A stretch of 64,000 nt of DNA from Candidatus Liptonbacteria bacterium (GTDB lineage: Bacteria > Patescibacteriota > Minisyncoccia > UBA6257 > 2-01-FULL-56-20), in contig JACQKU010000014.1 of assembly GCA_016204335.1 (NCBI GenBank), positions 4,988 to 68,987 of the forward strand, in the 5' to 3' direction. Positions 1-64,000 of this stretch are shown here, in pieces. How positions within the stretch are numbered: position 1 is the stretch's first letter; every line of letters begins with the position of its first letter. A model generated the notes under the pieces. That model was given only the letters and a program-made list of their open reading frames with translations. It ran no database searches and was not told where the DNA came from. Position numbers and translations under genes: made by a program.

Positions 1-835
1 ATTCCGGTTCGAGCGCCTCGCCGAACGCGACCGCTTTCGCGGCGTTGATGTGGTCGTGCGGGCCGCCCTGCACGCCGGGGAACACCGCGCGGTCGATGTC
101 CTTCGCAAATTTTTCTTTGCACATTATAATCGCGCCGCGCGGCCCGCGGAGCGTTTTGTGCGTTGTGGTGGATACGACGTCGAAATACGGCACGGGACTT
201 TCGAGCTGTTTTCCGGCGATGAGTCCGGCGATATGCGCGATGTCCGCGAACGTAAACGCGCCGATTTTGTCGGCTATTTCCTTGAACCGCTTCCAGTCCA
301 TGCTCCTGCTGTATGCGGAAAAACCGGCGAGAATCATTTTCGGTTTTTCGCGGAGCGCGATTTCTTCCACTTCGTCCATATCGATTATTTCCGTGTCGCG
401 CCGGACCTGATAGGGGACTATCGTATAAAGTTTTCCGGAAAAGTTGAGCGGATGGCCGTGCGAAAGATGCCCGCCCTGGTCAAGAGAAAATCCAAGCACC
501 TTGTCTCCCGGTTGGAGAAGCGCCATGTACACCGCGAGATTCGCGGGACTGCCGGAAAGCGGCTGTACGTTCACGTGTTCCGCGCCGAACAATTTTTTTG
601 CCCGCTCTATCGCAACGGATTCCACTTCGTCGATGACCTCGTTTCCGCCGTAGTATCGTTTGCCCGGATAACCCTCGGAGTATTTATTGGTAAGCACGCT
701 TCCCATCGCTTCGAGCACGGCGGGAGAAACATAGTTTTCGGAAGCAATCAGCTCGAGGCCTTCCTTCTGCCTCTTTTCTTCTTTCTTGATGAGAGGATAA
801 ATTTCCGGGTCGTCCGTTTTGAGGCGGTTGTGCAT
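1..835 (-). CDS. glyA: serine hydroxymethyltransferase, N-terminal ~278 aa (3' end lies beyond window start)
   Basis: Reverse-strand translation reads [84 protein letters not shown], classic SHMT motifs. It is absent from the ORF track because there is no stop inside the window. The listed + ORF 50..880 is its antisense shadow. Confidence 0.85.
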
Positions 836-892
836 GTTCGTATTCGTATTGCCATAATAACATACGATATGATAAAGTGAAGTCCGAATTAT

Positions 893-966
893 GGTGCCTA
901 TAGCTTAGTGGTAAAGCTCCGCTCTGTGGCAGCGGCGATATGGGTTCGATCCCCATTAGGCACCCA
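893..966 (+). tRNA. tRNA-His (anticodon GTG)
   Basis: Cloverleaf GGTGCCTA..CCGCT-CTGTGGC-AGCGG..ATGGG-TTCGATC-CCCAT-TAGGCACC. The 8-bp acceptor stem with extra G-1 pairing C73 is the His identity feature. Anticodon loop is CTGTGGC. Confidence 0.8.
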
Positions 967-1719
967 CAATAACAATCAAGAGCCGCAAAAAACACCGAGG
1001 ATCTCGCGGGTCCTTGAAATTGACTTTTTCTGAGAGTTATGCTTTACTCATTGCAGTTCTTTAACAATAGATTTCTGCGGCAATAAAGAGAAAACAAATT
1101 TCTCAATATCCCAATAACGCAATATCCGTGTATCCGTTTTATTTTTTCTTTATTGTCGCAGAGGTGCGTGGTTTGGTTTAAACAGCCAGCCCCTTGACCG
1201 AAAGTCGAGGGTCGGAAAGGAGATTTACATGAGAGTTCTTCTGCTTCACGCAATTGTCCTCGGGGCAATCGCAGGGCTGTGGAAGTCCTGCGGCCTCGGC
1301 TGGAAGGATTTGGCGGAGCTGTTCGAGGCTCCGCCGCGGAGATACTAGCCGCACCAATCGGAGCCGCGTCGTCGTCGAACGGCGGCGCGGCTCCACAACG
1401 CGAAGCTCCCGCATGCCGTCCAGGCGTGTTCGGGAGCTTCATTCGTTTTATGGGGTTATGTTAATTTTGACAAATCATTTTTTGTGAAATAGAATCATTC
1501 ATACAGAAGGAATTTACCCCGTCCCCGATTTTGCGATTTTATGAAGAGGCGAAGCGCTTCGCCCATCAAGGGGTGTGCTATTCGCACTCGCGCTTCGCTT
1601 TCCCAAAACAAAGTTTTCTCAATTATGGGGCCTCGTTTACAATGGTGCGGCAAAATCGAGGAAGGGTTGTTTGTTTCTTTTGCTTTCAAATATTTAATGT
1701 AATAATGTAGAAACAAACA

Positions 1720-3552
1720 ATGTCCAACTTTTCCAAAAATCTTTTCTGGGCGGTCACGACGCTCATTGTAATTTCCGTTGTTTTTTCCGCCTTATTCAAT
1801 AAATCGGCGAAGCCGGAAGAATTGAGTTTGAACCAACTCGCCGACAAAATGAATGGCGGACAGGTGACCGAGGTAAAGATAAACGGCGAGGATTTGAGCA
1901 TTAAACTTTCCGGCGGCGCGGACGCGGTTTCCAAAAAAGAAGCCGAAGCGAGTTTGAGCGAAACGCTCAAAAATCTCGGCGTCACTTCCGAAGCGTTCCA
2001 AAAAGTGAAATTCACCGTTGAAAACCAGTCGGGATTCCAGTTCTGGGCGGGCATTTTGATTCCGACGATTCTTCCGCTTCTCGTTATCGGACTTATTTTC
2101 TGGTTTATGTTCCGGCAAGCGAAAGGCGGAGTCAATCAGGCGTTCAGCTTCGGGCGTTCCAATATCAAACTTTCCAACTTCGGCAAAGAAAAAGTGATGT
2201 TCAGCGATGTTGCCGGACTCAAAGAAGCAAAAGAGGAATTGGCGGAAGTCGTTGAATTTTTGAAAACTCCGAAAAAATTTCTGGACTTGGGAGCAAAGAT
2301 TCCCCGCGGCGTTTTGCTGATGGGGCCTCCTGGAACCGGAAAAACTTTAATCGCGCGCGCGGTTGCAGGCGAGAGCAATGTGCCGTTCTTTTACATTTCA
2401 GCTTCGGAGTTCGTTGAAATGTTCGTCGGTGTCGGCGCGAGCCGGACGCGCGACGCGTTCATGACCGCGAAAAAAGCCGCGCCGGCGATTCTCTTTATAG
2501 ACGAGATTGACGCGGTGGGCCGACAGCGCGGCGCTGGTCTCGGCGGCGGCAACGACGAACGCGAACAGACGCTCAATCAGATTCTTGTCGAACTCGACGG
2601 GTTTGACCGCGATACTCGCGTAATCGTGCTCGCGGCGACGAACCGGCCGGACATTTTGGACCCCGCGCTTCTCCGGCCGGGCAGGTTCGACAGGCGCGTG
2701 ATTCTCGATTTGCCGGACATCAACGACCGCGAAGAGATTTTGAAAATTCATTCGCGCGGAAAGATGATTGCCACCGGCATTGATTTGAGAAAAGTTGCCG
2801 TACGGACGCCCGGTTTTTCCGGCGCCGACCTCGCCAATTTAATGAACGAAGGCGCGATTCTTGCCGCGAGAGGGAATAAGAAAACCATCGGCCAGGAGGA
2901 CTTTTATGAAGCGGTTGAAAAAATTATTCTTGGTCCCGAACGGAGAAGCCGCGTGATTTCCAAAAGAGAAAAAGAAATAACCGCGTACCACGAAGGGGGA
3001 CACGCGCTCGTTGCGGCGTCGCTTAAGGGTTCCGACCCGGTCCACAAGATTTCAATCATCAGCCGCGGAATGGCGGGCGGCTACACGATGAAATTGCCGA
3101 TTGAAGAACAACGGCTCCGGACAAAAACGCAATTTTTGAACGACATCGCGATGATGATGGGCGGATACGCTTCGGAACAACTGATGTTCGGCGACGTGTC
3201 CACCGGAGCGTCCAACGACCTCAAAGAAGCGTCGGAGCTTACGAGGAAACTGGTGACAAGATACGGCATGAGCGAACTGGGGCCGGTGACTTTCGGCAAA
3301 ACCGAAGAAATGATATTTTTGGGAAGAGAAATCGGAACCGAAAAAAATTATTCGGAAAAAATGGCGGAAAAAATAGACGACGAGGTGAGGAAATTCACCG
3401 AGCGCTCGTATGCTATCGCCCGGAGAATTCTGCAAACCCACAAAAAAGCGCTCCAAAAAATCGCGGAAACCCTGATTGAAAAAGAAACCATCGAAGGAGA
3501 CGAGTTTTACAATTTGCTGAAGCCGTTTAAGATTAAAGCGATAGCGGTATAA
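1720..3552 (+). CDS. ftsH: ATP-dependent zinc metalloprotease FtsH
   Basis: N-terminal TM segment, AAA+ Walker [18 protein letters not shown], zinc motif HEGGHAL, 610 aa. Confidence 0.95.
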
Positions 3553-3588
3553 CAGCTGATTAGCTTACTAGGAGTTAGCTGATTAGGC

Positions 3589-3664
3589 GGGCATGTAGCT
3601 CAACGGTTAGAGCACGAAGCTTATACCTTCGGGGTTCCTGGTTCGAATCCAGGCATGCCCACCA
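3589..3664 (+). tRNA. tRNA-Ile with UAU anticodon (AUA decoder), CCA encoded
   Basis: GGGCATG-TA-GCTC-AACGGTTA-GAGC-A-CGAAG-CTTATAC-CTTCG-GGGTT-CCTGG-TTCGAAT-CCAGG-CATGCCC-ACCA. The 7-nt anticodon loop gives T34 A35 T36. Confidence 0.7.
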
Positions 3665-3682
3665 AAATCTGACTTTCATTTT

Positions 3683-4135
3683 ATGAATATAGAAATAAAA
3701 CAAACAACCGAATCCTCAAAAGCATACGAAATAGCAAAATCTTTGCCGGAATATTTTGATGAAAGCGGATTAAAATCAATTGAGCAAGATACAAAAAATA
3801 ATATGCTTTTTGGGGCATATCGTGATAATGAAATGATAGGTTTTGTTGCATATAAAGAAATTAACAATGAAGCAATAGAAATGTCGTGGCTTGGAGTACT
3901 GCCACAGTATCAAGGAAAAAATTATGGCAAAATCTTGGTTGAAAAAAGTTTGGCTGAACTTTCGCAAAAATATAAAGTGTGCGAAGTTAAAACACTTTCT
4001 AATTCTGATGACTATGAACCGTATAAAAAAACTAGGGCATTTTATAAAAGCTTGGGTTTTATCCCGATAGAAACAATTTCGCCATATCCGGGTTGGGGCA
4101 ATAATCCTTGTCAGATTTTTGTGATGTTTTTATGA
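3683..4135 (+). CDS. GNAT family N-acetyltransferase (AT-rich, likely acquired)
   Basis: Acetyl-CoA binding motif LPQYQGKNYGKILV; 150 aa; GC much lower than flanks. Confidence 0.65.
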   Translation: MNIEIKQTTESSKAYEIAKSLPEYFDESGLKSIEQDTKNNMLFGAYRDNEMIGFVAYKEINNEAIEMSWLGVLPQYQGKNYGKILVEKSLAELSQKYKVCEVKTLSNSDDYEPYKKTRAFYKSLGFIPIETISPYPGWGNNPCQIFVMFL

Positions 4136-4141
4136 ATAAAG

Positions 4142-4591
4142 ATGCAAGTAACAGAATTCCGTTCAAAAGTTAAACCGGATATAACATTGTCAATTGACGG
4201 CAAAAATTTTACCGTCAAAGAAGTAGTCAAGTTCAGATTTGACGACAAAACGTTTTACACAAAATGTTTTTTGAATGACGGCTATGTTTTTGCGGATGAT
4301 TTGGCGGAGAACATATTTGTCTTGGTCAAAGAAACACAAACTCCGTTTCGGGAGCCGTTTTCACAAGTGCTTGATTTTGGCGGAAAGAAATTTAAATTTC
4401 TTTATGCCGCTCACGCAACGGCGGAAGAAATTCAAGGAGAAGCGATTTTTAAAAAAGGGGATTCCGAAACATTTCGGGATTACAAAGCGGAAGACGGTAG
4501 TTATTTAAGTTTGGGAGTAAACGATAAGACCGGCGAGAGAATGGATTTCTACGGCAGGATTGTCAGAAATGACAGTGTTTGGATTGGATAG
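4142..4591 (+). CDS. hypothetical protein (possibly DUF4178-like), AT-rich, 7 bp after the GNAT gene
   Basis: 149-aa ORF with good coding look, no recognisable motif. Confidence 0.45.
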   Translation: MQVTEFRSKVKPDITLSIDGKNFTVKEVVKFRFDDKTFYTKCFLNDGYVFADDLAENIFVLVKETQTPFREPFSQVLDFGGKKFKFLYAAHATAEEIQGEAIFKKGDSETFRDYKAEDGSYLSLGVNDKTGERMDFYGRIVRNDSVWIG

Positions 4592-5021
4592 ATAATCTAT
4601 ATTAATGAAAGGATGTAATTAAAAGATATTTCCGAGCGGAAGTTCCTTTTTTGATTTCTGTTTTTCCATATATGGATAACCTGTTGATATCTTGATAGCC
4701 GAAGCGGAATTTATATAAGTAAATCAACACTTTTCTCCTTTGGAGAAAAGGTTTTTTATTTTTTGACTCATTCACGGAGTGGCGTATTATTGAGTGGAAG
4801 TGGGGAATTGTGGATGAATCTGGGGATAAAGCCCCTTTTCTGTGCATAACCCCATTCGCAACTTTATTTTTGAGAGCCGGCGTAAAATTTCTCCAGCGGA
4901 AATTTTCGCCTGCATCTCGCGCCGATGAGTCGCCAAGGGCGACACCAAGCTCATCGGCGCTCCGATAGCCTCTCAAAAATAAAATTGCTCATTCACTGGT
5001 TTTTGCAAGGCATGGTTAATT

Positions 5022-5107
5022 AGTAAATGGGTTATTTGGCTAACAAGAGAATTCAAAATCAATTAATTTCGTGATTCTGACTTAATTACCAAATTACCCA
5101 TTTACCA
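5022..5107 (+). promoter_or_regulatory. putative MraZ operator/promoter: inverted repeat AGTAAATGGGTTATTTGG / CCAAATTACCCATTTACC plus tandem ATTTGGTAA motifs immediately upstream of mraZ
   Basis: Two 18-nt arms are near-perfect reverse complements and end 8 nt before the mraZ ATG. MraZ family proteins autoregulate by binding repeats upstream of their own gene. Confidence 0.4.
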
Positions 5108-5114
5108 AATAACT

Positions 5115-5546
5115 ATGTTCATCGGCGAATACACGCACAATCTGGATTCCAAAGGTCGGCTGGCGGTTCCGGCGAAGTTCAGGGAAAAACTTTCGTCGGG
5201 CGCCATAATCACGCGTGGACTTGATAACTGTCTTTTCGTGTTCGGCGGCAAAGAATGGGACGCGCTTGCGCAGAAACTCATCGCGCTTCCGTTGAGCCAG
5301 GCGAATTCGCGGGCATTCGTCCGTTTGATGCTTGCCGGCGCAATGGATGTGGAGATAGACGGCCAGGGCAGAATTTTAATTCCCGATTATTTGAGAAAAT
5401 ATGCTTCGCTGAACAAAGAAACCGTAATTGCCGGACTCTACAACCGGATGGAAATTTGGGACAGGAACAACTGGGAGCGCTACAAGCAAAAAACCGAAAG
5501 CGCTTCGGAAGAAATCGTGGAGAAGCTCGGAGAACTCGGTATTTGA
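5115..5546 (+). CDS. mraZ: transcriptional regulator MraZ
   Basis: MFIGEYTHNLDSKGRLAVPAKFR..; two MraZ repeats; 143 aa; first gene of the dcw cluster. Confidence 0.9.
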   Translation: MFIGEYTHNLDSKGRLAVPAKFREKLSSGAIITRGLDNCLFVFGGKEWDALAQKLIALPLSQANSRAFVRLMLAGAMDVEIDGQGRILIPDYLRKYASLNKETVIAGLYNRMEIWDRNNWERYKQKTESASEEIVEKLGELGI

Positions 5547-5639
5547 AATTAAGTAATTAAGTAATTGAGTAATTAGGTTATTAAGCCAAATTTTTTTTCG
5601 AATATCTTATAACTCAATATCCCAATATCTTAATTTCCT

Positions 5640-6593
5640 ATGACTCATATTCCTGTTCTTTTACGCGAAGTCATAAAATTTTTGGAGCCCCGCCCGGGAG
5701 AATTCTTCATAGACGGAACGATTGACGGAGGGGGACACGGCGCAGAAATTTTTGAAAAGGTCGGCCCAGACGGAATGTTGCTAGGCATAGATTGGGACGA
5801 ACGAATGATTGAGATGGCAAAAGGAAAAATTTCTGCGAAATCAAATTTGAAATCTCCCCGCCTGCGCCGAGCCCGCCTGCCGGACGGGCAGGGCTTCGGC
5901 GGGCAGGAAAAATCAAAATTGATTTTGATTCACGGGAATTACGCCGACCTGCCTGAAATCTTGAAGAACGAAAAGTTGCCGAAAGCCGATGGACTCCTGC
6001 TTGACCTTGGATTTTCCTCGGAACAGTTGGAAACATCCGGCAGAGGATTCAGTTTCACGAAAAACGAACCGCTTCTGATGACCTACGATTCATCGCGTGA
6101 GCCGGTTAAAGAAATTATCCGGGACATTAGCGAAGAAATGCTTGCGAAAATAATTTTTGAATTTGGCGGCGAGCGGTTTTCAAGGCGAATCGCAAAGGCA
6201 ATCAAGGAAAGGGGGATGAGAAAACGAATCGAGACAACCGGCGAATTGAGCGAAGCAATACGAAGCGCGGTTCCGGGAAATTACGAACGCGGCCGAATCG
6301 AACCCGCAACGCGAACGTTTCAGGCATTGCGGATTTACGCGAACGACGAATTGGGAAATCTTGGAAGAGTTTTGAAAAAATTGCCCGAGATACTGAAGCA
6401 AGGAGGCCGGGCGGCAATCATAACTTTCCATTCGCTGGAAGACAGAATAGTGAAAAACGGTTTTCGGGAAATGGAGAAGCAAAACATATTGAATATACTC
6501 GCCAAAAAGCCGATAACGCCGTCCGCGGACGAGATAAGAGAAAATCCGCGAAGCCGGTCGGCAAAATTGAGAGCAGCAAAATTAGCTTATTAG
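5640..6593 (+). CDS. rsmH: 16S rRNA (cytosine1402-N4)-methyltransferase RsmH, with an in-frame GC-rich insertion
   Basis: MTHIPVLLREV..FIDGTIDGGGH SAM motif; the segment ~5850-5930 (KSPRLRRARLPDGQGFGGQ) is encoded by nested GC hairpins absent from typical RsmH. Confidence 0.9.
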   Translation: MTHIPVLLREVIKFLEPRPGEFFIDGTIDGGGHGAEIFEKVGPDGMLLGIDWDERMIEMAKGKISAKSNLKSPRLRRARLPDGQGFGGQEKSKLILIHGNYADLPEILKNEKLPKADGLLLDLGFSSEQLETSGRGFSFTKNEPLLMTYDSSREPVKEIIRDISEEMLAKIIFEFGGERFSRRIAKAIKERGMRKRIETTGELSEAIRSAVPGNYERGRIEPATRTFQALRIYANDELGNLGRVLKKLPEILKQGGRAAIITFHSLEDRIVKNGFREMEKQNILNILAKKPITPSADEIRENPRSRSAKLRAAKLAY

Positions 6594-6674
6594 GAAATAG
6601 CTTATTAGCTTTTAGGGATTCAAAAGATAACATGCTAGTAAGCTAATCAGCTAAAAAGCTAATCATCTAAATCT

Positions 6675-6992
6675 ATGACTTTAATACAGCCAAGCCAAAA
6701 AAGTTTTACACACTTGATACTCGTTTTTTTCATTGTTATTCTTGTATCCGGAGCGTTCTCTTTGATTTTTTTGTACAACCGCTCTGTCAATATGGAACAT
6801 TCCATTTCGGCGGCGCAGGTGGAACTTCGGAAAATTCAGACGGCGCGCGCGGAGATTCAGGATAAAATTTTCGGACTATCAAGCGACGCGAATCTCCAAA
6901 AACTTTCCAAAGAACGGAATCTCGTCAAAGATAAAAACCCCCGTTATTTGGAAGTGTCCCAATCCGCAGTCGCGGGACTGGCGATTCGCTGA
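6675..6992 (+). CDS. ftsL: cell division protein FtsL-like (single TM, coiled coil)
   Basis: Position between rsmH and ftsI, N-terminal TM helix, 105 aa. Confidence 0.5.
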   Translation: MTLIQPSQKSFTHLILVFFIVILVSGAFSLIFLYNRSVNMEHSISAAQVELRKIQTARAEIQDKIFGLSSDANLQKLSKERNLVKDKNPRYLEVSQSAVAGLAIR

Positions 6993-7030
6993 CTTTTCCG
7001 TAATCATCAACTCTCGTTTAAAAGCAAGAA

Positions 7031-8671
7031 ATGAACTGGCGATATCCTTTTTTGATTGTCGCGACAACGGGAATGTATCTATTTCTGTTTTTGCATCTGT
7101 ATCAGATTCAATTGGTGGACGGAGGTTATTATCTTGAACGAGCCGAAACGCAGTATTTTGCGTCCGGAATTCTCAAAGCAAAAAGGGGAACGATTTACTT
7201 TCTGGATAAAAACGACAATCGTCTCGCAGTCGCGGTAAATAAAAATTTTCCGGTTATTTACGCCGTGCCGAGCGACATCGAAGATGTTCCGGGAACCGTC
7301 CGGCGTTTGGCGGAGCTTTTTCCGCAAGCGATGCCTGCTCTCGAGAAGGGACTTTCCCGCGAGGAAAGCAGTTATTATCTTCTGCAAAGAAAAGCCGATT
7401 CCGATATGGCGGCGAAAATCGCGAATGAAAAAATAAAAGGCGTATACGTTAATTCCGTTCCGGAGAGATTTTATCAGTTTGGAACGCTCGCCGCGCATCT
7501 TTTGGGTTTTGTGGGAGCGGACAGCGCCGGCGCCGGCGAGAGCGGCCGCTACGGACTCGAAAAATTTTATGATAATACGCTCAGCGGCGTTTCCGGAAAA
7601 ACCGAGAACGGAAAAATAATACAGCCGCGCGACGGAGAGGATTTGGTTCTGACCGTAGATATGAATATTCAAAGAGAGGCGGAACGTATTTTGGGCGCAT
7701 TGGTGAAGGACTATAATGCGAAGGGAGGCACGGTCATCGTCGAAGAGCCGGCGACCGGAAAAATTCTCGCGATGGGCGGCTATCCCAATTTCAATCCCAA
7801 TAATTACAGCCAGGGGAATATCGGCGATTTTTTAAATCCGATGATTCAAAAAATTTACGAACCCGGCTCGGTGTTCAAAGTTATCACGATGGCGGCGGGC
7901 ATTGATTTGGGAAAGATAACGCCGGATACGACCTATATCGACGCCGGCGCGCTGACGATAAACGGGAGAAAAATTTCGAATTACGATTTCCAAACGCGCG
8001 GCGCGTACGGCAAAGCCACAATGACGAATGTAATCGAACATTCCATCAATACCGGCGCGGTCTTTGCGGAAGGGAAAATCGGAAACGAACCGTTCAGAGA
8101 TTATCTTTTGAAATTCGGCTTCCGGCAAAAAACCGGCATTGATTTGCCCGGAGAGGTGAGCGGCGACCTTAAACCGTTGTTCAGCCGCGGAGCGCCGCAG
8201 GTTAATTTCGCCACAGCGTCGTTTGGCCAGGGAGTCGCCGTCACTCCAATTGAACTCATTAGCGCGATTGCCGCGATTGCGAACGGCGGGAAAATGATGC
8301 GACCGTACGTTAACAGCGCGTCTGCGCCGCAAGAAGTCGCGGCGGTCATCAATCCTTCGACAGCCCGGCTTGTGATAGAGATGATGGTTTCCGCCGTTGA
8401 CAAAGCGAATGTCGCGGCGATAAAAGGGTATTCGATAGCCGGTAAAACAGGAACCGCCTATGTGCCAAATTTCAAACACGGCGGTTATACCGACAATGTA
8501 ATCAACACGTATGTCGGATTCGGGCCTGCTGACAATCCTCGTTTCATCGCGCTCATAAAATTGGACGAGCCGGAGAACGCGCCGCTTGCGGGAGTGACGG
8601 TTGTGCCGGCATTCCGCGATTTGGCGCAGTTTATTTTCAATTATTATAATGTTCCGCCGGACAGGTTATGA
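7031..8671 (+). CDS. ftsI: peptidoglycan D,D-transpeptidase (PBP2/FtsI class)
   Basis: N-terminal TM, SxxK (GSVFK), SxN (HSINTG), KTG (KTGTA) motifs. Confidence 0.85.
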   Translation: MNWRYPFLIVATTGMYLFLFLHLYQIQLVDGGYYLERAETQYFASGILKAKRGTIYFLDKNDNRLAVAVNKNFPVIYAVPSDIEDVPGTVRRLAELFPQAMPALEKGLSREESSYYLLQRKADSDMAAKIANEKIKGVYVNSVPERFYQFGTLAAHLLGFVGADSAGAGESGRYGLEKFYDNTLSGVSGKTENGKIIQPRDGEDLVLTVDMNIQREAERILGALVKDYNAKGGTVIVEEPATGKILAMGGYPNFNPNNYSQGNIGDFLNPMIQKIYEPGSVFKVITMAAGIDLGKITPDTTYIDAGALTINGRKISNYDFQTRGAYGKATMTNVIEHSINTGAVFAEGKIGNEPFRDYLLKFGFRQKTGIDLPGEVSGDLKPLFSRGAPQVNFATASFGQGVAVTPIELISAIAAIANGGKMMRPYVNSASAPQEVAAVINPSTARLVIEMMVSAVDKANVAAIKGYSIAGKTGTAYVPNFKHGGYTDNVINTYVGFGPADNPRFIALIKLDEPENAPLAGVTVVPAFRDLAQFIFNYYNVPPDRL

Positions 8672-8805
8672 TAAATAAAAGAAAATAGTTTATGGAAAAT
8701 AGAAATTGGTAATGGAAATAAGAAAATGGAAAATAGTACATATCAAATTTCCAATTTCCAGTTTCTATTACTAATTTCCAATTTCCAGCAACCAATTTCT
8801 AAATT

Positions 8806-10089
8806 ATGAGAACCTTTCTAATCAGTCTCCTCCGGTGGGTTTTAAAAAAAGTTGCACAACTCACTGTGCTACGCTACCGGCCCGGAATAGTCGGCATAAC
8901 CGGAAGCGTGGGCAAGACCTCGACCAAGCTTGCCATTGCGGCTGTTCTGGGACCGAGCCGCCACATAAGATTTTCCAAAAGCAATCTCAACAGCGACCTT
9001 GGATTGCCGATTACGGTTATCGGCGATTTTCGGGAAGAAGAATTGAAACTTGTCAGCCGGGACCAGCCGGCGCATGAAAAAAGGATTCGGAAAGCTTTTT
9101 TTTGGCTCAAGGTCATTTTTGTCGGTTTGTTCCGCCTCATCGTAAAAAAACAGGGCTACCCGGACATTTTGATTCTCGAGTACGGCGCGGACAGGCCCGA
9201 CGACCTGAAAAATCTTCTTGAAATCGCGCGGCCGAATATCAGTGTAATTACGGCTGTCGGCGACGTACCGGTTCATACGGAATTTTTCGGCGGGCCGCAG
9301 GAAGTGGCTCGGGAGAAAGCGCGGCTCATAGAATATCTGCCGTCATCGGGCTTCGCTGTTTTAAATTATGACGACGAAACGGTAATGGCTTTGAAAGAAC
9401 GAACCCGCGGCCATATTGTGACGTTCGGTTTCGGAAAAGGCGCGGAAGTCAGAACAATGAATTTTGAAAACAGAATTGAAAACAATCATCCGGGGGGAAT
9501 TTTTTTCAAATTGGAATACGGAGGCAGTTCGGTGCCGGTGCGGATAGACGGGGTGTTCGGCAAGGTGCAGGGATACGCCGCCGGAGCCGCCGCCGCCGTC
9601 GGTTTGATTTTCGGGCTGAATCTCATTAAGATTGCCGAGGCGTTGAAAGAGTACCGGCCGGCTTCTGGAAGGATGGAACTTTTACAAGGCATCAAGTCCT
9701 GTCTTATAATCGACAGCTCGTATAACGCAAGTCCGCTTTCGATGCATGCGGCGCTTGACCTCTTGAACGATTTGCCGGGAAAAAGAAAAATCGCCGTGCT
9801 CGGCGATATGCTCGAGATCGGAAAATATACGCTCGAGGCGCACGAGCGAGTCGGCAAGCTCGCGGCAGAGTTCGTTGACGCGCTCGTTACGGTGGGCCCT
9901 GCCGCAAAACTCATTGCCGAAGCCGCGAGAAAAAACGGTATCCCAAAAAGGAACATCCACAGTTTTGACACTGTCGATAACGCCGTCGAGCCGGTAGAGA
10001 ATTTAATCAAAAAAGGGGACTTGATTCTTGTGAAGGGCTCGCGCGCGATGGAACTTGAAAAGATTGTGGAGGGAATAAAAGCAGTATAA
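8806..10089 (+). CDS. murF: UDP-N-acetylmuramoyl-tripeptide--D-alanyl-D-alanine ligase
   Basis: Mur ligase P-loop IVGITGSVGKTSTK, DSSYNASP motif, 427 aa, dcw synteny. Confidence 0.85.
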   Translation: MRTFLISLLRWVLKKVAQLTVLRYRPGIVGITGSVGKTSTKLAIAAVLGPSRHIRFSKSNLNSDLGLPITVIGDFREEELKLVSRDQPAHEKRIRKAFFWLKVIFVGLFRLIVKKQGYPDILILEYGADRPDDLKNLLEIARPNISVITAVGDVPVHTEFFGGPQEVAREKARLIEYLPSSGFAVLNYDDETVMALKERTRGHIVTFGFGKGAEVRTMNFENRIENNHPGGIFFKLEYGGSSVPVRIDGVFGKVQGYAAGAAAAVGLIFGLNLIKIAEALKEYRPASGRMELLQGIKSCLIIDSSYNASPLSMHAALDLLNDLPGKRKIAVLGDMLEIGKYTLEAHERVGKLAAEFVDALVTVGPAAKLIAEAARKNGIPKRNIHSFDTVDNAVEPVENLIKKGDLILVKGSRAMELEKIVEGIKAV

Positions 10090-10148
10090 ATCGGTAATTA
10101 AGTAATTAGGTAATTGAGAAATTGACGGGATGGCCCCATCGTCTACCC

Positions 10149-10278
10149 CCACACCTATTTTTGGATAATATGCTCTTATCGTCTAGTCTGGTCTAGGACA
10201 TCACGTTCTCAACGTGAAGACCCGGGTTCAAATCCCGGTGAGAGTACAAATTAAAATGGCAATCCAAAATAGGTGTGG
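10149..10278 (+). repeat. 17-18 bp inverted repeat CCACACCTATTTT(T)GGAT / ATCCAAAATAGGTGTGG enclosing tRNA-Glu
   Basis: Arms at ~10149-10166 and ~10262-10278 are exact reverse complements apart from one extra T. Confidence 0.6.
10172..10246 (+). tRNA. tRNA-Glu (anticodon CTC)
   Basis: GCTCTTA-TC-GTCT-AGTCTGGTC-TAGGAC-A-TCACG-TTCTCAA-CGTGA-AGAC-CCGGG-TTCAAAT-CCCGG-TGAGAGT-A; acceptor stem has two G-U pairs; no CCA. Confidence 0.6.
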
Positions 10279-10295
10279 AGGTCTCGTGGCTAGGA

Positions 10296-10352
10296 CCCAC
10301 GCACCAGAGCAGAGCTCGGTGCGGGGCAAGCACGACGTTCTCAACGTCGGGA
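10296..10352 (+). repeat. repeat A copy 1: ~55-nt multi-hairpin element CGCACCAGAGCAGAGCTCGGTGCGGGGCAAGCACGACGTTCTCAACGTCGG
   Basis: Near-identical second copy at 11528-11584; contains a 10-bp hairpin and a tRNA-like CGACG-TTCTCAA-CGTCG hairpin. Confidence 0.7.
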
Positions 10353-10430
10353 CACGAGTTCTCCGCCTAGGGCGGATCCGCCTCAGGCGGAGATTCTCCT
10401 TGGGGCTACAAAATTAGATTTTTTAAAAAA

Positions 10431-10796
10431 ATGGATCAAGATCATATAGAAAGAAAGAGTTTGGAATATGCTTTCGATGCTGGATTAAAATTTTTTCTCC
10501 ATTGGTCATTATTAGCGGGAGGGACTTTGACGCTTATGATTCCATTTGTTCAAAGCCTTAAGGGCGTAATGGTATATCGTTATTTGTTTATAGCGTCAGA
10601 AATTTGTTTGATTATTTCACTTATTTCCTCGTCGCTGGTTGTTTTTGGGGCCAGCCAAATAAGTTGGAGTAATGCAACTAAGGCAGAAACTAAAGGAATC
10701 GCGAAAATGCAGGGAATAAACTATAAGGTTGCAATCGTAGCGTATATAGCAGGAATTATTTTAGCTTTTTTCTTCATCAACGCTAATTTAACGTAA
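10431..10796 (+). CDS. hypothetical membrane protein (AT-rich)
   Basis: 121-aa ORF with 3 predicted TM helices; low GC. Confidence 0.4.
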   Translation: MDQDHIERKSLEYAFDAGLKFFLHWSLLAGGTLTLMIPFVQSLKGVMVYRYLFIASEICLIISLISSSLVVFGASQISWSNATKAETKGIAKMQGINYKVAIVAYIAGIILAFFFINANLT

Positions 10797-10807
10797 GTTA
10801 ATGTAAG

Positions 10808-10854
10808 ACTCACTCCACCGTCACCGATTTCGCGAGATTGCGCGGGCGGTCGAT
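10808..10854 (+). repeat. repeat B copy 1: duplicated 3' end of glmS (CTCCACCGTCACCGATTTCGCGAGATTGCGCGGGCGGTCGA)
   Basis: About 45 of 47 nt identical to the genuine glmS 3' terminus at 12036-12082. Confidence 0.75.
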
Positions 10855-10861
10855 GTTTTGG

Positions 10862-10889
10862 CTTGACAACGATTATAATCAAATTATAA
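10862..10889 (+). promoter_or_regulatory. sigma70-like promoter TTGACA-16/17-TATAAT upstream of the antitoxin gene
   Basis: TTGACAACGATTATAATCAAATTATAAT ends 8 nt before the antitoxin ATG. Confidence 0.5.
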
Positions 10890-10896
10890 TCCCATT

Positions 10897-11130
10897 ATGA
10901 CTCAAAAAGTATTACAAGTGGGAACTTCCGCGGCTGTCACGATTCCCAAGGAATCTCTAAAAACTTTGGGGTTAAAAGTGGGAGACAGAATCCGCCTTGA
11001 AGTTGACGCCAAGCGTAGGGTAGTTCGGATTGAACCTTTGGCGCCGCAGGTCAACGGAGAACTTTTGGAATGGACCGATGCGTTTATCAAGCGGTATCGG
11101 AACGCACTCGACGCTCTCGCGAAAAAATAA
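10897..11130 (+). CDS. AbrB/MazE (SpoVT-AbrB) family antitoxin
   Basis: VLQVGTSAAVTIPKESLKTLGLKVGDRIRLEV swapped-hairpin motif; 77 aa; stop 4 nt before the doc start. Confidence 0.65.
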   Translation: MTQKVLQVGTSAAVTIPKESLKTLGLKVGDRIRLEVDAKRRVVRIEPLAPQVNGELLEWTDAFIKRYRNALDALAKK

Positions 11131-11134
11131 TCTT

Positions 11135-11521
11135 ATGCGGTATGTGAGCGGAGAAGAGATTTTGGTGTTGCACGCCCGTATTCTTGACGCTACGGGCGGC
11201 GCGCACGGGGTGCGCGACTAGCGCCTTCTTGCTTCATTGCTCGAAAAACCCAAAATGAAATTCGGCGGAAAAGAGTTGTACGCCGGAGTGTTCCGCAAGG
11301 CCGGGGTGTATTTCGAAGCGTTGGCGACGTACCATGTGTTTATCGACGGCAACAAGCGGACGGAGCTCGCGGTTGCGGCACGATTTCTCTTTTTGAACGG
11401 CTATACTCTTGTTTCTACCAACAACCAAGCCGAAAAGTTCATTCTCGGCGTTGCGTTGAAGAAGCATGACGTAAAAGCAATTGCAAAATGGCTGAAACAG
11501 AATTCGGAAAGGTTGGATTAA
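11135..11521 (+). pseudogene. doc: Doc (Fic family) toxin interrupted by an in-frame TAG at 11219-11221
   Basis: MRYVSGEEILVLHARILDATGGAHGVRD-stop-RLLASLLEKPK..HVFIDGNKRT (Fic/Doc motif). N-terminal segment (inside ORF 11030..11221) and C-terminal ORF 11237..11521 are in the same frame. Confidence 0.6.
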
Positions 11522-11527
11522 TCTACC

Positions 11528-11584
11528 CGCGCACCAGAGCAAAGCTCGGTGCGGGGCAAGCACGACGTTCTCAACGTCGGAACA
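11528..11584 (+). repeat. repeat A copy 2
   Basis: CGCACCAGAGCAAAGCTCGGTGCGGGGCAAGCACGACGTTCTCAACGTCGG followed by T-arm-like AGGGGTTTGATTCCCCT. Confidence 0.7.
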
Positions 11585-11736
11585 GGGGTTTGATTCCCCT
11601 TGAGGCTACTGGCTAAAGGGTTCCCTGCCCGCCGAAGCTTTTAGCAAAGGCGGGGATTCCCGTAAGCGCTACAAATATTTAAAACTGAAGAAGCCGCCCG
11701 CCTGCGACTTCAACAGTCCTGCAGGGGACGGCTTGA

Positions 11737-12021
11737 CTACTTCTTTTTGGCCGAGCGCTTCTTCGGCGAGGCGTCCGATGGCGCCGGCGACGGTTTGAGT
11801 GACTCATACCACGGTTCGATGAGCGCCCGGAAGAGCTCTCTTGATCTTTCAGGGCTCAAGTTCCGGACTTTCATCACCACGGAGCGGTTCGAGCCAATCC
11901 ACATCTTGTCCTCCTTCGTCAGGGTGGAAGAGTCGGTCGTTATTGACAGGCGCTTCCGGCTGACAAGGAAGAAGTTGCAAAGAGCTAGTTTGATTAAAGC
12001 TCTAAAGAGAAAAAATATCAA
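11737..12021 (-). CDS. small hypothetical ORF with lysine-rich C-terminus (possibly a remnant)
   Basis: 94-aa ORF ending SPKKRSAKKK; lies inside the repeat-bounded islet; weak support. Confidence 0.2.
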   Translation of the reverse strand: MIFFLFRALIKLALCNFFLVSRKRLSITTDSSTLTKEDKMWIGSNRSVVMKVRNLSPERSRELFRALIEPWYESLKPSPAPSDASPKKRSAKKK

Positions 12022-12035
12022 GCGATCCTATAATA

Positions 12036-12082
12036 ACCTACTCCACCGTCACCGATTTCGCGAGATTGCGCGGGCGGTCGAC
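12036..12082 (+). repeat. repeat B copy 2 = native 3' end of glmS
   Basis: See 10808-10854. Confidence 0.75.
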
Positions 12083-13858
12083 GTTGAGTCCTTTTTGCCG
12101 CGCGAAATAATAGGCGAATAATTGAAGCGGAATCGCCGAAAGAATCGGCGAGAGCATTTCAAGCGTTTTTGGAACGTAGATGACGTCATCGGCGACACCG
12201 CGAACTTCTTCCGAACCCTCGGTCGCGAGCGCGATTATTTTTCCTTTCCGCGCTTTGATTTCCTGCATGTTCGAGAGCATTTTTTCGTAGACGCTGTCGC
12301 GGAGCGCGATTGCCATGGTCGGAAAATTCTCGTCAATCATCGCGAGCGGCCCGTGTTTCATTTCTCCGGCTCCGCATCCTTCCGCGTGGATATAGGAAAT
12401 TTCTTTCAGTTTCAGCGCGCCCTCCAGCGCGATGGGATAATTGTATTTTCTTCCGATGTAGAGAAAATCGCGCGAGTCCGCATATTTTTCCGCGAGCGAT
12501 TGCAAATATTCTTTTTGCCCCAAAATCGCCTCGATTTTTTCCGGCAGTAAAAGCAATTCTTCTGCTATCCGTTTTCCCATTGTGGCGGACATTTGCCTTT
12601 GCCTGCCGAGGAAAAGCGTAATGAGTGAAAGCGCGGTCAGTTGCGATATGAACGCTTTCGTGGACGCGACGCCGATTTCAGGGCCAGCATGGTTGTAAAT
12701 GCCCGCGTCTGTTTCGCGCGCGATGGTCGAGCCGATGGCGTTCACGACGCCGAGCGCGAGCGCGCCCTTCCGTTTTCCTTCGCGGATTGCTTCGAGCGTG
12801 TCGAGCGTTTCGCCCGACTGGGAAATAGCGAGAAGAATCGTATCGCCGTCAATGACCGGTTTTCTGTATCTGAACTCGGACCCTACTTCGACTTCAACGG
12901 GAATGCCGGCGTATTCCTCGAGCATATATTCGCCGACAAGACCGGCATAATACGCCGTGCCGCAGGCGACAATGATAATCCGTTTTACATCGCGCAGTTT
13001 ATCCGCAACCGATTCGAGCCCGCCGAGTTTCGCGAGTCCGTCCTTGACGATTAATCTTCCCCGAATCGTATTTTTCAAAACCTCCGGCGCTTCCATAATT
13101 TCCTTCAGCATAAAATGCTCGTAGCCGCCTTTTTGCGCCTGCGAAATATCCCACTCGATTGTTTCCGGCGTTCCGATTACGCGGTTGTGGTCGAGCGTGT
13201 AGATGTTGTGCGATGAAGGCGTAATGACCGCGATTTCGCCGTCGCGCAGGTAAATCACGTTTTTCGTGTGTCGCAGAATCGGCGACGGGTCGGACGCGAT
13301 GAAATTTTCGTTTTCGCCCAAGCCCAAAACAACCGGAGCGCCCATCCTGCCAGTGATGATTTTTTCCGGTTCTTTGCTGTATGCGATTGCGAGGCCATAT
13401 GTTCCTCGGACTTCGCGAAGCGAGGCAATTACCGCTTTTTCGAAGTCATTTTCCTTTTTCAAATTTTCTTCTATCAAATGGGCAAGAACTTCAGTGTCGG
13501 TGTCGGAAACGAACGTATGTTTTTTCTTGATGAGCTTGTCTTTGATTTCCTTGTAATTTTCTATGATGCCGTTGTGCGCTACCCAGATTTCACCGGCGCA
13601 ATCCGAATGCGGATGGGCGTTTATCTCGGTCGGCTCGCCGTGCGTTGCCCAGCGCAGATGCGCGATTCCGCTTTGCCCTTTAAAGTTTTGCGGAACTTTC
13701 GCTTTTAGATTGCCAACCGCGCCGACTGCCTTGACGGTTCCCGCTTCGGGAATAAAAATACCTGCCGAATCATATCCCCGGTATTCTAGGGAAGTAAGGC
13801 CGTCAAGAAGCACTTCCGCCGCGTTTTTCTTGCCCGTGTAAGCGAATATTCCACACAT
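12038..13858 (-). CDS. glmS: glutamine--fructose-6-phosphate aminotransferase
   Basis: MCGIFAYTGKK.. with N-terminal nucleophile Cys2, two SIS domains, C-terminal ..SVTVE; 606 aa. Confidence 0.95.
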   Translation of the reverse strand: MCGIFAYTGKKNAAEVLLDGLTSLEYRGYDSAGIFIPEAGTVKAVGAVGNLKAKVPQNFKGQSGIAHLRWATHGEPTEINAHPHSDCAGEIWVAHNGIIENYKEIKDKLIKKKHTFVSDTDTEVLAHLIEENLKKENDFEKAVIASLREVRGTYGLAIAYSKEPEKIITGRMGAPVVLGLGENENFIASDPSPILRHTKNVIYLRDGEIAVITPSSHNIYTLDHNRVIGTPETIEWDISQAQKGGYEHFMLKEIMEAPEVLKNTIRGRLIVKDGLAKLGGLESVADKLRDVKRIIIVACGTAYYAGLVGEYMLEEYAGIPVEVEVGSEFRYRKPVIDGDTILLAISQSGETLDTLEAIREGKRKGALALGVVNAIGSTIARETDAGIYNHAGPEIGVASTKAFISQLTALSLITLFLGRQRQMSATMGKRIAEELLLLPEKIEAILGQKEYLQSLAEKYADSRDFLYIGRKYNYPIALEGALKLKEISYIHAEGCGAGEMKHGPLAMIDENFPTMAIALRDSVYEKMLSNMQEIKARKGKIIALATEGSEEVRGVADDVIYVPKTLEMLSPILSAIPLQLFAYYFARQKGLNVDRPRNLAKSVTVE

Positions 13859-14803
13859 AGGTAAAGTATATCAAAGATTGGAGATTGAAACTTATTATAA
13901 AAACTTGAGGGGCGCCGCGCACGTGGCACGGACACCCCTCGTTGCTTCGCTCGCCGCCGCGTCCTAGCGGCGGTGGCGATTTCTGCCGAGCGGCTCGAGG
14001 AGGTCTCTCAGCTCGCCGGCGACGCACTGGACGCGTCGCGGCCGTGAATTCCTCCAAGCCCTCCTTGCGCACCGGCATGCTTCCAACTCCTGCACTACGG
14101 GCGCGCAGAGCATACGACAGACGTCGTCCTCATTGAATTGAACCCGACTTGCTTGAGCTCGTCGGGAGTGAACTCGAGTTTCGCCCAATACGTATACCGT
14201 CCGTGCTCGCGCGGATTCGCCTCTTCGAACCGGTGAGCCATTCTGGGGCTGACTCTGCGCGGGTTAATCACGCGCTGGAGCCCACTACTGTGATGCATAA
14301 GAGCCAAGTACCCGGAAGTCCGCCCTTCTCGAATGACCTGCAGGCGGACTCTTGCGGCCGGAACAGTGGTGCGAGTGATCGAGTTGGTCATGCGGCCCCC
14401 TTGTGGTGGGATTGGTTTATTCAATCCCGGGTTTGAGTTTGCTCCGACGCTCTTACAAAAAACAGAATCCCTATTCCGCCAAAGAGCCCTGCCACAACGG
14501 CGAAAGTTCCGCGGAGCAAGGGTTGCTCCACCACTTCGCCGCCTACGACGCACATCACGAATACCAAAATACAACACAACCCAGCTATTTTCACGGCACT
14601 CTCCTTAGTAGGTTAGAGTTAGAAGCATTTCAGTCATCTCTTCGCCTTGAGACGCAATAACCAAGAAAGTTAGTTTCCAAGTTCTTGCGTATCGAGGAGT
14701 TATATTATTAAAGAGCTGAAAGTAATATAGAACATTTAAGGGTATTTTGTCAATTTTTTTCGCTGCATTATCGCGGGCGCAAAAACCTGTTATAATCTCC
14801 CGA

Positions 14804-15922
14804 ATGAGGTTATACGAATTCGAAGGCAAGCGGCTTTTTGAGAAATACGGCATTCCGGTGCCGAAGAGCGTGTTGCTGGAAAAATCCGGAAAAGTTTCCG
14901 GCATTAAGTTGCCGGTCGTACTTAAAGCCCAGGTTTTGTCCGGTGAACGGAAAAGCGCGGGCGGTATTCTTTTCCCGAAAAATAAATCGGAACTTTCACA
15001 CGGGCTCAAAAAACTTTTCGCGGCGCATATCCGCGGCGAACCCGTTCAAAAAATTTTAGTTGAGGGGCGTATCTCGGCTTCGCGCGAATATTATCTTTCG
15101 TTGAGTTACGACACCGACACGCGCGGTCCGGTTTTGGCTTTTTCTTCCCGCGGCGGCTCGCGCATAGCCATCGCGCTGAAGGCGAATGTCGCGCCGCTCG
15201 ATATTCTTCTCGGCGCAAAACCGTTTTTAATCCGCGAAGCGCTGTCAAAAGGAAAAGTTCCGTCCGAAGATATCAACGGCCTCGCGAAGGTCATTATAAA
15301 TTTATGGAAGCTTTTTGTTTCCGAATACGCGCTCGTCGCCGAAATCAATCCGTTGTTTCGGACTCCGAGCGGAGAATTTATCGCGGGAGACGCGAAAGTC
15401 ATTCTTGACGACGAAAAATTGAACCCCGGCGAGCGGAGATTCATCGAACTCGGCGGCGACATCGCGATTTTGGCGTCCGGCGGCGGCGCGTCGCTTTTGA
15501 ACATTGACGCGCTTCTCCAGTATAAAGGGAAGCCCGCGAATTACACCGAATACTCCGGCAACCCTCCGGCTGACGTGGTAAAAGCGCTAACACAGCGCGT
15601 GCTCGGCAGGCCCGGGCTCAAAGGCGCGTGGGTAATCGGCGGCACCGCGAATTTCACGGACATTTACGAAACACTGAAAGGATTTATCGAAGGACTCCGG
15701 CAGGTAAAACCGAAACCGGCATATCCGATTGTTATCCGGCGCGACGGCCCCAATCAGGAAAAAGCGTTCGCGATGCTCCGCGAAGTAGCCAAAAAAGAGG
15801 GGTACGACTTCCACCTTTTTAATTCGAAAACCTCGATGGCGGAGTCGGCGAAATTGATGGTGAAATATGCGTACCATGATAAAATCAAAATTCAAACTGC
15901 AAATATCAAAATGAAAGAGTAA
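14804..15922 (+). CDS. succinyl-CoA synthetase beta / ATP-citrate lyase small-subunit-like ATP-grasp protein
   Basis: MRLYEFEGKRLFEKYGIPVP (SucC N-terminus), LVAEINPL, GGGASLL. The ORF-track start 14747 is probably an overcall. TATAAT at 14791-14796 precedes the ATG at 14804. Confidence 0.75.
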   Translation: MRLYEFEGKRLFEKYGIPVPKSVLLEKSGKVSGIKLPVVLKAQVLSGERKSAGGILFPKNKSELSHGLKKLFAAHIRGEPVQKILVEGRISASREYYLSLSYDTDTRGPVLAFSSRGGSRIAIALKANVAPLDILLGAKPFLIREALSKGKVPSEDINGLAKVIINLWKLFVSEYALVAEINPLFRTPSGEFIAGDAKVILDDEKLNPGERRFIELGGDIAILASGGGASLLNIDALLQYKGKPANYTEYSGNPPADVVKALTQRVLGRPGLKGAWVIGGTANFTDIYETLKGFIEGLRQVKPKPAYPIVIRRDGPNQEKAFAMLREVAKKEGYDFHLFNSKTSMAESAKLMVKYAYHDKIKIQTANIKMKE

Positions 15923-16001
15923 AATGCAAAAAGCCTTTAACAATTCTTTTTTAATTTCTTCTTTTTCATTTTGCATTTTGAGATTTGATTTTTGAATTTT
16001 C
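15881..16001 (+). repeat. MITE-like long hairpin family 1 (AAAATCAAAATTCAAACTGCAAA..ATGCAAAAA / TTTTTCATTTTGCATTTTGAGATTTGATTTTTGAATTTT), copy 1
   Basis: ~40-bp inverted arms; left arm encodes the last residues and stop of the upstream gene; right arm ends 2 nt before the sucD-like ATG; near-identical copy at 59735-59857. Confidence 0.8.
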
Positions 16002-16002
16002 C

Positions 16003-16914
16003 ATGAGCATTTTAGTCGACAAAAAAACGCGCGTTTTGATTCAGGGCATCACCGGGCATGAGGGCGCGCGGGCGTGCAACGAGATGCTTTCGTACGGGAC
16101 AAAAGTGCTCGCGGGCGTGACGCCGGGAAAAGGCGGACAGAAAATATCCGGCGTGCCTGTGTATGACACTGTGCGTCAGGCGCTCGCAAAACACCGGAGT
16201 ATAAACACCTCGCTCATCGCTGTTCCCGCGGCGGCGGTCAAAGACGCGGCAATGGAAGCGATATTCGCGGGAATTCCGTTAGTGAATATTCTCGCCGAGC
16301 ACGTGCCGACTTTGGATTGCGCGGAGATTGTCGCGCGGGCTCGCGCGAAAGGCACGATACTCGTCGGCCCTTCATCTGTCGGCGTGATTTCTCCAAAAGA
16401 GAAAGTGAAAATCGGAAGCATCGGGAGTTCGCTCGTTCGAAATGTGTTCACGCCCGGTTCGGTCGGCGTTGTTTCAAAAAGCGGAGGAATGACCGCGGAA
16501 ATCGCGGTGACGCTCACGAACGCAGGCATAGGCCAGAGCACGGTGCTCGGCATCGGCGGCGACCAAATTATCGGATTCGATTTCGTGGACGCGCTCAAAT
16601 TGTTTGGGAAGGATCCGGAAACGAAAGCAGTGATACTGTTCGGTGAAGTTGGCGGCACATACGAAGAGCAGGCGGCGGAGTTTATCCGAAAAGAAAAATT
16701 CAAGAAGCCGGTTGTCGCGGTGGTGGCGGGAAAATTTACCGCGCGCCTTCCGCAAGGCACCGTGTTGGGACATGCCGGCGCGATTGTCGCGAAAGGAAAA
16801 GGCGGATACGATTCGAAAGTGCGGGCTTTCAAAAAAGCGGGCGTGCCGGTTGCGGCTACTCTTGATGAAATTCCGTGGTTGCTTCGGCAGCTACTTCGTG
16901 GAAGAATGAAGTAA
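16003..16914 (+). CDS. succinyl-CoA synthetase alpha-like CoA-binding subunit
   Basis: MSILVDKKTRVLIQGITGHEGA, phosphohistidine loop GHAGAIV, 303 aa. Confidence 0.85.
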   Translation: MSILVDKKTRVLIQGITGHEGARACNEMLSYGTKVLAGVTPGKGGQKISGVPVYDTVRQALAKHRSINTSLIAVPAAAVKDAAMEAIFAGIPLVNILAEHVPTLDCAEIVARARAKGTILVGPSSVGVISPKEKVKIGSIGSSLVRNVFTPGSVGVVSKSGGMTAEIAVTLTNAGIGQSTVLGIGGDQIIGFDFVDALKLFGKDPETKAVILFGEVGGTYEEQAAEFIRKEKFKKPVVAVVAGKFTARLPQGTVLGHAGAIVAKGKGGYDSKVRAFKKAGVPVAATLDEIPWLLRQLLRGRMK

Positions 16915-17030
16915 GTCAATGCTACGCGGGAAATCAACGAGAAAAATGTTTTTTTGGGAATCAAGTTATCTTCTCTAATTCGCGCGAATAGGAGAATAAA
17001 AAGAAAAACAAATAAACAACAAATAAACAA

Positions 17031-17756
17031 ATGAAGTGGAAAACGGCGATCAGTACACATAAAAACGGCGAGCTTTATATCCGAGGCGAGGCGTTGACCA
17101 AACTCATCGAAAAGCGCTCTTTTGCCGAGGCGATTTTTCTTGTTTTGAAAGGGACATTTCCGAATAAGCGCGAGAAGGAAATGTTCGACGCGATTCTTGT
17201 GGCTCCGATCGAGCACGGCGTTGAAGCGCCGTCCGCGTTTGTCGCGCGGACAGTCGCTTCCGTCGGCAATCCGATGAATGTCGCGCTAGCGGCTGGATTT
17301 CTCGCGACGGGGGACTGGCACGGCGGCGCAATCGAACAAGCGGCAAAAATGTTTCAGTCGGATAAAACACCGGCGGAGATTGTCTCCGGCGCGCTCGCGA
17401 AAAAAGAGCGCGTTTCCGGATTCGGACACAAAATATATAAAGAAGCCGACCCGCGCGCGGCGGCAATTTTTGCCAAGGCGAAAAAACTGAAATTCTACGG
17501 CAAATATGCCGGCCGCGCGATTGCAATCCAAAAAGAACTTGAAAAACAGTCCGGCAAAAAATTGCCGCTCAACATCGACGCCGCGATTGCCGCGGTAATT
17601 TCGGAGCTCGGATTCGACTGGCGTCTGGGAAAAGCGTTTTTCGCGCTTGGACGCCTACCTGGAATAATCGCGCACGCGCACGAGGAAATGGTGAACGAAA
17701 AGCCATACCGGCGTTTTGAGGAAGGCGATGTGGAGTATGTCGGCAAACCAATATAG
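17031..17756 (+). CDS. citrate synthase-like / citryl-CoA lyase-like protein (short, 241 aa)
   Basis: GFGHKIYKEADPRAA matches the citrate synthase family GHRVYK..DPR signature. Confidence 0.7.
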   Translation: MKWKTAISTHKNGELYIRGEALTKLIEKRSFAEAIFLVLKGTFPNKREKEMFDAILVAPIEHGVEAPSAFVARTVASVGNPMNVALAAGFLATGDWHGGAIEQAAKMFQSDKTPAEIVSGALAKKERVSGFGHKIYKEADPRAAAIFAKAKKLKFYGKYAGRAIAIQKELEKQSGKKLPLNIDAAIAAVISELGFDWRLGKAFFALGRLPGIIAHAHEEMVNEKPYRRFEEGDVEYVGKPI

Positions 17757-17853
17757 TTGTCATTGCGAGCGAAGTGAAGCAATCCAGATTGCCACGTCGC
17801 GGAGTTTATCCTGAGTAACGTCGAAGGACTCCTCGCAATGACGGATTAAAAAA

Positions 17854-18288
17854 ATGATCAAGATTCAGCAATTGAAAAAAGCGGATAAAGCGGCGGTGCG
17901 CGACCTCAATCATCTCTTGAAGCAGTTGCGTAAGAATCCTTCCGAACATAGCGGATCGCTTTTTGATCTTCGAAACATTGTCAGCGATAAAAAGATAGTA
18001 ATGATCGTCGCCCAAAACGGCAGGAACATTGTTGGTATGGCAACGCTCTATATCATCATTATGCTCGGAAAAACTGTTGGAACCGTCGAGGAAGTCGTGG
18101 TAGACAGCGCGTACAGGGGCAAAGGATTAGGGAAAAAGATACTTCAAATGCTTATTCGGGTTGCCCGCAAGAAAAAGGTTAAAAAGTTATATCTCACGAG
18201 CCGACCTTCGCGTGTTGCCGCCAATAAGCTTTACCAAAAACTCGGCTTCAAATTGAAAGAGACGAATCCTTATACGCTCCGGCTTTAA
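17854..18288 (+). CDS. GNAT family N-acetyltransferase
   Basis: VDSAYRGKGLGKKIL acetyl-CoA motif; 144 aa. Confidence 0.7.
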   Translation: MIKIQQLKKADKAAVRDLNHLLKQLRKNPSEHSGSLFDLRNIVSDKKIVMIVAQNGRNIVGMATLYIIIMLGKTVGTVEEVVVDSAYRGKGLGKKILQMLIRVARKKKVKKLYLTSRPSRVAANKLYQKLGFKLKETNPYTLRL

Positions 18289-18330
18289 TTGTTTGAGAGA
18301 CATACGATTTTTTGGTATAGTCAAACTATG

Positions 18331-18478
18331 CCAGGTAGTGAAAATGCGATTTAAGCAACCAAATTTTATATTATGCTATGCTATTATGAGTAAACAAAAT
18401 ATAAGCAAAGGTCATCGTTTCATCACCCAATCACGCAGTTACCATAAATAATGTTGCAATCGCATTTCTACTACCTGG
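18331..18478 (+). repeat. MITE-like element with termini CCAGGTAGTGAAAATGCGATT ... AATCGCATTTCTACTACCTGG
   Basis: 21-bp terminal inverted repeats; same termini type as the element at 26111-26181. Confidence 0.6.
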
Positions 18479-18479
18479 T

Positions 18480-18761
18480 ATGGACGCACTGATATTTTCC
18501 CAGACATTTTTCTATTTGGTGATTTCATTCGCGATACTTGTCCTCGGGATTTTGGCGGCGATTGTCGCGTATCATTTGATCGGTATCACGAAACGGCTGG
18601 AAGAAATTTCCGGCGACATCAGCGACACTTCCCGCGACGCGCGGGAAGGAATCAAAGATTTGCTCGCGGCGTTTTCCCGCATACCGTTCCTTTCGTTTTT
18701 TACGAAAAGGAAATCTAACGAACAGCGCAAAAAAGGTCGTGGGAAGTCAGTGTCAGAGTGA
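18480..18761 (+). CDS. hypothetical small membrane protein
   Basis: 93-aa ORF, N-terminal TM helix. Confidence 0.35.
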   Translation: MDALIFSQTFFYLVISFAILVLGILAAIVAYHLIGITKRLEEISGDISDTSRDAREGIKDLLAAFSRIPFLSFFTKRKSNEQRKKGRGKSVSE

Positions 18762-19104
18762 CAATAACGATGACAATAACACGATGAAAAATAATAAACG
18801 CGGAGGAAAACTTTTGGGAGGAGCGTTGGTGGGCGCGGCGTTGGGAGTCGCGGCTGGTCTTCTGCTCGCTCCGGAATCAGGCAAAAAACTTCGCGGAGAA
18901 GTCAAAAAGAAATCGGCGGAATTTTATGCGCATCTTTCTCCCAAATTGAAGAAAATGAAAAAAGTGGGGGAGAAGGAATACGCTCAGTTTGTGAAAAACG
19001 CGGCGAAGAATTACGGCAAAGCAAAATTTCTCTCAAGCCAACAGCAAAAAGTTCTTGTCGCCGAAGCCCAAAAAACCTGGAAACATTTGCAGAAGCATTT
19101 GTAA
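18739..19104 (+). CDS. YtxH-like (DUF948) protein; likely true start at 18784 (MKNNKRGG)
   Basis: LLGGALVGAALGVAAGLLLAPESGKKLR motif. Confidence 0.5.
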   Translation: MGSQCQSDNNDDNNTMKNNKRGGKLLGGALVGAALGVAAGLLLAPESGKKLRGEVKKKSAEFYAHLSPKLKKMKKVGEKEYAQFVKNAAKNYGKAKFLSSQQQKVLVAEAQKTWKHLQKHL

Positions 19105-19107
19105 GAA

Positions 19108-19896
19108 ATGCAAAAACTCATTGTTGCTAATTGGAAGATGAATCCAATCTCTGCGAAAGAGGCGTTTTCGCTTGCGAAGAAGATTGATGCGGGAATTCCG
19201 AAGAAAAAAAATATCGAAGTTGTTATCGCGCCGCCGTTTCCATACCTTGAATGTATCAAGTATCAAGTATCAAGCATCAAGTTGGGAGCGCAGGATGTAT
19301 TTTGGGAAGACAAGGGAGCATACACGGGCGAAGTGTCGCCGACGATGCTCAAAAATCTCGGCGCAGAGTATGTGATTGTCGGCCACTCGGAGCGGCGCCG
19401 CCTTCTAAATGAAACCGACGAGATGGTTAACAAAAAAGTTCAGGCGTCGATGAAAGCCGGTTTGAAAGTTATTTTGTGCGTCGGCGAACCCAAACGAGCG
19501 ACAAGAGACATGCGACAAGGAATAAAGGAAGCGAAAAGTTTTGTAAAACGACAATTGCAGAGAGATTTAAAAGGAATTTCCAAATCCCATGTCGCTAATC
19601 CCATGTCGCTTATTGTAGCTTACGAGCCGATATGGGCAATCAGCGCAGGCGGCGCCGGAAAACCGGACAAGCCCGAAGACGCCGCCGAAATGATACGATT
19701 TATTAAGCAATTCCTCACTACTCACTACTCATTACTCGCTACTCCTGTCTTGTACGGCGGCTCCGTAAATTCCTCAAACGTCCGGAATTTCCTGCAGTAT
19801 GAAGAAGTGGATGGCGCGCTGGTCGGTAGCGCGAGTTTAAAGCATCAAGAATTTAAAAAGATAATCGCCGCAGTTTCATCGGTTGCGTATTATTAA
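19108..19896 (+). CDS. tpiA: triosephosphate isomerase
   Basis: IVANWKMN, GHSERR, YGGSVN motifs; carries two heptamer tandem-repeat tracts in-frame. Confidence 0.9.
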   Translation: MQKLIVANWKMNPISAKEAFSLAKKIDAGIPKKKNIEVVIAPPFPYLECIKYQVSSIKLGAQDVFWEDKGAYTGEVSPTMLKNLGAEYVIVGHSERRRLLNETDEMVNKKVQASMKAGLKVILCVGEPKRATRDMRQGIKEAKSFVKRQLQRDLKGISKSHVANPMSLIVAYEPIWAISAGGAGKPDKPEDAAEMIRFIKQFLTTHYSLLATPVLYGGSVNSSNVRNFLQYEEVDGALVGSASLKHQEFKKIIAAVSSVAYY

Positions 19897-22141
19897 AAAC
19901 ATGAAGCACAAAACAAAAATAATTTTAGGACTGACAGGATTAGGCATACTTTTCATTTCGCGCTTTGTTTTGGCGGATACGCTTATTAATCAAACCATTC
20001 ACGATACAAGGGCGCACGCAGGCATTCAATTTTCATTCAATAATTATCGTAGCGGACAAACATTCCTTGCTTCTTCCGCTTTTACCGTATCCGATATTCG
20101 ATACTGGATTAAATCCTCAAATGGGAGTGCTCAATCCGCAACATTCAATCTCGCCTTATACGATTTGGGTCTGACAAGCAATCCTTTAACTTCGCCCATC
20201 CTTGTTGCTTCCTCGACGAATACGGCGGTAAACGAAAGCGGTTTTACGGGGTCGGAATACACTTTTACGTTTTCACCTGCTTTTACTCTCACTGCCAATC
20301 ATTATTATTTTGTCGCGCAAGGGAGTTATGGCATCGGTATTAGCGCGGGCGCTTTAACCACTGCGGGTTCGGCAAGCGATGTGATTACCGGCCGGTATTA
20401 CAATAATGTTTCGTTTGGCGATAATTTTACCGGTCTCGATTTGGAAATTAACGATTCGTATTTTGTTATAAACGGAGGAGCTATTCTGCCTTCAATTACC
20501 GGCTTGCAGCAGTCCAAATCCGATGCTACAACCTCTATCGCCGAAGGCAATGCGACGACGGAAGATACGGTGGTATTCGGCGCGATGTTGCAATCGTCAT
20601 CGAGCGACCCATTGCGGCTGGAAGTGGAATATACGGCGAGCGAAACTTTTACGGGCATTGCCAACGCAACGACTACACCCGTTCCTCCCGGCAGTGTTGC
20701 AACCGCAACTGCAACCGGACTTCAGAACGGCAACTATCGGTGGCGCGCAAGGGCGGTGGATACGGCAACGAACGCCGCCTCCGACTGGCAGGAGTTCGGA
20801 ACGGCGGGCAATACGGATTTTGTCGTTAATAACTTAGGACAAAACGCGGCAGAGTTGGCGAAGCAACTTCTGAACTCCTCGTACCTTTTTGGCGGCAAGG
20901 GATGGGATTACGACGCAAATCAATTTATCTCCGCCAGTATGATCAAAAGCGGTTATACGTTTTGGAATCAATCATTGACAATGCCAGGTAAAGATTTCGG
21001 TTTAGGTGTGGATTGTTCTGGTCTTATCATGTGGGCGTTTAACCGGAGTGTCGATGCATTAAAGCCATTTGTGAATAATTTTGTGAAATATGAAGGGGCC
21101 AATGCACAATATATGAGTAATACGATACCAGTTGCTGAATCACAACTTAAGCCCGGAGATGTGATGTTTTTCGATAACGTTGACGCGAATGGTGATCCTG
21201 GCCAAGATGGTCATATCGACCATGTCGAGATGTATGTCGGGAGTAGTACTGGTGGTTTCGATGTGGTTAGCGCAGCTTCCAAAGCTCTCGGAGTTATTGG
21301 GCGATCCAAAGACATCCGAAAGCAACCACAAACTGGTTTTGTTGGTTTCAAGCTGGTCACCTTAGCAGCACCGTATGGCTTTTTGGCAAGCGCTTATTCA
21401 CCAGTTGGTCTTATAGTTAGCGACCCTGATGGATTTACGATTACGCCTATGACGGTTGTATCATCTAACGAAGAATTTCTACGAGAAATTCCTGGAGTGT
21501 TTTACTACTCGGAAATGGAAAAAGGAGCAGATGGCAATTCTATTAAACGTGTATACTCCCCGACGCTCAAAACCGGGGATTATACGATAAAAGTTGTGCC
21601 AGTTCTTGGAACTTCTCTTGTTGCAACATACACGCTCGATGTTACGATTGGCGGACAGACTACTGTTTTGGCAAACAGTGCAACTGTGAGACAGATACCG
21701 TCCCAGGGTTATGGTGTAACAGTGTCGACCAGCAGTAGTATAAGCGTTTTCGTTCCTGCCGCAATCGATATCAGGCCCAACGAAAGCCCGAATAATATTA
21801 ACCTCAATTCTCATGGAATATTGCCTGTTGCAATTTTCGGCTCAGCAACCCTGAACGTTAATAATATAGATTTCGCAACCGTGAGATTGTTGGGAGCCAC
21901 GATAAAATTAAAAGAAAATAAAAAACCCGTCGTAAAATACAAAGATATAAACAAAGACGGCTTTCCTGACGCAATAGTTCGTTTCCCAATCCGGGCGCTC
22001 AACCTTACGCCGTCAAGCACGCAGGCAAGTTTAATTGGCCAACTTGCAAACGGCACCGTAATCAAGGGTTCTGACTCCGTTCGTATTGTTTCCACCAGCG
22101 AACGCGGCGAAGATGAAGATAACGAAGGCAATGACGACTAA
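19883..22141 (+). CDS. large secreted NlpC/P60-family cell-wall hydrolase
   Basis: Signal/TM N-terminus; NlpC/P60 catalytic region GVDCSGLIMWAF...DGHIDHVEMYVG; acidic C-terminus; 752 aa. Confidence 0.7.
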   Translation: MRIIKNMKHKTKIILGLTGLGILFISRFVLADTLINQTIHDTRAHAGIQFSFNNYRSGQTFLASSAFTVSDIRYWIKSSNGSAQSATFNLALYDLGLTSNPLTSPILVASSTNTAVNESGFTGSEYTFTFSPAFTLTANHYYFVAQGSYGIGISAGALTTAGSASDVITGRYYNNVSFGDNFTGLDLEINDSYFVINGGAILPSITGLQQSKSDATTSIAEGNATTEDTVVFGAMLQSSSSDPLRLEVEYTASETFTGIANATTTPVPPGSVATATATGLQNGNYRWRARAVDTATNAASDWQEFGTAGNTDFVVNNLGQNAAELAKQLLNSSYLFGGKGWDYDANQFISASMIKSGYTFWNQSLTMPGKDFGLGVDCSGLIMWAFNRSVDALKPFVNNFVKYEGANAQYMSNTIPVAESQLKPGDVMFFDNVDANGDPGQDGHIDHVEMYVGSSTGGFDVVSAASKALGVIGRSKDIRKQPQTGFVGFKLVTLAAPYGFLASAYSPVGLIVSDPDGFTITPMTVVSSNEEFLREIPGVFYYSEMEKGADGNSIKRVYSPTLKTGDYTIKVVPVLGTSLVATYTLDVTIGGQTTVLANSATVRQIPSQGYGVTVSTSSSISVFVPAAIDIRPNESPNNINLNSHGILPVAIFGSATLNVNNIDFATVRLLGATIKLKENKKPVVKYKDINKDGFPDAIVRFPIRALNLTPSSTQASLIGQLANGTVIKGSDSVRIVSTSERGEDEDNEGNDD

Positions 22142-22739
22142 CGGCAAAAAACTATTTCTCGCCATAACCGCTCTTCTTATTGTTTGTATTTCCGTTGTCG
22201 TGCTCTGGATACTCGTTGGGCAAAAACTTCAGAAACCGGTTCTGCAATCGCAATCTCTTCTACCTGCCGCAACGAGCTCCTCCTTGCCATCTGCGCCTAC
22301 ACTTCCTGTCGCCCCCTTAGTTTCACTCGTCAAAGCAAGCAGTACCGCGGGAACAAAAACTTACAGAAACACAGAATACGGATTTGAGTTTCAGTATCCG
22401 GAAAGTTGGAAGTTTGAGGAGAATAAGGTTTATAGTCCATTCAGTAAGTTTAATCTCATTGGATCACCAGTAGAGGGCATATACATATCCGATCCAATAG
22501 TCATAAATGTTGTTACGCCTGATTTTGCAGAACGACAGTTTTCCGATTTGAAAGGTACTGGTTTGACAACAAATATCGCTGGAGTTGTCGGGGAAAGATA
22601 TAACTATACATTTGAAGGAACAGAAGAAAGCGATATCATTTTACCTTTTGCGTCATATAAAATGATTCTTGGTGTAAAAAAACCATACGAGGACATTTTC
22701 AACCAAATCCTCGCTTCATTCAAGTTTCTTCGGAATTAG
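22113..22739 (+). CDS. hypothetical membrane-anchored protein
   Basis: ORF-track start 22086 overlaps the upstream gene; Met at 22113 precedes a TM helix. Confidence 0.4.
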   Translation: MKITKAMTTNGKKLFLAITALLIVCISVVVLWILVGQKLQKPVLQSQSLLPAATSSSLPSAPTLPVAPLVSLVKASSTAGTKTYRNTEYGFEFQYPESWKFEENKVYSPFSKFNLIGSPVEGIYISDPIVINVVTPDFAERQFSDLKGTGLTTNIAGVVGERYNYTFEGTEESDIILPFASYKMILGVKKPYEDIFNQILASFKFLRN

Positions 22740-22844
22740 GAGCGTTTATGATAGAATAAAAACGGGCGATGAAGCCCGAAAGGCCGAAGAGTTCGTGAAA
22801 ATCATTTGCAGCGTTAATAATTAAAAAATTAATAAAATAAAAAA

Positions 22845-23603
22845 ATGGATAACATATCTTACAAAAACTATTTCTGGATTCTGCTTGACGTTCTTGTTGC
22901 AGGAATTATCGTGAATCTCGTTTTTTTCGTGATGCCTGCAATCAGGCAGTACGGAAATTCATTGCCGCCAGTGCGGACAATCACGGTTTCAGCGGAAGGC
23001 AAAACGACTGTTTCGCCCGATGTCGCCGAGGTTTCGTTCTCGGTCGTGTCCCGGGGAAAAAATCCCGAAGATTTGACATCGGAGAACAACGCAAAAATAT
23101 CTGCAGTCATCCAAAATCTTAAGGCGCAGGGAATCGATGCGAAAGACATTAAAACCACGGGTTACAATCTTTCGCCGAATTACGCTTACGACAGAAATAC
23201 CGGAAGGAGTTATATCGACGGCTACGCGTTCAACCAGACGGTGCTTGTCAAAATTCGCGACCTTTCCAAAACGGCGAAAGTGGTCGGCGGAGTGACTCCG
23301 CTCGGCGTGAATCAGATAGGAGGGATTTCTTTTGTCGTTGACGACCAGGAAAAATTCCTCGCGGAAGCCAGGACTGACGCATTCAAAAAAGCTCAAGCCA
23401 AAGCGAATGGAATGGCTTCGGAAAACGGAGCGAAGATCGGAAAAGTTCTGAATATTTCCGAAAATCAAAATCCGCCTATTTTTTACGCGCGTGAAAGCGC
23501 GGCTATGGGCGGCGTAATGGCGGATTCCGCGCCGGTTCCGGCGATTGAGCCGGGGACTCAGGAAATTAAAGTACAGGTTTCGGTTACCTATGAGCTTCGG
23601 TAA
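22845..23603 (+). CDS. SIMPL/DUF541 domain protein
   Basis: TM anchor then SIMPL-like segments (ITVSAEG.., NQIGGISF..). Confidence 0.6.
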   Translation: MDNISYKNYFWILLDVLVAGIIVNLVFFVMPAIRQYGNSLPPVRTITVSAEGKTTVSPDVAEVSFSVVSRGKNPEDLTSENNAKISAVIQNLKAQGIDAKDIKTTGYNLSPNYAYDRNTGRSYIDGYAFNQTVLVKIRDLSKTAKVVGGVTPLGVNQIGGISFVVDDQEKFLAEARTDAFKKAQAKANGMASENGAKIGKVLNISENQNPPIFYARESAAMGGVMADSAPVPAIEPGTQEIKVQVSVTYELR

Positions 23604-23623
23604 TAGGATTAAATTCTCAAACG

Positions 23624-24271
23624 ATGACTAAGAAGGACTTTATTTTGTCCGTGGCGATAGGAACCGCGGTGGGCTTTTTGGTCCAACCCGTGATTTCGAA
23701 TTTCTCGGAAGAGATTGTTAACGCGACCGGCGCTTCGCTTATTGCGATGCGTTTCGTTGCGTTCTTCCTCTTTTTATTTGGCGCGCCGGCGGCGCTCTTC
23801 ATAGCGGCGTATATAGGGCGTTCGGTCAGGATTGTTTATCAGTTCGCCAAATTCGTCTCTGTCGGAACGCTGAACAGCATGATTGACCTCGGAGTGCTGA
23901 ATCTCGAAACATTCTTATGGGGCGTCCTGCCCGGGCCGACAACTTTCGCGGTGTTTAAGGGTATTTCATTTCTTGCCTCCACAACGAACAGTTTTTTTTG
24001 GAACAAGTACTGGACGTTCGAGGCGAGCGCGAAACCCCGGGCGGACGAGGTGACTAAATTTTACGTCGTGGCGATTCTGGGAGGATTCCTGAATATCGCC
24101 GTTGCCACGGCGGTTCGAACCGTCGGCGGAAACGTTATTCCTTCCCAAAACGTTCTAGTGAACATTGTCGCGCCTTTCTCGGGAATTTTCACCGTTTTTT
24201 TGTGGAACTTCCTCGGGTATAAATATATTGTTTTTAAAACCAAGTCCGAAGCCACGCCGCTTGACAGATAA
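23624..24271 (+). CDS. GtrA-like family membrane protein
   Basis: Four TM segments, FAKFVSVGTLNSMIDLGVLN GtrA-type motif. Confidence 0.55.
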   Translation: MTKKDFILSVAIGTAVGFLVQPVISNFSEEIVNATGASLIAMRFVAFFLFLFGAPAALFIAAYIGRSVRIVYQFAKFVSVGTLNSMIDLGVLNLETFLWGVLPGPTTFAVFKGISFLASTTNSFFWNKYWTFEASAKPRADEVTKFYVVAILGGFLNIAVATAVRTVGGNVIPSQNVLVNIVAPFSGIFTVFLWNFLGYKYIVFKTKSEATPLDR

Positions 24272-24452
24272 ATAAAAGTGTGCTATCTTGTATCCAGAAT
24301 TTTGACAGTTGAATTTCTGCGGCAACAAAGAGGATTTTCTGAATTTTCTTTATTGCTGCGGAAACATTACGGCAAAAGATTCCCTAAAGTTTCGCTTCAA
24401 GGCGAAACACCCGACTTTCTGAAAGGAAGCGGGTAGGAAAAGGAGGATCGGA

Positions 24453-24599
24453 ATGAATTGGGCGATTGCGCTTCTTTCTCTGGTCGGGATGGCGTGCCTC
24501 GCGCATGCCATGCCGGCGCATCCCTTGAACGCTGGTATCGGATTCACCCTTTACGCCGGTACCCTCGGTCTGGGCATGTGGGGCGTCGCGACCAGCTGA
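24453..24599 (+). CDS. small hydrophobic ORF (48 aa) with strong AGGAGG RBS
   Basis: AGGAGGATCGGAATG..; MNWAIALLSLVGMACLAHAMPA..; below ORF-track size cutoff. Confidence 0.3.
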   Translation: MNWAIALLSLVGMACLAHAMPAHPLNAGIGFTLYAGTLGLGMWGVATS

Positions 24600-26060
24600 C
24601 CTCCTCTGCTCACAATCTTCCCGCCGTTCCAGTCCAGGCCCCCACACGCCGCACAGGCGTTCGTCGGGGGTCTCGTTCATTTTTGAGACTTTTCGAAGTG
24701 AGAATACGTATATGGAAGTTTTTTCCCGCTTCTACCCAACGCGGAGATTTTCGTTTTGAAAGCAGCTCTCGGAGGCAACAAAAGCTTGGTGTCCGAAGGA
24801 CTTTTGTTGCTGAGAGGAAGACGAAAAACACCGCTGGAGTGTTTTTACGGCGGTGCTTTCAAAACGAAAACCGGAGCACCTGCACAAGTTCAGATACATA
24901 TGAGACTTTTCGAACGGTCGAAAAGTCATGCGAATCCATAGCAAAATAGCTCATACCCGAGGGTTTGTCTCAACCTACAACGAGGCGCTACGCTTGCGGG
25001 ATATGATTACCCGTAAAGCAGAGGAACGCGCCCGCATCCTCGCGTTCTGGCAGAAGCACGGGGATGCCGCAGCCAAAGAGGCGTTCACCATTTCTCGTCC
25101 CACCTTGTTTCGATGGCAGAACAATCTCCATGCCGGAAGCGGCAAGCTCGAGGCATTGAATCCGGGAAGCACCGCGCCGAAGAACAGACGGAAACGGACG
25201 ATCCCTGAATCAGTCAAAGACCTCATTCTCACGGAACGTTCACGCGAGCGCATAGGCAAAGAGAAACTTGCCTTGCTTCTCAAGGAAGACGGCATCGCAA
25301 CGCTCTCGCCGTCAACGGTCGGCAGGATGCTCGATGATATGAAGCGCGCCGGCAAACTTCCGAACCCGCGCAAACTCTCTTTCTCGGGAAAGACCGGACG
25401 GCTCAACGAGCGAATAGCCCCGCAATACAAGAAGAAACTGCGGAGCAATGGCCATGAGGGAGCTCTCGTGAAAGCCGATACCGTGGTGAGATTCACGAAC
25501 GGCATCAAGCGGTATATTCTGACCGCGATTGATCAAGAAACGAAGTTTGCTTTCGCGTATGGCTACCCCTCGCATGGCTCGCAGCATGCCGCTGAGTTTA
25601 TGCAGACCTTCAAAGACGTGGCGCCAATTTCTCTGACTCATGTGCAGACGGATAACGGAAGCGAATTTGCAAATCATTTTGAGTCCTATCTGACCACAGA
25701 AGGCATTATCCATTTCCATATTTATCCCCGTTCTCCCCAGATGAATGCGGAGATCGAACGATTCAACCGGACCTTGTCCGAAGCCTTTATCTCGAAGAAC
25801 AGACATTTGTTGGCATACGACCTTCCCGCATTCAATCGAGAACTTATGGATTGGTTACTGTGGTACAACACGCGCAGGCCGCACTGGTCGATTGGCTTGA
25901 TTTCTCCGTTGAGGTATATTGTGAATCAACTACCCGCCGAAGAGTCTCATATGTTGTGGACGAGTACAGCACCTTGACTTTTAGTTGCAAGCCATGCTAT
26001 ACTCTCTTCGAATGAGTGTGAATATGCCTTAACGATGATATCGACTAAGGTATGTCGCAT
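24600..26060 (+). mobile_element. probable IS element carrying the transposase; ends not resolved
   Basis: Transposase ORF preceded by a 330-bp structured non-coding tract with GAGACTTTTCGAA direct repeats; no clean terminal inverted repeats found by eye. Confidence 0.35.
24928..25977 (+). CDS. IS481-like family DDE transposase (HTH + rve integrase core)
   Basis: N-terminal HTH (ISRPTLFRWQ), DDE core with DNGSEF, C-terminal YNTRRPHWSIGLISP; alternative start at 25003. Confidence 0.8.
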   Translation: MRIHSKIAHTRGFVSTYNEALRLRDMITRKAEERARILAFWQKHGDAAAKEAFTISRPTLFRWQNNLHAGSGKLEALNPGSTAPKNRRKRTIPESVKDLILTERSRERIGKEKLALLLKEDGIATLSPSTVGRMLDDMKRAGKLPNPRKLSFSGKTGRLNERIAPQYKKKLRSNGHEGALVKADTVVRFTNGIKRYILTAIDQETKFAFAYGYPSHGSQHAAEFMQTFKDVAPISLTHVQTDNGSEFANHFESYLTTEGIIHFHIYPRSPQMNAEIERFNRTLSEAFISKNRHLLAYDLPAFNRELMDWLLWYNTRRPHWSIGLISPLRYIVNQLPAEESHMLWTSTAP

Positions 26061-26078
26061 CCGCTTTGTTTAGCCGTC

Positions 26079-26110
26079 CCGCCCGCAAGGGTTGGGCGGT
26101 TTTGTTTTTG
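26079..26110 (+). terminator. Rho-independent terminator CCGCCC-loop-GGGCGG-TTTTGTTTTT
   Basis: GC stem followed by T-run after the transposase. Confidence 0.55.
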
Positions 26111-26181
26111 CCAGGCAGTGAAAGTTCGGCTTTTGAATACGGATGCCGCCTATGGCGACTGGCCGAACTTCTACTGCCTGG
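26111..26181 (+). repeat. short MITE-like element with termini CCAGGCAGTGAAAGTTCGGC ... GCCGAACTTCTACTGCCTGG
   Basis: 20-bp terminal inverted repeats; same termini type as 18331-18478. Confidence 0.6.
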
Positions 26182-26370
26182 TTTGAATACTGAAACTTAA
26201 TTAAGTAATATATATTCGGAGCGGCCGGAGAGCACTCATTCTTCAAACAAAGCAATGGAGGTCACCTCGGCCGCTCCATCAGAGCTTCAACCGTCAATTA
26301 TCATGTGTCAGGTCCAATTTTGTTTCATAGATATTTTCTTGACACCTGATACCTGACCCATGACACTTTT

Positions 26371-27321
26371 ATGTTTAAAGAAAACATTCCGCTTGCCGGG
26401 CATACAGGTTATAAAATCGGCGGACCCGCGCGTTATTTTTTTGAAGCGCGCAATCTTGATGAATTGGAGAGCGCCGTCCGGGAAGCCCGTAAAAAAAATC
26501 TTTCGATATTCGTTTTGGGCGGCGGCACGAATCTTTTGGTTTCGGATGAAGGATTCGACGGCTTGGCGCTGAAGCCGGATTTTCATTTCCTGGAACAAGA
26601 CGGCAACGAAGTGAATGTCGGCGCCGGCATCCCAATTGCCGAATTACTTAATTACTTAATTACTCATTCTCTGACTGGTCTTGAATGGGCGGGCGGTTTG
26701 CCGGGAACCGTTGGCGGAGCGGTTCGCGGGAATGCGGGAGCGTTCGGCGGAGAAACAAAAGACCTTATAAAAAGCGTCCGGAGTTTTGATATCGAGAAAT
26801 TAAAAGAAGTTGAACGCGAGGCGCCGGCGTGTGACTTCGGCTATCGTTCAAGCGTTTTTAAAAAGAAAGGAGGAACGGAGATTATTATGTCCGCGGTATT
26901 TGCTCTGAAAAAAGGCGATACGGAAACCGTCCGAAAATCAATTCACGAAAAAATAAATTATCGTCGGGAAAGGCATCCGTTGGAGTATCCCAATATCGGA
27001 AGTATTTTTAAAAACGTCCCCTTAACGCGGATAAGCGCGGATAGTATAAGCCTAAATTTGCCTGGCAGTACGCGTAAATCAGCGGCCATACCGGTGAAGA
27101 CAGACCCTGTGCCCGTGGTGCCGGCGGCGTATCTGATTTCCGAGGCCGGGTTGAAGGGTGTCAGCTTCGGCGGGGCGATGGTTTCTCCCAAGCATCCCAA
27201 TTTCATCGTAAACGTGCTTGAAGCGAAGGCATCAGACGTGAAAACGTTAATTGAGCTCGTGAAAAACGAAGTCCACGGAAAATTCGGAATAATTTTGGAG
27301 GAAGAAGTGCAGAGAATCTGA
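26371..27321 (+). CDS. murB: UDP-N-acetylenolpyruvoylglucosamine reductase
   Basis: FAD-binding N-terminus GYKIGGPARYF, GGGTNLL; an AATTACTTAATTACTTAATTACTC 8-mer repeat is embedded in the coding sequence (~26640). Confidence 0.85.
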   Translation: MFKENIPLAGHTGYKIGGPARYFFEARNLDELESAVREARKKNLSIFVLGGGTNLLVSDEGFDGLALKPDFHFLEQDGNEVNVGAGIPIAELLNYLITHSLTGLEWAGGLPGTVGGAVRGNAGAFGGETKDLIKSVRSFDIEKLKEVEREAPACDFGYRSSVFKKKGGTEIIMSAVFALKKGDTETVRKSIHEKINYRRERHPLEYPNIGSIFKNVPLTRISADSISLNLPGSTRKSAAIPVKTDPVPVVPAAYLISEAGLKGVSFGGAMVSPKHPNFIVNVLEAKASDVKTLIELVKNEVHGKFGIILEEEVQRI

Positions 27322-27609
27322 TTTTCCGGCAAACGCGGGACTTTTTCTTTCGGGAAGTTCTTAGAGATCTCATAAGAGCGGGGAATTTTTTTGTCGGAGG
27401 GCTGTCGGAACTCCGACGTGCTTGGTTTTTTACCGCTATGCCGCGGCATAGTGCCATGAGACATCGGAGCGATCGGCAATAAAAAATTTCTCTGCCTGCC
27501 GCCTGTCTGCCGGCAGGCAGGGCATGCAGGCGCCGGAGAAATTTTATCGCGGTTCCCGAAAGGAAAATATCCGGAGCAAAAGTTATGCACAGTTTTTCTA
27601 AAAATCGCA

Positions 27610-27868
27610 AAATCTATTTGCTATAATTTCCAGCAAGGGAGAAATAAAAATGAAATTCTTATTTCGACCGAACAAAGATTTGAAATTTTAACGAGGTTTC
27701 GATTAGGCACGTTGGTCTTTTAAAAATTTTAAACTAAGACCGATAAAGGTCGGTAGCCCAACTAACATTTACTTTTTAAAATGGCAAAGAAAAAAGCGAA
27801 GAAAGGAGGAAAAAAGAGATAGAATTTGTTCTCTTCCCGCTCCGGCATATGCCGGAGCGGGTTTTTTT
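27610..27868 (+). ncRNA. candidate small RNA: -10-like TTGCTATAAT, two tiny K-rich ORFs, ending at a strong terminator
   Basis: Promoter-like TATAAT ~27620; hairpins GGTCTT..AAGACC and GACCGATAAAGGTCGG; terminator CCCGCTCCGGC-ATAT-GCCGGAGCGGG-TTTTTTT at 27836-27868. Confidence 0.3.
27836..27868 (+). terminator. strong Rho-independent terminator
   Basis: 11-bp GC stem, ATAT loop, 7 T. Confidence 0.7.
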
Positions 27869-27910
27869 ATTGCATTGGCAAATGATAGAAATTGTATTAT
27901 GCTGTTCAAT

Positions 27911-28246
27911 ATGCGAATTATCATTGAAGACGCGGGGCTTGAGGTGACGCCCGCCCTTAAGGCCTATATTTACGAGAAGCTCGGGGCGCTGGAGAAATTC
28001 GAGAAAAATAGAGAGGCGGAAATTTTCCTCGAGGTCTCACGGACGACCAAGCATCATCATAAAGGGATGGTATTCAGGGCGGAAGCGAATTTGAAAATCG
28101 GCGGGACAATGTTGCGGGCGGAAGCGAACGGAGAAGACATAAGAACGGCCATTGACGAAGTCAAAGACGAATTGAAAAGGGAAATTTCTCATTTCAAAGG
28201 AAAGGCGGCGGCAATGGCGCGGAGGAGCGGCCGCCGGGTAAAATGA
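27911..28246 (+). CDS. hpf: ribosome hibernation promoting factor (short HPF/RaiA)
   Basis: MRIIIEDAGLEVTPALKAYIYEKLGALEKF; followed by hairpin GAAATGTTG-CAGAGC-CAACATTTC. Confidence 0.8.
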   Translation: MRIIIEDAGLEVTPALKAYIYEKLGALEKFEKNREAEIFLEVSRTTKHHHKGMVFRAEANLKIGGTMLRAEANGEDIRTAIDEVKDELKREISHFKGKAAAMARRSGRRVK

Positions 28247-28372
28247 GAAATGTTGCAGAGCCAACATTTCTCTGTTTGGTTCGCTCGCCCGCAATGAAAA
28301 ATTATTCTCATTGCGTTGCTCGCTGCCAAATATGAAAAATGTCGCTCTCGCGGATAACAAAATTTTATCGCA

Positions 28373-31144
28373 ATGTCAATTTTAAAAACGATTTTCGGCG
28401 ATTCAAACGACCGATATATAAAATCTCTCAAGCCGGCAATCGATGAGATAAACGACCTTGAAGAAAAATTCAAGGAATTTTCCGATTCGGAACTGCGCGC
28501 TTTAACCGATGGATTCAAAAATCGCCTGAAAGAAGGCGAGACGCTTGACGACATATTGGTCGAGGCGTTTGCCGCGGTTCGGGAGGTTGCGAAGCGGACG
28601 CTTAGCCAGCGCCCGTTCGACGTTCAGTTAATGGGGGGCATTGTTCTTCATCGCGGCGCGGTTGCGGAAATGGTGACCGGCGAAGGAAAGACGCTCGCCG
28701 CCGTGGCGCCGGCGTATCTCAACGCGCTTGCCGGCGAAGGAGCGCATATCGTGACCGTGAATGAATATCTCGCACGTCGCGACGCCGTATGGATGGGCCA
28801 GATTTACCGCGCGCTCGGTTTGAGCGTTGCTTGTCTGGTGCCGAACGCCGCGTTCGCGTACGACCCTTCCTATACGCAGATTAACGCGGATGCAGACGCA
28901 GATAAACGCGGATATATCAGCGAAAATCAGCGTGAAAATTTGCGAGAATCCGCGCTGTTGGATCGAGAACGCGATTCAACGGGAGGTTTTTTGATACAAC
29001 AGGAATTTTTGCGGCCCGTTTCGAGGCGCGAAGCGTATTTGTCGGACATTGTCTACGGCACAAACCATGAATTCGGATTCGATTATCTTCGCGACAATCT
29101 CGCGTACTCGTTCGAAGACCAAGTCCAAAGCGCGCAGATTAACGCAGATATTGAAATTCACGCGGATCAACGCAGATATAATATCAGCGAAAATCCGCGT
29201 CTCGATCAGCGAAAATCCGCGCACTATTACGCCATCATCGACGAGGTTGACAGCATTCTTATCGATGAGGCAAGGACGCCGCTCATTATTTCCGCTCCGG
29301 ACGCGGAATCGAGCGAGTTCTATAAAACATTTTCAAGAATTGTGGAACGTCTCCAGCCGGAAGAGGACTACAAAGTCGATGAAAAATTCAGAACTGTGAG
29401 CATTAACGATTCCGGAATAGAAAAAGTGGAAAAAATAATCGGCATTCAGAATTTGTACGCTCCGGAAAATCTTCGCTTGGTTCATTTTCTCGAAGAGTGT
29501 CTGAAAGCGAAAACGCTTTTCCGGCGCGACAAGGACTATGTCGTGAAAAACGGAGAAGTGATTATCGTCGACGAGTTTACCGGCAGGATGTTGCAGGGAC
29601 GGAGATACAACGCCGGACTTCATCAGGCGATTGAGGCGAAAGAAGGCGTGTTCGTGAAAGAAGAATCGAGAACATACGCGAAAATTTCGATTCAGAATTA
29701 TTTCAGGATTTATAAAAAAATCGCGGGCATGACCGGCACCGCGCAAACGTCCGCCGAAGAGTTTCACAAAGTGTATAACCTTGAAGTCGTGAGCATTCCG
29801 ACGAACCGGAAGCTTGTTCGGGAGCAGCTGCCGGATGTGATTTATAAAACAGCGGGTGCGAAATGGGACGCGGTTGTGAAAGAAATCGAGGCGTTGCACC
29901 GGCGCGGCCAGCCGGTTTTGGTAGGCACAACTTCGATTGAAAAAAACGAGCGCGTGTCCGAAAAACTCCATCGCGCGGGAATACCTCACGAGGTTTTGAA
30001 CGCGAAGAATAACGAACACGAAGGCGCGATTATCGCGCAAGCGGGCCGGCCGAACGCCGTGACAGTCGCGACGAATATGGCGGGGCGCGGCGTTGACATT
30101 ATTTTGGGCGGGAATCCGCCTTCGCCCGGCGAAGCGGAGAAAATACGGGGATTGGGCGGATTGCATGTCATCGGCACCGAGCGGCATGAAGCGCGCCGGA
30201 TTGACAATCAGTTGCGAGGGAGGGCAGGCAGGCAAGGCGACCCGGGTTCGGCGCAATTTTTTCTGTCGCTTGAAGACGATTTGCTCCGGATTTTCGGCGG
30301 TGACAGAATTAAAAATATGATGGAGACATTCAACCTGCCGGAAGACCAGCCGATTCAGGCGAGTTTTCTTTCGAAAGTAATCGGCCAGGCGCAGGCGAAA
30401 GTGGAAGGATTCAATTTCGATTTGCGGAAACGGCTTCTCGAGTACGACGACGTGTTGAACAAACAGCGAACATCGATTTACAAGCGCAGGCAGGAAATTC
30501 TTGAAAGTATGAATCGCGAGGACGTGGTAAAATTCATTTTCGACGCATCAAGCGAGTATCTCAATGTCCTTGCGAGCGTAGCGAAGCAATCTCCGGAGAT
30601 CGCCGCGGCCGAAGGCCTCGCGATGACGAGGAAGGCTTTCGAGGAAGCGGGAATTGTGGACAAGAATCATCCCTACCCCGAAGACGATTCGCAGGAAAAT
30701 CTGATTGAATTGCTCCACGCGCGGAGCGGAGAAGCCGCGGCCGACCCGTTTTCGAGAAACCGGCTTTTAAGCATTCTCGACCTTCTCTGGATGAACCAGT
30801 TGGACGATTTGGAGGCATTGAGCGAGTCAGTGGGGCTTCGCGCGTACGGCCAAAAAGACCCGATTGTCGAATACCGGCACGAAGCCCGCCGTCTTTTCAA
30901 GGATTTCTGGAACAATTTCAACGGGTGGGTGTTTATGAACATTTTTAAATTAGCGACAAGCGACAAGCGACAAGCGACAAGTTCGCAAATTTCAACTCCT
31001 CCTGTATTGCATGTCGCTAATAGCCATGTCGCAAAAGTTGGCCGCAACGATCCCTGCCCGTGCGGAGCGGTGAACCCGGCAACTGACCAGATATACAAAT
31101 ATAAGAAATGCGGTTTAATCAATGCGTCATATCATAAAAAATAG
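28373..31144 (+). CDS. secA: preprotein translocase ATPase SecA with in-frame repeat insertions
   Basis: DEAD motor (MGGIVLHRGAVAEMVTGEGKT, DEVDSILIDEARTPLIIS), C-terminal zinc motif CPCGA. Two extra segments (~28860-28990 and ~29130-29230) come from related hairpin-forming DNA repeats. A (GCGACAA)x4 tract sits at 30953-30981. Confidence 0.95.
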   Translation: MSILKTIFGDSNDRYIKSLKPAIDEINDLEEKFKEFSDSELRALTDGFKNRLKEGETLDDILVEAFAAVREVAKRTLSQRPFDVQLMGGIVLHRGAVAEMVTGEGKTLAAVAPAYLNALAGEGAHIVTVNEYLARRDAVWMGQIYRALGLSVACLVPNAAFAYDPSYTQINADADADKRGYISENQRENLRESALLDRERDSTGGFLIQQEFLRPVSRREAYLSDIVYGTNHEFGFDYLRDNLAYSFEDQVQSAQINADIEIHADQRRYNISENPRLDQRKSAHYYAIIDEVDSILIDEARTPLIISAPDAESSEFYKTFSRIVERLQPEEDYKVDEKFRTVSINDSGIEKVEKIIGIQNLYAPENLRLVHFLEECLKAKTLFRRDKDYVVKNGEVIIVDEFTGRMLQGRRYNAGLHQAIEAKEGVFVKEESRTYAKISIQNYFRIYKKIAGMTGTAQTSAEEFHKVYNLEVVSIPTNRKLVREQLPDVIYKTAGAKWDAVVKEIEALHRRGQPVLVGTTSIEKNERVSEKLHRAGIPHEVLNAKNNEHEGAIIAQAGRPNAVTVATNMAGRGVDIILGGNPPSPGEAEKIRGLGGLHVIGTERHEARRIDNQLRGRAGRQGDPGSAQFFLSLEDDLLRIFGGDRIKNMMETFNLPEDQPIQASFLSKVIGQAQAKVEGFNFDLRKRLLEYDDVLNKQRTSIYKRRQEILESMNREDVVKFIFDASSEYLNVLASVAKQSPEIAAAEGLAMTRKAFEEAGIVDKNHPYPEDDSQENLIELLHARSGEAAADPFSRNRLLSILDLLWMNQLDDLEALSESVGLRAYGQKDPIVEYRHEARRLFKDFWNNFNGWVFMNIFKLATSDKRQATSSQISTPPVLHVANSHVAKVGRNDPCPCGAVNPATDQIYKYKKCGLINASYHKK

Positions 31145-31295
31145 AGCGAAGTCCGCCGTAGTTTTAACGAAGGAGGACGGAGCGAAAAAAGAGAGCGGAC
31201 AGCCGGTTAAGTACAAACACTGCCATGGGAAAAATCTTTGATATGCTAAAGAACGGAAGCGGAGCCCTGAGCGTAGTCGAAGGGCGGAAGCGGGA

Positions 31296-31321
31296 GGAAA
31301 TATAAGAAGTGCCATGGGAAA
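31296..31321 (+). repeat. 26-bp direct repeat GAAATATAAGAAGTGCCATGGGAAAT flanking the GNAT gene (copy 1)
   Basis: Second copy GAAATATAAGAAGTGTCACGGAAAAT at 31766-31791. Confidence 0.6.
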
Positions 31322-31775
31322 TAGAGATATGGTAATCAGATCGGCAACCAAGAGCGATTTCGATGCGTTATACAAATTGGGAGCAGAAACCCCTGAATTT
31401 AGAGTCAGTCGAAGCGGAGCGTGGATGGATCCGGATGAATTCATGTCCGCGATCGAAAATCCGTCAGGCACTTTTCTTTTGGCCGAATCCGAAGGAGGGG
31501 CGGCTGGATTCATTTACGCGAACCGACAAGATCCAGAACGGGGACCTAAAACAAAGGCAGCATGTCTTGTATATCTTGTAGTCAGACCGGAACATAGAAA
31601 ACAAAAAATCGGGCAGCAGTTGTGGGACGCGTGCCTCGGCGATTTGAAAAAACACATAGTAACCTATGTGTACGGATGGGCGAATGCGGAAAGCGACGGC
31701 AGTATGGTCGGTTTCTTGAAGAAAAACGGTTTTTCCGAAGGACATAAATACGCATGGATGGATAAAGAAATATAA
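31314..31775 (+). CDS. GNAT family N-acetyltransferase
   Basis: VVRPEHRKQKIGQQLW acetyl-CoA motif; 153 aa. Confidence 0.7.
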   Translation: MGNRDMVIRSATKSDFDALYKLGAETPEFRVSRSGAWMDPDEFMSAIENPSGTFLLAESEGGAAGFIYANRQDPERGPKTKAACLVYLVVRPEHRKQKIGQQLWDACLGDLKKHIVTYVYGWANAESDGSMVGFLKKNGFSEGHKYAWMDKEI

Positions 31776-31801
31776 GAAGTGTCACGGAAAATAAAAACTC
31801 T

Positions 31802-32776
31802 ATGAAACTCCTCATCGCGACATATCCGGTGCGCGCTTCCCATCCGCATTTTTTCAAGCCGGCTCATTTGAAGCAGATAAAGAGCATAACCAAAAACAAA
31901 GTGGAAGTGCGCGCAACGGCGGATAAGAAAAAAGCTGAACTGTATGCCAGAGACGCGGACATTATTGCCGGACATCCCGGCGATATCCCGCGACTTGTCG
32001 GCATAAGAAATATCAAGTGGGTGCAATCGTTTTCCGCCGGAGTTGATAAACTGCTTACGCCGGAAGTGATACGGTCGCCGATTGTCGTTACCAATGTTTC
32101 CGGCATTCACGCGACGCCGATTGCGGAACATGTCATCGGTTTTATGCTCACGTTCACGCGCAGATTCCGCGAAACGTGGCTGAATCAGACAAAACACATC
32201 TGGAAGCCGGACCAAACGGTTACCGAATTGAGGGGCAAAACGGTTCTAATCGCTGGACTGGGGAATATCGGCGGGGAAGTCGCGCGGCTTTCGCATTGCT
32301 TTGGGGCGCGTGTGATTGCGGTTTCTCGAAATGCACGAGCAAAACCCCTGTATGTCGACCTTCTCAAAACCGAAAAATATCTGGATTCTTTGCTTCCCGA
32401 AGCGGATTTTGTATGCATTTGCCTTCCGCACACCAAAGATACTCATCATCTTTTTGATATGAGTAAATTCAAACATATGAAGCGAACCGCCATCCTCATC
32501 AATATCGGTAGAGGCGGAATTATAAATGAAAAAGAGCTTGTCGCGGCGTTGAAGAAAAAGATTATCGGAGGCGCGGCGCTCGACGTGACGGAAGAAGAAC
32601 CGCTGTCCCCACGAAGCCCGTTGTGGGATATGGAAAACGTAATCATAACCCCGCATCATTCCGGCATGTCCGAAAAATATATGGACCGCGCGATTGCTCT
32701 TTTTTGCGGCAATCTCAAAAATTTCCTTGCCGGAAAGCCGCTTAAGAACATAGTGAATAAAAAATTGGGATACTAA
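31802..32776 (+). CDS. D-isomer specific 2-hydroxyacid dehydrogenase (PGDH/glyoxylate reductase-like)
   Basis: NAD fold GLGNIGGEVARL, catalytic region RGGIINEKELVAALKKKIIGGAALDV, HH near C-terminus. Confidence 0.8.
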   Translation: MKLLIATYPVRASHPHFFKPAHLKQIKSITKNKVEVRATADKKKAELYARDADIIAGHPGDIPRLVGIRNIKWVQSFSAGVDKLLTPEVIRSPIVVTNVSGIHATPIAEHVIGFMLTFTRRFRETWLNQTKHIWKPDQTVTELRGKTVLIAGLGNIGGEVARLSHCFGARVIAVSRNARAKPLYVDLLKTEKYLDSLLPEADFVCICLPHTKDTHHLFDMSKFKHMKRTAILINIGRGGIINEKELVAALKKKIIGGAALDVTEEEPLSPRSPLWDMENVIITPHHSGMSEKYMDRAIALFCGNLKNFLAGKPLKNIVNKKLGY

Positions 32777-32778
32777 TG

Positions 32779-32863
32779 GCTACGAAATACGAAAAAGTAC
32801 GAATATACGAAATTGAAACAAACAAGATTTTCGTATATTCGTAAGAAATTCGTATTTCGTAGC
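32779..32863 (+). repeat. MITE-like hairpin family 2 (GCTACGAAATACGAA..TACGAATATACGAAA / TTTCGTATATTCGTA..TTCGTATTTCGTAGC)
   Basis: ~34-bp inverted arms; related copies at 37790-37852 and 63246-63332. Confidence 0.75.
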
Positions 32864-32877
32864 TGGGCGAAGCGACT

Positions 32878-33705
32878 ATGAAACTAATCTGCTTAAACAT
32901 CTGGGGCGGGAAATTGTTCGAGCCGTTGGTTGAATTCATCAAGCGTTCCGCGGAAACCGCCGATATTTTTTGTTTTCAGGAAGTGTTTCAAACCCCAGGC
33001 GAACCGCTTTATGGCGAGCTTGCCAGCCCTGAGTTTATCGAAGGGACCGAGCCCAAGCCGCTTCCGAGCGGGGGACATGCCGATATGTTCGCGGTGTTCG
33101 AGAAAATTCTCCCTGATTTTCGGGGGTACTTTGCAAAAAATGAGGAAGGATGGGATTTTCACCAGCCAGTTTCGTTTCCCATTGCGCTCGGCCAGGCATC
33201 GTTCGTCAGAAATGCGTTGACGGTTCGCGCGCACCGGCAAATTTCCGTCTATGAAACGGCAAGCGGAAAAGTCGAAGAAAAATGGGAACGGCCCCGTGGT
33301 ATGCAATACCTTGAAATTGACGACGGCAAAGATATGCCACTCCGCATTTTTAACTTGCACGGTCTTCTTGACTCCGGACACAAACGAGATACGGAGAAAC
33401 GGCTCGCTCATTTCGAGCTCGCGCGGAAATATGTGGACGAAGCCGTGAGCCGAACTATTTTGTGCGGCGACTTTAACGCGTACCCCGATACGCGGAGCGT
33501 TGGGATGTTTGAGGAGAAAATGCGGAATCTTTTAAAAGAATACGGAATGCCGCGGACGCGGAACAGCAACTATGCCGATATGGAAAAGTACTCTGATTAT
33601 TGGGGAGACCATATTTTCGCAACTCCCGATATAAAAGTGAATAACTTCGCGGTTCTTGAAGATATTGTTTCCGACCATATGGCGCTGATGGTTGAGTTTT
33701 CCTGA
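32878..33705 (+). CDS. endonuclease/exonuclease/phosphatase (EEP) family protein
   Basis: MKLICLNIWGG..IFCFQEV N-terminal EEP signature; C-terminal SDH. Confidence 0.65.
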   Translation: MKLICLNIWGGKLFEPLVEFIKRSAETADIFCFQEVFQTPGEPLYGELASPEFIEGTEPKPLPSGGHADMFAVFEKILPDFRGYFAKNEEGWDFHQPVSFPIALGQASFVRNALTVRAHRQISVYETASGKVEEKWERPRGMQYLEIDDGKDMPLRIFNLHGLLDSGHKRDTEKRLAHFELARKYVDEAVSRTILCGDFNAYPDTRSVGMFEEKMRNLLKEYGMPRTRNSNYADMEKYSDYWGDHIFATPDIKVNNFAVLEDIVSDHMALMVEFS

Positions 33706-33849
33706 GCAAAACTAAAATCTCCATAAAAATACTTCACCCTCGACACGATGTGCCGAGGGTTTGGGGCTTGCCCGGCTCCGATGGAGCAGGGCGGTTGGCG
33801 GTGGGCGAGGTTGCATAGGGTTTTCTCCTTTCTGTTGCGGTGGTTGGGT

Positions 33850-34143
33850 CTATCCTCCCAACCCCATCCGCATTTCGTGTAGGATTTGTCTGAGGGCTCG
33901 GAAGAATCCCGCAACCCTCTGGCAGATGTTATAGAAGTCCCATGGAATTCGCTCAGGCATCGGCTCGCGCCGTAGCCAGGCCAGCGTTGATTCCAGCTCG
34001 CCATTGGCGTTGACTCTGACAGGTTGCAAGCGCCCACACTCTGGGCACCCGATTTCCTTCCCCTCTCTCTTTTCCTCCCCCGAGAAATCATCCGCGAGGG
34101 AATTCGAGATGGGTTTATTGCACGTTTTGTTTTCGCAGTTCAC
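33850..34143 (-). CDS. small zinc-ribbon protein (paralog 1)
   Basis: CENKTC..CPECG; similar to the adjacent ORF. Confidence 0.4.
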   Translation of the reverse strand: MNCENKTCNKPISNSLADDFSGEEKREGKEIGCPECGRLQPVRVNANGELESTLAWLRREPMPERIPWDFYNICQRVAGFFRALRQILHEMRMGLGG

Positions 34144-34156
34144 ATTCCCTCCTTTA

Positions 34157-34384
34157 TCAAAGAAGTTCGAGAAGACTGTGAATGTTTTCCGGTGAAATCC
34201 GCGCTACTTCCACGGGGATGATATCCCCATTCGCGGTTGCCAACAGGAATGATCCACAGCGTTGGCATTGGAAGTACTTCTCTCCCGCTTGCTTCGCCAC
34301 AGGAAAAGACGCGGGGTCTATTTCCTGCAGGAATTGGGTTTCACAATCCGGGCACTCGAGCGGTTCCACGTCCTCGGATGTCAT
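34157..34384 (-). CDS. small zinc-ribbon protein (paralog 2), start at MTSEDV with GGAGGTG RBS
   Basis: CPDC..CQRCG; ORF-track N-terminal extension to 34519 looks non-coding. Confidence 0.4.
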   Translation of the reverse strand: MTSEDVEPLECPDCETQFLQEIDPASFPVAKQAGEKYFQCQRCGSFLLATANGDIIPVEVARISPENIHSLLELL

Positions 34385-34680
34385 CGGACACCTCCTTTTT
34401 TCAGCTTGGACCTTCTTATTCTCCTCCAGATTACCTTCTCTTCTTTTTCTTCTCTGTGCCTCAGTATCAAGCGCCGAACCCTTTGCGGAGGCATCCGGTA
34501 TCCTGCCATTTCGCTTCACCTCGCTTTCCGCTGTTATTTGATGTTATGTTGTACCACGAGCCATTCTATCTTTTGATACTTGTTAGCTCGGTCTGGGTTC
34601 TTAATAACAAAATTCATCGGCTTTGTCAAAAAAATAAAGGCGCTGTTCGATAACCCGGAAAAAGCGGAAGAATGAGTAAG

Positions 34681-34700
34681 CACTATGCCATGGCATAGTG
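34681..34700 (+). repeat. 20-bp perfect palindrome CACTATGCCATGGCATAGTG
   Basis: Member of the YTATGC..GCATAR palindrome family. Confidence 0.7.
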
Positions 34701-34796
34701 CCATGGCTTCCTTTAAAACAGTAGTTCCCGAACATCGGCAAAATAATAAGGGGTATTCTTTTAAAACAAAAAATCTATTAAAATGAAAGCAGAACG

Positions 34797-35438
34797 ATGA
34801 AGAAACTTTCTAAAAAAGAGTTTGAAAAACGAAGAAAAAAAGCGCTCGCTATAATCAAGGCGCTGAAAAAGCTTTTTCCGAATCCCAGAATCGCGCTGAA
34901 ATATCGGAATCCGTGGGAACTTTTTGTGTCCGTGGTGCTGTCGGCGCAGTGCACGGACAAGCAGGTGAACAAAGTCACCGCGCCGCTTTTCAGGAAGTAC
35001 AGAACATTGGGCGATTACGCGAAAGTCGGCGTCAAAGAGTTTCAAAAAGACATAAAGTCCACCGGGTTTTACCGCAACAAAGCGAAAAATATTCTGGCCG
35101 CGGCGAAAATGCTTAAACAAAAATTCCGCGGCAAAATCCCGCGCACTATGGAAGAGATGCTGACTTTGCCCGGCATCGGCAGAAAATCGGCGAACGTGAT
35201 TCTGGGCAATGTCTACGGCGTGGTTGAAGGAATTGCGGTTGACACCCATGTCCGCCGGCTTTCGAAAAAACTCGGGTTGACCGACCACGACGACCCGGCG
35301 AAAATCGAACGCGACCTTATGAAGCTGATTCCGCGGAAAGAATGGTTTCCAATTACGTATCGCCTTATCGATTACGGAAGAAAATATTGCGCGGCGCGAC
35401 CTCACGCTCATGAAAACTGCCCGTTATCGAGAATCTAA
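34797..35438 (+). CDS. nth: endonuclease III-like DNA glycosylase (HhH-GPD)
   Basis: LSAQCTDKQVN, HhH LPGIGRKSANVI, VDTHVRR; only two C-terminal Cys, so possibly no Fe-S cluster. Confidence 0.8.
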   Translation: MKKLSKKEFEKRRKKALAIIKALKKLFPNPRIALKYRNPWELFVSVVLSAQCTDKQVNKVTAPLFRKYRTLGDYAKVGVKEFQKDIKSTGFYRNKAKNILAAAKMLKQKFRGKIPRTMEEMLTLPGIGRKSANVILGNVYGVVEGIAVDTHVRRLSKKLGLTDHDDPAKIERDLMKLIPRKEWFPITYRLIDYGRKYCAARPHAHENCPLSRI

Positions 35439-36213
35439 CCCTCCTTCGCCTGTTGAGCTTCGGAAGGGTTCTTCTTCTCTTCTGCTTCGCGACAAATCGC
35501 GAAGTAATAAAGTGAGAAGAAGAAAAGTCGCGGTGTTCGACATTGACGGAACGATTTTCCGTTCGAGCTTGCTTATTGAACTTCTCGAAGCGCTGATTCT
35601 TGAAGGTGTGTTTCGGGCGAACGTCCGAAAGACATATGCCCGCCAATACTCCCGTTGGCACGACAGGAAAGACAGCTACGAGAAATATATCGACGCGGTT
35701 GTCAGAGCGTTCGATTCTCATATCAAAGGAGTGCGGGAAAAAGATTTCGCGCCCGTCGCCGACCGCGTCATCTCGTTTCATCGAAACAGGGTATATCGTT
35801 ATACGAGGGACTTGCTCAAAGAATTGAAGAAAAAGGACTACTATCTTCTTGCGATTTCACATTCGCCGATGTACGTCGTGGGACGTTTCGGCAAACGGCT
35901 CGGTTTCAACAAGGTCTACGGCCGGCTTCTCGAACTCGGCGCGGATAAGCGTTTTACCGGCAAGGGAATTTACGAGGATTTGATTTTTGACAAGGCGAAA
36001 GTTCTGAAGCGTGCCGTTGAAAAAGAACATTTGACGCTTCGGGACTCCGTCGGCGTCGGCGACACAGAATCGGATATTCCGTTTTTAAAAATCGTGGAAA
36101 AGCCGATTTGCTTCAATCCGAACGCCGAGCTTTATAAAGCGGCGAAAAGAAACAAATGGCGCGTCGTGGTCGAGCGAAAAGACATGATTTACAAAATGAC
36201 AAACAACCGTTAA
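35410..36213 (+). CDS. HAD superfamily phosphatase (phosphoserine phosphatase-like)
   Basis: Motif I VAVFDIDGTIF; start uncertain (overlaps nth by 29 nt). Confidence 0.65.
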   Translation: MKTARYRESNPPSPVELRKGSSSLLLRDKSRSNKVRRRKVAVFDIDGTIFRSSLLIELLEALILEGVFRANVRKTYARQYSRWHDRKDSYEKYIDAVVRAFDSHIKGVREKDFAPVADRVISFHRNRVYRYTRDLLKELKKKDYYLLAISHSPMYVVGRFGKRLGFNKVYGRLLELGADKRFTGKGIYEDLIFDKAKVLKRAVEKEHLTLRDSVGVGDTESDIPFLKIVEKPICFNPNAELYKAAKRNKWRVVVERKDMIYKMTNNR

Positions 36214-36216
36214 TCA

Positions 36217-36807
36217 ATGACAAAAGTATTTTTCAACTTCAATTCTGAAGTTGTGAAGATTTTAAAAAGAGGCGGCGCCGGCGTTATGCCTACCGATACA
36301 ATCTACGGAATCGTCGGTTCGGCGATGTCGCGGAAAACGGTTGCCCGGATTTACCGGCTTCGAAAGCGCCGGCCTGACAAGCCGATGATTATTTTGATAA
36401 ATTCGTTCAGCGTTTTGAAAATTTTCGGCATCGTGCCGGACGCACAGACAAAAAAGCTTTTGAAAAGATTCTGGCCCGGCAAAGTGAGCGTAATCTTAAG
36501 AGTCAAGAGTCATGAGTCAAAAATCAAGTTAAAATATCTTCATCGTGGGACGAATTCGCTTGCATTTCGTTTGCCTAAACCCTATTGGCTAAGAAAACTA
36601 TTGGCTAAGACGGGTCCGCTTGTCGCCCCGAGCGCGAATCTTGAAGGAAAAACTCCCGCTACGACGATAAAAGAGGCGCAAAAATATTTCGGCGCTAAAG
36701 CCGATTTTTACGTTGATGCGGGCAAGCTCATCGGCGTTCCATCCGCGATTGTCGCGTTCCGAAGCGGCAAAGCCCTTTTTTTACGGAAAGGCGCAAATGG
36801 AAAATAG
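36217..36807 (+). CDS. tsaC: L-threonylcarbamoyladenylate synthase TsaC/YrdC
   Basis: GGAGVMPTDTIYGI YrdC motif; 196 aa; contains (GAGTCAA)-type heptamer tract at ~36497-36527. Confidence 0.8.
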   Translation: MTKVFFNFNSEVVKILKRGGAGVMPTDTIYGIVGSAMSRKTVARIYRLRKRRPDKPMIILINSFSVLKIFGIVPDAQTKKLLKRFWPGKVSVILRVKSHESKIKLKYLHRGTNSLAFRLPKPYWLRKLLAKTGPLVAPSANLEGKTPATTIKEAQKYFGAKADFYVDAGKLIGVPSAIVAFRSGKALFLRKGANGK

Positions 36808-36861
36808 CGCGTGGTCAATTCAAGAAATTTGGTATACAATAGAAATTGACTTAACAAAAAA

Positions 36862-37137
36862 ATGCCCGAAGAAGACATCGGCAAAATCAAAAAAGAGGAA
36901 CCTCGGTTGCGACGCGAAGTAAAAGAACGGTCGCTTGTATATATTGTGGCGGCGTTCAGTTTGGTCGCGAGTTTGGCGTGGAACGAGGCGATAAAATCGC
37001 TCATAGATTATTTCTTTCCGCTTGGCGCGAATACGCTATTCGCCAAGTTTTTATACGCCGCAACGATTACTTTGTTCGTGGTTTCCATTACGATTTATCT
37101 TGAGCGGCTGTTGAGAAAAGAAACGGAAAAAGATTGA
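36862..37137 (+). CDS. hypothetical small membrane protein
   Basis: 91 aa, two TM helices. Confidence 0.35.
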   Translation: MPEEDIGKIKKEEPRLRREVKERSLVYIVAAFSLVASLAWNEAIKSLIDYFFPLGANTLFAKFLYAATITLFVVSITIYLERLLRKETEKD

Positions 37138-37772
37138 CTATGAAAGGAATTAAAATCCACGACATCAGCAGGCCCATCGGCAGAGGCGAGGCGGTTTATC
37201 CGGGCAACGAGGCGCCCGCGCTGAAAAGAATAAAAGTTTTTTCGAAAGACAAATCCAATCTTTTTTCTTTGAGTTTGGGGCTTCACACGGCGAGCCATCT
37301 TGACGCGCCGCTTCATTATATTAGGAACGGCAAGACGGCGGATAAACTCTCGCTTGAAAAATGCGTTGGCTGGTGCCGCGTCGTAAACTTTGAAAATATC
37401 AAACGAGAAATAGGGGAAACTGAAATTAAAAGAGTCAAGCCCAAAGCGGAAGAAATCATTCTTTTCAAAACCAAAAACTCGAAACTGTCGGCATCCAAAC
37501 GATTCAATAAAAATTTCGTTTATTTGAATGAGTCAGGAGCGCGGTTTTTAGTGAAGTCGAGAATAAAAGCAGTGGGCATTGACGGGCCGTCTATAAGAAA
37601 ATTCCGCCTGAAACCGGACACCGTGCATCCAATTCTTCTCAAAGCCGGAATCGGAGTTTATGAGGGGTTGTATTTTCGCGATGTGAAGCCGGGTCGGTAC
37701 TTTTTCATCGGCTTGCCGCTCAAAATCAAAGACGCCGAGGCGTCGCCGGTTCGGGCGATTTTGATAAAATAA
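37134..37772 (+). CDS. cyclase family protein (kynurenine formamidase-like)
   Basis: HTASHLDAPLHY matches cyclase family HxGTHxDAPxH. Confidence 0.65.
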   Translation: MTMKGIKIHDISRPIGRGEAVYPGNEAPALKRIKVFSKDKSNLFSLSLGLHTASHLDAPLHYIRNGKTADKLSLEKCVGWCRVVNFENIKREIGETEIKRVKPKAEEIILFKTKNSKLSASKRFNKNFVYLNESGARFLVKSRIKAVGIDGPSIRKFRLKPDTVHPILLKAGIGVYEGLYFRDVKPGRYFFIGLPLKIKDAEASPVRAILIK

Positions 37773-37858
37773 ATTGAGTAATCACTGATTATACAAATCC
37801 GCGCAAATATACGAAAATTTGTATATTACTTATTATTCGTATATTCGCGAATGCTCTT

Positions 37859-38983
37859 ATGAACGGCACTGACTTCAAATCAAAAAATCCCACGATACTC
37901 GTTATTTTCGGAGCCACGGGGGATTTGACGAGCCGGAAGCTCATGCCGGCGCTTTTTCATCTTTACCGGAAGAAACTTTTACCGCCGCTGTTTCAGGTTG
38001 TTGGGTTTTCGCGGCAGGATTTGTCCGACGCGGAGTTCCAATCGAGAGTGAAAAAAACGATTGGCCGAAGCAAAAAAAATGGCGCCACGGTGGAAGTCGT
38101 CGAATCGTTTTCCAAACTTTTCATATACTCGAAAGGATTTTTCGAAAAAAAGAAGGGATACAAAGATTTGGCTGAACTGCTCGGATACCGCGATAACGAA
38201 TGGAGGACTTGCGCGAACAAACTTTTTTATCTCGCGGTGCCGCCGCAATATTACAAGGGCATTCTGAAAAATCTGACTGCTTCCGGACTGACCGAACCGT
38301 GCAGTCCCGAAGAGGGATGGACGCGGGTAATTGTCGAAAAACCGTTCGGCAGAAATCTCAAAACCGCAGAAGAGCTCGACGCCCTTTTGGGCAAACTCTT
38401 TAAAGAAGAGCAGATTTACCGCATCGACCATTATCTCGGCAAGGAAACGGTTCAAAACATTCTCGCGTTCAGGTTTTCGAATTATTTTCTCGAGCCGGCG
38501 TGGGATAAACATTCTATCGAGGATATCAGAATTCGCCTGTGGGAAACCGGCGGCGTCGAGGGCCGCGGCGGTTTTTACGATACGGCAGGGGCGCTTCGCG
38601 ACGTGGGGCAGAATCATTTACTTCAGCTTTTGGCGCTTTTCACCATGGAAAATCCGGGCAAGTTTGACGCCGAGTCAATCCGCCGCAGGCGCGCCGAGAC
38701 GCTCAACTGTCTTAAGATTTTTACGAAAAAAGACGTGGAGCGTTTTGCGGTCCGGGCGCAATATGAAGGATACAGGAATGAGAAAGACGTAAAATCAGAT
38801 TCAAATACGGAAACATATTTCCGGATTACCGCTTTTTTGGACACGCCGCGTTTTGAAGGAGTACCGCTATATCTTGAAAGCGGGAAGATGATGCCTGAAT
38901 CGAAAGCCGAAGTTGTCGTCACGTTCAAGCATCCGTTGCCGTGTCTGTGTCCCGTCGAGGGACAAGGGACAAGGGACAAGTAA
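37859..38983 (+). pseudogene. zwf: glucose-6-phosphate dehydrogenase, N-terminal 374 aa, truncated by frameshift in a (GGGACAA)x3 tract
   Basis: ILVIFGATGDLTSRKLMPALFHLY NADP motif; reading frame ends inside the heptamer tract 38958-38980; C-terminal G6PD homology continues in another frame (38941 ORF). Confidence 0.75.
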
Positions 38984-40347
38984 AACATTACAAGAATATC
39001 CTCCGGTATCAGATTCAGCCGAGAGAACGCATTACCACGTCATTCTGGGTTAAGCGGCCGGGCGCGGAGATGATAATGGAGGAAAAAGATTTTTCGTTCG
39101 ATTACAAAGGCGCGTTTTCAAAAGAACTCTTCGTTGACGCATACGAGCGGCTCTTGCTTGATGCCATTTCAGGCAATCAAACGCTTTTTGTAAGCACCGA
39201 AGAAATCGCGGCAAGCTGGAAATTTATCGACCCGATTTCAAGAGCGTGGAAGAAAAATTCCGCATCACTTCTTTCGTACGCAAAAAAAACACTCCCCATT
39301 TCCGAAGAACTGGATGGTTCGGGCTTGTCCCGAAAAGAAATCGGTTTGATAGGTCTTGGAAAAATGGGGAAAAATATGGCGCTCCGGCTCTTGGAAAAAA
39401 GATGGAATGTGATTGCGTACGATGTAAGCCCGGAAGCACGCCAGGAAATTATCTTGAAAGGCGGGGTTGCCACAAATAGTATTCCTGAACTGGTTGGACA
39501 GTTGGAATTACCCCGAACAATTTGGTTAATGGTACCTGCGGGCAAAATTCTCGACGAAGTAATTTTCGGCACTTCGGCAAAGCTCAGTGCCGACCCTGAG
39601 CAGCGTCGAAGGGTCGGTTCGAACGGCCTCGCCGCGCTTCTTGCAAAAGGCGACATGATAATAGACGGCGGCAATTCGCTTTACGAGGATTCAATCAGGC
39701 GCGCGAAAAAGTTGAAAAAATTCGGCATCAGTTTTCTCGACGCCGGTGTCTCGGGAGGTCCCGGAGGGGCGAGGAACGGCGCGTGCCTGATGGTGGGCGG
39801 AGAGAAATCGGCGTACGACAAGCGCGAAGATTTATTCCGCGACCTCGCGGTTTCGGACGGATATGAGTATGTCGGAAAAGCGGGAGCCGGCCATTTCGTG
39901 AAAATGATTCATAACGGCATCGAGTACGGAATGATGCAGGCGATTGCGGAAGGCTTCGATGTGCTTCGCACCGCGGACTTACGCGGACTGAACCCTTCGA
40001 CACGGCTCAGGGCAAGCGCGGACAAACGCGGAAAATTGAAATATAAATTTAACCTCAAGAAAATAGCCGGCATTTATAATCGTGGGAGCGTGATTGAATC
40101 GCGGCTCGTCGGCTGGCTCAAGAACGCGTTTGAGGAATACGGCGAAAACCTCGAAAGAATTTCGGGCTCTGTCGGCCATACCGGAGAAGGGGAATGGACG
40201 GTCAAAACCGCGAAAAAACTCGGCGTGCCCGCCAAGGTAATCGAAGACGCGTTCAAATTCCGCGTGCAGTCCGCGAAAAAACCGAGTTATGTTGGAAAAA
40301 TTCTCTCGGCATTGCGAAATCAGTTCGGAGGACATAAGGCAAAGTAA
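38941..40347 (+). CDS. gnd: G6PD C-terminal segment fused in-frame to 6-phosphogluconate dehydrogenase (short Gnd type)
   Basis: ILRYQIQPRE..FVDAYERLLLDAISGNQTLFV (G6PD C-terminus) runs without a stop into IGLIGLGKMGKNMALRL Rossmann start of 6PGDH and GAGHFVKMIHNGIEYG. Confidence 0.75.
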   Translation: MSVSRRGTRDKGQVKHYKNILRYQIQPRERITTSFWVKRPGAEMIMEEKDFSFDYKGAFSKELFVDAYERLLLDAISGNQTLFVSTEEIAASWKFIDPISRAWKKNSASLLSYAKKTLPISEELDGSGLSRKEIGLIGLGKMGKNMALRLLEKRWNVIAYDVSPEARQEIILKGGVATNSIPELVGQLELPRTIWLMVPAGKILDEVIFGTSAKLSADPEQRRRVGSNGLAALLAKGDMIIDGGNSLYEDSIRRAKKLKKFGISFLDAGVSGGPGGARNGACLMVGGEKSAYDKREDLFRDLAVSDGYEYVGKAGAGHFVKMIHNGIEYGMMQAIAEGFDVLRTADLRGLNPSTRLRASADKRGKLKYKFNLKKIAGIYNRGSVIESRLVGWLKNAFEEYGENLERISGSVGHTGEGEWTVKTAKKLGVPAKVIEDAFKFRVQSAKKPSYVGKILSALRNQFGGHKAK

Positions 40348-40398
40348 ATTCAAAAATCAAATATCAAAATGCAAAATGACAATGCAAAATTAAAAAAT
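40346..40398 (+). repeat. MITE family 1 left-arm-only copy (AAATTCAAAAATCAAATATCAAAATGCAAAATGACAATGCAAAATTAAAAAATG)
   Basis: Overlaps and supplies the N-terminal codons of ORF 40369. Confidence 0.6.
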
Positions 40399-40914
40399 GA
40401 TTTTCTAGAAAACGTAATCGCGACCAACTCTATCTTTGCGGCTTTTGGAAGAGCTAATATTTATTCACCTATTGCGAATAAAAAAGATAAAGAAAAACTC
40501 AAACACTTTATAAAAGCGAGATTAAAGAAATACTTGGACGAATATGATGGTGGAAATATCTCTGAAAAAGAACATATCTCGAATATTCAGAAGTTGGCAG
40601 ATGAGACATCCACATATTTTAGAGATATTTTGTTAGATGGTAGACTTCGTATAGGCACAGCACAAAAACTTTTAAATCTCTATCTTAAATATATCTGGGT
40701 TTTGGGCTGGATGAAAAAACCTCCACCCCATTGTCCTTTCGATTCGAGAGTAATTGGAAAATTAGGGAAGAATGTATCTATCAAATGTAAAAAATTTACA
40801 GAAACAGATGATGAAAACTGTTATTATGAATGGGTAAATGCTGTGCGAAATATCGCTGGAGAAAAAATCGCAGAATGGGAATTGCGCTTTTTTAATGAAA
40901 CGAACAGAGTTTAA
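40369..40914 (+). CDS. hypothetical protein, AT-rich (GC ~33%)
   Basis: 181-aa ORF, no recognisable motif; strongly deviant composition. Confidence 0.45.
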   Translation: MQNDNAKLKNDFLENVIATNSIFAAFGRANIYSPIANKKDKEKLKHFIKARLKKYLDEYDGGNISEKEHISNIQKLADETSTYFRDILLDGRLRIGTAQKLLNLYLKYIWVLGWMKKPPPHCPFDSRVIGKLGKNVSIKCKKFTETDDENCYYEWVNAVRNIAGEKIAEWELRFFNETNRV

Positions 40915-40926
40915 TAATTAGAAGCC

Positions 40927-41631
40927 ATGAAAACCAAAGAAGGATTGTGGAAATTGAGTCCGAGCGGGTTGTACGGCTTTGAAGAATGCCGGACGTGTTT
41001 TTGGCTCGAGCACCATCATACAAGAGCTCCCGGCCTCCCGTTTGTTCTGAACATGGCGATGGACAGCGTTTTGAAATCGCGCTACGACGCTTATCGGGAG
41101 AAGGAAGAATTGCCGCCGGAAATTCAATCGCTCGGAAACGAAGGAATAACTCTTTTTCGCGACATTGAAACGCTGAATAAGTGGCGCGGCAGTACGATGC
41201 ACCTTCGAGTAGTAAACGAAAAAGTCGGATATGAAATCGGAGGGAAACTCGACGAGGTTCTTATCGAAAAAAACGGTCGTCTCATACCGACCGATTTCAA
41301 ATCGTCCGGCTACGCCCCGAAAGAAGACAAACAGAAATATTACGTGTCCCAGCTTACTGCATACGCGTTTATGTTTCAGAAGCACGAATTGAATCCGTCC
41401 GACCGCGCGATTCTCCTCCATTATTTCCTGAAAGACCCGAGAAATCCGTCTCTGCAGGTGGAATTCATAAGCCATATCGACCCCGTCCGGCTGGATTTGC
41501 CGGGATTCGAGAATAAACTTGAAGACATCGTCGGTTTATTGAACGGTCCGTACCCCGGAGACAATCTCGCGTGCGAAAAATGTTTATATTACGCGGGGCG
41601 GAATGAAAAGAGCAATCCCGATAATCGCTAA
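40927..41631 (+). CDS. PD-(D/E)xK nuclease, Cas4/RecB-like with four Cys
   Basis: CRTC near N-terminus, GKLDEV..IPTDFKSS (D..DxK), QLTAY (QxxxY), C-terminal CEKC. Confidence 0.55.
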   Translation: MKTKEGLWKLSPSGLYGFEECRTCFWLEHHHTRAPGLPFVLNMAMDSVLKSRYDAYREKEELPPEIQSLGNEGITLFRDIETLNKWRGSTMHLRVVNEKVGYEIGGKLDEVLIEKNGRLIPTDFKSSGYAPKEDKQKYYVSQLTAYAFMFQKHELNPSDRAILLHYFLKDPRNPSLQVEFISHIDPVRLDLPGFENKLEDIVGLLNGPYPGDNLACEKCLYYAGRNEKSNPDNR

Positions 41632-41665
41632 TGACTAATAACTTATGACTAATCACTAATTAATA

Positions 41666-42061
41666 ATGCCGATTCTCAAAAAACCAAAGATTTTTCATTG
41701 GACCAGCCATAGCCGGGCAAAAATGCGTTTTTACGGATTGTCGGAAGCGCGATTGAGGCGCGTAATTCGTTCGCCACATCGGATTGAAGAGGGAATCGCG
41801 CCGGACACGGTCGCGATGATGCAGTCGGCCGGCAGCGCGAAGCATCCTTATGAAATCTGGCTGATGATTCAAGAGACGTGGATAAACGCAGACCTCACGC
41901 GGAATAACGCGGAAAAAAGAACACGTCAGCGTAAGTCAGCGTTAAGTCCGCGTAAGTCAGCGGTTATAAAAGTCATCAGCGCGTGGCGGTATCCGGGCAA
42001 AACAAAGCCGGGACAATCCCTGCCCGCGGAGATTTTGAGAGAAATGAGAAATTTTTTGTAG
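41666..42061 (+). CDS. DUF4258-like protein with 10-11-nt tandem repeat insertion
   Basis: HSRAKMRFYGLSEARLRRVI N-terminal motif; GTAAGTCAGCG-type repeats at ~41925-41960 encode RQRKSALSPRKSAV. Confidence 0.4.
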   Translation: MPILKKPKIFHWTSHSRAKMRFYGLSEARLRRVIRSPHRIEEGIAPDTVAMMQSAGSAKHPYEIWLMIQETWINADLTRNNAEKRTRQRKSALSPRKSAVIKVISAWRYPGKTKPGQSLPAEILREMRNFL

Positions 42062-42200
42062 TGCGCAATCGGAAGCGCGCGTTGGAGATGTTAAAATACA
42101 GTTTTGCTGCACGAAAACCGGTGCTGTGACGCGTCACATCGCCATTATTCAAAAATGAGCGATTGTGATACAATGGCAGTAAGTCGAAAATAGGTTCATT

Positions 42201-42794
42201 TTGTTGGCAGGTTGTATGAATAAGATTGGTATAATTGTTCTTGGAATCGTTGTGACAACAGCGGCGATTGTTGCGTTTCCCTTTTTCTCAAAAAAAGCAG
42301 CGGCTCCGGAGAGCAAAAATGTCGAACCGACTAAAACTATAAAAAATGCGATTATGACAATTACCAGCCCGAGTTTCCGGGAAAACGGTTCCATTCCGAA
42401 AAAATTCACTTGTCAGGGAGAGAATATCAATCCCGAACTGCGGTTCGGCGGCGCGCCAGAAGAAGCAAAAAGTCTTGCGCTTATTATGCATGACCCGGAC
42501 GCTCCAATGCCCGGCGGTTTTACGCATTGGGTCATGTGGAACATCGAACCTCTTACAACCGCGATAAAAGAAAATAGCGCGCCGCCGGGCGCGAGCGAGG
42601 GAAAAAACGGCGCCGGCAAAACGGGCTATATCGGTCCGTGTCCGCCCTCGGGAACGCATCGTTATTTTTTCAAATTATACGCTTTGGATGCCGTTCTTAA
42701 TCTGCCCGCCGGCGCCGACAAAAATTCACTGGAAGCGGAAATCAACAAGCATCTTTTGGCGGAGGCCGAAATAATCGGTTTATATCAGAGGTAA
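42201..42794 (+). CDS. YbhB/YbcL (PEBP) family protein
   Basis: DPDAP..HWVMWNI..GYIGPCPP..HRYFFKLYALD. Confidence 0.8.
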   Translation: MLAGCMNKIGIIVLGIVVTTAAIVAFPFFSKKAAAPESKNVEPTKTIKNAIMTITSPSFRENGSIPKKFTCQGENINPELRFGGAPEEAKSLALIMHDPDAPMPGGFTHWVMWNIEPLTTAIKENSAPPGASEGKNGAGKTGYIGPCPPSGTHRYFFKLYALDAVLNLPAGADKNSLEAEINKHLLAEAEIIGLYQR

Positions 42795-43071
42795 AAACGG
42801 AAGGTTTTCTTTAGGGTGTTTTTTCCGGCAAGCAAGGACTTTTCTGCGCGAGAAGCTTTAGGGAAATTTTCCAACAGCGAGCAAAAGTTATCCACAGGTC
42901 CTGTTTTTGCGATATGCTACAATAAAGCCAGTTAGAATATCATAGTGCGTATGGTATAGTTATGGCGTATGGCGTGTCGTGTATAGTAAAGGTCAAATTA
43001 AAACTTTAATAACACAGTAACAAAAGTCGAAAAACCGTAACACAAATAATAAAATAATAAAATAATAAAAA

Positions 43072-44280
43072 ATGAATAAAAACACCAGCGCGTTTTCGAG
43101 AAAAATCGCAAAGTTTATCACTTCTTTTACCTCCATCGCCATCGTTTCCGGCGTTTCGGTCGCGGTTGCCGCGATTACTTTCAGCAACACCAGCATCACG
43201 GGCGATTCGTCGTTCAACAATATTGTCGTGGGAACAAGCACGGCTTCCAGTAATCTTCTCTTTATCGCAACCACGAGTCCGATATTCGCCGTCAGTTCCA
43301 CGGGCAATGTCGGCATTGGGATTGCCAACCCTGGTACGTCTCTTGAAGTAGCCGGCGTGGTATCATCAACCCAATTGAGAACGCCGAGTTCGACGATTTC
43401 TGCTCTTACATTCACCAACGCCTCGGGGACTTCACTTACCGCCTCGACGTATCTTCAAAGCGCGGCGGGCTTTATCACAAACGTTTCAAGCACGCGACTT
43501 GATGTCACGACAGGCGGAACCATCGCGAACGTATCGTCAACCAACATCAGCGCGTCTGGATTCGGAACATTTCCCACGCTCAATTTCACCAACGCTTCGG
43601 GCACGAACCTCACCGCTTCCGGATATTTGCAAGTAGCGAGTGTGTCTGGAGACACTACTCGAGCAACTGGCGCAACCGGTTCCTTTCAGACTATTGCCGG
43701 TGATCTAACCTACCAAGGCGCCGCTGGTGGCACTAGCTCATATCACGCTGGTGTCATGGGCAACTTTTTAGGTGATACACTTACCAATGCCAATGCTACC
43801 GTTCACGCTGGCACAATTGGTAAATACTCTGTTACTACTAGCGACGCTTTGGTTGGTCCCAAAGCCGGTCTAGTCGGTGAAGCAGAAACCAGCGTTGCAA
43901 ATTCAGCCGTCATGGCTGTTCTTGGCGGCGATAGTGGTACAGTTACACCGGGTGCAGCATACGGAGTTCGCTATCTGAACTCCACAGCAGCTTCCAAGTT
44001 CGGTTTCGGTCTTGATTTGTTCAGTGCCGCCGTGGGAAGTTATAAGGCCGTTGATTATGGCACGGCTGATATCCGTTTAAGTAGCGGTGTGCGCATTTAT
44101 ACCGGTAGTGCCGCGACGCGCGCGGCTGTCCGGACTCAAGTCGGCGATACGGCTCCGGTGGGGTCGTTATATGTAGGAAGTTCTTCGGTTGCCACCACAA
44201 AACCAAATCTCTATGTCAAGGTTTTGAACGGTCCTGGCGACACGGACTGGGAAAGAGTTGTTACTGCGGCTTCTGATTAA
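43072..44280 (+). CDS. secreted Ser/Thr-rich repeat protein (fiber/adhesin-like)
   Basis: Signal anchor, internal repeats FTNASGTxLTASxYLQ. Confidence 0.5.
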   Translation: MNKNTSAFSRKIAKFITSFTSIAIVSGVSVAVAAITFSNTSITGDSSFNNIVVGTSTASSNLLFIATTSPIFAVSSTGNVGIGIANPGTSLEVAGVVSSTQLRTPSSTISALTFTNASGTSLTASTYLQSAAGFITNVSSTRLDVTTGGTIANVSSTNISASGFGTFPTLNFTNASGTNLTASGYLQVASVSGDTTRATGATGSFQTIAGDLTYQGAAGGTSSYHAGVMGNFLGDTLTNANATVHAGTIGKYSVTTSDALVGPKAGLVGEAETSVANSAVMAVLGGDSGTVTPGAAYGVRYLNSTAASKFGFGLDLFSAAVGSYKAVDYGTADIRLSSGVRIYTGSAATRAAVRTQVGDTAPVGSLYVGSSSVATTKPNLYVKVLNGPGDTDWERVVTAASD

Positions 44281-44329
44281 AATTAAGATGAAGATTCCTT
44301 CGTATAACCAATTACGGGGGTAGTAAACC

Positions 44330-45241
44330 ATGAATGAAATGAATAAAAATGGGTTTTTTCTTCGACTTCGAATCAAGTTACTGTTTGTTTGTTTCGCGGC
44401 AGGTATAGGATTTCTTCTGCCAATCGGAGCATCTGCCGCTCCGATTACCTACAATTCCGATTTTACCGTTTCGCTTACTTCGCCGGCGATTAACTTGACA
44501 ATAGCATCGGGTTCTCTCGCGGATTCTGTTACGGTCAATGCCGGAAGCGTTGAAGTAGCTCTCTCGCAGACCACCGGAGGAAATTTTACCGTCACATCGG
44601 CATCACGTGGTTTAACGGCTGGCACGACTGGTAGCGGAGTTGGCGGGACGGTCGCATTAACCTGCAGTTCTTCCCAAGTGCAGACTCTTGCTATAAATCA
44701 GTACGCGAGTTCTGAAACATATACCATTACCCCGACCGCGTCTCTCTGTACAGCTCCTGCGGTCGCAAGCACTAGCACTACATCTGGCGGCGGAAGCGGC
44801 GGTGGCGGTGGGGGTGGAGGTGGAGGTGGGGGTGGCTCTGGATTTTCGGCGCCGGTTTCAACTCCCACAGTTCCGACAGCTCCCGTAACCGTCGGTTCTT
44901 TGCAGGAACAGCTGAATGCTCTGCTTGTGAAGTTGTACGCCTTGCAGAAGCAGGCGAGAGAGCAAGGCGGCGCTTCGGTGGGCGCGAGTCCTTCTTCATT
45001 TGCGTTTACGCGAAATTTGCGCGCAGGTTCGCGCGGAGAGGATGTGCGCCAACTCCAGATTTTTTTGAATAATAACGGATTCCCCGTCGCGGCATCCGGT
45101 CCGGGGTCTGCTGGACAGGAGACCGCTTTCTTCGGGAATGCCACGCGCGCGGCGCTTGCCAGGTATCAGGCAAGCATTGGACTTCCTTCGACAGGTTTCT
45201 TCGGACCGCTCACGCGGGCGAAGATAGGCGGAAGTGAATAA
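44330..45241 (+). CDS. secreted protein with Gly-rich linker and C-terminal peptidoglycan-binding (PG_binding_1-like) domain
   Basis: GGGSGGGGGGGGGGGGG linker; RNLRAGSRGEDVRQLQIFLNNNGF..LARYQASIGLPSTGFFGPLT. Confidence 0.6.
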   Translation: MNEMNKNGFFLRLRIKLLFVCFAAGIGFLLPIGASAAPITYNSDFTVSLTSPAINLTIASGSLADSVTVNAGSVEVALSQTTGGNFTVTSASRGLTAGTTGSGVGGTVALTCSSSQVQTLAINQYASSETYTITPTASLCTAPAVASTSTTSGGGSGGGGGGGGGGGGGSGFSAPVSTPTVPTAPVTVGSLQEQLNALLVKLYALQKQAREQGGASVGASPSSFAFTRNLRAGSRGEDVRQLQIFLNNNGFPVAASGPGSAGQETAFFGNATRAALARYQASIGLPSTGFFGPLTRAKIGGSE

Positions 45242-45572
45242 AAATCTGCCTTCCATCGCTCTTCGGCTGGGTTTGGCGTTCGTACTGTCGTACGCCGCCG
45301 TTTCGAGTTTGCTTGAGCCGCAAAATTGGGTCGGCTATTTCCCGCGTTTCCTTTTTTCAATTCTGCCGGAGCGGTTTTTACTGCCGGGATTTTCCATTGC
45401 CCAAATCATTCTGGCGGTTTGGCTTTTGTCGGGACGGCGTTTGAAATGGGCTTCTTTGGTTTCGGCGGGGATGATGGCGGGAATCACTCTATTCAATCTC
45501 AATTTGTTCGAAGTGACGTTTAGGGACGTCGGTTTGTTTTTTATGGCGGTTGCGCTCTGGTTTCTGGCGTAA
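45234..45572 (+). CDS. DoxX-like small membrane protein
   Basis: 3-4 TM helices, LRLGLAFVLSYAAVSSL. Confidence 0.4.
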   Translation: MNKNLPSIALRLGLAFVLSYAAVSSLLEPQNWVGYFPRFLFSILPERFLLPGFSIAQIILAVWLLSGRRLKWASLVSAGMMAGITLFNLNLFEVTFRDVGLFFMAVALWFLA

Positions 45573-45590
45573 GTCAATCTTAAAATGGTC

Positions 45591-45619
45591 GGTTGACAAA
45601 AATTTCAAACTCACTTATA
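45591..45619 (+). promoter_or_regulatory. strong sigma70-like promoter TTGACA-17-TATAGT
   Basis: TTGACAAAAATTTCAAACTCACTTATAGT; a second TTGACA lies at ~45684. Confidence 0.45.
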
Positions 45620-45784
45620 GTGAGAACGTTTTACGGCTTGACCGAGCGAATGAGAATTGTTGCTCGGCCAGGCCGGAAAAAGTCGGCCTTGGTTGACAAC
45701 CACATATCAAGAGAGGGGAGGGGATAAAAAAGTGGCGTGGAAGAAGTAGGTGGAGTGAACGCTTTTTTCCGAAAGAGGGGGTTT

Positions 45785-46294
45785 ATGCCATTCGAACTGG
45801 AACCCGACCTGCGGCTTTTCCCGGTGATTTCCGCGCTGGAAAAGGAGAGCAACGCGTACGCTCTCCTGGAGCAGGTCCGGAAAGGAGAGCGTAGAAAGTT
45901 CTCCAACTGGGCCTATGATGGGAAGGGATGTCATGTCAGCGAAGGGAGGATTGAAATCGGTTCGGGAATCGCCGTGCCGATGACTCTCAAGTTTGGGACC
46001 GCGGAGGGACTTCTCCTCCATCCTGTCGCCCAGACTCCCCGATTCTTCCCCTTGAAGTTGAAGCGAGGAGATGGAGCCTGGATCCTCGAGGTAGGAAGCG
46101 ACTTGAGTGAGCTCGCGATTTTCCATGCCGCAACGCAAATCGTCGCGCATGCGGCATACCGAGGATTTCCGGATCCTCGGACACTCACAGCTTCCTATAT
46201 CAGGCAGCAGAGGCGGGGAGGGGTGGCTCCGCAACGGCAAAAGGAACCCGGCAGGAGCTGGGCGGATCATTTCGTGAAGAATCCAGGCTTCTAA
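45785..46294 (+). CDS. hypothetical protein in a GC-rich (~58%) island
   Basis: GAGGGGG RBS then MPFELEPDL..; protein-like composition; the overlapping 216-aa minus-strand ORF looks like a GC artefact. Confidence 0.35.
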   Translation: MPFELEPDLRLFPVISALEKESNAYALLEQVRKGERRKFSNWAYDGKGCHVSEGRIEIGSGIAVPMTLKFGTAEGLLLHPVAQTPRFFPLKLKRGDGAWILEVGSDLSELAIFHAATQIVAHAAYRGFPDPRTLTASYIRQQRRGGVAPQRQKEPGRSWADHFVKNPGF

Positions 46295-46538
46295 CCCATC
46301 CCAGTAATCGGGAACCGTAGCGCGACAAGGGCAAGTCGCGCAAGGACCGGTTCTCAAGAGGGGTCGTAGCAGGAAAGAGTTAGTTCAACTCAATCCAGCC
46401 GCGACCCTTGTTGTATTTTTAGGGAGTTTTATTTTTTTAAGTATCGAACATCGCGGTCGATTTTTTGTTTCATGGCGGGATAGTATAGTAATGATAGCAA
46501 TAATGACTGCGAGGGCAGAGTATTGTATTATCAAAAGT

Positions 46539-47573
46539 ATGAAATTATCCATCGGAATCGTCGGTTTGCCTAACGTCGGCAAGTCCACGCTTTTTAAAAT
46601 TCTCACCAGGCAGGAGGTGCATATCGCGAATTATCCATTCGCGACCATTGACCCGAACGTGGGCGTCGTTGAGGTTCCGGACGAACGGCTCGAAAAACTT
46701 TCCACGATGTCGAAGTCGAAAAAGATTATTCCGGCAGTCGTGGAGTTTTACGATATCGCTGGACTGGTAAAAGGCGCGAATACGGGCGAAGGGCTTGGCA
46801 ATCAGTTCCTCGCGCACATCCGTGAAACGCAGGCGATAGTTGTCGTTATCAGATTATTCGGCAATTCGGAAATCGTGCATGTCGAGGGAACGGTTGACGC
46901 GGCGCGCGATTTGGAAATCATCAATACCGAACTTATTTTGAGAGATTTGGAAACAGTGGAAAAGTGCATTCCAAAAGCCGAGTCGGAAGCTCGAACCGGA
47001 AGTAAAGAAGCGGCGCAATTTTTATCCGTTTTGCGCGAAGCAAAATCGGCGCTTGAAAAAGGCGACCTTTTGTCATTAGAAAAACATTCTCATATTCTGC
47101 AGAATGTTGGAATGTCGGGACTAAGTTTATTAACCGCAAAAAAGCAACTCTATCTTTTGAATGGAACAGAGGAAGACGCAAACGAGGCGCTAATAGGAAA
47201 AATAAAATCGCTCGGCGCGGATTATCTCGCTATGGACCTTGCTTCGGCGACCGAGATATCCGGCCTCATCAAAAAGTCATACGAAATTCTCGACCTCATC
47301 AGTTTTCTGACCACCGGCGAGGACGAGACGCGCGCGTGGACAATCAAAAAGGGAACGAAAGCCCCCGAAGCGGCCGGCGTGATTCATACGGATTTCGAGA
47401 AAAAATTCATCCGCGCGGAAGTTGTTAACTGGCAAAAATTACTCGAAGCCGCCCATTCGGCAGGCTCAGGGCAAGGTGGCTGGGTTCAGGCAAAGCAGAA
47501 AGGGTTAATCCGGCTGGAAGGGAAAGATTATGTAGTCCAGGACGGGGACGTAGTGGTAATCAGGCACGGGTGA
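46539..47573 (+). CDS. ychF: ribosome-binding ATPase YchF
   Basis: MKLSIGIVGLPNVGKSTLF, TGS C-terminus ..GKDYVVQDGDVVVIRHG; contains a degenerate copy of the arsR-flanking palindrome at ~47085-47115. Confidence 0.9.
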   Translation: MKLSIGIVGLPNVGKSTLFKILTRQEVHIANYPFATIDPNVGVVEVPDERLEKLSTMSKSKKIIPAVVEFYDIAGLVKGANTGEGLGNQFLAHIRETQAIVVVIRLFGNSEIVHVEGTVDAARDLEIINTELILRDLETVEKCIPKAESEARTGSKEAAQFLSVLREAKSALEKGDLLSLEKHSHILQNVGMSGLSLLTAKKQLYLLNGTEEDANEALIGKIKSLGADYLAMDLASATEISGLIKKSYEILDLISFLTTGEDETRAWTIKKGTKAPEAAGVIHTDFEKKFIRAEVVNWQKLLEAAHSAGSGQGGWVQAKQKGLIRLEGKDYVVQDGDVVVIRHG

Positions 47574-47701
47574 TTTTAACTATTCCTTAACCTACGACCT
47601 CTTCTCCGGCGCGCTTCCAACGTTTCATCATCCGCAAACTCTATCTCGCCGCCGGTGTGAAGGCCGCGGTCGAGGCGGATTATAAATGGTAGAATTGAAA
47701 A

Positions 47702-48457
47702 ATGGCCCGTATGGATTCAGGTAGGGGGATAGTGTTGGTTGGCGTACTTAAAAGAAAACGCGACCTCACGATTCTCCTGCGTGAGCGCTGGTATCGTATT
47801 CCTCGCGCATGGTTTCCGAAAAGGAAATTTCAATATCTCGCGTTTTATCAACCTGCTTTGTTCGGCCGGCAAGGGAAGCGGATTCAGTATTATGCGCGCG
47901 TGATGCGTTGCGAGACACATAAGCGGCGCGGATTGTTGCCGCGCGAATCCGTGCATCCGAACGCCGACGCGGAGTATGCGCAGATCCATGTCGCCGATAT
48001 CAAAAAACTGCCAAAAGCGATTATAAATCGTCGGCCGGGACAGCCACGACGCGTGTCTTTCGGCTTCACCACGTTCACGTGTTTGAAAACGGCGAGAAAT
48101 ATTTTGGAATTATACCGCGTCGCGCCGACCGAGGAGATGATGGGAAAGGCGCTTGTGGAATCCGGCATTCGGGCGATTCCGCAGCACTATGTTTCGAGCG
48201 GCTTGAAGCGAAGGAAAAAACTATATTGTCTTGATTTTGCGATATTGTGCAAATGGGGCGCGATCGCGATCGAGTGCGACAATCGAAAAGCTCATGTCGG
48301 GGCGCGACAGCGCGCAAAGGACGGGACGAAAGACGCTTTTTTGCGCCGGCGCGGCTGGACCGTGGTCCGGCTTAAGGAAGAAGAAATCGTGCTTCGCCTC
48401 GAGGATTGCATTACTCACATACGTAAAACAATCCAAGCCCTCGGCGGCCAATCCTAA
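47702..48457 (+). CDS. DUF559 (Vsr-like PD-(D/E)xK) domain protein with unknown N-terminal domain
   Basis: C-terminal LDFAILCKWGAIAIECDNRKAH..RRRGWTVVRL. Confidence 0.5.
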   Translation: MARMDSGRGIVLVGVLKRKRDLTILLRERWYRIPRAWFPKRKFQYLAFYQPALFGRQGKRIQYYARVMRCETHKRRGLLPRESVHPNADAEYAQIHVADIKKLPKAIINRRPGQPRRVSFGFTTFTCLKTARNILELYRVAPTEEMMGKALVESGIRAIPQHYVSSGLKRRKKLYCLDFAILCKWGAIAIECDNRKAHVGARQRAKDGTKDAFLRRRGWTVVRLKEEEIVLRLEDCITHIRKTIQALGGQS

Positions 48458-48499
48458 TTACAACATTCTGATATTCTGCAGAATATTAGAATGTTGTAA
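48456..48499 (+). promoter_or_regulatory. palindromic operator-like site TTACAACATTCTGATATTCTGCAGAATATTAGAATGTTGTAA upstream of arsR
   Basis: Near-perfect 36-44-bp palindrome; second copy at 48789-48824 overlapping the arsR stop. Confidence 0.5.
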
Positions 48500-48532
48500 T
48501 GTGATATACTTACTTACGATACAATCGATACA

Positions 48533-48799
48533 ATGAAAACCTCAAAGCAACTTGAACGGTATTTTAAGGGTGCGGCCAATCATTGGCGTATTTCCGTTTT
48601 GTTTCTTATTGAGAAAAACGAAGGAATTACTGTTCAGGGAATTACTTCAGCACTCGGCGGAAATTTCAAAACTATCTCCCAACATACGCGAGCATTGGTG
48701 CAGGCTGGCCTTTTGAATAAAAAGTATCGCGGCCAGGAAGTTATGCATTCGCTCTCTCCTTATGGAAAATCATTCGTCCGTTTCATGAAAACATTCTAA
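48533..48799 (+). CDS. ArsR/SmtB family winged-helix transcriptional regulator
   Basis: ISVLFLIEKNEGITVQGITSALGGNFKTISQHTRALVQAGLL. Confidence 0.6.
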   Translation: MKTSKQLERYFKGAANHWRISVLFLIEKNEGITVQGITSALGGNFKTISQHTRALVQAGLLNKKYRGQEVMHSLSPYGKSFVRFMKTF

Positions 48800-48824
48800 T
48801 ATTCTGCAGAATATCAGAATGTTT
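48789..48824 (+). promoter_or_regulatory. second copy of palindrome AAACATTCTAATATTCTGCAGAATATCAGAATGTTT
   Basis: See 48456-48499. Confidence 0.5.
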
Positions 48825-48856
48825 TATGTAAAGTGGCTTTTAGTTTAAGGATTTTT

Positions 48857-49537
48857 CTAATTCCGCTTCTCAAGCGCGGCGCCTAAAGTGTCGTCGTCGG
48901 CGAATTCAATTTCGCCTCCAGTGGGGAGGCCGCGGCCGAGACGAGTAATTTTTTTCGCGAGCGGTTTCAGTTCCTTTTCGACAAGCGAAGAATTAAAATC
49001 GCCGTGACTTGTAGGATTGAATCCCAAGATGATTTCTTCCGCCTGCCCTGAGCCCGGTTGAAGGGCTTGCCCTGCTACGGCACCTGTCGAATGAGTCGTA
49101 TCCGGCGTATTTGACGTGTGTGTCGAATTTTTCGAATTGGCGATGAAATTTTTAAGATTTTGCAACCGGAGTTTTTGTCGGTCATCAAGAATGCCGGTTT
49201 TGGAAATCGCGCCCATAATGAAATACCGGCCGTTGAACCGAGACGTATTTTCAATTGAAAGGAGGTCGGTTTCTTTTTCGACAATCATTATTATGTCCTG
49301 CCTGCGCGCCGGGCTCCGGCAAATGTCGCAGAGCGTGTCCGGATTCTGGTGAATGAAGAAACACCGCTCGCATATTTTTATTTTTTTAAGTTCGTCGATG
49401 TTTTGCGAGAGGTTTTGGATGTTGTTCGAGCCAAGGCCAATGAGATAAAAAACAAGCCGGATAGCTTGTCTCGGTCCGATGGAAGGCAGTTCTGCAAGCG
49501 CGTCAACGAGCGCGCGGATGGAATCTGGCAGTTTCAT
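48857..49537 (-). CDS. recR: recombination protein RecR (with ~40-aa low-complexity insertion)
   Basis: HhH N-terminus, C4 zinc finger CERC..CDIC, Toprim; insert NSTHTSNTPDTTHSTGAVAG.. Confidence 0.85.
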   Translation of the reverse strand: MKLPDSIRALVDALAELPSIGPRQAIRLVFYLIGLGSNNIQNLSQNIDELKKIKICERCFFIHQNPDTLCDICRSPARRQDIIMIVEKETDLLSIENTSRFNGRYFIMGAISKTGILDDRQKLRLQNLKNFIANSKNSTHTSNTPDTTHSTGAVAGQALQPGSGQAEEIILGFNPTSHGDFNSSLVEKELKPLAKKITRLGRGLPTGGEIEFADDDTLGAALEKRN

Positions 49538-50919
49538 TATAAAACATTTTCGCCGACTTCGGCGTTTTCTTCATTATACCGCGTTTCCATATTGCGGAAT
49601 GTCACGCGTTCCTGGTCGAACTTAAGTTTCACGGTGCCGAGCGGGCCGTTCCGGTGCTTTGCGACGAGAATTTCGGCGACATTTTGTTCTTCGGGCGGCA
49701 AGTCCGCGCGGTCGCGGTCTTTCCGATAAATGAAAAGCACGATGTCCGCGTCCTGCTCGATACTTCCGCTTTCGCGAAGGTCGGACAGCCGAGGGGTTTT
49801 GTTGTCGCGCTGTTCGACTCCGCGCGAGAGCTGGGAAACGGCGAGAATCGGAATGTTCAGTTCCCGCGCGAGCGCTTTCAACCCGCGCGAAATTTCGGTG
49901 ATTTGCTGGACCATATTTTCGGAATTGGTTCGCGGCGCGATAAGCTGGAGGTAGTCGACGACAAGAAGACTTAAGCCCTGTTCCATCTGCAATCGCCGCG
50001 CCATCGAGCGCATCTGCAGAATGTTCGGCGAGGGCGTGTCGTCGATGAAGATGTTCGCCTGGGACAGGCGGTCGAGCGATGCCTGAATCATCTGGAATTC
50101 GAGGTCGTCGCTGATTCGCCCCGTGCGGAGTTTCCAGAGCGGAACCTGCGATTCGGCGGCGATAAACCGGTCGATAACTTGCTCGCGCGACATTTCGATG
50201 GAAAATATGCCGACCGGAAGATTGGTTTTTAGCGCGGCATTCCGGACTATATCGAGGACAAACGTGGTTTTTCCGAGCGACGGCCGCGCCCCGACTATGA
50301 TTAAATCGGAGGATTGCAATCCGGAAAGAAGATTGTCCAGACTTGTGAAGCCGGTCGGTATGCCGCGAAGCGCGCCCTTGCCCTCGTGCAATTTTTCGAT
50401 GCGTTCGTACGCGGATTTGAGTTCGTCGCGCAATGGGACGAAGTTCTTTGGCGATGATTTTTGGGAAATCGCGCTGATTTTTTGTTCGATGTCGTCGAGA
50501 ATATCCTCGACTTCTTTGGTCGGCTCGAACGCGCTTTCGGTAATCTGGGCGGACGCTTCAATGAGGTCGCGAAGGATTTTTTTCCCTCGGACGATGTCCG
50601 TGTAATGGTCTATATGCGACGCAGTGGTCACCTGGTTCGTCAATTCCGCGAGATACGAAGAACCGCCGACATCGGCGAGCAATTCTTTTTCTTTGAGCCG
50701 GTTGGTCAGGGTCAGAATGTCGATGGGCTGGCGTTTGTCGTAGAGTTCAACGATTGTTTCGTATATTTTTTCGTGCGCGGGCGCGTAAAAATCCTTCGGC
50801 GTCAGTCGGTCTGCGACTTTGAAAATCGCGTTTTTGTCGATGAGGACGGAACCGAGCACCGACTGCTCGGCTTCAAGATTCTGCGGCGGGAGTTTTATAT
50901 TTGATTTTTTGGGAGGCAT
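49537..50919 (-). CDS. dnaB: replicative DNA helicase DnaB
   Basis: LPPQNLEAEQSVLGSVL, Walker A GARPSLGKTTF, 460 aa. Confidence 0.9.
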   Translation of the reverse strand: MPPKKSNIKLPPQNLEAEQSVLGSVLIDKNAIFKVADRLTPKDFYAPAHEKIYETIVELYDKRQPIDILTLTNRLKEKELLADVGGSSYLAELTNQVTTASHIDHYTDIVRGKKILRDLIEASAQITESAFEPTKEVEDILDDIEQKISAISQKSSPKNFVPLRDELKSAYERIEKLHEGKGALRGIPTGFTSLDNLLSGLQSSDLIIVGARPSLGKTTFVLDIVRNAALKTNLPVGIFSIEMSREQVIDRFIAAESQVPLWKLRTGRISDDLEFQMIQASLDRLSQANIFIDDTPSPNILQMRSMARRLQMEQGLSLLVVDYLQLIAPRTNSENMVQQITEISRGLKALARELNIPILAVSQLSRGVEQRDNKTPRLSDLRESGSIEQDADIVLFIYRKDRDRADLPPEEQNVAEILVAKHRNGPLGTVKLKFDQERVTFRNMETRYNEENAEVGENVL

Positions 50920-52347
50920 TTATTTTTTCGGTTTTATTATCGGGCCTTCTGGCGACTCTTCAATTTTAACTACACTTTCAACTTTAACCGTATCTTCAAC
51001 TATGAATCCTAAAGCATCTATTTCTTTTCTCAACTCATCTGCCTTAACAAACTGTTTAGAACCTCTGTATTTCTCCCGTTCATCGGCCAATTCCTTCACA
51101 TTCGGGGGAATTTCAGCTTCTTTCTCGGGCGTTAGGAATTTAATTCCGAGCGTATCGGCCATTTTATCTGCAAGTGGCTCAACGCCCTTATAGCCAACTA
51201 ACATATAAAAAACACCAAGAGAACCAGCCGTATTTAAATTATCATTCAAGTCTTCTCGAAAGGCGTCTTCATAATTTGTGTCAGAAACATATTGAAAAGG
51301 CTCATTGAATCTGTAATTGCTTAAACTCTCCAATCCCGATTTAGCCGCCTTGAGAGCGGTCATCGTGAAATTCATCTGCTTGCGGTAATTGGTGAGGAGC
51401 GTAAGGTACCGAAACGCCATTCCCGCGTCCGGCATCTCTTTCTCCAAATCTTTCAGCGTATAAAAATTCCCTTCGCTCTTTGCCATTTTTTTGCCGTCCA
51501 CCAATAGGTGTTCATTGTGTGACCAATGATTCACGAACGGTTTGTAAATCGGCTGGCTTTGGGCTATTTCGTTGGTGTGGTGCGGGAAAATAAGGTCGAC
51601 GCCGCCGGTGTGAATATCCGTCGGAGCGCCGCCGAAAGCGACTTTGTTAATGACGGAACATTCTATGTGCCAGCCCGGCCGGCCGTTGCCGAGTTCTTCG
51701 TCTTCCCAGAAAATATTTCCGTCCGACTCGTCCTGTTTTTTCCAAAGCGCGAAATCGCTCAGGTCTTCTTTTTTGTATTCGTCGACTTTCACGCGGGCGC
51801 CGACTTCCTTGCCTTCCAAAAAATCGGGGCCAACCAATCCGCCATAATCGCCGAATTTTTTCTGGTATGTTTCGATACTGAAATAAACGCCGTCGCCGGT
51901 TTTATACGCGTAGCCGAGTTTAATCAGTTTCTTTATAAAATCTTTTATTTCTTCGATTTTGTCGGATACGCGTATAAAAGTTATATTTTCTGAATCGGTC
52001 GGTATATTTACCGCTTCCAAATCTTTTTTAAATTCTTCAAAATATTTATCAGTATATTCACGGAGTTCTTTTGGCGTAGCTTTACTGCCATATTGTTCCA
52101 CGGAGCGCTTGATGGTTTTGTCGTCGACATCGGTTATGTTCATCACCCATCTTACTTTATAGCCGTTATATTGAAGGGCGCGCCGGAGGACATCGGCGAA
52201 AATATAACTCCGGAGATTGCCGATATGCGCGGTGTCGTAAACGGTGGGACCGCACGTATATAGATTCACGGAATTTCCGCCAGAAGGTTTAAACTCCTCA
52301 ATTTCCCGCGATAATGTGTTAAAAAGCCGAATAGACATAAGGTTCAT
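50920..52347 (-). CDS. cysS: cysteine--tRNA ligase
   Basis: HIGN (TAHIGNLRSY) and KMAKS motifs. Confidence 0.9.
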   Translation of the reverse strand: MNLMSIRLFNTLSREIEEFKPSGGNSVNLYTCGPTVYDTAHIGNLRSYIFADVLRRALQYNGYKVRWVMNITDVDDKTIKRSVEQYGSKATPKELREYTDKYFEEFKKDLEAVNIPTDSENITFIRVSDKIEEIKDFIKKLIKLGYAYKTGDGVYFSIETYQKKFGDYGGLVGPDFLEGKEVGARVKVDEYKKEDLSDFALWKKQDESDGNIFWEDEELGNGRPGWHIECSVINKVAFGGAPTDIHTGGVDLIFPHHTNEIAQSQPIYKPFVNHWSHNEHLLVDGKKMAKSEGNFYTLKDLEKEMPDAGMAFRYLTLLTNYRKQMNFTMTALKAAKSGLESLSNYRFNEPFQYVSDTNYEDAFREDLNDNLNTAGSLGVFYMLVGYKGVEPLADKMADTLGIKFLTPEKEAEIPPNVKELADEREKYRGSKQFVKADELRKEIDALGFIVEDTVKVESVVKIEESPEGPIIKPKK

Positions 52348-52457
52348 TATAGCGAAAATCGTTCTTCATTGAAAGAATGGAAATGGAATTGAGGATGATA
52401 AAAATTACTGCGGGACCTATGCATTGCGCATAAGTCCCGCGTCTACGGAATCGGCCA

Positions 52458-52769
52458 TCAACGGGCGCGCGCTACAGCCTCGTCCCGCCCGCCGCTGATG
52501 TCGATGAGATGCTCGACGGCCGTGATTGTTATTCGGCCGTCCCTCGAGTTTCCCGTGTGAGCCGCCCCCATTACGGCGGCAATGGCCCGGTTTACATCTC
52601 CGTCAGGGACGGTGATGTCTACCTGAACCATTGGGACATCCAAGTGCCAGTTCCAGCCCGCGATGTGGCGGACCTCACGCACCGTCACGCCGGAGAAACC
52701 CGCCACAGAGAGCGCTTCCAATACCTCGTTTAACTTACGTTGCTTGATTATCGCCTCTACATTCTTCAT
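52458..52769 (-). CDS. P-II-like family protein (GlnB-like fold)
   Basis: MKNVEAIIKQRKLNEVLEALSVAGFSGVTVREV pattern parallels GlnB; 103 aa. Confidence 0.45.
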   Translation of the reverse strand: MKNVEAIIKQRKLNEVLEALSVAGFSGVTVREVRHIAGWNWHLDVPMVQVDITVPDGDVNRAIAAVMGAAHTGNSRDGRITITAVEHLIDISGGRDEAVARAR

Positions 52770-52919
52770 CCTGTCCTCCTTGATGGGTTAACAGCATGCC
52801 ATCCATATTAAATTTTCGGCGAGAATACCTAACTCATTTGATATCACAAGTTTCCGGCGATGTCAAAAAAATCTGGCGGTCAATAGCATAAGTTTTCAGT
52901 TTGAATAAATTATCACGCG

Positions 52920-52949
52920 CCGGCCGCTATGCTATAGCATAGCGGCCGG
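52920..52949 (+). repeat. 30-bp perfect palindrome CCGGCCGCTATGCTATAGCATAGCGGCCGG
   Basis: Core GCTATGCTATAGCATAGC shared with 53044-53079 and 57643-57666. Confidence 0.8.
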
Positions 52950-53043
52950 AAATGTCGGAGCGAGAGGCAGGTTTCATAGATTTTTTCAGCAACGGAAACC
53001 GGTGTCTTTTTTGGAGAAGCTTTCGCAAGTCCAACCGGCTTGG

Positions 53044-53079
53044 CCTTCTGCCGCTATGCTATAGCATAGCGGCAGAAGG
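53044..53079 (+). repeat. 36-bp perfect palindrome CCTTCTGCCGCTATGCTATAGCATAGCGGCAGAAGG
   Basis: Same core, 125 bp from the previous copy. Confidence 0.8.
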
Positions 53080-53127
53080 CATTTTACTGCCAGTAATACT
53101 TATACAAACGGGGACCTCACGCGAAGT

Positions 53128-54048
53128 TCAGAGCCACCGTTTGCTCTTGAAAAAAATAAACATCGCGATGATAACGCCCGCCATAATGCCGAGCACAATC
53201 CAGAATCCGCCGGGATGGTTAACGAATGGAACGCCGTCCGCCCTGACGCTGAAAATTCCCGCTATCAGCATCAGTGGAAACGTTGAAAACGCCAGGATTG
53301 TAAACGTTTTCATAATCTCATTCGTTTTGACGTTCATAAGCTGATTATTGGTTGCTTCGAAATCGGCGACCGCTTCGCGGTACGAATCGAGCCGGTTGAG
53401 CAGTTTCAGATATTCGCCGAGCAAATCTGCAAGATACGCGCGACTCTGCGGCCCCCAGAAATTGACGCCGTTTTCAAGAAGCGAGTTGAAGAGATGCTGC
53501 TGAGGCCTCACAATCAGCTGGTATTCCGAGAGGTCGCGCTTGAGATAAGAAATTTTTTTCAGCAATTCTTTCTCTTTGTCGTTGAAAAGCTCGTTTGCGA
53601 CCGATTCCGTTTTTTCTTCGATATGATTGAGCTCGCGCTGATTGAAATTGATGAGGTGGCCTAAAAAATCGCGGGTCAGCTTCAAAGTGTTGTCCAACGT
53701 GTTTTTTTTGAATTCTTCGTCTTTGAGCGATTGTTTGAAATCGGAATATGCTTCGATGTCGTCATAGCGAACCGTAATGACTTCGTTTTTCGTTATCAAA
53801 AAATCGATTTCCGCCCGGCGCGAGACCTTTTCCTCGGAATCGTAGACCGGGGAATAATATACGAGATAAAGATATTCGCCGAATGATTCGACTTTCGCGC
53901 GGGCGGAGGATTCTTTCAGTTCTTCCATGATAATCGGATGGAAATTGAAATTTTCTTTCAGCCACGCAATGTCTTCGTCTTGCGGCCGGAAAATATCAAT
54001 CCACCGGACTTTTCCCTGCACAATATCCATTAGGATAATTATAAACAT
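53128..54048 (-). CDS. CorA-like divalent cation transporter (non-canonical GMN loop)
   Basis: Two C-terminal TM helices; IAGIFSVR where CorA normally has YGMNF. Confidence 0.65.
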   Translation of the reverse strand: MFIIILMDIVQGKVRWIDIFRPQDEDIAWLKENFNFHPIIMEELKESSARAKVESFGEYLYLVYYSPVYDSEEKVSRRAEIDFLITKNEVITVRYDDIEAYSDFKQSLKDEEFKKNTLDNTLKLTRDFLGHLINFNQRELNHIEEKTESVANELFNDKEKELLKKISYLKRDLSEYQLIVRPQQHLFNSLLENGVNFWGPQSRAYLADLLGEYLKLLNRLDSYREAVADFEATNNQLMNVKTNEIMKTFTILAFSTFPLMLIAGIFSVRADGVPFVNHPGGFWIVLGIMAGVIIAMFIFFKSKRWL

Positions 54049-54174
54049 ATCTCATTTTTTATTCCAGTAGCCGTCTTCTCTGCGGAGGAGATTTTCGGTT
54101 CGAGAGGGGCCGCCTAATCTTATCCAATGCGGAGCCCTTGCATTCCCGTTAATCTATCCTGTATAATTCCTGCC

Positions 54175-55269
54175 ATGCTTACGGACGATAAAAACGGCGT
54201 TTTGAGTTCGGTTCTGCTGCAAACTTTGAAAAGCGAACTTTCCGGAGTTCGTCTCCGCGAAGGCGAAGTTGTGGAAGCCGAGCTTTTGAGAAAAACGCCC
54301 CGGGCGATTTTTTTCGACATCGGAAAATTCGGCACGGGGATTCTCTATGGAGCCGAATTGCTGAACGCGAGGGAGATGACCAAAAAGCTGAATCCCGGCG
54401 AGCGCATACCGGCAAGAATCGAAAATATGGAAGGCGAAGGGGGATACGTCGAGCTTTCGCTGGCGGAAGCGGGGAAACAGCGGCTGTGGCAGCAGGTTCA
54501 GGAGCTTCAGGATGCCGGCGAAATTTTGAAAGTGAAAATAGGCGGAGCGAATGCCGGCGGTCTGATGACGGACCTCGCCGGACTCAAAGCGTTCCTGCCG
54601 GTTTCACAGCTTTCCGCGGAGCATTACCCGAAGGGAACGGAAGGCGACCCGCAGAAAAATCTTGAGGCGCTGAAAAAATTCGTCGGGCAGGAATTGAATG
54701 TCAAAATCATAGCGGTCAATCCGCGCGCGAATAAGCTCATAATTTCGGAGCGCGAGACGGTTGGGACGAATATCAAAGAACTTCTTGCCGCATACCAGGT
54801 CGGCCAGACCGTCGGCGGCGTGGTGTCGGGAATCGCCGATTTCGGAATTTTCGTCCGTTTCGTCGACAATCCGCAGATTGAGGGACTTGTGCATATTTCG
54901 GAGATAGATTACCGGCTGATAGAAAATCCGAAGGAAATCGTGAACCTCGACGAAGCCATACAAGTGAAGATTATTGATATCCGGGAAGGCCGGGTTTTTC
55001 TTTCAATGAAAGCGCTGAAAACGGACCCGTGGGAGAAAATTGCGGAACGGTATCATGCCGGACAGGAAATCATCGGCGCTGTCTATAAATTCAATCCGTT
55101 CGGCGCGGTCATCGATGTCGAAGGCGGAGTTCAGGGGTTGATTCACGTTTCCGAATTCGGCAGTATCGAGGAAATGAAAAAAACGCTTATCCTTAAGGAA
55201 TCCCATTCGTTTGTCATTGACTCGCTGAAGCCGGAAGAGCGGCGGATGATTTTGAAGTTGAAACGGTAG
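54175..55269 (+). CDS. rpsA: S1 RNA-binding domain protein (short ribosomal protein S1 homolog)
   Basis: Four S1 repeats; start at MLTDDKNG preferred over ORF-track 54127. Confidence 0.7.
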   Translation: MLTDDKNGVLSSVLLQTLKSELSGVRLREGEVVEAELLRKTPRAIFFDIGKFGTGILYGAELLNAREMTKKLNPGERIPARIENMEGEGGYVELSLAEAGKQRLWQQVQELQDAGEILKVKIGGANAGGLMTDLAGLKAFLPVSQLSAEHYPKGTEGDPQKNLEALKKFVGQELNVKIIAVNPRANKLIISERETVGTNIKELLAAYQVGQTVGGVVSGIADFGIFVRFVDNPQIEGLVHISEIDYRLIENPKEIVNLDEAIQVKIIDIREGRVFLSMKALKTDPWEKIAERYHAGQEIIGAVYKFNPFGAVIDVEGGVQGLIHVSEFGSIEEMKKTLILKESHSFVIDSLKPEERRMILKLKR

Positions 55270-55308
55270 ATTTCACTTTTTTTGTCAGATAATTTATTCT
55301 TAGCTTGC

Positions 55309-55328
55309 GCCGGACTAGCTCATTGGTA
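55309..55328 (+). repeat. 20-nt duplicate of the tRNA-Phe 5' end (GCCGGACTAGCTCATTGGTA)
   Basis: Identical to 55626-55645. Confidence 0.75.
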
Positions 55329-55389
55329 CCTGCCTGCCGGCAGGCAGGGAGCGCAATCCTGGAATAGAAAATGGGTTCCTATCTTGTGC

Positions 55390-55635
55390 ATGGAATATTT
55401 TGTTTATATAATTCGAAGCGGTAAGGATAACAGTAATTACACTGGTTTGACTGCGAATTTAGAACGAAGAGTTGCTGAACATAACAAAAGTGATACGAAA
55501 ACCACTCGTTCTAAAAAGCCATGGAGGTTAATATACTTTGAAAAGTACTCATCACGGATTGAAGCAAGAAAACGAGAAAAATATTTAAAAAGCGGCACTG
55601 GACGTGAACTAAGGAAACAACTACTGCCGGACTAG
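55390..55635 (+). CDS. GIY-YIG nuclease family protein (homing-endonuclease-like), AT-rich
   Basis: YFVYIIRSGKDNSNYTGLTANLERRVAEHN GIY-YIG motif; stop TAG lies inside the tRNA-Phe 5' end. Confidence 0.65.
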   Translation: MEYFVYIIRSGKDNSNYTGLTANLERRVAEHNKSDTKTTRSKKPWRLIYFEKYSSRIEARKREKYLKSGTGRELRKQLLPD

Positions 55636-55697
55636 CTCATTGGTAGAGCGCTACCCTGAAGAGGTAGGCGTACCCAGTTCGATTCTGGGGTCCGGCA
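55626..55697 (+). tRNA. tRNA-Phe (anticodon GAA)
   Basis: GCCGGAC-TA-GCTC-ATTGGTA-GAGC-G-CTACC-CTGAAGA-GGTAG-GCGT-ACCCAG-TTCGATT-CTGGG-GTCCGGC-A. Confidence 0.8.
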
Positions 55698-55975
55698 CAT
55701 ATTAGATTTTGTTCGCGCAATGCGCGCTACAAAATCTTCCCTGCCTGCCGGTAGGCGGGTATCCCGCCGCCGGCGGGACTGGGAAAATTTTTTCTGCTCA
55801 CTGGTGGAGCGAAAAGAATTTTCCTGCTTCCGAAACTGTGCAAAACTTATTTTGCTTTTTAGCGAAATAAATTTATTATTCGTATAATACTTCAGTATTG
55901 ATTTTTTTAGGCGATTCAGAATTGATTGTCCCTTTGGGGGAATAAAAGTTTCTCCGAGTTTCTCCAAACCGGGCA

Positions 55976-56239
55976 ATGAAGCCCAAAGAAAGGAAGGAGT
56001 ACCTTGACATGAAAAAGGGAATCCGAGAGTGGGAGTGTCCCGAGAAGTGCGGAAAACCCAGTAGCAACTGTAAGCATTACAACCTCCAATGGATGAATCA
56101 AGTTGACCCATTCCAATATTGTGGGGGTTGTGGGGTCAAGAGGCGAGCTTCAAGTCTTAAGAGAAGAAGCGACGGCAAAGATGTCTGCTCAGTGTGCTTT
56201 CGGGGAGGTCTGCTCTATCCGAGAAGAACGAGACCGTAG
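55976..56239 (+). CDS. hypothetical cysteine-rich small protein
   Basis: CPEKCG, CKHY, CGGCG, CSVC clusters; 87 aa. Confidence 0.3.
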   Translation: MKPKERKEYLDMKKGIREWECPEKCGKPSSNCKHYNLQWMNQVDPFQYCGGCGVKRRASSLKRRSDGKDVCSVCFRGGLLYPRRTRP

Positions 56240-56347
56240 TCCACGCCGCCATGGGAAACCATGAGCGGTGTGTGTATTTTAAAAGGGTATTTAACCGAAA
56301 CTTCGCGGACTAAAATCTTTTTGATAATTTGTGATACAATTTAATCG

Positions 56348-57355
56348 ATGAAACGAAAAAATGTCGTGACAATCGGCGGTGGCACGGGAAATTTTACGGT
56401 CCTGACGGCTCTAAAAAAATATCCGTTCAATTTGAACGCAATAGTGTCTATGGCGGACGACGGAGGCTCGAATGCAATGCTTCGCGACGAACTTGGCGTG
56501 CTCCCGCCGAGCGACATCTCGCAGTGCCTTGTGGCGCTTTCCGCTTCCGAAAAATGGATGCGGGAACTTATGAATTTCAAATTTCCGGGCGGCAGATTGC
56601 GCGGCCATCGCGTCGGCAATCTTTTTCTTTCTGCCCTTGAAATAATGAGCGGCAGTTTTGACGCGGCCGTGGAAAGGGTTTCGGAAATTCTCCGCATTGA
56701 AGGAAGGGTTATTCCCGTCACGCTCGAAAAAGTAAGATTGGCGGCGTATCTGAAAAACGGAACAATAATTCGCGGAGAGGACGGGATGGACGAAAAAATA
56801 TACGCCGCCGGCGCCGCCAATCTTAAAAAAATTTCTTTCCAGTCAAGAGCCCGGGCGAATCCGAAGGCGCTCCAAGCCATTCGGCATGCTGATTTTATCG
56901 TGATAGGCCCGGGGGACGTGTACACGAGCCTCGTACCGAATTTTCTTGTTTCCGGAATTCCGGACGCGATACGAAAAAGCCGGGCGAAGAAAATCTACAT
57001 CTGCAACCTGATGTCTAAAGCGGGACGCGCGGAAAAACTCGGCGTCGCCGATTTTGTGAACACGGTCGAATCGTATCTCGGCGCAAAATTTGATTACGTT
57101 GTTTACAATAACAGTCGGCCGCCGCCATCCTTGCTTGAAAAATATACTCGCAAAGGTGAGTCGTTGGTGAGATGGCATGGCGTTTCCGATTCTGACGCAT
57201 ATGGCAAGCGTTACATCGGCAGCGACCTCATAAACAGAACCGCTCCAAAACAGATTAAAGGAGACCTTTTGCAAAAGAGCAGGAGCTTAATCCGCCACGA
57301 CCCTTTGTGGCTCGGAAAACTGCTCGCGCGAGTTATTTCCTCCGGCCGAGAATGA
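56348..57355 (+). CDS. yvcK: gluconeogenesis factor / YvcK (UPF0052, CofD-like) family protein
   Basis: VVTIGGGTGNFTVLTAL, LPPSDISQCL. Confidence 0.8.
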   Translation: MKRKNVVTIGGGTGNFTVLTALKKYPFNLNAIVSMADDGGSNAMLRDELGVLPPSDISQCLVALSASEKWMRELMNFKFPGGRLRGHRVGNLFLSALEIMSGSFDAAVERVSEILRIEGRVIPVTLEKVRLAAYLKNGTIIRGEDGMDEKIYAAGAANLKKISFQSRARANPKALQAIRHADFIVIGPGDVYTSLVPNFLVSGIPDAIRKSRAKKIYICNLMSKAGRAEKLGVADFVNTVESYLGAKFDYVVYNNSRPPPSLLEKYTRKGESLVRWHGVSDSDAYGKRYIGSDLINRTAPKQIKGDLLQKSRSLIRHDPLWLGKLLARVISSGRE

Positions 57356-57397
57356 TCCCCACACTAAACGAGCACTGAGATTTTCACAAAAAGCTTT

Positions 57398-58156
57398 ATG
57401 AGAGCAAGTTTCAAATCCTTAAGCACGCGGTATAAATTTTCAAATCAACGTTATGGTGCTCGTTATAGTGTGGGGATAGATGAGGTGGGGCGGGGGGCTT
57501 TGGCCGGCCCGGTGACCGTTGCCGTGGCATGCATCCCGGACGATTTGCGTATCGAGAATCAGGGCTGGGGAAATTTGAAGGATTCAAAAAAACTTTCTCC
57601 GGCGCAAAGAAAGAAATGGTTTGCTTATTTCAGAAACCAGCCCGCGCTATGCTATAGCATAGCGCGCGTGTACCCGCGAGGCGTAGAGCGGTTGAATATT
57701 TCAAACGCCGCGAACCGAGCGGCTACGAAAGCGTGTAATAGGTTATTAAGGAAACGGGAAATTAAGAAATTCAGGATTTTTTTGGACGGCGGGCTTTATC
57801 TTGAAGATAAGAGCGAAAAAGTGCGAATACTTATGCGAAAGGGCGCGAAAAACTTTCGCAAAGATTCGCGTGTAAATTCGCGACATTTCGCTTCTACAAT
57901 TATCAAGGGCGACGAGAAAATCACCGCCATTGCAATCGCTTCCATCATCGCGAAAGTCGACAGGGACGGATATATGGAGCGGCTGTCGAAAAAACATCCA
58001 CGATACGGTTTCGAGATTCACAAGGGCTATGGGACAAAGAAACATTTTAGCGCGATCCGCCGGTACGGCCCCAGCAAAGCGCACAGGTTGACGTTTCTCT
58101 TAGATTTTCTTGAAAATCGTAAGCGGAAGCGAGACGATTTTTCTAGAAAATCTTAG
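57398..58156 (+). CDS. rnhB: ribonuclease HII
   Basis: GIDEVGRGALAGPV; contains perfect palindrome CGCGCTATGCTATAGCATAGCGCG at 57643-57666 within the coding sequence. Confidence 0.85.
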   Translation: MRASFKSLSTRYKFSNQRYGARYSVGIDEVGRGALAGPVTVAVACIPDDLRIENQGWGNLKDSKKLSPAQRKKWFAYFRNQPALCYSIARVYPRGVERLNISNAANRAATKACNRLLRKREIKKFRIFLDGGLYLEDKSEKVRILMRKGAKNFRKDSRVNSRHFASTIIKGDEKITAIAIASIIAKVDRDGYMERLSKKHPRYGFEIHKGYGTKKHFSAIRRYGPSKAHRLTFLLDFLENRKRKRDDFSRKS

Positions 58157-58298
58157 ACCCCGCCTCTTCTTTTATGTTGTTGGCTCTAGACTTGCATTGT
58201 CCGCTAAATTCTGTAAAATGGAATTATTAAATTAAAGCTCAGAAGAGGCGGGGTGCTCAATTTTGCAACCAATCGCTTCGCTCTTGGGCAAAATTGGC

Positions 58299-58448
58299 AT
58301 GGGAGGCGTACCAGTAAAACATCATAGCAAGGGAAAAGTCGGCAGGCGGAGGTCGCATATGGCTTTGAAAAAAGAGCGGGTTTTTGTTTGCAAGAACTGC
58401 GGCGGGCCGAAACTGCCGCACCGGATTTGCGGGCAGTGCAGGAAGTAA
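58299..58448 (+). CDS. rpmF: 50S ribosomal protein L32
   Basis: GGVPVKHHSKGKVGRRRSH..CKNCGGPKLPHRICGQC; ORF-track start 58263 uses a non-ATG start; coordinates may be off by 1. Confidence 0.7.
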   Translation: MGGVPVKHHSKGKVGRRRSHMALKKERVFVCKNCGGPKLPHRICGQCRK

Positions 58449-58598
58449 ATTCAAAAATCAAATATCAAAGTGCAAAATGAAAGCGTAAAATGAAAAAAGA
58501 ATTCAAGCACATTCTTTTTTCCGCCCGAGGCGGATCCGCCTTCGGCGGAGAATTTTGATTCGTCATTTTGATTTTTGACTTTTGCATTTTGTATTTTA
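58447..58598 (+). repeat. MITE family 1 degenerate copy with double CCGCC/GGCGG hairpin loop
   Basis: AAATTCAAAAATCAAATATCAAAGTGCAAAATGAAAGCG.. / ..TTTTGATTTTTGACTTTTGCATTTTGTATTTT; loop TCCGCCCGAGGCGGATCCGCCTTCGGCGGAG resembles 10362-10395. Confidence 0.6.
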
Positions 58599-58601
58599 TA
58601 T

Positions 58602-59030
58602 ATGTCTACCCGACACTTGGTAAGAAGCGTACTTTTGCAAACATTGTACGAATGGGATTTTTACGACAGAAAAAAGGATTTGACCGAGATTCTCGAGCGA
58701 AATCTCAATGAATTCGCGCCGGGCATCGACGAGCCGGAATTTGCCTGGCGGATTTTAAAAGGCCTAGCCGAGCATCTTTCGGAAATTGACGCGATTTTAG
58801 AGAAAGCCGCGCCCGAATGGCCGCTTAAAAAAATCGCGATGATAGACAGAAATATTCTGCGAATCGGACTTTATGAGCTTTTATACGCGGACCCGAACGA
58901 AGTTCCGGTGAAAGTCGCGATTAACGAAGCCGTGGAAATAGCCAAAAATTACGGCGGTCCCAACTCGGTCAAATTCATAAACGGCGTGCTCGGGACAGTG
59001 TATCGCCAAACGCACGGTAAACAGAAATAA
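58602..59030 (+). CDS. nusB: transcription antitermination factor NusB
   Basis: [20 protein letters not shown]. Confidence 0.85.
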
Positions 59031-59036
59031 TTAATT

Positions 59037-59735
59037 ATGAATAACGAAGCAGGCAATCTTGAAAATCTCGAAACCGTCATCGGCTTCAATTTCAAAAATA
59101 AAGATTTTCTCAAAGAGGCGCTGACGCACCGGTCGTATTTGAACGAAAATCCCGGCTGGCCGTTTTCCCACAACGAGCGTCTGGAATATCTCGGCGACGC
59201 GGTGCTTGAGCTTGTGGTGAGCGAAGCGCTTTTCAAAAAATTTCCCAAAGCGCCCGAGGGGCAGATGACAGTGCTTCGCGCCGCGCTCGTGAATTACCAA
59301 ATGCTCGGCAGCGTTGCCGCGGCTCTCCGCCTTGACGATTTTATTTTTATGTCGCGGGGGGAGCGCGCTGACACCTCAAAAGCGCGGGAAGTGATTCTCG
59401 CGAACGCCATTGAGTCGCTCATCGGCGCGATTTATCTTGATGCCGGACTTGAAGCCGTAGAGGGGTTTGTCGAACGATTTATTTTCACGCGTCTTCCGGA
59501 AATCCTCGAAACCAAAAGCTATAAGGACTCCAAAAGCGAACTTCAGGAAATAATCCAGGAAAAACTGAAAATAACGCCGACCTACGGAGTTCTTGGAGAA
59601 AGCGGGCCGGCGCACCAGCGGACATTCCGCATAGGGGTTTATTTCGGGAATGAATTGATTGCCGAAGGCGCGGGCGCTTCTAAGCAGGAAGCCGAAGTCG
59701 AAGCGGCGAAAAAAGCGCTGGAGAAGCGTAAATAA
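59037..59735 (+). CDS. rnc: ribonuclease III
   Basis: HRSYLNENPGWPFSHNERLEYLGDAVLELVVSEALF signature and C-terminal dsRBD. Confidence 0.9.
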   Translation: MNNEAGNLENLETVIGFNFKNKDFLKEALTHRSYLNENPGWPFSHNERLEYLGDAVLELVVSEALFKKFPKAPEGQMTVLRAALVNYQMLGSVAAALRLDDFIFMSRGERADTSKAREVILANAIESLIGAIYLDAGLEAVEGFVERFIFTRLPEILETKSYKDSKSELQEIIQEKLKITPTYGVLGESGPAHQRTFRIGVYFGNELIAEGAGASKQEAEVEAAKKALEKRK

Positions 59736-59857
59736 AATCAAAATTCAAACTGCAAACATCAAAATGAAAATGTAAAATGCAAAAAACCCTTAAAAATTCT
59801 TTTTTAATTTTTTCTTTTTCATTTTGCATTTTGAGATTTGATTTTTGAATTTTCCAT
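59735..59857 (+). repeat. MITE family 1 copy 4 (near-identical to 15881-16001)
   Basis: AAAATCAAAATTCAAACTGCAAACATCAAAATGAAAATGTAAAATGCAAAAAA .. TTTTTCATTTTGCATTTTGAGATTTGATTTTTGAATTTT, ending 2 nt before the smc ATG. Confidence 0.8.
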
Positions 59858-59858
59858 C

Positions 59859-62048
59859 ATGCCCAATCTTCTTAAACGCCTCGAACTAAACGGGTTCAAA
59901 TCGTTCGCGCAAAAGACAGTTCTCGAATTTCCGACCGGCATCACGGCGATTGTCGGTCCCAACGGTTCGGGAAAATCTAACGTCATAGACGCGATTCGCT
60001 GGCTGTTGGGCGAGCGCGAAGCGAAAAATTTGCGCGGCGCAAAAGCGGAGGACCTGATTTTCGCGGGCACTCCGAAAAAGGCGCGGCTTGGCCAGGCGCA
60101 CGCATCGCTTCATTTCGAAAACGAGAAGAATTTTTTTCCGCTTGAGTTCGCCGAAATTTCCGTTTCCCGGCAGGTTGACCGCGACGGCTCGAATAAGTTT
60201 TTTTTGAATAAGGCGGAAATCCGGCTCAAGGACCTGATAGATTTTTTCGCGAAAGTCAGGCTGGGAACAAAGGGTTTGGTGGTTATAACGCAGGGCAACA
60301 GCGACATTTTTGTCCAGGCCTCTCCAGCCGGAAGGCGCGAAATGCTCGAGGAAATGCTCGGCTTACGCGAATATCAGCTGAAAAAAAATTCATCCGAACG
60401 CCGCCTGAAAAACACGGAAATCAATCTTGAGAAAGTTGACGCCTTGATAAAGGAAATTCTGCCGCATCTTCGTTCGCTCAAACGGCAGACGGGCCGGTGG
60501 GAAAAACGGGAGGCGCTTGCGGACGAACTTCATAATCTTGAAAATCAATTTTTCGGGCATCAATGGCGGGAGCTTGGAGATAAGATTTCCGGAATTGAAA
60601 AAGAGATTGGCGTCCATCGGGAAGAGTTGAAAATTTTTGAAAAAGAAAAAGACGCCGCGGATGAATATCTCAAAAAAGTCGAGGCGAGCAGGCCGGCGGA
60701 ACGCGAGGAAATGGCGGGCATCAAGAAAGAACTGAACGAGGTTCTTGAAAAAAGAAGCCAATTTCAGAAAGAACTCGGCCGTTTGGAAGCCCGGCTCGAA
60801 ATATACCAGAAAAAGCCGGGCGATGTTTCGGTTCCGGCGACGAAACTCGTCGAATTTATAGAAAAGGCGAGAACGAGACTCGAAAAAACCCTTGACGCGG
60901 AAATCGAATCACTGCGCGATGTTATACGCGAACTTATGCGTGAAATCGACGTTCTTTTTTCCGCCGGAGAAAAAGAGGATATGGCACTGCCGCAGGACCT
61001 TAAATCGGGCCTCGCGGAACTCGAGAAAAATTTGGCGGGTTTGGACGGGGAAATTTCGGCGCTCCGGCTGAAAGAGGAAACGCTCGGAAAAAACCAGGAG
61101 GACTTTTATCGCTTGTTCAAAAAAGCCGCGGCTGGAATCGAGGCGGCGAAAGACAAAATCGAGAAATGGGAAAATAAGAATCAGGAGCGGCTTTTTGAAA
61201 AGGAACGTCTGGAACTCCGTTTATCGGAGTTGAAGCGCCAGATAGAACAAGCGGGCCGGAAGCCGGAAGAGTTTAATAAGGTTATGCATTCGGAGATTCC
61301 GCAATCGGAATCGTTTTCCTCGTTTGAGAAACGGATTTTTAAGTTGCGCGGCGACTTGGCGGGCATCGGCGAAGTTGACGAAGCGCTTCTTAAAGAAGCG
61401 AGGGAAACCGAAGAACGGCACAATTTTCTCGAACGGCAGTTCGAGGATTTGGGAAAAGCAAAAAACGACCTTAGGCAGTTGATAGAAGAATTAAGCGATA
61501 AAATAAGGAACGAGTTTATGGAAGCTCTAGGAAAAATTAACGAAGAGTTCGACACGTTTTTTCGGCTGATGTTCGACGGAGGCCGCGCGAAACTCAAGAT
61601 AGTGGGTCAAGGGTCAAGTATCAAGGGTCAAGTAAAGGCGAAAGGCGCCGAAGAAAATAAAGAGTCGAATGTTGCGGCGGAAGAAGAGGCGGAGAAAGAA
61701 GAAAAAGAAGTAGAGGAGGGAATAGAAATAAGCGTGAATTTGCCGCGAAAAAAAATACATTCTCTGGAAACGCTTTCCGGCGGCGAGAGGAGTTTGGTCG
61801 GCATCGCGGCATTGTTCGCCCTGATTTCGGTCAGCCCGCCGCCGTTTCTGGTTCTTGACGAAGTGGACGCCGCGCTCGATTCCCGAAATTCCCGGCGGTT
61901 CGGCGAGATGCTCAAAGAATTTTCGAAAAAAACCCAGTTTATCGTCGTCACGCACAACCGCGCCGTAATGGAAACGGCAAACGTGTTATACGGAGTGACG
62001 CTCAACGAAGACGGCACTTCAAAAATTTTGTCGTTGAAATTGGAATAA
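59859..62048 (+). CDS. smc: chromosome segregation SMC-like ATPase (short, ~729 aa)
   Basis: Walker A GPNGSGKSN, long coiled coil, signature LSGGERSL, Walker B FLVLDEVDAALD; rnc-smc synteny; (GGGTCAA)-type heptamer tract at 61605-61633. Confidence 0.75.
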   Translation: MPNLLKRLELNGFKSFAQKTVLEFPTGITAIVGPNGSGKSNVIDAIRWLLGEREAKNLRGAKAEDLIFAGTPKKARLGQAHASLHFENEKNFFPLEFAEISVSRQVDRDGSNKFFLNKAEIRLKDLIDFFAKVRLGTKGLVVITQGNSDIFVQASPAGRREMLEEMLGLREYQLKKNSSERRLKNTEINLEKVDALIKEILPHLRSLKRQTGRWEKREALADELHNLENQFFGHQWRELGDKISGIEKEIGVHREELKIFEKEKDAADEYLKKVEASRPAEREEMAGIKKELNEVLEKRSQFQKELGRLEARLEIYQKKPGDVSVPATKLVEFIEKARTRLEKTLDAEIESLRDVIRELMREIDVLFSAGEKEDMALPQDLKSGLAELEKNLAGLDGEISALRLKEETLGKNQEDFYRLFKKAAAGIEAAKDKIEKWENKNQERLFEKERLELRLSELKRQIEQAGRKPEEFNKVMHSEIPQSESFSSFEKRIFKLRGDLAGIGEVDEALLKEARETEERHNFLERQFEDLGKAKNDLRQLIEELSDKIRNEFMEALGKINEEFDTFFRLMFDGGRAKLKIVGQGSSIKGQVKAKGAEENKESNVAAEEEAEKEEKEVEEGIEISVNLPRKKIHSLETLSGGERSLVGIAALFALISVSPPPFLVLDEVDAALDSRNSRRFGEMLKEFSKKTQFIVVTHNRAVMETANVLYGVTLNEDGTSKILSLKLE

Positions 62049-62060
62049 TCTTTAAAAACG

Positions 62061-62104
62061 AAAAAACGCCGGACATCACTTGTTGACGAAGGCGTTTCTT
62101 TGTT
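62061..62104. terminator. bidirectional terminator-like hairpin AACGCC..GGCGTT flanked by A-run and T-run
   Basis: AAAAAACGCC-20 nt-GGCGTTTCTTTGTT; on the minus strand it is followed by TTTTTTCGTTTTT. Confidence 0.4.
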
Positions 62105-62714
62105 ACTCGTTAAGTTGTCAAAGAGCGAAACCGATGGGCGGGCGGAGAGTCAGCAGGACTCCCCGCCCGGAATCCTTTCGTTTCCCTTTGTAAGGGATAC
62201 GCTAGGTTTCTGCATTCGCCAGGGAGTTCGTCCACTGCCGATTGCGCCCACCATTGCAAATTCAGGCGGGCAAGAAAAGAGGGTTTTTCTTTTCTTACCC
62301 GGACGGCCTATGCGCCCGATGCGCAAGGTCCTCTGCGACCTCCGGAGGCTGGAGGCGCACCCAAAGTTTTCTGAATAAAGGATAGTACGACTCCGGCCAT
62401 TTGACAAGTTTTGAATGTCTGCTACACTTTAGAAGATTCCAAAGACCATAGGTGCCAAAGGGATAAACTTGCCCGCCGTAGTCCGCCATAGGTGGACGAA
62501 GGATGGGTCCTATGCAGGAGATTTCATTCGGATGGGCGCTTTCGTGATGCGCTATTCGGGCGAAACGCCTGCTTTGGAGAGCGGGTTTTTTATTTATAAG
62601 TATCAGCATAAATCCGCAAAAATCAGCATGAATCAGCGTGGAAAGCGCGCAACGATTTCTAGGTTTGGACCGCTGATAGATGCCGATTTCAGCTGATTAA
62701 TACCGATAAACTTC

Positions 62715-63245
62715 ATGAAAACCAAAGCGCAAAAAGAAAAAGAACTCGAAAAAGGCAGAGAGCTTTTGGCTCAAAGCGCCATCTTGATTTTCACGAATTT
62801 TTCGAATGTCGCTTCGGCGAACATCAATAAACTGCGCCAGCAGCTCAAAAGTTCGGATTCGCGCTATTTAGTGATTAAAAAGCGGCTTCTCAATATTCTT
62901 TTCAAAGAGAGGGGGATTGAGTTTGACGCGAGAAAATTGGATTCGCAGATAGGCACGATTTTTTCAAAGCAGAATCTTGAACAAGTAAGCGGGCCGGTGT
63001 TCAGTTTTTTTAACGGCATCGGCGGAGACACGAAAGCCGGCCGCGATGAAAGCGTAAAGAAAATCCTCGGCGCCTACGACTTGAAAGCAAAAACGGCAAT
63101 CGAAGCGAAACAGGTGCTCTTTATCGGACAACTGCCGCCGAGAGAAGTTCTTCTGGCGCAGCTGCTCGGAATGATTTCTGCTCCGATACGTTCGTTTCTT
63201 TATGTTTTAAGCGAGAAGTCAAAACAAATGGTCGAAACCAAGTAG
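62715..63245 (+). CDS. rplJ: 50S ribosomal protein L10
   Basis: MKTKAQKEKELEKGRELL.. L10 family; followed by rplL. Confidence 0.85.
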   Translation: MKTKAQKEKELEKGRELLAQSAILIFTNFSNVASANINKLRQQLKSSDSRYLVIKKRLLNILFKERGIEFDARKLDSQIGTIFSKQNLEQVSGPVFSFFNGIGGDTKAGRDESVKKILGAYDLKAKTAIEAKQVLFIGQLPPREVLLAQLLGMISAPIRSFLYVLSEKSKQMVETK

Positions 63246-63332
63246 CGCTACGAAATACGAATTTATTGCGAATATACGAAACACGAATGGGAAGTAAAAT
63301 TCGTATATTCGCACAGTTTCGTAATTCGCAGA
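63246..63332 (+). repeat. MITE family 2 copy (GCTACGAAATACGAATTTATTGCGAATATACGAAA .. AATTCGTATATTCGCACAGTTTCGTAATTCGCAG)
   Basis: Between rplJ and rplL. Confidence 0.6.
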
Positions 63333-63339
63333 GATTATC

Positions 63340-63705
63340 ATGGATAAACACCAGGATTTAATTTCAAAAATAGAATCGTTGACCGCGCTCGAACTCGCGG
63401 AACTGGTAAGGGCGCTTGAAGAAAAATTCGGCATTTCCGCCGCGGCGCCGATGGCTGCCGCGGGAGGCGCGGGCGCCGCAGGAGCCGAAGAAAAAACAAG
63501 TTTTAACGTGCTCCTGAAGTCGGCCGGCGAACAGAAAATAAATGTCATCAAGGTAATCAGAGAAGCGACCGGCCTCGGATTGAAGGAATCGAAAGATGTC
63601 GCTGACGGCGCGCCGAAAGTCGTCAAAGAAGGATTGAAGAAAGAAGACGCGGACGAACTAAAGAAGAAACTCGAAGCGGCCGGAGCAGTTGCTGAAATTC
63701 AGTAA
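63340..63705 (+). CDS. rplL: 50S ribosomal protein L7/L12
   Basis: [18 protein letters not shown], Ala/Gly hinge, C-terminal KEAKDLV-like domain. Confidence 0.9.
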
Positions 63706-63726
63706 TTTGATAAATAAGTAATTGCA

Positions 63727-63766
63727 TGAAAAAAACAGCGCCGTGCTATAGCACGGCGCTGTTTTT
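63727..63766. terminator. bidirectional Rho-independent terminator AAAAACAGCGCCGTGC-TATA-GCACGGCGCTGTTTTT
   Basis: 11-bp GC stem, 4-nt loop, A5 upstream and T5 downstream. Confidence 0.75.
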
Positions 63767-64000
63767 GCGCGGTAAGAAATTTGCAAAATGGAGGTCTTCC
63801 AAAACATACTTATAAACTGGAGTATATAAGTATGTTTTTTATTGCGTGTTATGACATGTCATATCAAATTGGAATGATTTTATAATTCACATATATTATT
63901 TCCCCATAAGCCCTTCTTTCATATTGTTTATAGTCGGCTTTCTTGATATATTGTAATGGATTCGACGAGCTCGCCACAAGAACGATTTTGCGCGATTAGC

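Follow-up and report, generated by a model that had tools for sequence, protein, structure and literature searches.

The secA gene in a stretch of 64,000 nucleotides from Candidatus Liptonbacteria (the window) contains two extra in-frame segments built from short, inverted DNA repeats, raising the question of what these repeats are and how they came to reside in a gene for an essential protein. The gene (28373..31144, + strand) is a 923-residue open reading frame with Pfam SecA domains; its product is 100% identical to NCBI Candidatus Liptonbacteria SecA, and the best match among SecA entries in the PDB has E = 7e-231. The organism is a tiny groundwater bacterium of the Patescibacteria. Both inserts probably represent a dispersed selfish DNA element, in copies that lack its gene and consist of just the paired arms.

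The inserts occupy positions 28874-28955 and 29132-29222, and each comprises four CGCRGAT units and then four ATCNGCG units in inverted orientation. In insert 1, the left arm (28874..28915, +) is formed by four ACGCRGAT units spaced 10/12/10 and encodes TQINADADADKRGY; the right arm (28916..28955, +), four ATCNGCG units with the same 10/12/10 spacing, encodes ISENQRENLRESA. The left arm of insert 2 (29132..29182, +; four CGCRGAT units, peptide AQINADIEIHADQRRYN) is spaced 10/18/10 and its right arm (29183..29222, +; four ATCMGCG units, peptide ISENPRLDQRKSA) 10/12/10. A sequence-only reading had proposed that the two segments derive from related repeats, and a repeat search of the window bears this out, with direct families D1 and D2 and inverted pairs I1-I4 connecting inserts 1 and 2. 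The string CAGATTAACGCRGAT occurs four times across the window against 0.42 expected, always within the secA inserts, and all three exact occurrences of ATCAGCGAAAATC in the window lie in secA. Within one insert, a single DNA unit is translated in all three frames (TQI / NAD / DAD / KRG), and the repeat is therefore a feature of the DNA. An assembly artefact was ruled out by the presence of orthologous arrays in independent NCBI, ENA, and JGI assemblies.

Both inserts are positioned in variable loops of the first nucleotide-binding domain, upstream of the DEVD motif. The predicted SecA structure has pLDDT values of 45-51 for residues 171-210 and 42-52 for residues 261-280, compared with 80-97 for the flanking core, and on this model the inserts are best read as tolerated, low-confidence loops. 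Alignment of homologues delimits the two segments and supports the earlier view that they are missing from canonical SecA: insert 2 (residues 253-280) is left unaligned to T. maritima SecA (PDB entry 3DIN) by HMMER and has no counterpart in the SecA proteins of the PDB, and both sites exceed their modal lengths among 102 parsable homologues with 61-88% identity (site 1: 37 residues, mode 18 in 50/102; site 2: 43 residues, mode 14 in 83/102). Most SecA orthologues have neither insert, and some have variable arrays at these two sites. At site 1 the closest relative, P0002 (~83-90% identity, varying with the alignment), carries unrelated sequence, and its site 2 is empty; orthologues more distant than P0002 display site 1 arrays of 4+4, 2+4, or residual 1+1 units.

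If the inserts were lineage-specific SecA loops under selection as peptides, for instance for interaction with a partner, the repetition in the DNA would be incidental. Consistent with this, insert 1 reaches 0.85-0.95 amino-acid identity between some orthologues, and both sites recur across the clade. The codon-position test, however, largely refutes it. Third-codon-position identities of insert 1 between the window and L001, L003, L006, and L007 are 0.78, 0.90, 0.70, and 0.67, against 0.48, 0.46, 0.40, and 0.48 for the remaining secA (Fisher p = 0.002, 5e-5, 0.002, and 0.07, with only 20-27 codons per comparison). Identity of 67-90% at third positions in insert 1, against 40-48% elsewhere in the gene, indicates that the DNA is conserved and not the peptide. 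The outcome that the sequence-only reading had named as pointing to ancient loops, homologous peptide inserts encoded by unrelated DNA, is not what the orthologues display; the insert DNA is conserved above host synonymous sites. Peptide selection is also at odds with identical DNA units giving different peptides in three frames, with a nearest relative that lacks the inserts, with near-identical DNA in murB and leuS, and with the low confidence of the inserts in the SecA model; it is extremely unlikely. A third-position signal of selection would equally be produced by repeated re-insertion or by gene conversion from other copies.

The window contains four in-frame copies in total (two in secA, one in an ORF at about 41666-42061, and one in murB) and one intergenic relative. 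The third in-frame copy (41883..41962, +) has 3+4 units of a GAC/GTC subtype and encodes INADLTRNNAEKRTRQRKSALSPRKSA; its 131-residue host ORF had no Pfam match. A decayed copy (27024..27085, +; peptide LTRISADSISLNLPGSTRKSA) is in frame within murB (26371-27321), where L005 and L028 have full 4+4 arrays at the same site. The intergenic relative (62602..62698, +), upstream of an rplJ-like ORF, is inside-out, with four ATCAGCR units, a 32-nt spacer, and four CGCTGAT-type units. In related genomes, 4+4 elements are found in frame in murB, tpiA, lepA, leuS, pheS, mnmA, and genes for a class I aaRS and a PMT_2 glycosyltransferase. The 4+4 plan and a short-long-short spacing are common to both secA inserts and seven further aligned copies (murB, leuS, class I aaRS, PMT_2 glycosyltransferase, and other secA sites), in which CGC-GAT x4 and ATC-GCG x4 are invariant and variation falls in the spacers and central base. 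The arms of this short form abut, leaving 2-5 nt in the middle. When genomes were scanned for the arm junction, >119 loci were matched, from Acidobacteriota, Patescibacteria, Omnitrophota, cyanobacteria, Chloroflexota, Verrucomicrobiota, and Pseudomonadota. The element is mostly intergenic in Acidobacteriota, cyanobacteria, Omnitrophota, and others, and arrays lie within long ORFs at 11/21 Patescibacteria loci versus 5/121 elsewhere (p = 1e-7). These distributions, together with the many host genes, support the initial suggestion that an intergenic-type repeat colonised coding regions in frame. Inspection of the flanks of ~80 copies revealed neither a consistent direct repeat indicative of a target-site duplication nor a defined terminus. 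Literature searches with the repeat unit strings gave no relevant match, and nothing relevant was found on in-frame palindromic repeats in the candidate phyla radiation or Patescibacteria.

Arrays could also have grown in place from a short loop seed, by replication slippage or template switching, with no mobile element involved. At secA site 1, L005 has a minimal 1+1 array (GTACAGATAGAATCGGCGC) and L003 a 2+4 array, which indicates that copy number changes in place, and the native flank (...SALL...) is similar to a unit. Such growth does not account for the recurrence of the 4+4 plan, with equal spacing and ~78% mean identity, across distant genomes and six or more unrelated genes. Nor does it explain insert 2, a full 4+4 copy whose sequence was not found at site 2 of any of the 102 parsable homologues, the GC-rich palindrome nested inside the L005 murB array, or the gene-bearing form at secA site 1 described below, and we consider it very unlikely as the origin of the arrays.

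The repeats had initially been described as hairpin-forming. The inverted arrays are confirmed, but strong hairpins are not found in secA, where the arrays form only weak, bulged, and segmented hairpins (z = −1.9 and −4.4 for DNA, −3.7 and −5.0 for RNA). The copy at 41883..41962 has a DNA fold z of −4.1, and the intergenic relative at 62602..62698 gives −2.7 (DNA) and −3.7 (RNA); an intergenic relative from Acidobacteriota forms a perfect hairpin of 30 bp (z = −16.9). Only 8/63 unit pairs in Patescibacteria copies have complementary central bases, which makes it unlikely that hairpin formation is the property maintained. A perfect-hairpin reading of the coding copies was rejected on the grounds of these unit centres and the bulged folds. 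Co-option of the arrays as cis-elements, whether ~10-bp-periodic binding sites for a host protein, uptake-signal-like sequences, or translation-pausing mRNA structures, would fit DNA conservation in excess of coding needs, a ~10-11-nt period that would align the units along a single helical face, and RNA folds somewhat better than those of shuffled sequence. Against this, the units recur across many phyla, a spread not expected of species-specific uptake signals, and occupancy of sites is patchy even between close relatives. In addition, base pairing at unit centres is poor, and an Rfam scan of the whole window at gathering thresholds returned four tRNAs only, with nothing at the arrays. A cis-acting role is accordingly improbable.

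As judged from sequence, and beyond what had been noted before, the arrays make up the arms of a larger element, whose gene is for a GxxExxY nuclease. The full-length form comprises four ~10-nt units (core CGCNGAT), a GxxExxY gene of ~120 codons, and four inverted ATCNGCG units. This order was found in L076, L127, L128, and L018, with arms corresponding to those of the short forms. In L127 and L128 (P0042 and P0084, from two Patescibacteria), an in-frame full-length element occupies secA site 1 itself, in the order YDPTY-V, four CGCGGAC units, GxxExxY, four GTCNGCG units, and LLDKERD, and its boundaries are those of the window insert; the L127 arms are of the GAC subtype. Full-length elements are also in frame in lepA (L018, P0121, and P0136) and in a helicase-like fragment (P0122), for which the host was assigned by eye from the motif MTATPIPRTLAL. 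The Omnitrophota locus L076 contains a free-standing full-length copy with start and stop codons within the arms. Searches of the sampled loci with tblastn identified three GxxExxY genes (L018, L028, and L076), each directly following an array of left-arm units only; in L028 the left arm alone accompanies the gene, and the locus ends there. No GxxExxY gene was found in the six-frame translation of the window (E ≤ 10) or in the secA neighbourhoods of L001-L007, and the link to the long form rests on relatives and not on this genome.

GxxExxY proteins (TIGR04256/PF13366) have the PD-(D/E)XK nuclease fold, with D, E, and K invariant at the motif positions. The element-encoded protein matches PF13366/TIGR04256 only, and a sequence search for solved structures of relatives gave none below E = 0.5. 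In the literature searched, GxxExxY, PDDEXK_3, and PF13366 are mentioned in passing only, with function given as "Unknown", and no transposase-like activity of PF13366 is recorded. The generality of the association was judged from a metagenome scan; the word-indexed protein search with the GxxExxY domain gave 54 matches. Flanking inverted arrays, defined as a 6-mer with two or more occurrences upstream and two or more of its reverse complement downstream, accompany 33/73 metagenomic GxxExxY genes compared with 3/62 controls in which the flanks were displaced by 250 nt. When at least three occurrences per side are demanded, the counts are 11/73 and 0/62. Unit sequences differ among these loci (ACGCGGAT, ACACGGAT, CACAGAT, CGCTGAT, and ACGCGAAA), and the family as a whole, which is large, is suggested to consist of nucleases linked to the repeat arrays that flank their own genes.

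Removal of the inserts before the mature protein is formed, whether by RNA excision, ribosomal bypass, or protein splicing, in the manner of an intron or intein, could draw on arms able to juxtapose the flanks in RNA, and tRNA-splicing endonucleases share the fold of the GxxExxY protein. Excision would make preservation of the reading frame unnecessary, yet the frame is always preserved, which argues for translation: of 15 in-gene copies of the short form examined, 14 share a single open frame relative to the element, the other (in the ORF at about 41666-42061) is also in frame with its host, and all six gene-bearing insertions in host proteins continue the host frame on every side available. 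No intein-like junction residues were seen by eye, nor was there an intron match in Rfam, and removal is scarcely credible.

On the favoured account of the secA inserts, as gene-less element copies, many copies would land in genes in gene-dense Patescibacteria genomes. Those that persist would be a multiple of three in length, translated in the one usually stop-free frame (ACG CAG AT. = TQI-NAD ... (K/E)SA), and located in loops tolerant of extra residues. The SecA arrays would be translated to a hydrophilic, probably disordered peptide that is retained in the mature protein, with SecA remaining functional. The arms would be recognised by the GxxExxY nuclease, driving spread via homing or cut-and-repair, and the short form may be derived from, or mobilised by, the long form.

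It is conceivable that the arrays are instead the recognition or homing site of the nuclease and not transposon-like ends. The nuclease would then cleave an intact 4+4 array at its centre, the gene would be installed through repair templated by a gene-bearing copy, and the window inserts would be uninterrupted target sites spread by another route. The gene is always positioned exactly between the inner units, the centre of the short form is only 2-5 nt, and the unit sequence varies between GxxExxY loci, all as expected for a homing site; the precise absence of the gene from every short form fits a target site at least as well as it fits termini. A homing site leaves the arrival of gene-less arrays at new loci, such as secA site 2, unexplained, and short forms far outnumber gene-bearing forms in the loci sampled. 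We therefore regard it as possible but unlikely. More broadly, and with confidence falling somewhat short of even, we propose that GxxExxY proteins, a large family, are the nucleases of phylum-spanning selfish elements bounded by 4+4 arrays of ~10-nt units and absent from the searchable literature. Patescibacteria copies would be unspliced in-frame insertions in essential genes, expressed within the host protein, and the SecA loops of the window would be gene-less remnants. If true, unspliced in-frame residence would represent a third strategy beside inteins and introns.

Homing endonuclease genes (in inteins and introns) resemble the long form in being small selfish nuclease genes at conserved positions of essential genes whose hosts remain functional. 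I-Ssp6803I and I-Bth0305I are homing enzymes of the PD-(D/E)XK fold. In contrast to these genes, the GxxExxY element lacks a self-splicing carrier and is flanked by repeats, and its insert is apparently translated and retained. The nearest precedent for the secA inserts is the Rickettsia palindromic elements (RPEs; Ogata et al. 2000, 'Selfish DNA in protein-coding genes of Rickettsia'; reviewed in PMC10969869), which measure ~100-150 bp, are confined to Rickettsia and its relatives, and lack any known associated gene. Both are short dispersed repeats, palindromic in RPEs and made of inverted arms in the 4+4 elements, that lie in frame in unrelated housekeeping genes of small genomes, and both keep the host frame and add a family-specific peptide presumed to be compatible with fold and function. 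The 4+4 elements differ in their length of ~80-90 nt, periodic 7-8-nt units, occurrence in many phyla, and gene-bearing GxxExxY form; as length (80-90 nt) and host phylum differ, they are not assigned to the RPE class.

MITEs, including intragenic ERIC/RU and Coxiella QMITE, likewise have a commoner gene-less form with the ends of a longer gene-bearing form, and produce in-frame fusions with host ORFs (PMC10969869, PMC2759123, PMC5896051). Unlike in MITEs, no target-site duplication was found at copies of the 4+4 element, its ends are four-unit arrays and not a simple terminal inverted repeat, and its long form encodes a ~120-residue PD-(D/E)XK nuclease and not a known transposase. REP/REPIN-RAYT systems, whose repeats form hairpins, also combine abundant, mostly intergenic repeats with a single small repeat-flanked gene (PMC3733652). 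A REP is a palindrome of 20-40 nt that bears a GTAG or CGTC tag and is mobilised by a Y1 (IS200/IS605-like) enzyme (PMC3733652), whereas the 4+4 element has a different unit structure and enzyme fold (PD-(D/E)XK); no GTAG or CGTC tag was seen by eye in its units or ends. Nematomorpha mitochondrial genes provide a further example of inverted repeats in coding sequence with both arms translated, although these are long perfect hairpins in animal mitochondrial genes, with no associated gene and unrelated sequence (PMC6649704).

On the favoured reading, essential proteins of Patescibacteria (SecA, MurB, LepA, and aminoacyl-tRNA synthetases) would have been remodelled by selfish DNA that is translated straight through. 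The element would account for many low-complexity inserts and "INAD/NQRKSA" peptides in predicted Patescibacteria proteomes, and annotation should treat such segments as repeat-derived in alignments, models, and trees. The recurrent occupancy of two SecA loops would, in addition, provide a natural map of insertion-tolerant SecA positions.

Two other genes in the window had been grouped with secA. The recR insert, put forward as a further case, was rejected: it consists of a 9-nt tandem repeat and a GC-rich direct repeat, with no inverted repeat. The rsmH insert does derive, as proposed, from nested palindromes of a family also present near 27492 and 55328, and this is a second repeat family, unrelated to the secA arrays. 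Within rsmH (5640-6593), the in-frame GC-rich palindrome (5854..5906, +) encodes SPRLRRARLPDGQGFGGQ and has inverted repeat arms at 5854-5875 and 5885-5906. RsmH residues 68-94 are extra relative to PDB entry 1M6Y, and the site is variable in length across 121 homologues (mode 28 residues, window 52). The shared core GCCTGCCGG occurs five times in the window against 0.41 expected (5875, 27510, 55332, 55337, and 55743). The intergenic members comprise one of the CTGCCTGCCGGCAGGCAG palindrome family at 27492..27521 (+), a perfect 20-nt palindrome, CCTGCCTGCCGGCAGGCAGG, at 55329..55348 (+), and a third at 55740..55759 (+), directly after a tRNA gene.

The secA gene of the window (28373-31144, + strand) encodes a 923 aa protein, and a Candidatus Liptonbacteria MAG at NCBI has an identical annotated SecA. 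The gene carries two in-frame inserts, both composed of repeats of a single short DNA unit. Insert 1 (28874-28955) comprises a left arm of four CGCRGAT units, ACGCAGAT-TA-ACGCGGAT-GCAG-ACGCAGAT-AA-ACGCGGAT-AT up to the arm junction, and a right arm of four inverted ATCNGCG units, ATCAGCGA-AA-ATCAGCGT-GAAA-ATTTGCGA-GA-ATCCGCGC, with 10/12/10 spacing in each arm. Insert 2 (29132-29222) follows the same 4+4 plan. The motif CAGATTAACGCRGAT has four matches (0.42 expected), all within the two inserts. The encoding of the extra SecA segments by related inverted DNA repeats, as proposed by the sequence-only reading, is real, and a chance pattern is excluded. A third repeat-built segment lies in the C-terminal variable region (30952-31033), with four tandem GCGACAA copies (period 7) and, after them, two inverted ATGTCGC copies, read as ATSDKRQATSS...; this is a hot spot, with CGCNGAT-type arrays in the equivalent place in three relatives' loci (L003, L005, and L006).

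Alignment with orthologs, the check advised for delimiting the inserts, locates both. Against T. maritima SecA, the best relative with a solved structure, the alignment splits into two blocks and skips residues 253-280, which constitute insert 2; insert 1 falls within an already variable stretch of the first nucleotide-binding domain. Among 102 parsable homologs (61-88% identity), the place of insert 1 (site 1) is most often 18 aa long (50/102 sequences), with a tail to 53 aa, and that of insert 2 (site 2) most often 14 aa (83/102), with 3-29 extra residues in 19 sequences. The peptides TQINAD, TQTDAD, NQRKSA, and PRESA recur in many longer versions. In the DNA of seven orthologs (L001-L007), site 1 holds 4+4 arrays (L001, L006), a 2+4 array (L003), a GAC/TCC-type 4+5 array (L004), an irregular array (L007), and a residual 1+1 array (L005), while in L002, the closest relative, the site 1 sequence is unrelated and site 2 is empty. 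The contig of L001 and L121 is labelled Saccharibacteria yet encodes a Liptonbacteria-like SecA, and some MAG taxonomic labels are doubtful. Site 2 is longer by only three residues in six homologs (P0051, P0064, P0067, P0073, P0045, and P0068; QVQ-SARG/TARG-...), and these residues might be footprints of lost arrays.

In two SecA homologs, P0042 and P0084, a GxxExxY domain (PF13366, E = 4e-30; TIGR04256, E = 1e-31; full-length coverage of both profiles) sits exactly at site 1. It is preceded by YDPTY-V[CGCGGAC]CT[CGCGGAC]AGGA[CGCAGAC]CT[CGCCGAA], spans 116 aa, and is followed by {GTCCGCG}TGA{GTCTGCG}TCCA{GTCAGCG}CGA{GTCAGCG}-TTGCTGGAT; the insertion is in-frame on both sides, and its boundaries match those of insert 1. 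Arms and GxxExxY gene also occur in-frame in lepA (L018, P0121, and P0136) and in P0122, where the host, identified by eye, is a helicase-like fragment. A free-standing Omnitrophota copy (L076) consists of four units, a 138-aa ORF, and four inverted units, the start and stop codons lying inside the arms. The window's 64 kb contain no GxxExxY gene; the three such genes that tblastn located among the fetched loci all lie directly 3′ of a left-arm-only array. In an independent sample of metagenomic GxxExxY loci, 33/73 have a 6-mer with two or more occurrences upstream and two or more of its reverse complement downstream, vs 3/62 control flanks displaced by 250 nt (three or more: 11/73 vs 0/62). 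The unit varies among these genes (ACGCGGAT, ACACGGAT, CACAGAT, CGCTGAT, ACGCGAAA), which may mean that every nuclease recognises arms of its own. The predicted GxxExxY structure has a PD-(D/E)XK nuclease fold (core pLDDT 94-98), and the motif D, E, and K are invariant. In L130 (1483-2880), a GxxExxY gene and its arms are fused in-frame to the extreme N-terminal end of a protein predicted to be membrane-bound or secreted, after the start codon and before the hydrophobic segment.

On the best reading of these sequences, the secA inserts would be paired arms, lacking the gene, of a selfish element of the GxxExxY type. Such pairs would become fixed at places where the frame is kept, no stop arises, and the host tolerates them, and would be translated as loops of the host protein, with the GxxExxY nuclease presumably acting in their spread; the arrays may be either the ends of the element or the nuclease's target site. 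Growth of the arrays in place by slippage is unlikely, given that unrelated genes share the 4+4 plan and that site 1 also holds the gene-bearing form. In-frame palindromic repeats are already known from Rickettsia and some MITEs (PMC10969869). The array family, its copies in Patescibacteria housekeeping genes, and, most of all, the tie to GxxExxY genes did not come up in the searchable literature (subscription journals lie outside this scope). A 349-aa ORF at 24928-25977 is IS-type transposase-like by eye (helix-turn-helix and integrase-like), without a link to the arrays.

Further copies in the window are an in-frame 3+4 array in ORF 41666-42061, a decayed in-frame array in murB (27024-27085), and an intergenic relative (62602-62698). 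The last, placed between a structured region and an rplJ-like ORF, has its arms in reversed order (right-arm-type units, a 32-nt spacer, left-arm-type units), an arrangement that resembles a pair of element ends side by side or the junction of joined ends. Relatives carry arrays in the secA C-terminus, murB, and tpiA. Scanning one genome per species places the arm junction at at least 119 loci, in Acidobacteriota (many per genome), Patescibacteria, Omnitrophota, cyanobacteria, Chloroflexota, Verrucomicrobiota, and Pseudomonadota; the Acidobacteriota form is a near-perfect 3+3 hairpin adjoining gene ends (z = -16.9). Among the loci listed, 11/21 arrays in Patescibacteria-labelled loci lie within long open frames vs 5/121 elsewhere (p = 1e-7), and Pfam-confirmed hosts are LepA, MurB, LeuRS, MnmA, PheS, a class I aaRS, and a PMT_2 glycosyltransferase. 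In an alignment of nine short copies, drawn from six host genes, CGC-GAT x4 / ATC-GCG x4 is invariant (mean identity 78%). In one Patescibacteria MAG, the array-bearing LeuRS (L035, 2125-5700; 1192-aa frame) also matches Pfam alpha/beta hydrolase (aa 277-431) and NUDIX (aa 589-712) domains inside the synthetase; array host genes may receive whole-domain insertions too.

Just 1-3 of the six frames are open per in-gene copy, and 14 of the 15 copies checked use one frame relative to the element. Were the segments removed before the mature protein is made, such frame preservation would be needless. Within a single insert, all three frames of one unit are used (TQI, NAD, DAD, and KRG). Homologous peptides over unrelated DNA, named beforehand as the finding contrary to repeat insertion, are the opposite of what is observed: third-codon-position identity between the window and L001, L003, L006, and L007 is 0.78, 0.90, 0.70, and 0.67 in insert 1, vs 0.48, 0.46, 0.40, and 0.48 over ~778 secA codons (Fisher p = 0.002, 5e-5, 0.002, and 0.07). 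This contradicts maintenance by peptide-level selection, and what is conserved in insert 1 is the DNA, not the peptide. The signal has one of three sources: nucleic-acid-level constraint, recurrent re-insertion, or homogenisation by copies elsewhere.

The description of the repeats as hairpin-forming fits no more than partly: coding copies fold as segmented hairpins only, the central base of opposed units is complementary in 8/63 pairs in Patescibacteria arrays vs 113/196 in other phyla, and the coding strand is T-poor. In appearance the periodic units are closer to binding sites than to stems. An AlphaFold2 model of SecA (116 homologs as input, mean pLDDT 77) gives pLDDT values of 45-51 at residues 171-210 and 42-52 at 261-280, vs 80-97 in the flanking domain core, and fits flexible loops; it is no proof of surface exposure.

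The recR gene, put forward as a further case, was rejected as a host of an array-type element. Its insert (49034-49138, minus strand; ~30 extra residues, NSKNSTHTSNTPDTTHSTGAVAGQALQPGSGQAEE) consists of six degenerate 9-nt tandem repeats and a GC-rich direct repeat (two copies of GCYTGCCCTG), and an inverted repeat is absent. The rsmH insert was borne out: residues 68-94 have no counterpart in solved RsmH and are encoded by a nested GC-rich palindrome, which is a second repeat family, apart from the secA arrays. GCCTGCCGG is common to this insert and the intergenic palindromes at 27492, 55329, and 55740 (5 matches, 0.41 expected), and the site is variable among 121 homologs, some having a shorter PRLRRGFGGQ form. 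In L005 murB (8711-8830), a GC-rich palindrome (CTCGCCTGCC...GGCGGGCAGG) splits a 4+4 array between right-arm units 2 and 3, one family nested inside the other with the frame intact. There are hints of a possible link between the GC-rich family, too, and a nuclease gene. A small ORF at 55282-55635 is GIY-YIG nuclease-like by eye, and GC-rich palindromes (55329-55348 and 55740-55759) bracket it together with the adjacent tRNA gene.

Follow-up and report, generated by a model that had tools for sequence, protein, structure and literature searches.

Five hairpins in DNA of a Candidatus Liptonbacteria MAG (CPR/Patescibacteria) raise the question of whether they are mobile elements and, if so, of what kind. 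The whole stretch of 64,000 nucleotides that was analysed is referred to here as the window. An initial annotation had reported the five as a single MITE-like finding, comprising a family of TACGAA repeats (family 2) and a family with shared asymmetric termini (family 3). All five hairpins are present where they had been placed and fold far better than shuffled sequences (z-scores of -3 to -13). The single finding joins two unrelated repeat families, which should have been treated separately. The repeats of both are small DNA palindromes that typify CPR (Patescibacteria) genomes. With a probability of roughly 0.7, family 3 consists of MITEs of a ~313-bp element that encodes a GIY-YIG nuclease, and family 2 is a selfish palindrome of REPIN or RPE type.

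Both hairpin families recur beyond the window

The window holds 96 inverted-repeat pairs and many unrelated AT-rich hairpins, and TACGAA hexamers are not enriched in it overall (44 versus 37 expected), the signal being their clustering in hairpins; on these grounds, the similarities might be chance inverted repeats within AT-rich spacers. Against this stand the fold z-scores and the recurrence of the search patterns, which specified 23 to 26 nt and for which, as estimated from collection size, ~0.5 chance matches or fewer are expected. The family 2 core pattern was found in 81 DNA stretches of species-representative genomes, mostly CPR and several per genome, and the family 3 pattern, in a metagenome scan, at more than 120 loci at the least, among the matches listed. 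The likeness of termini and arms thus extends past the loci of the window, and chance is refuted by the folds together with recurrence at 81 and >120 independent loci, which leaves it a vanishingly small likelihood. At the gathering threshold, an Rfam scan matched only four tRNAs and neither hairpin family, and Rfam E-value scans gave nothing beyond generic miRNA-hairpin noise. Intrinsic terminators were rejected for either family, as no T-run follows the hairpins and the sole terminator called lies upstream of family 3 copy B.

Family 3 copies are flanked by target-site duplications

Family 3 is represented in the window by two copies, termed A and B, and by one empty target site.

18327-18330, + strand: left target-site duplication TATG of copy A; the ATG within it is the original start codon
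18331-18478, + strand: family 3 MITE copy A, long (148-bp) subfamily, termini CCAGGTAGTGAAAATGCGAT ... ATCGCATTTCTACTACCTGG
18479-18482, + strand: right target-site duplication TATG of copy A, giving the ATG (18480) of ORF 18480-18761
26107-26110, + strand: left target-site duplication TTTG of copy B, where the T-tract of an intrinsic terminator ends
26111-26181, + strand: family 3 MITE copy B, short (71-bp) form, termini CCAGGCAGTGAAAGTTCGGC ... GCCGAACTTCTACTGCCTGG
26182-26185, + strand: right target-site duplication TTTG of copy B, overlapping a weak -35-like TTGAAT (26183-26188)
44329-44332, + strand: CATG at which gene 44330-45241 starts, an empty target site that is filled in a related contig (L142)

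Copy A (hairpin z of about -5.5) has no ORF in any frame and is 80% identical over its full length to an independent 144-bp copy at metagenome locus L167. It is preceded by a promoter-like TTGAGA-17-TATAGT at 18293-18321 (10/12 matches, TG upstream), the ATG of the left TATG lies 6 nt past the -10-like box, and copy A appears to be lodged between a leaderless-type promoter with its ATG and the ORF at 18480. Copy B, the architecture of which has many near-identical counterparts in metagenomes, appears to separate an intrinsic terminator (stem 26079-26099, CCGCCCGCAAGGGTTGGGCGG then TTTTGTTTTT) from the next promoter region, in which the TTGAAT is followed after 17 nt by TAATAT (8/12 matches, below the promoter-scan threshold). 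Other family 3 copies carry TTGA or CTTG duplications in front of TTGACA-N17-TAnnnT.

Both copies end in 20-bp terminal inverted repeats, of which the outer 13 nt are common to the two and the inner 7 nt differ with complementarity kept; the asymmetric termini (GTGAAA / TTCTAC) are as originally described. At up to two mismatches, CCAGGYAGTGAAA has seven matches in the window versus 1.8 expected, the four real ends included. Across the family, the termini consist of CCAGGYAGTGAAA followed by seven variable, complementary bases, and a 2-nt mismatch is constant at positions 10-11; the invariance of positions 1-13, mismatch included, is partly by design because the search pattern fixed the outer 13 nt. 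Terminus variants CCGGG and CCAGGA also exist. Among 128 distinct copies, positions 14-20 are 95-98% Watson-Crick paired, against 32-80% after shuffling, with two to four pair types at each position; there are few G-T pairs, and pairing ends at position 20. What is conserved at these positions is complementarity, not sequence.

The target-site duplications for which a search had been proposed flank both window copies and, as exact 4-bp repeats, 88 of the 129 listed copies, versus 0-2 matches among the 129 at shifted-offset controls; beyond these, 15 copies have a 3-bp repeat and 19 match at 3/4 positions, counts that may overlap. TATG is the commonest duplication (23/88), and 27 different tetranucleotide targets occur among the listed copies. 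Start codons are the site of 33 of 128 listed MITEs and -35-like sites that of about 15, target and orientation being specific to the subfamily. The MITEs measure 60-148 bp, are multi-copy and have no ORF, and their copies show no regular stop/frame pattern that would account for continued translation of the host gene. A filled site was also found opposite an empty one: L142, which is syntenic with the window at about 80% nucleotide identity, carries a MITE flanked by CATG where the orthologous window site at 44329 is empty. Finally, samples differ at one locus in whether they contain a 38-bp mini-element, and its variant termini match those of its full-length GIY-YIG neighbour. The MITE-like character of family 3 was supported on every test that the initial annotation had put forward.

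Strong covariation in the stem and the proximity of family 3 to start codons, promoters and terminators would also suit structured RNAs or regulatory stem-loops (a riboregulator, a terminator or an attC-like site) rather than transposable DNA. Such a reading is contradicted by the duplication and polymorphism data, that is by 4-bp direct repeats of variable sequence, by filled and empty sites, and by tandem insertions that have the duplication in common. The elements moreover occur in both orientations relative to genes, compensation is Watson-Crick only with G-U nearly absent, Rfam gives no match and no T-tract follows the stem. We consider a structured RNA highly improbable.

The full-length element encodes a GIY-YIG nuclease

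The initial annotation had proposed a search for a full-length element with the same termini and a transposase. An element with these termini was found (~313 bp), but a single gene takes up its whole interior, and it encodes an ~88-aa GIY-YIG nuclease (UPF0213/SLX1-like) and not a classical transposase. The parent ORF matches Pfam PF01541 at E 7.5e-17, with the catalytic domain alone spanning the 88-aa protein, and the catalytic residues Y, Y-G, R, H and E are invariant. The nearest solved relatives are UPF0213 proteins (1zg2, E 4e-4; 1ywl, E 2e-3), then SLX1 (E about 0.1). Neither DNA binding nor strand transfer is an obvious function of this 88-aa domain.

The nuclease ORF of full-length copies opens at the duplicated host ATG, crosses the left terminus in frame (MPGSENSIAI-MFYYVY...) and stops precisely 20 nt short of the second ATG, at which the host gene continues. 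This arrangement is seen at six different host genes, always with (T/A)ATG duplications and the 20-nt gap from stop to host ATG. Homologues of the nuclease number 734 at E <= 1e-10. Among 39 fetched homologues with a called ORF reaching upstream of the MFYYVY start, the added peptide is the translation of ATG plus left terminus in 34, of which 32 start with MPGSEN (or a one-/two-residue variant) and two have the peptide after a short leader; the lengths of the N-terminal extensions differ by whole codons. The short copies of family 3 are non-autonomous deletion derivatives (MITEs) of the ~313-bp element. Two window genes bear on which enzyme moves them.

24928-25977, + strand: rve/IS481-like transposase ORF adjoining copy B, with inverted repeats ACATATGAGACTTTTCG at 24896-24912 and 25938-25954
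55390-55635, + strand: GIY-YIG nuclease gene, about 40% identical to the family 3 nuclease, a distant homologue

The GIY-YIG gene at 55390-55635 is without family 3 termini, and the window is therefore without an autonomous family 3 element. The rve/IS481-like transposase was rejected as the family 3 parent, as its own inverted repeats are unrelated. Movement of the MITEs in trans by a conventional transposase, be it this neighbour or an IS1380-type enzyme, with the GIY-YIG protein as a passenger, is a separate matter. Copy B lies about 130 bp downstream of the rve ORF, classical MITEs rely on DDE enzymes, and the GIY-YIG protein is a catalytic domain alone; IS1380-type elements, as known from ISfinder, have ends in CC and duplications of 4-5 bp. 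However, no conventional transposase is bounded by family 3 termini at the six full-length or 120 MITE loci listed, and the rve element has terminal repeats of its own. The nuclease ORF, in turn, keeps the reading frame of the terminus in dozens of variants, which differ by indels of whole codons, and the mini-element bears the exact variant termini of its GIY-YIG neighbour. A conventional transposase is in our view quite unlikely, though one encoded elsewhere in these genomes could act in trans. The GIY-YIG nuclease, which is outside the known transposase types, is the putative mobilising enzyme of family 3.

Insertion of family 3 leaves a 4-bp duplication, for which (T)ATG at start codons is the most frequent target and TTGA or CTTG at -35 boxes are further ones. 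In the mechanism that we propose, the element would borrow the host promoter and start codon for its own expression, and the host ORF after it would be translated by re-initiation or independent initiation. The nuclease may act on a hairpin or cruciform made by the element ends. SLX1 cuts branched and cruciform DNA, and cutting of this type would suit family 3 because the element ends need only be complementary. The flanking tetranucleotide could alternatively be a microhomology or recombination core rather than a staggered-cut duplication; we know of no GIY-YIG enzyme that produces 4-bp duplications.

Family 2 is a dispersed palindrome at gene junctions

Family 2 is a ~85-nt palindrome of two stems with four TACGAA hexamers per arm. 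Its members in the window, none of them assigned to a strand, are as follows.

32779-32863: family 2 palindrome, full copy, at the junction of 2-hydroxyacid dehydrogenase and EEP phosphatase genes
37800-37849: degenerate family 2-like hairpin, inner stem only, CGCGCAAATATACGAAAA ... TATTCGTATATTCGCG, at a cyclase / G6PD junction
63246-63332: family 2 palindrome, full copy, between rplJ and rplL

A profile of 116 related-element arms detected four arms in the window (E 2.7e-11 to 4e-8), and these make up the two full copies. The copy at 32779-32863 (-41.7 kcal/mol, z = -10.7; arm E-values 2.7e-11 and 1.1e-08) has an outer stem CTACGAAATACGAA / TTCGTATTTCGTAG, an inner stem TACGAATATACGAAA / TTTCGTATATTCGTA, an internal loop of 5-6 nt and an apical loop of 16 nt; it begins 3 nt past the upstream stop and ends 15 nt before the ATG at 32878. 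The copy at 63246-63332 (-29.4 kcal/mol on the + and -34.6 on the - strand; z = -4.7 and -6.9) is identical in three independent Logan assemblies, and its gene-proximal arm, the 'B' variant TTCGTAATTCGCAGAG, ends 8 nt before the rplL ATG. Of the three TACGAA repeats initially reported, these two stand as full members and the third, at 37790-37852, is a weak relative with a weaker fold (-16.4 kcal/mol, z = -3.2), to be read as degenerate or related because the profile matched it via the inner stem only (E 0.078). Its hairpin lies within a ~80-nt segment that is missing from the orthologous stop-start junction of L142 (TAAATCACATG there). All three window copies lie between co-directional genes, so that the description of family 2 as always intergenic holds in the window, but elsewhere a copy lies within mnmA, in frame and stop-free in two genomes.

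The arms are nearly invariant across many CPR lineages, whereas loops and flanking genes diverge; this phylogenetic breadth is less certain in that some MAG labels ('Saccharibacteria' third-party assemblies) may be imprecise. Orthologous copies are identical at 60/60 arm positions with flanks about 71% identical, and within one genome loops are common to copies in both orientations (loop-sharing subfamilies). Stop|start junctions hold 27 of 60 copies, which lie 0-9 nt past the stop and 5-9 nt ahead of the start, and the genes downstream are housekeeping genes, often operon-internal. The label MITE-like fits family 2 poorly. Target duplications of 3-5 bp, sought at all offsets 0-9, match in no more than 5 of 62 copies. 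Across 640 kb of loci, no ORF lies within a long pair of arms, the translated arms gave no match in a peptide search, and neither a mobilising gene nor a clean filled/empty pair for a canonical copy was found. Family 2 is a true dispersed hairpin family and not a classical MITE. It would be a selfish palindrome that a conserved putative trans-acting factor keeps uniform, tolerated, as we propose, because the compact hairpin leaves tightly packed gene junctions undisturbed.

Family 2 might instead be a cis-acting element of the host, an intercistronic or 5'-proximal hairpin read by a conserved CPR factor. It could then free the downstream start codon, as a 'punctuation' or processing site of RNase III-like type, or serve as an mRNA stabiliser or as a DNA operator of a global regulator that controls housekeeping genes. 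The 100% identity of the arms at an orthologous site with far more divergent flanking genes, the end of the element 5-9 nt from the start codon in most cases, and the preference of the 'B' arm variant with AGAAAWTC-ATG for facing the gene all point this way. So do the genes downstream (rplL, rpmA, rplO, rplX, rpmC, rpsQ, rpsK and rpsF, and also rpoC, tsf, atpE/F and recA), the copies before each of consecutive genes (L079, L065) and the leaderless appearance of many genes here, without Shine-Dalgarno sequences. A host function would account for the extreme conservation, the orthologous retention and the fixed spacing at least as well as selfish spread does. On the other hand, mismatches in the gene-oriented stem are 7 G-U versus 9 A-C, which argues that there is no selection for sense-RNA pairing; sigma-70-like hexamers at a workable distance and a T-tract are lacking, and the apical loop, at 10 to 35 nt, is too variable in length for a linear dimeric operator. 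One copy is translated within mnmA, shared-loop copies occur in both orientations per genome as duplication and spread would give, and short stop-start spacers alone force tolerated insertions close to both codons. We judge a host element to be somewhat unlikely, and retain the selfish palindrome as the preferred reading of family 2. A combined reading, in which family 3 represents an unrecognised class of prokaryotic DNA transposon and, separately, the TACGAA palindrome is the site of a CPR-wide operon-punctuating factor, falls a little short of an even chance. Such a transposon class could be a parasite of start codons and leaderless promoters with abundant MITEs throughout CPR.

Implications

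CPR bacteria account for much of bacterial diversity, their genomes are tiny and supposedly poor in mobile elements, and known DNA transposons employ DDE, HUH, serine or tyrosine recombinases, or Cas1. If our reading of family 3 is true, a GIY-YIG transposon barely longer than its gene would constitute a new enzyme class of DNA transposition, the parent would be about the smallest autonomous element known, and its compact structure-guided module for DNA cutting and insertion would be worth testing. As family 3 tends to insert exactly at start codons, the present annotation is wrong for many gene starts, N-terminal extensions and 'hypothetical' 98-aa ORFs of CPR; the family also bears on CPR translation initiation (leaderless or non-Shine-Dalgarno). 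The TACGAA palindrome, although non-coding, is better conserved than neighbouring proteins across many candidate phyla, and would be a selfish element of remarkable success or else a way into a clade-wide part of the gene-expression machinery.

Comparison with known systems

REP/REPIN sequences resemble family 2 in being intergenic palindromic doublets in several to many copies, without target duplication and with long vertical persistence, and the outer-end CTAC...GTAG of family 2 recalls the GTAG tetranucleotide of REPs. In family 2, however, GTAG/CTAC occurs at the outer ends of the whole palindrome only, and no RAYT gene (IS200-like Y1) was seen among the proteins adjoining the elements. 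REP sequences vary by species, whereas family 2 arms are nearly identical across many candidate phyla. The family 2 arm was rejected as a REP unit, as the arms are direct TACGAA x4 arrays and not hairpins. Rickettsia palindromic elements (RPE), reportedly described by Ogata and colleagues in 2000, share with family 2 a ~100-nt palindrome, clade-wide conservation at orthologous sites, the lack of a known mobilising enzyme and in-frame residence in protein genes (here mnmA). They differ in sequence and host group, and family 2 has one in-frame case among 60 copies, most lying at stop-start junctions.

With respect to family 3, UPF0213 (YhbQ/YazA-type) and SLX1 are the closest solved sequences, to which the CPR protein is likened by sequence; these are cellular genes and, to our knowledge, have no inverted repeats at their borders. 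Free-standing GIY-YIG homing endonuclease genes (phage T4 seg genes, I-TevI family) have the same conserved catalytic residues and likewise form a selfish gene between or before host genes. Homing enzymes carry a DNA-binding domain and recognise long specific sites; their spread relies on break repair and involves neither terminal repeats nor target duplications. In contrast, the family 3 protein is a bare catalytic domain, its targets have no more than about 4 nt in common, and the element is marked by defined ends, by duplications and by derivatives that lack the ORF; the homing endonuclease identity was rejected for the parent on the domain content, the 27 tetranucleotide targets and the terminal repeats with duplications. 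Correia elements of Neisseria belong to the bacterial MITEs that stem from insertion sequences.

Some non-intron insertions in the rRNA genes of CPR bacteria contain GIY-YIG ORFs, and such insertions have been remarked not to look like homing (PMC11270868). Our literature search found no description of a miniature transposon with a GIY-YIG-only parent that targets the start codons of host genes. MITEs that bacterial insertion sequences have given rise to, such as MITEAba12 of Acinetobacter (PMC6382973), are like family 3 in being <150 bp, non-coding and present in many copies, with terminal repeats and a duplication of fixed length, in inserting near promoters or gene starts, and in having an autonomous relative with the same ends. 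Family 3 differs from them in that its parent is ~313 bp with a GIY-YIG nuclease instead of a DDE transposase, in that the inner 7 bp of its termini vary freely if complementary, and in that the full-length element reads its gene from the duplicated start codon of the host.

Hairpins of the window

The initial annotation had listed five hairpins as MITE-like families 2 and 3, and all five are present where it placed them, surrounded by ordinary genes and folding as single strands far better than dinucleotide shuffles. By exact protein matches, the window belongs to an 87-kb contig of a Candidatus Liptonbacteria MAG (Parcubacteria group, CPR).

Hairpins of families 2 and 3 (window coordinates; z against dinucleotide shuffles)
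18331-18478, family 3 copy A, z -5.5
26111-26181, family 3 copy B with flank, z -6.6
32779-32863, family 2 hairpin, -41.7 kcal/mol, z -10.7
37790-37852, weak family 2 relative, -16.4 kcal/mol, z -3.2
63246-63332, family 2 hairpin, -29.4 / -34.6 kcal/mol, z -4.7 / -6.9

Rfam scans at the gathering threshold and by E-value returned no family for either the family 2 or the family 3 element. The window holds numerous other AT-rich intergenic hairpins (5011-5117, 5545-5637, 6594-6674, 8683-8785, 15875-16005, 48457-48500, 48788-48825, 58447-58596, 59734-59853 and 62610-62714), the arms of which are short tandem motifs (CAAAAT, TAAGTAAT, ATGGAAA, AGCTAAT and others). A start codon lies within a few nucleotides of the end of nearly all of them, and in some the CAT...ATG of divergent or adjacent genes falls inside the palindrome; they are probably the 'family 1' of the initial annotation and its relatives. 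A perfect 24-bp palindrome, GCCGCTATGCTATAGCATAGCGGC, occurs in two copies 103 nt apart (52923-52946 and 53043-53080) within a 358-nt spacer, the second being lengthened to a 38-bp palindrome.

Family 3 is a mobile element

Family 3 is indeed mobile, and for it the MITE reading was right. Metagenome contigs were scanned with the pattern CCAGGYAGTGAAA-N20-50-TTCTACTRCCTGG, which fixes the outer 13 nt of the termini, and gave at least 120 loci. Among the matches listed, an exact 4-bp direct repeat flanks 88 of 129 unique copies (0-2 at shifted offsets); a 3-bp repeat (n=15) or a match at three of four positions (n=19) flanks others, two counts that may overlap. The flanking tetranucleotides are of 27 kinds, namely TATG (23), its reverse complement CATA (9), CTTG (7), TTGA (7) and 23 more, and because their sequence varies they must be duplications of the target site, outside the element itself. 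Such duplications also flank the window copies, as TATG at 18327-30 and 18479-82 for copy A and as TTTG at 26107-10 and 26182-85 for copy B. An alternative to a staggered cut is that the 4-bp repeat stems from microhomology or a recombination core. Metagenome contig L142, which is syntenic with window 36.8-44.6 kb at ~80% identity, carries a family 3 copy between CATG repeats at the start codon of the gene orthologous to 44330, and the corresponding window site is empty.

Across 128 distinct copies the two ends are complementary over 20 positions, with an abrupt stop to the pairing at position 20. Watson-Crick pairs make up 95-98% at positions 14-20 (shuffled, 32-80%), each of which shows two to four pair types, G-T pairs are nearly absent from the terminal stems, and compensated variants (CCAGGA...TCCTGG, CCGGG...CCCGG) occur even within the outer 13 nt of full-length copies. 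About a quarter of the family 3 MITEs lie at start codons (26 forward, 7 reverse) and ~15 at -35-like TTGA or CTTG sites, the inner-stem subfamily going with orientation and target. Viral contigs held no copy of family 3 or family 2.

Tandem insertions at one tetranucleotide are common, in the order MITE, full-length element and host gene with TATG between each (comparison loci L116 8487-8880, L215 2307-2370, L088 and L160), and the duplicated target appears to stay a preferred target. Several targets read TATG/CC, like the left junction of the element itself.

The full-length parent encodes a GIY-YIG nuclease

The initial annotation proposed a search for a full-length element with the family 3 termini and a transposase; a full-length element was found, but its gene is of the GIY-YIG type. 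At L116, the 313-bp element has the family 3 termini and a TATG duplication, and its interior is one 88-codon ORF with a GIY-YIG nuclease domain (PF01541, E 7.5e-17). This nuclease has 734 homologues at E <= 1e-10, with Nealsonbacteria, Portnoybacteria and 'Patescibacteria' as named sources, and its invariant catalytic residues are Tyr, Tyr-Gly, Arg, His and Glu. The nearest solved structures are UPF0213 proteins, followed by the structure-specific endonuclease SLX1.

We fetched 39 homologues in which the called ORF reaches upstream of the MFYYVY start, and 34 of them contain MPGSEN or a variant with one or two residues changed, at the N-terminus in 32 and after a short leader in two. This peptide is the translation of ATG plus CCAGGTAGTGAAAA, the family 3 left terminus. 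The N-terminal extensions vary by whole codons (9, 10 or 11 residues); other homologues read the left terminus in another frame, and one ORF passes through the right terminus. Full-length loci (L116 and the DNA of five fetched homologues) adjoin six host genes: iscU, a 649-aa ORF, ribosomal protein L25, a Wzy_C/TPR protein, a sigma-70 factor and an HTH_3 protein. All six copies have these termini in common and lie between duplicated TATG or AATG, and in every one the host ATG follows the nuclease stop codon by exactly 20 nt. At the L25 locus, an extra 38-bp element is present in some samples and missing from others; it consists of only the two termini of the adjoining full-length copy, CCGGG variant included, with its own TATG, and thus directly shows both the formation of a deletion derivative and a recent insertion.

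Among the fetched loci, long-spaced family 3 end pairs enclosed no transposase, only the 313-bp GIY-YIG element, and two kb-scale end pairs are without matching duplications. The GIY-YIG gene in the window (55390-55635) shares only ~40% identity with the family 3 nuclease and has no family 3 termini, so both window copies are orphans. The rve/IS481-like transposase adjoining copy B was rejected as the parent, as it has different inverted repeats of its own:

IS481-like (rve, HTH_32) insertion sequence, within 24684-25977, 17-bp inverted repeats 24896-24912 and 25938-25954

Its right inverted repeat is overrun by the transposase ORF, and a lone left-end motif, TGAGACTTTTCGAA, lies at 24684-24697 within a higher-G+C stretch (24400-25500).

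Proposed mechanism and gene starts

Insertion at (T)ATG would duplicate the start codon, leaving the host promoter and start context with the upstream copy; copy A is preceded by a promoter-like TTGAGA-17-TATAGT that ends 6 nt before the ATG. The upstream ATG would now open the nuclease ORF, running through the left terminus, and the downstream ATG would restart the host ORF 20 nt past the nuclease stop. No regular pattern of upstream-ORF stop or frame was seen in the MITEs ((length+4) mod 3 is evenly spread), so that the second ATG must often serve as an independent start for host translation. As the inner terminus needs complementarity only and relatives of the nuclease cut branched DNA, we propose that the nuclease recognises the element ends in hairpin or cruciform form.

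At many window genes a -10-like TAnAAT-type box, often with TG upstream, lies 6-7 nt before the ATG with no Shine-Dalgarno sequence, and these genes therefore look leaderless (e.g. 12038(-), 46491, 47702, 48533 and 56348); AGGAGG is present at few (e.g. 52458(-)). To judge by these start regions, the pattern suggests that leaderless transcripts are widespread in the source Liptonbacteria genome.

Family 2 is a conserved palindrome

The repeats of family 2 are genuine, but the MITE reading is too simple for them. A search of species-representative genomes with the core pattern GAATATACGAAA-N5-35-TTCGTATATTC gave 81 DNA stretches, mostly from CPR bacteria (Jorgensen-, Nealson-, Staskawicz-, Portnoy-, Falkow- and Moranbacteria, also Saccharibacteria-labelled MAGs, some of these labels perhaps being imprecise), with several copies per genome and variants in some Bacteroidota MAGs. 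The consensus is GCTACGAAATACGAA-N5-6-TACGAATATACGAAA-loop-TTTCGTATATTCGTA-N5-6-TTCGTA(T/A)TTCGTAG, and no target duplications surround it at any offset. Within a genome, copies in either orientation have loops in common, and these loops differ between lineages; in orthologous copies upstream of a response-regulator gene, the arms are identical at 60/60 positions, the loops unrelated and the flanks ~71% identical. Our reading of family 2 is a palindrome of the REPIN or RPE kind that a putative conserved factor keeps uniform.

A serious though less probable rival is that the palindrome has a genuine role in the host, for instance in RNA processing or as an operator. The element fills the stop/start junction in 27 of 60 copies (stop 0-9 nt before, start mostly 5-9 nt after), divergent genes flank four, and the downstream genes are housekeeping, often within ribosomal-protein, ATP-synthase or rpoBC operons. 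Stem mismatches in the orientation of the downstream gene (G-U 7 vs A-C 9) give no pointer to selection on an RNA helix. A copy lies in frame and stop-free within mnmA in two genomes, and a peptide search for translated arms gave no candidates. Family 2 was rejected as a sigma-70 promoter (only 2-3/6 hexamer matches at ATG distances), as a loop-spanning promoter (loop length too variable) and as a terminator (no T-tract).

Two of the window's family 2 hairpins are full copies, and the third is a weak relative with the inner stem alone; the segment in which this relative lies is absent from L142, where the orthologous junction is 5 nt long. The adjacent G6PD gene (37859-40347) is apparently interrupted: ORF 37859-38983 covers only 168/296 positions of the G6PD C-terminal domain and overlaps ORF 38941-40347, and the L142 alignment is continuous up to 39398, within this region. 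A frameshift or an assembly error could explain the interruption, or the gene may be a pseudogene; an exact look-up of the G6PD ORF gave no record, probably through a wrong start or frameshift.

Pseudomonas-type matches to the core belong to a different 32-nt palindrome, GAATATACGAAACRTATAYGMTTCGTATATTC, which precedes, by ~10 nt, a small gene whose product begins MGLVKI(S/E) in Pseudomonas, Stenotrophomonas, Sphingomonas and other Proteobacteria (L004, L009, L030, L042, L050, L059, L068-L070 and L077). This palindrome resembles an operator and, despite a common 11-mer, probably has no relation to CPR family 2.

Other GIY-YIG insertions and palindromes

No GIY-YIG gene was found between TACGAA arms; different repeats flank other GIY-YIG genes. 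The window's tRNA-Phe is split by a 316-bp insertion holding the GIY-YIG gene (window 55310-55700), and its first 20 nt (GCCGGACTAGCTCATTGGTA) are duplicated at 55310-55329 and 55626-55645, the upstream copy being directly followed by the perfect palindrome CCTGCCTGCCGGCAGGCAGG. The arrangement suggests a further kind of mobile GIY-YIG insertion, by which the tRNA target is restored. Palindromes of a third family, CCTGCC..GGCAGG, occur at 55330-55349, ~55735-55755 and ~27480-27530 and in other CPR genomes (L081 3615-3634, L020, L074, L076); in L081 one such palindrome interrupts a family 2 element in its left inner arm (TACG-CCTGCCTGCCGGCAGGCAGG-AATATACG). Other small CPR GIY-YIG genes lie between different inverted repeats (GTCATTCTGAGCGTAGCGAAGAATC... 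/ ...CATTGCGAGGGCGAAGCCCGAAGCAATC) at L027 5650-6120 (-) and L066 7600-8000 (-). GAGCGAAG-type sequences occur in window spacers 17783-17853 and 31145-31313, and immediately beyond family 2 'B' ends, the gene-proximal arm variant, in L012, L033, L060 and L083. Several GIY-YIG/terminus families may exist.

Comparison with known systems

In literature searches with poor coverage of subscription journals, there was no earlier description of the TACGAA motif or CPR palindromes, nor of GIY-YIG genes with inverted repeats, duplications or MITEs. GIY-YIG ORFs have been noted in non-intron insertions of CPR rRNA genes, where they 'seem outside the context of homing' (PMC11270868). The features of the window are new members of small-repeat classes, and the parent of family 3 is, so far as these searches go, a minimal transposon of an undescribed kind.

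Follow-up and report, generated by a model that had tools for sequence, protein, structure and literature searches.

Anatomy of the zwf-gnd locus

In a window of 64,000 nucleotides, the whole stretch of DNA that was analysed, a contig of a Candidatus Liptonbacteria MAG carries zwf and gnd as one fusion locus whose coding sequence is spread over two frames (Table 1). The domains G6PD_N, G6PD_C, NAD_binding_2 and 6PGD follow one another in this order on one strand without an intervening gene, and are colinear with those of the homologous proteins P0001-P0120. ORF1 matches positions 1-183 of G6PD_N and 1-168 of 296 of G6PD_C, and it covers positions 2-352 of 486 of the TIGR00871 zwf model. ORF2 resumes the G6PD_C and zwf matches at the positions given in Table 1 and goes on to match NAD_binding_2, 6PGD and the TIGR00872 gnd_rel model, with no stop codon between position 179 of G6PD_C, the linker and NAD_binding_2. 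From the limits of these matches, the homology gap between the two ORFs extends from 38936 to 38983 and includes the heptamer tract. In the NCBI annotation, ORF2 is MBI4086099.1, a protein of 466 aa that starts at 38947 and to which P0009 is 100% identical.

Table 1. Features of the zwf-gnd locus, in coordinates of the window.
Feature	Coordinates	Strand	Remarks
14-nt inverted repeat CGCAAATATACGAA / TTCGTATATTCGCG	37802..37849	.	in 86-nt spacer 5' of zwf start
zwf-gnd fusion locus, whole	37859..40347	+	spread over two frames
ORF1, truncated G6PD, 374 aa	37859-38983	+	TAA 38981-38983; NCBI MBI4086098.1
ORF2, 468 aa, GTG start 38941	38941..40347	+	-1 frame relative to ORF1
(GGGACAA)x3	38959-38979; with trailing G 38959..38980	+	reading-frame-setting heptamer array
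Rest of G6PD fold, ORF2 residues 15-116	38983..39288	+	G6PD_C 179-277, zwf 367-464
Short linker replacing the usual G6PD C-terminal tail and joining both enzymes	39289..39336	+	alignment columns about 500-530
Short-chain 6PGDH module, decarboxylating, about 300 aa, gnd_rel/YqeC-type	39337..40344	+	complete; two in-frame inserts
21-nt dispersed element ACCCTTCGAC-NNN-GCTCAGGG	39594..39614	-	within first gnd insert (alignment columns about 620-640)
21-nt element ACCCTTCGAC-NNN-GCTCAGGG, opposite orientation	39992..40012	+	within second gnd insert (columns about 765-790)
AT-rich heptamer array, AAATNCA-like, 6.6 copies	40346..40390	+	begins at gnd stop codon

Direct reading of bases 38950-38990 of the contig gives tcccgtcgaG GGACAAG GGACAAG GGACAAg taa, for which TRF calls an array of period 7 with 3.3 copies and 100% match at 38958-38980. 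The sequence GGGACAAGGGACAA is found in the window solely at the zwf tract, at two overlapping positions against 0.03 expected, and perfect heptamer arrays of at least three copies are absent from all 30 shuffles. As sequenced, the locus does not form a single uninterrupted ORF of about 770-850 codons; one extra heptamer unit (four copies) gives an uninterrupted product of 831 aa, and the removal of two units (one copy) gives one of 824 aa. These results bear out the anatomy proposed in an earlier note on this DNA, namely that zwf is frameshifted exactly at the tract, where the domain matches break across two frames, that the G6PD C-terminus runs stop-free into 6PGDH, as the continuous matches of ORF2 show, and that one copy, four copies or a 1-nt insertion would restore a single ORF of about 830 aa, which the unit edits confirm.

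In the homologue alignment, the tract encodes part of a variable loop between an invariant PCLCP motif and a conserved (K/R/E/Q)HY motif. An AlphaFold model of the restored fusion, computed from a 14-sequence alignment, is of low confidence (mean pLDDT 63, pTM 0.42); its residues 365-378, which correspond to the tract, have a pLDDT below 50 and no secondary structure, and they lie between strands 349-356 and 382-389. At this low confidence, the tract residues are predicted to be unstructured. The remainder of the G6PD fold encoded by ORF2 is 93.5% identical to P0001. At the position of the linker, unfused relatives have a zwf stop codon and a gnd ATG, and PDB entries 4e21 and 8ihe match fusion residues 495-831. 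The first of the gnd inserts is missing in most homologues, and the 21-nt element found in both inserts has four copies in the window versus 0.07 expected. Near-identical copies of the AT-rich array at the gnd stop codon occur at 58447 and 59734, and reversed ones at 15962, 58565 and 59797; a heptamer array also lies directly 3' of the gene in the relatives L004, L006 and L014. Upstream of zwf, the 14-nt inverted repeat may represent a putative operator or hairpin. Promoter and terminator scans of 37650-40500 returned matches at chance level only.

Fused and unfused relatives

A homology search recovered over 120 fused homologues that are intact and 766-848 aa long, the best of them with 80%, 78% and 69% identity. 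Among the best 80 genomic loci, 54 showed one uninterrupted zwf-gnd ORF, and in the other 26 zwf and gnd are neighbouring, unfused genes. The earlier note had asked whether there is any fused orthologue at all; the answer is a strong yes, and the fusion is therefore the ancestral and normal state. The Zwf-Gnd fusion is the usual form of the oxidative pentose-phosphate enzymes in Parcubacteria/Patescibacteria; it is also seen in Coriobacteriia-labelled MAGs. The possibility of a novel fusion is ruled out by the existence of hundreds of fused orthologues.

The fused Patescibacteria/CPR enzymes share domain order, short linker and gene neighbourhood with the present locus and are 52-80% identical to it over 98-100% of the length, all conserved residues being kept. 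The relatives are single ORFs, whereas a -1 frame change lies in the PCLCP-KHY loop here; such a break in the PCLCP-(K/R/E/Q)HY loop was found in none of the best 80 loci. The two closest relatives (80% and 78% identity) are intact and have the same synteny, the gene order yrdC-DUF5654-cyclase-[zwf-gnd]-PDDEXK-PBP being common to L001 and L004. Reading of the DNA of these two closest orthologues revealed no heptamer array in the loop, and the L004 loop CCAATCAACAGACAACATTAC aligns with the one-copy state (AGACAA vs GGACAA). Likewise, TRF over 84 related loci detected no period-7 array in the zwf loop. The unfused Patescibacteria (e.g., L005, L006, L017, L066 and L067) resemble the present locus in gene order and orthologous proteins. 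In them, a regular zwf stop and a gnd ATG separate two polypeptides at the domain junction, near aa 460-490, whereas the split described here falls within the G6PD fold, some 100 residues from its end.

In the databases, the fused relatives, for example those from Parcubacteria, Andersenbacteria, Wildermuthbacteria and Harrisonbacteria MAGs, are labelled just 'glucose-6-phosphate dehydrogenase'. Literature searches for the Zwf-Gnd fusion in CPR found no description or biochemical characterisation of any member, and no PDB chain covers both the G6PD and 6PGDH halves. The closest known parallels are the G6PD-6PGL fusions of Plasmodium, Giardia and Trichomonas and mammalian H6PD, in which the G6PD C-terminus is likewise joined to an enzyme of the same pathway (PMC6165198); one PDB match, 8em2, is a 'GDH/6PGL endoplasmic bifunctional protein'. 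Their partner is the lactonase of step 2, whereas the partner here is the 6PGDH of step 3. The intermediate lactone of a Zwf-Gnd enzyme would have to be hydrolysed spontaneously or by a separate Pgl.

Age and origin of the break

The broken gene keeps every one of the 199 positions with at least 95% conservation across 119 intact homologues (102 before the break and 97 after it). The dN/dS values against L001, obtained in the restored frame for three segments, are 0.067, 0.031 (38983..39288) and 0.11. An old pseudogene is ruled out by the full residue retention and the low dN/dS on both sides of the break. Judged from these comparisons, the frameshift is most likely very recent, and recent pseudogenisation, which the earlier note had listed as an alternative, is the best fit to a gene with no decay on either side of its break.

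We consider that the locus is probably a zwf-gnd fusion gene with a very recent, unprogrammed replication-slippage frameshift in a dispensable pathway, the array being no dedicated switch. This explanation draws on the anatomy of the locus, the ancestral fused state, the lack of this array in the closest orthologues, a gene otherwise free of decay and the excess of heptamer arrays across the lineage. Slippage in the GGGACAA array, within a length-tolerant G6PD surface loop, would have caused the frameshift, and it could have done so by either of two routes: the gain of two copies by a single ancestral unit (+14 nt) or the loss of one copy from an in-frame four-copy array (-7 nt). From the three-copy allele, a G6PD of 374 aa is expected that is missing the final ~100 residues of its fold and is presumably inactive, and 6PGDH, with an N-terminal extension, would require an internal restart of translation. 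The loss may be neutral or tolerated; oxidative PPP is patchy in CPR (PMC7304191), which argues for tolerance. As a counterpoint, an undamaged gene also fits an intact allele in most cells, or frequent reversion.

Alternatively, the break might stem from an artefact of assembly or consensus calling, or might represent a minority allele; most cells would then have four copies or one, and the contig would show a rare variant or a mis-resolved bubble. The otherwise perfect gene would agree with this, as would the fact that the contig holds the single known copy of the strain in the searched collections. No other contig was recovered from genome and metagenome collections when the exact products of ORF1, ORF2 and the cyclase gene upstream were looked up, and the flank pattern TGTGTCCCGTCGAG-N{0,30}-GTAAAACATTACAAG, searched in genome and metagenome contigs, gave no instance of the same strain with another copy number. 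An artefact is nevertheless unlikely: a single short read (150 nt) spans the 23-nt array, so that collapse is not to be expected and the loss of one unit would be an atypical assembler or sequencing error. In addition, none of the other heptamer arrays in essential genes of the contig disrupts the reading frame, and no further split conserved gene was seen among the overlapping ORF pairs that were checked.

The split gene might also be functional: ORF1 would be produced together with ORF2, the latter starting at an internal GTG or being translationally coupled, and the fragments would either reassemble into an active G6PD or leave 6PGDH as the sole activity. In favour of this, the break is predicted to lie in a loop that lacks secondary structure and has a strand on either side, the first 43 nt of ORF2 overlap ORF1, and GTG codons are available at 38941 and 38947. 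No recognisable start signal precedes ORF2, which weighs against initiation there; Shine-Dalgarno sites, however, are rare in this genome (4/49 genes), so a missing one is no argument against it. The comparison with relatives is less favourable, for none is organised in this way and the unfused ones are all split at the domain junction, and we regard a functional split as very unlikely. A further counterpoint to the slippage explanation is that the fragments might conceivably reassemble if ORF2 is translated, the split being in a loop.

Least probable is programmed -1 ribosomal frameshifting at the tract, which would produce the full-length fusion from the three-copy allele. The shift needed is indeed -1, and the sequence G_GGA at 38959-38962 would let a P-site tRNA-Gly re-pair in the -1 frame. 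However, none of the zero-frame codons (GAG GGA CAA GGG ACA AGG GAC AAG TAA) fits X_XXY_YYZ, the minimum free energy of 38950-39080 is -31.7 kcal/mol versus a shuffle mean of -30.1 (z = -0.44), and a frameshift is needed by none of about 200 homologous genes. With the slippery heptamer and the downstream structure both absent and the frameshift unconserved, programmed frameshifting was rejected.

Heptamer arrays in the window and the lineage

The zwf array belongs to a group of period-7 arrays that are scattered through the coding and non-coding DNA of this lineage. Perfect arrays of at least three copies in the window are of period 7 exclusively (three observed, none in shuffles), and period-7 arrays that keep the frame lie within tpiA (19253-19282), secA (30952-30981), yrdC (36498-36528) and smc (61604-61632) of the same window, so the zwf tract can be viewed as one product of a genome-wide repeat process. 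In related loci totalling 1.65 Mb, the lengths of perfect period-7 runs cover the range of 21-35 nt evenly; periods 5 and 8-11 give only isolated runs of more than three copies, and period 6 gives two (25 and 28 nt). A preferred array length of 30-32 nt, suggested by a TRF peak, was rejected: the lower side of the peak is shaped by the score threshold, and perfect arrays are even over 21-35 nt. The notion that the zwf tract is 'one unit short of modal 4.3 copies' is accordingly a weak one. Some units recur (AGCGACA at two loci, ATTTTGA/AAAATGC at five), and GGGACAA is found at zwf alone. In secA, arrays of different units occupy the same site in two genomes, which points to repeated expansion events.

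The earlier note had called a 7-nt repeat unit a textbook slipped-strand contingency switch. On this reading, the tract would be a phase-variation locus in which the heptamer number toggles the oxidative pentose-phosphate enzyme reversibly and at a high rate as adaptive bet-hedging. As a switch would require, the length of the unit is indivisible by three and the copy number sets the frame; the tract lies inside an ORF, in a loop where 0 or 7 additional residues are tolerated; and the array is beyond chance expectation, as are many arrays in essential genes here, its off state is without decay, and the same-site secA arrays would speak for repeated expansion. A known example is the (ATCTTTC)n tract of the H. 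influenzae hmw1A/hmw2A promoters, where expression likewise depends on the copy number of a tandem heptamer and slipped-strand mispairing is the presumed mechanism. The documented range of such a phase-variable tract at hmw1A is 13-24 copies (PMC8262952), and phase-variation rates scale with copy number (PMC11868660), whereas only 3.3 copies are present here. Moreover, known contingency tracts are conserved features of their loci and control surface or host-interaction genes, whereas this one occurs in a single MAG, is absent from L001 and L004 and from the loop of the 84 related loci, and lies in a central, housekeeping-type metabolic gene rather than a surface or restriction-modification gene. 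Equivalent arrays in essential genes, where an off state would be lethal, argue that the arrays as a class are no switches. Three arrays are also unchanged between L111 and L112, two strains with 99.96% identity; this is the sole informative near-identical pair, too few for a rate. The claim of a contingency switch was consequently not upheld, and we rate it as quite improbable. Even so, in-frame three-unit (+21 nt) arrays in essential genes imply recurrent copy-number change in the lineage, under which reversible on/off behaviour could occur.

The arrays may also be compared with the short tandemly repeated repetitive (STRR) heptamer arrays that Mazel et al. reportedly described in 1990 in heterocystous cyanobacteria, STRR being a term in use in the literature. 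STRR arrays are mainly intergenic and comprise a few fixed units. Tandem heptamers at many genomic sites and a unit shared by several loci would be the points of likeness, whereas the units here are highly diverse, perfect arrays do not exceed about 35 nt and many lie inside conserved coding genes. Literature searches for heptamer arrays in CPR returned nothing relevant. An outside possibility is that Parcubacteria-type CPR harbour an undescribed, actively turning-over class of heptamer arrays, strictly of period 7, of which the zwf-gnd tract is one instance. Such arrays would reach at most about five copies (35 nt), be built from diverse units and occur in coding as well as non-coding DNA. 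Their birth and renewed expansion would be recurrent events, affecting even one and the same secA codon in different genomes, and the zwf-gnd tract would be an array caught as an out-of-frame intermediate. Throughout the lineage, the arrays would inactivate genes reversibly and vary the length of loops, and they would be either tolerated or used to switch dispensable functions, such as the oxidative pentose-phosphate branch, on and off.

MBI4086098.1 and MBI4086099.1 should be read as the halves of one broken fusion gene and not as separate intact G6PD and 6PGDH genes, and a metabolic reconstruction of this MAG should take the oxidative PPP as uncertain or probably inactive. Abundant in Patescibacteria and apparently uncharacterised, the Zwf-Gnd fusion is a ready target for biochemistry, in particular for the handling of the intermediate without a lactonase and for the cofactor used by each half. 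The lineage-wide heptamer arrays are a more unusual lead than the zwf break itself. They are specifically enriched in these genomes, inside essential genes, and if their turnover is quick, they would represent an unrecognised mutational force that shapes both proteins and gene content in ultra-small bacteria.

Architecture and age of the broken gene

The sequence surrounding the heptamer tract reads ...CCG TGT CTG TGT CCC GTC GAG GGA CAA GGG ACA AGG GAC AAG TAA, and TRF places the tract at 38958-38980 with a period of 7, 3.3 copies and a 100% match. Outside the tract, the window has no occurrence of its 14-mer GGGACAAGGGACAA (expected 0.03). The upstream piece, ORF1, matches the complete G6PD_N domain, positions 1-168 of 296 of G6PD_C and positions 2-352 of 486 of the zwf model TIGR00871, and the downstream piece, ORF2, matches in order G6PD_C 179-277 (zwf 367-464), NAD_binding_2 and 6PGD, as well as TIGR00872 (gnd_rel). 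Because the homology is split in this way, the break lies within 38936-38983, the interval that holds the tract. In silico addition of one heptamer unit gives an 831-aa ORF, and removal of two units gives one of 824 aa. All factual statements of the earlier note were borne out, including that zwf is frameshifted at (GGGACAA)x3, that the G6PD C-terminus is in frame with 6PGDH, and that four copies or one copy would mend the ORF. In NCBI, the identical proteins MBI4086098.1 ('glucose-6-phosphate dehydrogenase', ORF1) and MBI4086099.1 ('NADP-dependent phosphogluconate dehydrogenase', ORF2) are annotated as two ordinary genes of a Candidatus Liptonbacteria bacterium MAG, on a contig of 87,312 bp.

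The shift needed to join ORF1 to ORF2 during translation is -1. Such recoding was rejected: the zero-frame codons at the tract contain no X_XXY_YYZ slippery site, the predicted folding of the 130 nt from 38950 is no stronger than that of shuffled sequences (z = -0.44), and no orthologue requires a frameshift. Putative ORF2 starts are the GTG codons at 38941 and 38947; of the 49 window genes with 150 codons or more, only 4 are preceded by a Shine-Dalgarno-like motif, and start codons in the window stand in AT-rich leaders instead.

At each of the 199 positions conserved in at least 95% of 119 intact fused homologues (102 before the break and 97 after it), and at all 86 invariant positions, the conserved residue is present in the restored protein, the product of the frame-repaired gene; intact control proteins keep 197-199 of about 200 conserved positions. 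The identity of the restored protein to the homologue P0001 is 93.5% in the G6PD piece downstream of the break and 89.4% upstream. In the restored frame, dN/dS against the closely related locus L001 is 0.067 (aa 1-360), 0.031 (aa 379-470) and 0.11 (gnd half), with dS at ~0.9-1.5. As judged from sequence conservation, the break appears young and the gene sound but for the tract.

A candidate operator in the 86-nt spacer upstream of zwf is an inverted repeat of 14 nt (CGCAAATATACGAA / TTCGTATATTCGCG), accompanied by shorter, nested palindromes. A 181-aa ORF without a Pfam match separates gnd from the PDDEXK nuclease gene; in relatives with the same synteny, unrelated small ORFs take this position (67 aa in L001, 85 and 121 aa in L004).

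Fused genes in relatives and the loop at the break

The restored protein, used as a query, retrieved over 120 full-length homologues (766-848 aa), each with the same four domains, and the named ones among the matches listed are Patescibacteria without exception. The closest, P0001, P0002 and P0003, are 80%, 78% and 69% identical over 100% of the query, and P0001 and P0002 share the window's neighbourhood (Sua5/YrdC, DUF5654, cyclase, zwf-gnd, PDDEXK nuclease and PBP). When a single genome was scanned for each species, at least 595 loci encoding relatives were recovered. In the best 80 of these, zwf-gnd is an uninterrupted single ORF in 54, and zwf and gnd are separate and adjacent in 25: zwf ends at about aa 460-490, and the ATG of gnd follows within a few codons; in L075-L078 the spacer measures 0.1-1.3 kb. 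The G6PD loop is unbroken in all 80. The one remaining locus, the unfused L073 (4001-6442), also carries a nonsense codon: zwf codon 147, within the conserved E-K-P-F-G motif, is an in-frame TAA (LAI*KPFG), which is either a second, independently damaged zwf or a sequencing error. Fused orthologues, which the earlier note proposed to look for elsewhere, are thus plentiful, and the fused state is the normal state of the gene.

Fused genes are also present on long contigs labelled Coriobacteriia or Actinomycetes (e.g., L060 and L061). Twelve loci (L028, L029, L032, L033, L037, L045, L046, L048, L055, L056, L060 and L061) hold intact fusions, 43-49% identical, on contigs that carry the labels Coriobacteriia, Actinomycetes or Slackia and in some cases exceed 290 kb. 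If these labels are right, the fusion reaches beyond CPR.

The literature search found no paper that mentions the fusion, and the main survey of CPR metabolism (PMC7304191) does not mention it. No PDB chain spans both halves; G6PD chains cover residues 3-480, and the short 6PGDH chains 4e21 and 8ihe cover 495-831. The known bifunctional relatives are G6PD-lactonase fusions (PMC6165198; PDB 8em2). The fused architecture is abundant in databases and apparently unstudied. The lesion itself is ordinary, and the gene is a broken member of a known fusion kind.

In the alignment of the restored protein with fused homologues, the invariant P-C-(L/F)-C motif precedes the tract and the conserved (K/R/E/Q)-H-Y/F motif follows it; the loop between the two motifs is 2 to ~30 residues long in intact relatives. 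AlphaFold, at low confidence (mean pLDDT 63), leaves residues 365-378 unstructured between strands 349-356 and 382-389. Both the one-copy loop VEGQV and the four-copy loop VEGQGTRDKGQV are inside the natural length range. The loop DNA of the closest relatives, L001 (CCGCCCGGGAGCGGCTCGGGCGGAGCGGTCAAGCATTAC) and L004 (CCAATCAACAGACAACATTAC), contains no heptamer array, and the window sequence reduced to one copy, GTC GAG GGA CAA GTA AAA CAT TAC, aligns naturally with L004 (GGACAA vs AGACAA).

The final ~100 residues of the G6PD fold, modelled as three strands and two helices, are missing from ORF1. In solved G6PDs, these residues are part of the large beta+alpha domain that makes the dimer interface, and because they are gone, ORF1 is very unlikely to be active on its own.

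Period-7 arrays and the origin of the break

The window has four perfect tandem repeats of period 5-12 with three or more copies, three of them heptamers and one an 8-mer; shuffled windows have none. The density of period-7 arrays is ~3x average, and many AT-rich degenerate heptamer arrays occupy the spacers. The yrdC and secA arrays fall in variable linkers or loops and leave the net length there almost or entirely the same as in orthologues. The frame is preserved in all four short arrays of tpiA. Members of an AT-rich family stand at several gene boundaries, one of them immediately behind the gnd stop codon, with the pairs 8692/8746 and 59734/59797 adjacent, inverted and hairpin-like; AT-rich arrays may be terminator or promoter elements.

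Coordinates of the broken gene, repeats and neighbouring features
Feature	Position	Remarks
ORF1	37859-38983	374 aa
ORF2	38941-40347	468 aa, -1 frame
(GGGACAA)x3	38959-38979	zwf; third perfect heptamer array; then G at 38980
GTATCAA x4.3	19253-19282	inside tpiA, perfect
AGCGACA x4.3	30952-30981	inside secA, perfect
8-mer array AAATAATA	43044-43070	perfect
AGCGACA x3.3	19497-19519	tpiA, degenerate
14-mer x2	19583-19610	tpiA
CTCACTA x4.4	19714-19744	tpiA, degenerate
Heptamer array	36498-36528	yrdC, degenerate
GGGTCAA x4.1	61604-61632	SMC-family gene, degenerate
AT-rich heptamer family	15962-16000, 40346-40390, 58447-58469, 58565-58597, 59734-59853; also 8692-8734, 8746-8787	AAAATCA/AAAATGC and reverse complement
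21-nt element	31265-31285, 39594-39614, 39992-40012, 49046-49066	(A/G)CCCTTCGAC-NNN-GCTCAGGG
10-nt-period arrays	28874-28914 (secA), 40013-40032 (gnd), 41925-41962, 62602-62637	units ACGCAGATAA, CAAACGCGGA, GTCAGCGTAA, ATCAGCATAA
Inverted repeat	37802-37849	upstream of zwf
tpiA	19108-19896	262-aa triosephosphate isomerase
181-aa ORF	40369-40914	
IS3-like element	24458-25977	163-aa ORF overlapping 349-aa ORF (HTH_32 + rve integrase), typical orfA/orfB layout

The dispersed 21-nt element has four copies in the window (expected 0.07), two of which, in opposite orientation, sit in in-frame inserts of the gnd half without counterpart in most homologues. The 10-nt-period arrays are translated into charged inserts (..ADKRG.., ..ISENQRENLR.., ..QRKSA..); secA is interrupted by such inserts at two variable sites, and those of the closest relative, L085, are different.

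Across 153 related loci (L001-L164, 1.65 Mb), 23 perfect period-7 runs are evenly spread over 21-35 nt, with 35 nt as the maximum. For periods 5 and 8-11, three runs in all reach three copies or more, and only two period-6 runs, of 25 and 28 nt, exceed 18 nt. TRF arrays with periods 7, 14 and 21 number 59, 52 and 21, as many as those with the codon-compatible periods 9, 12 and 15; the TRF length peak at 30-32 nt was given no weight because the score threshold partly shapes it. The period-7 units are diverse and occur in coding and non-coding DNA. The 4.3-copy secA arrays of the window and L091 (12414-12444) begin at the identical nucleotide after F-K-L-A in the C-terminal linker, and their units differ in all copies (AGCGACA vs AGCGAGT; SecA 64% identical), which suggests either recurrent expansion at the site or homogenisation. 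The same linker in L129 carries a further array, GTTTCAA x3.6.

The best-supported cause of the break is recent slippage, in a gene of a dispensable pathway, at a heptamer array typical of the lineage; the event would have added two units to one copy or removed one from four. The oxidative pentose-phosphate pathway is patchy in CPR (PMC7304191) and therefore dispensable. The earlier note had read the tract as a contingency switch, with recent pseudogenisation or an assembly error as alternatives. A dedicated switch is not supported and seems unlikely: slippage rates depend on repeat number (PMC11868660), and the copy number is far below the 13-24 copies of known heptanucleotide phase-variable tracts (PMC8262952). 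Moreover, the tract lacks conservation, the gene belongs to an atypical class, and sister arrays sit in essential genes. Three arrays identical in two strains of 99.96% identity argue weakly against very fast switching. An assembly artefact is possible but unlikely, given that the array is 23 nt long, that the contig's remaining arrays keep the reading frame, and that the ORF pairs checked include no further split conserved gene.

Literature on period-7 arrays in CPR was not found. Being period-specific, length-capped, located inside essential genes and distributed across Parcubacteria, these arrays are an unexpected element that merits its own study.
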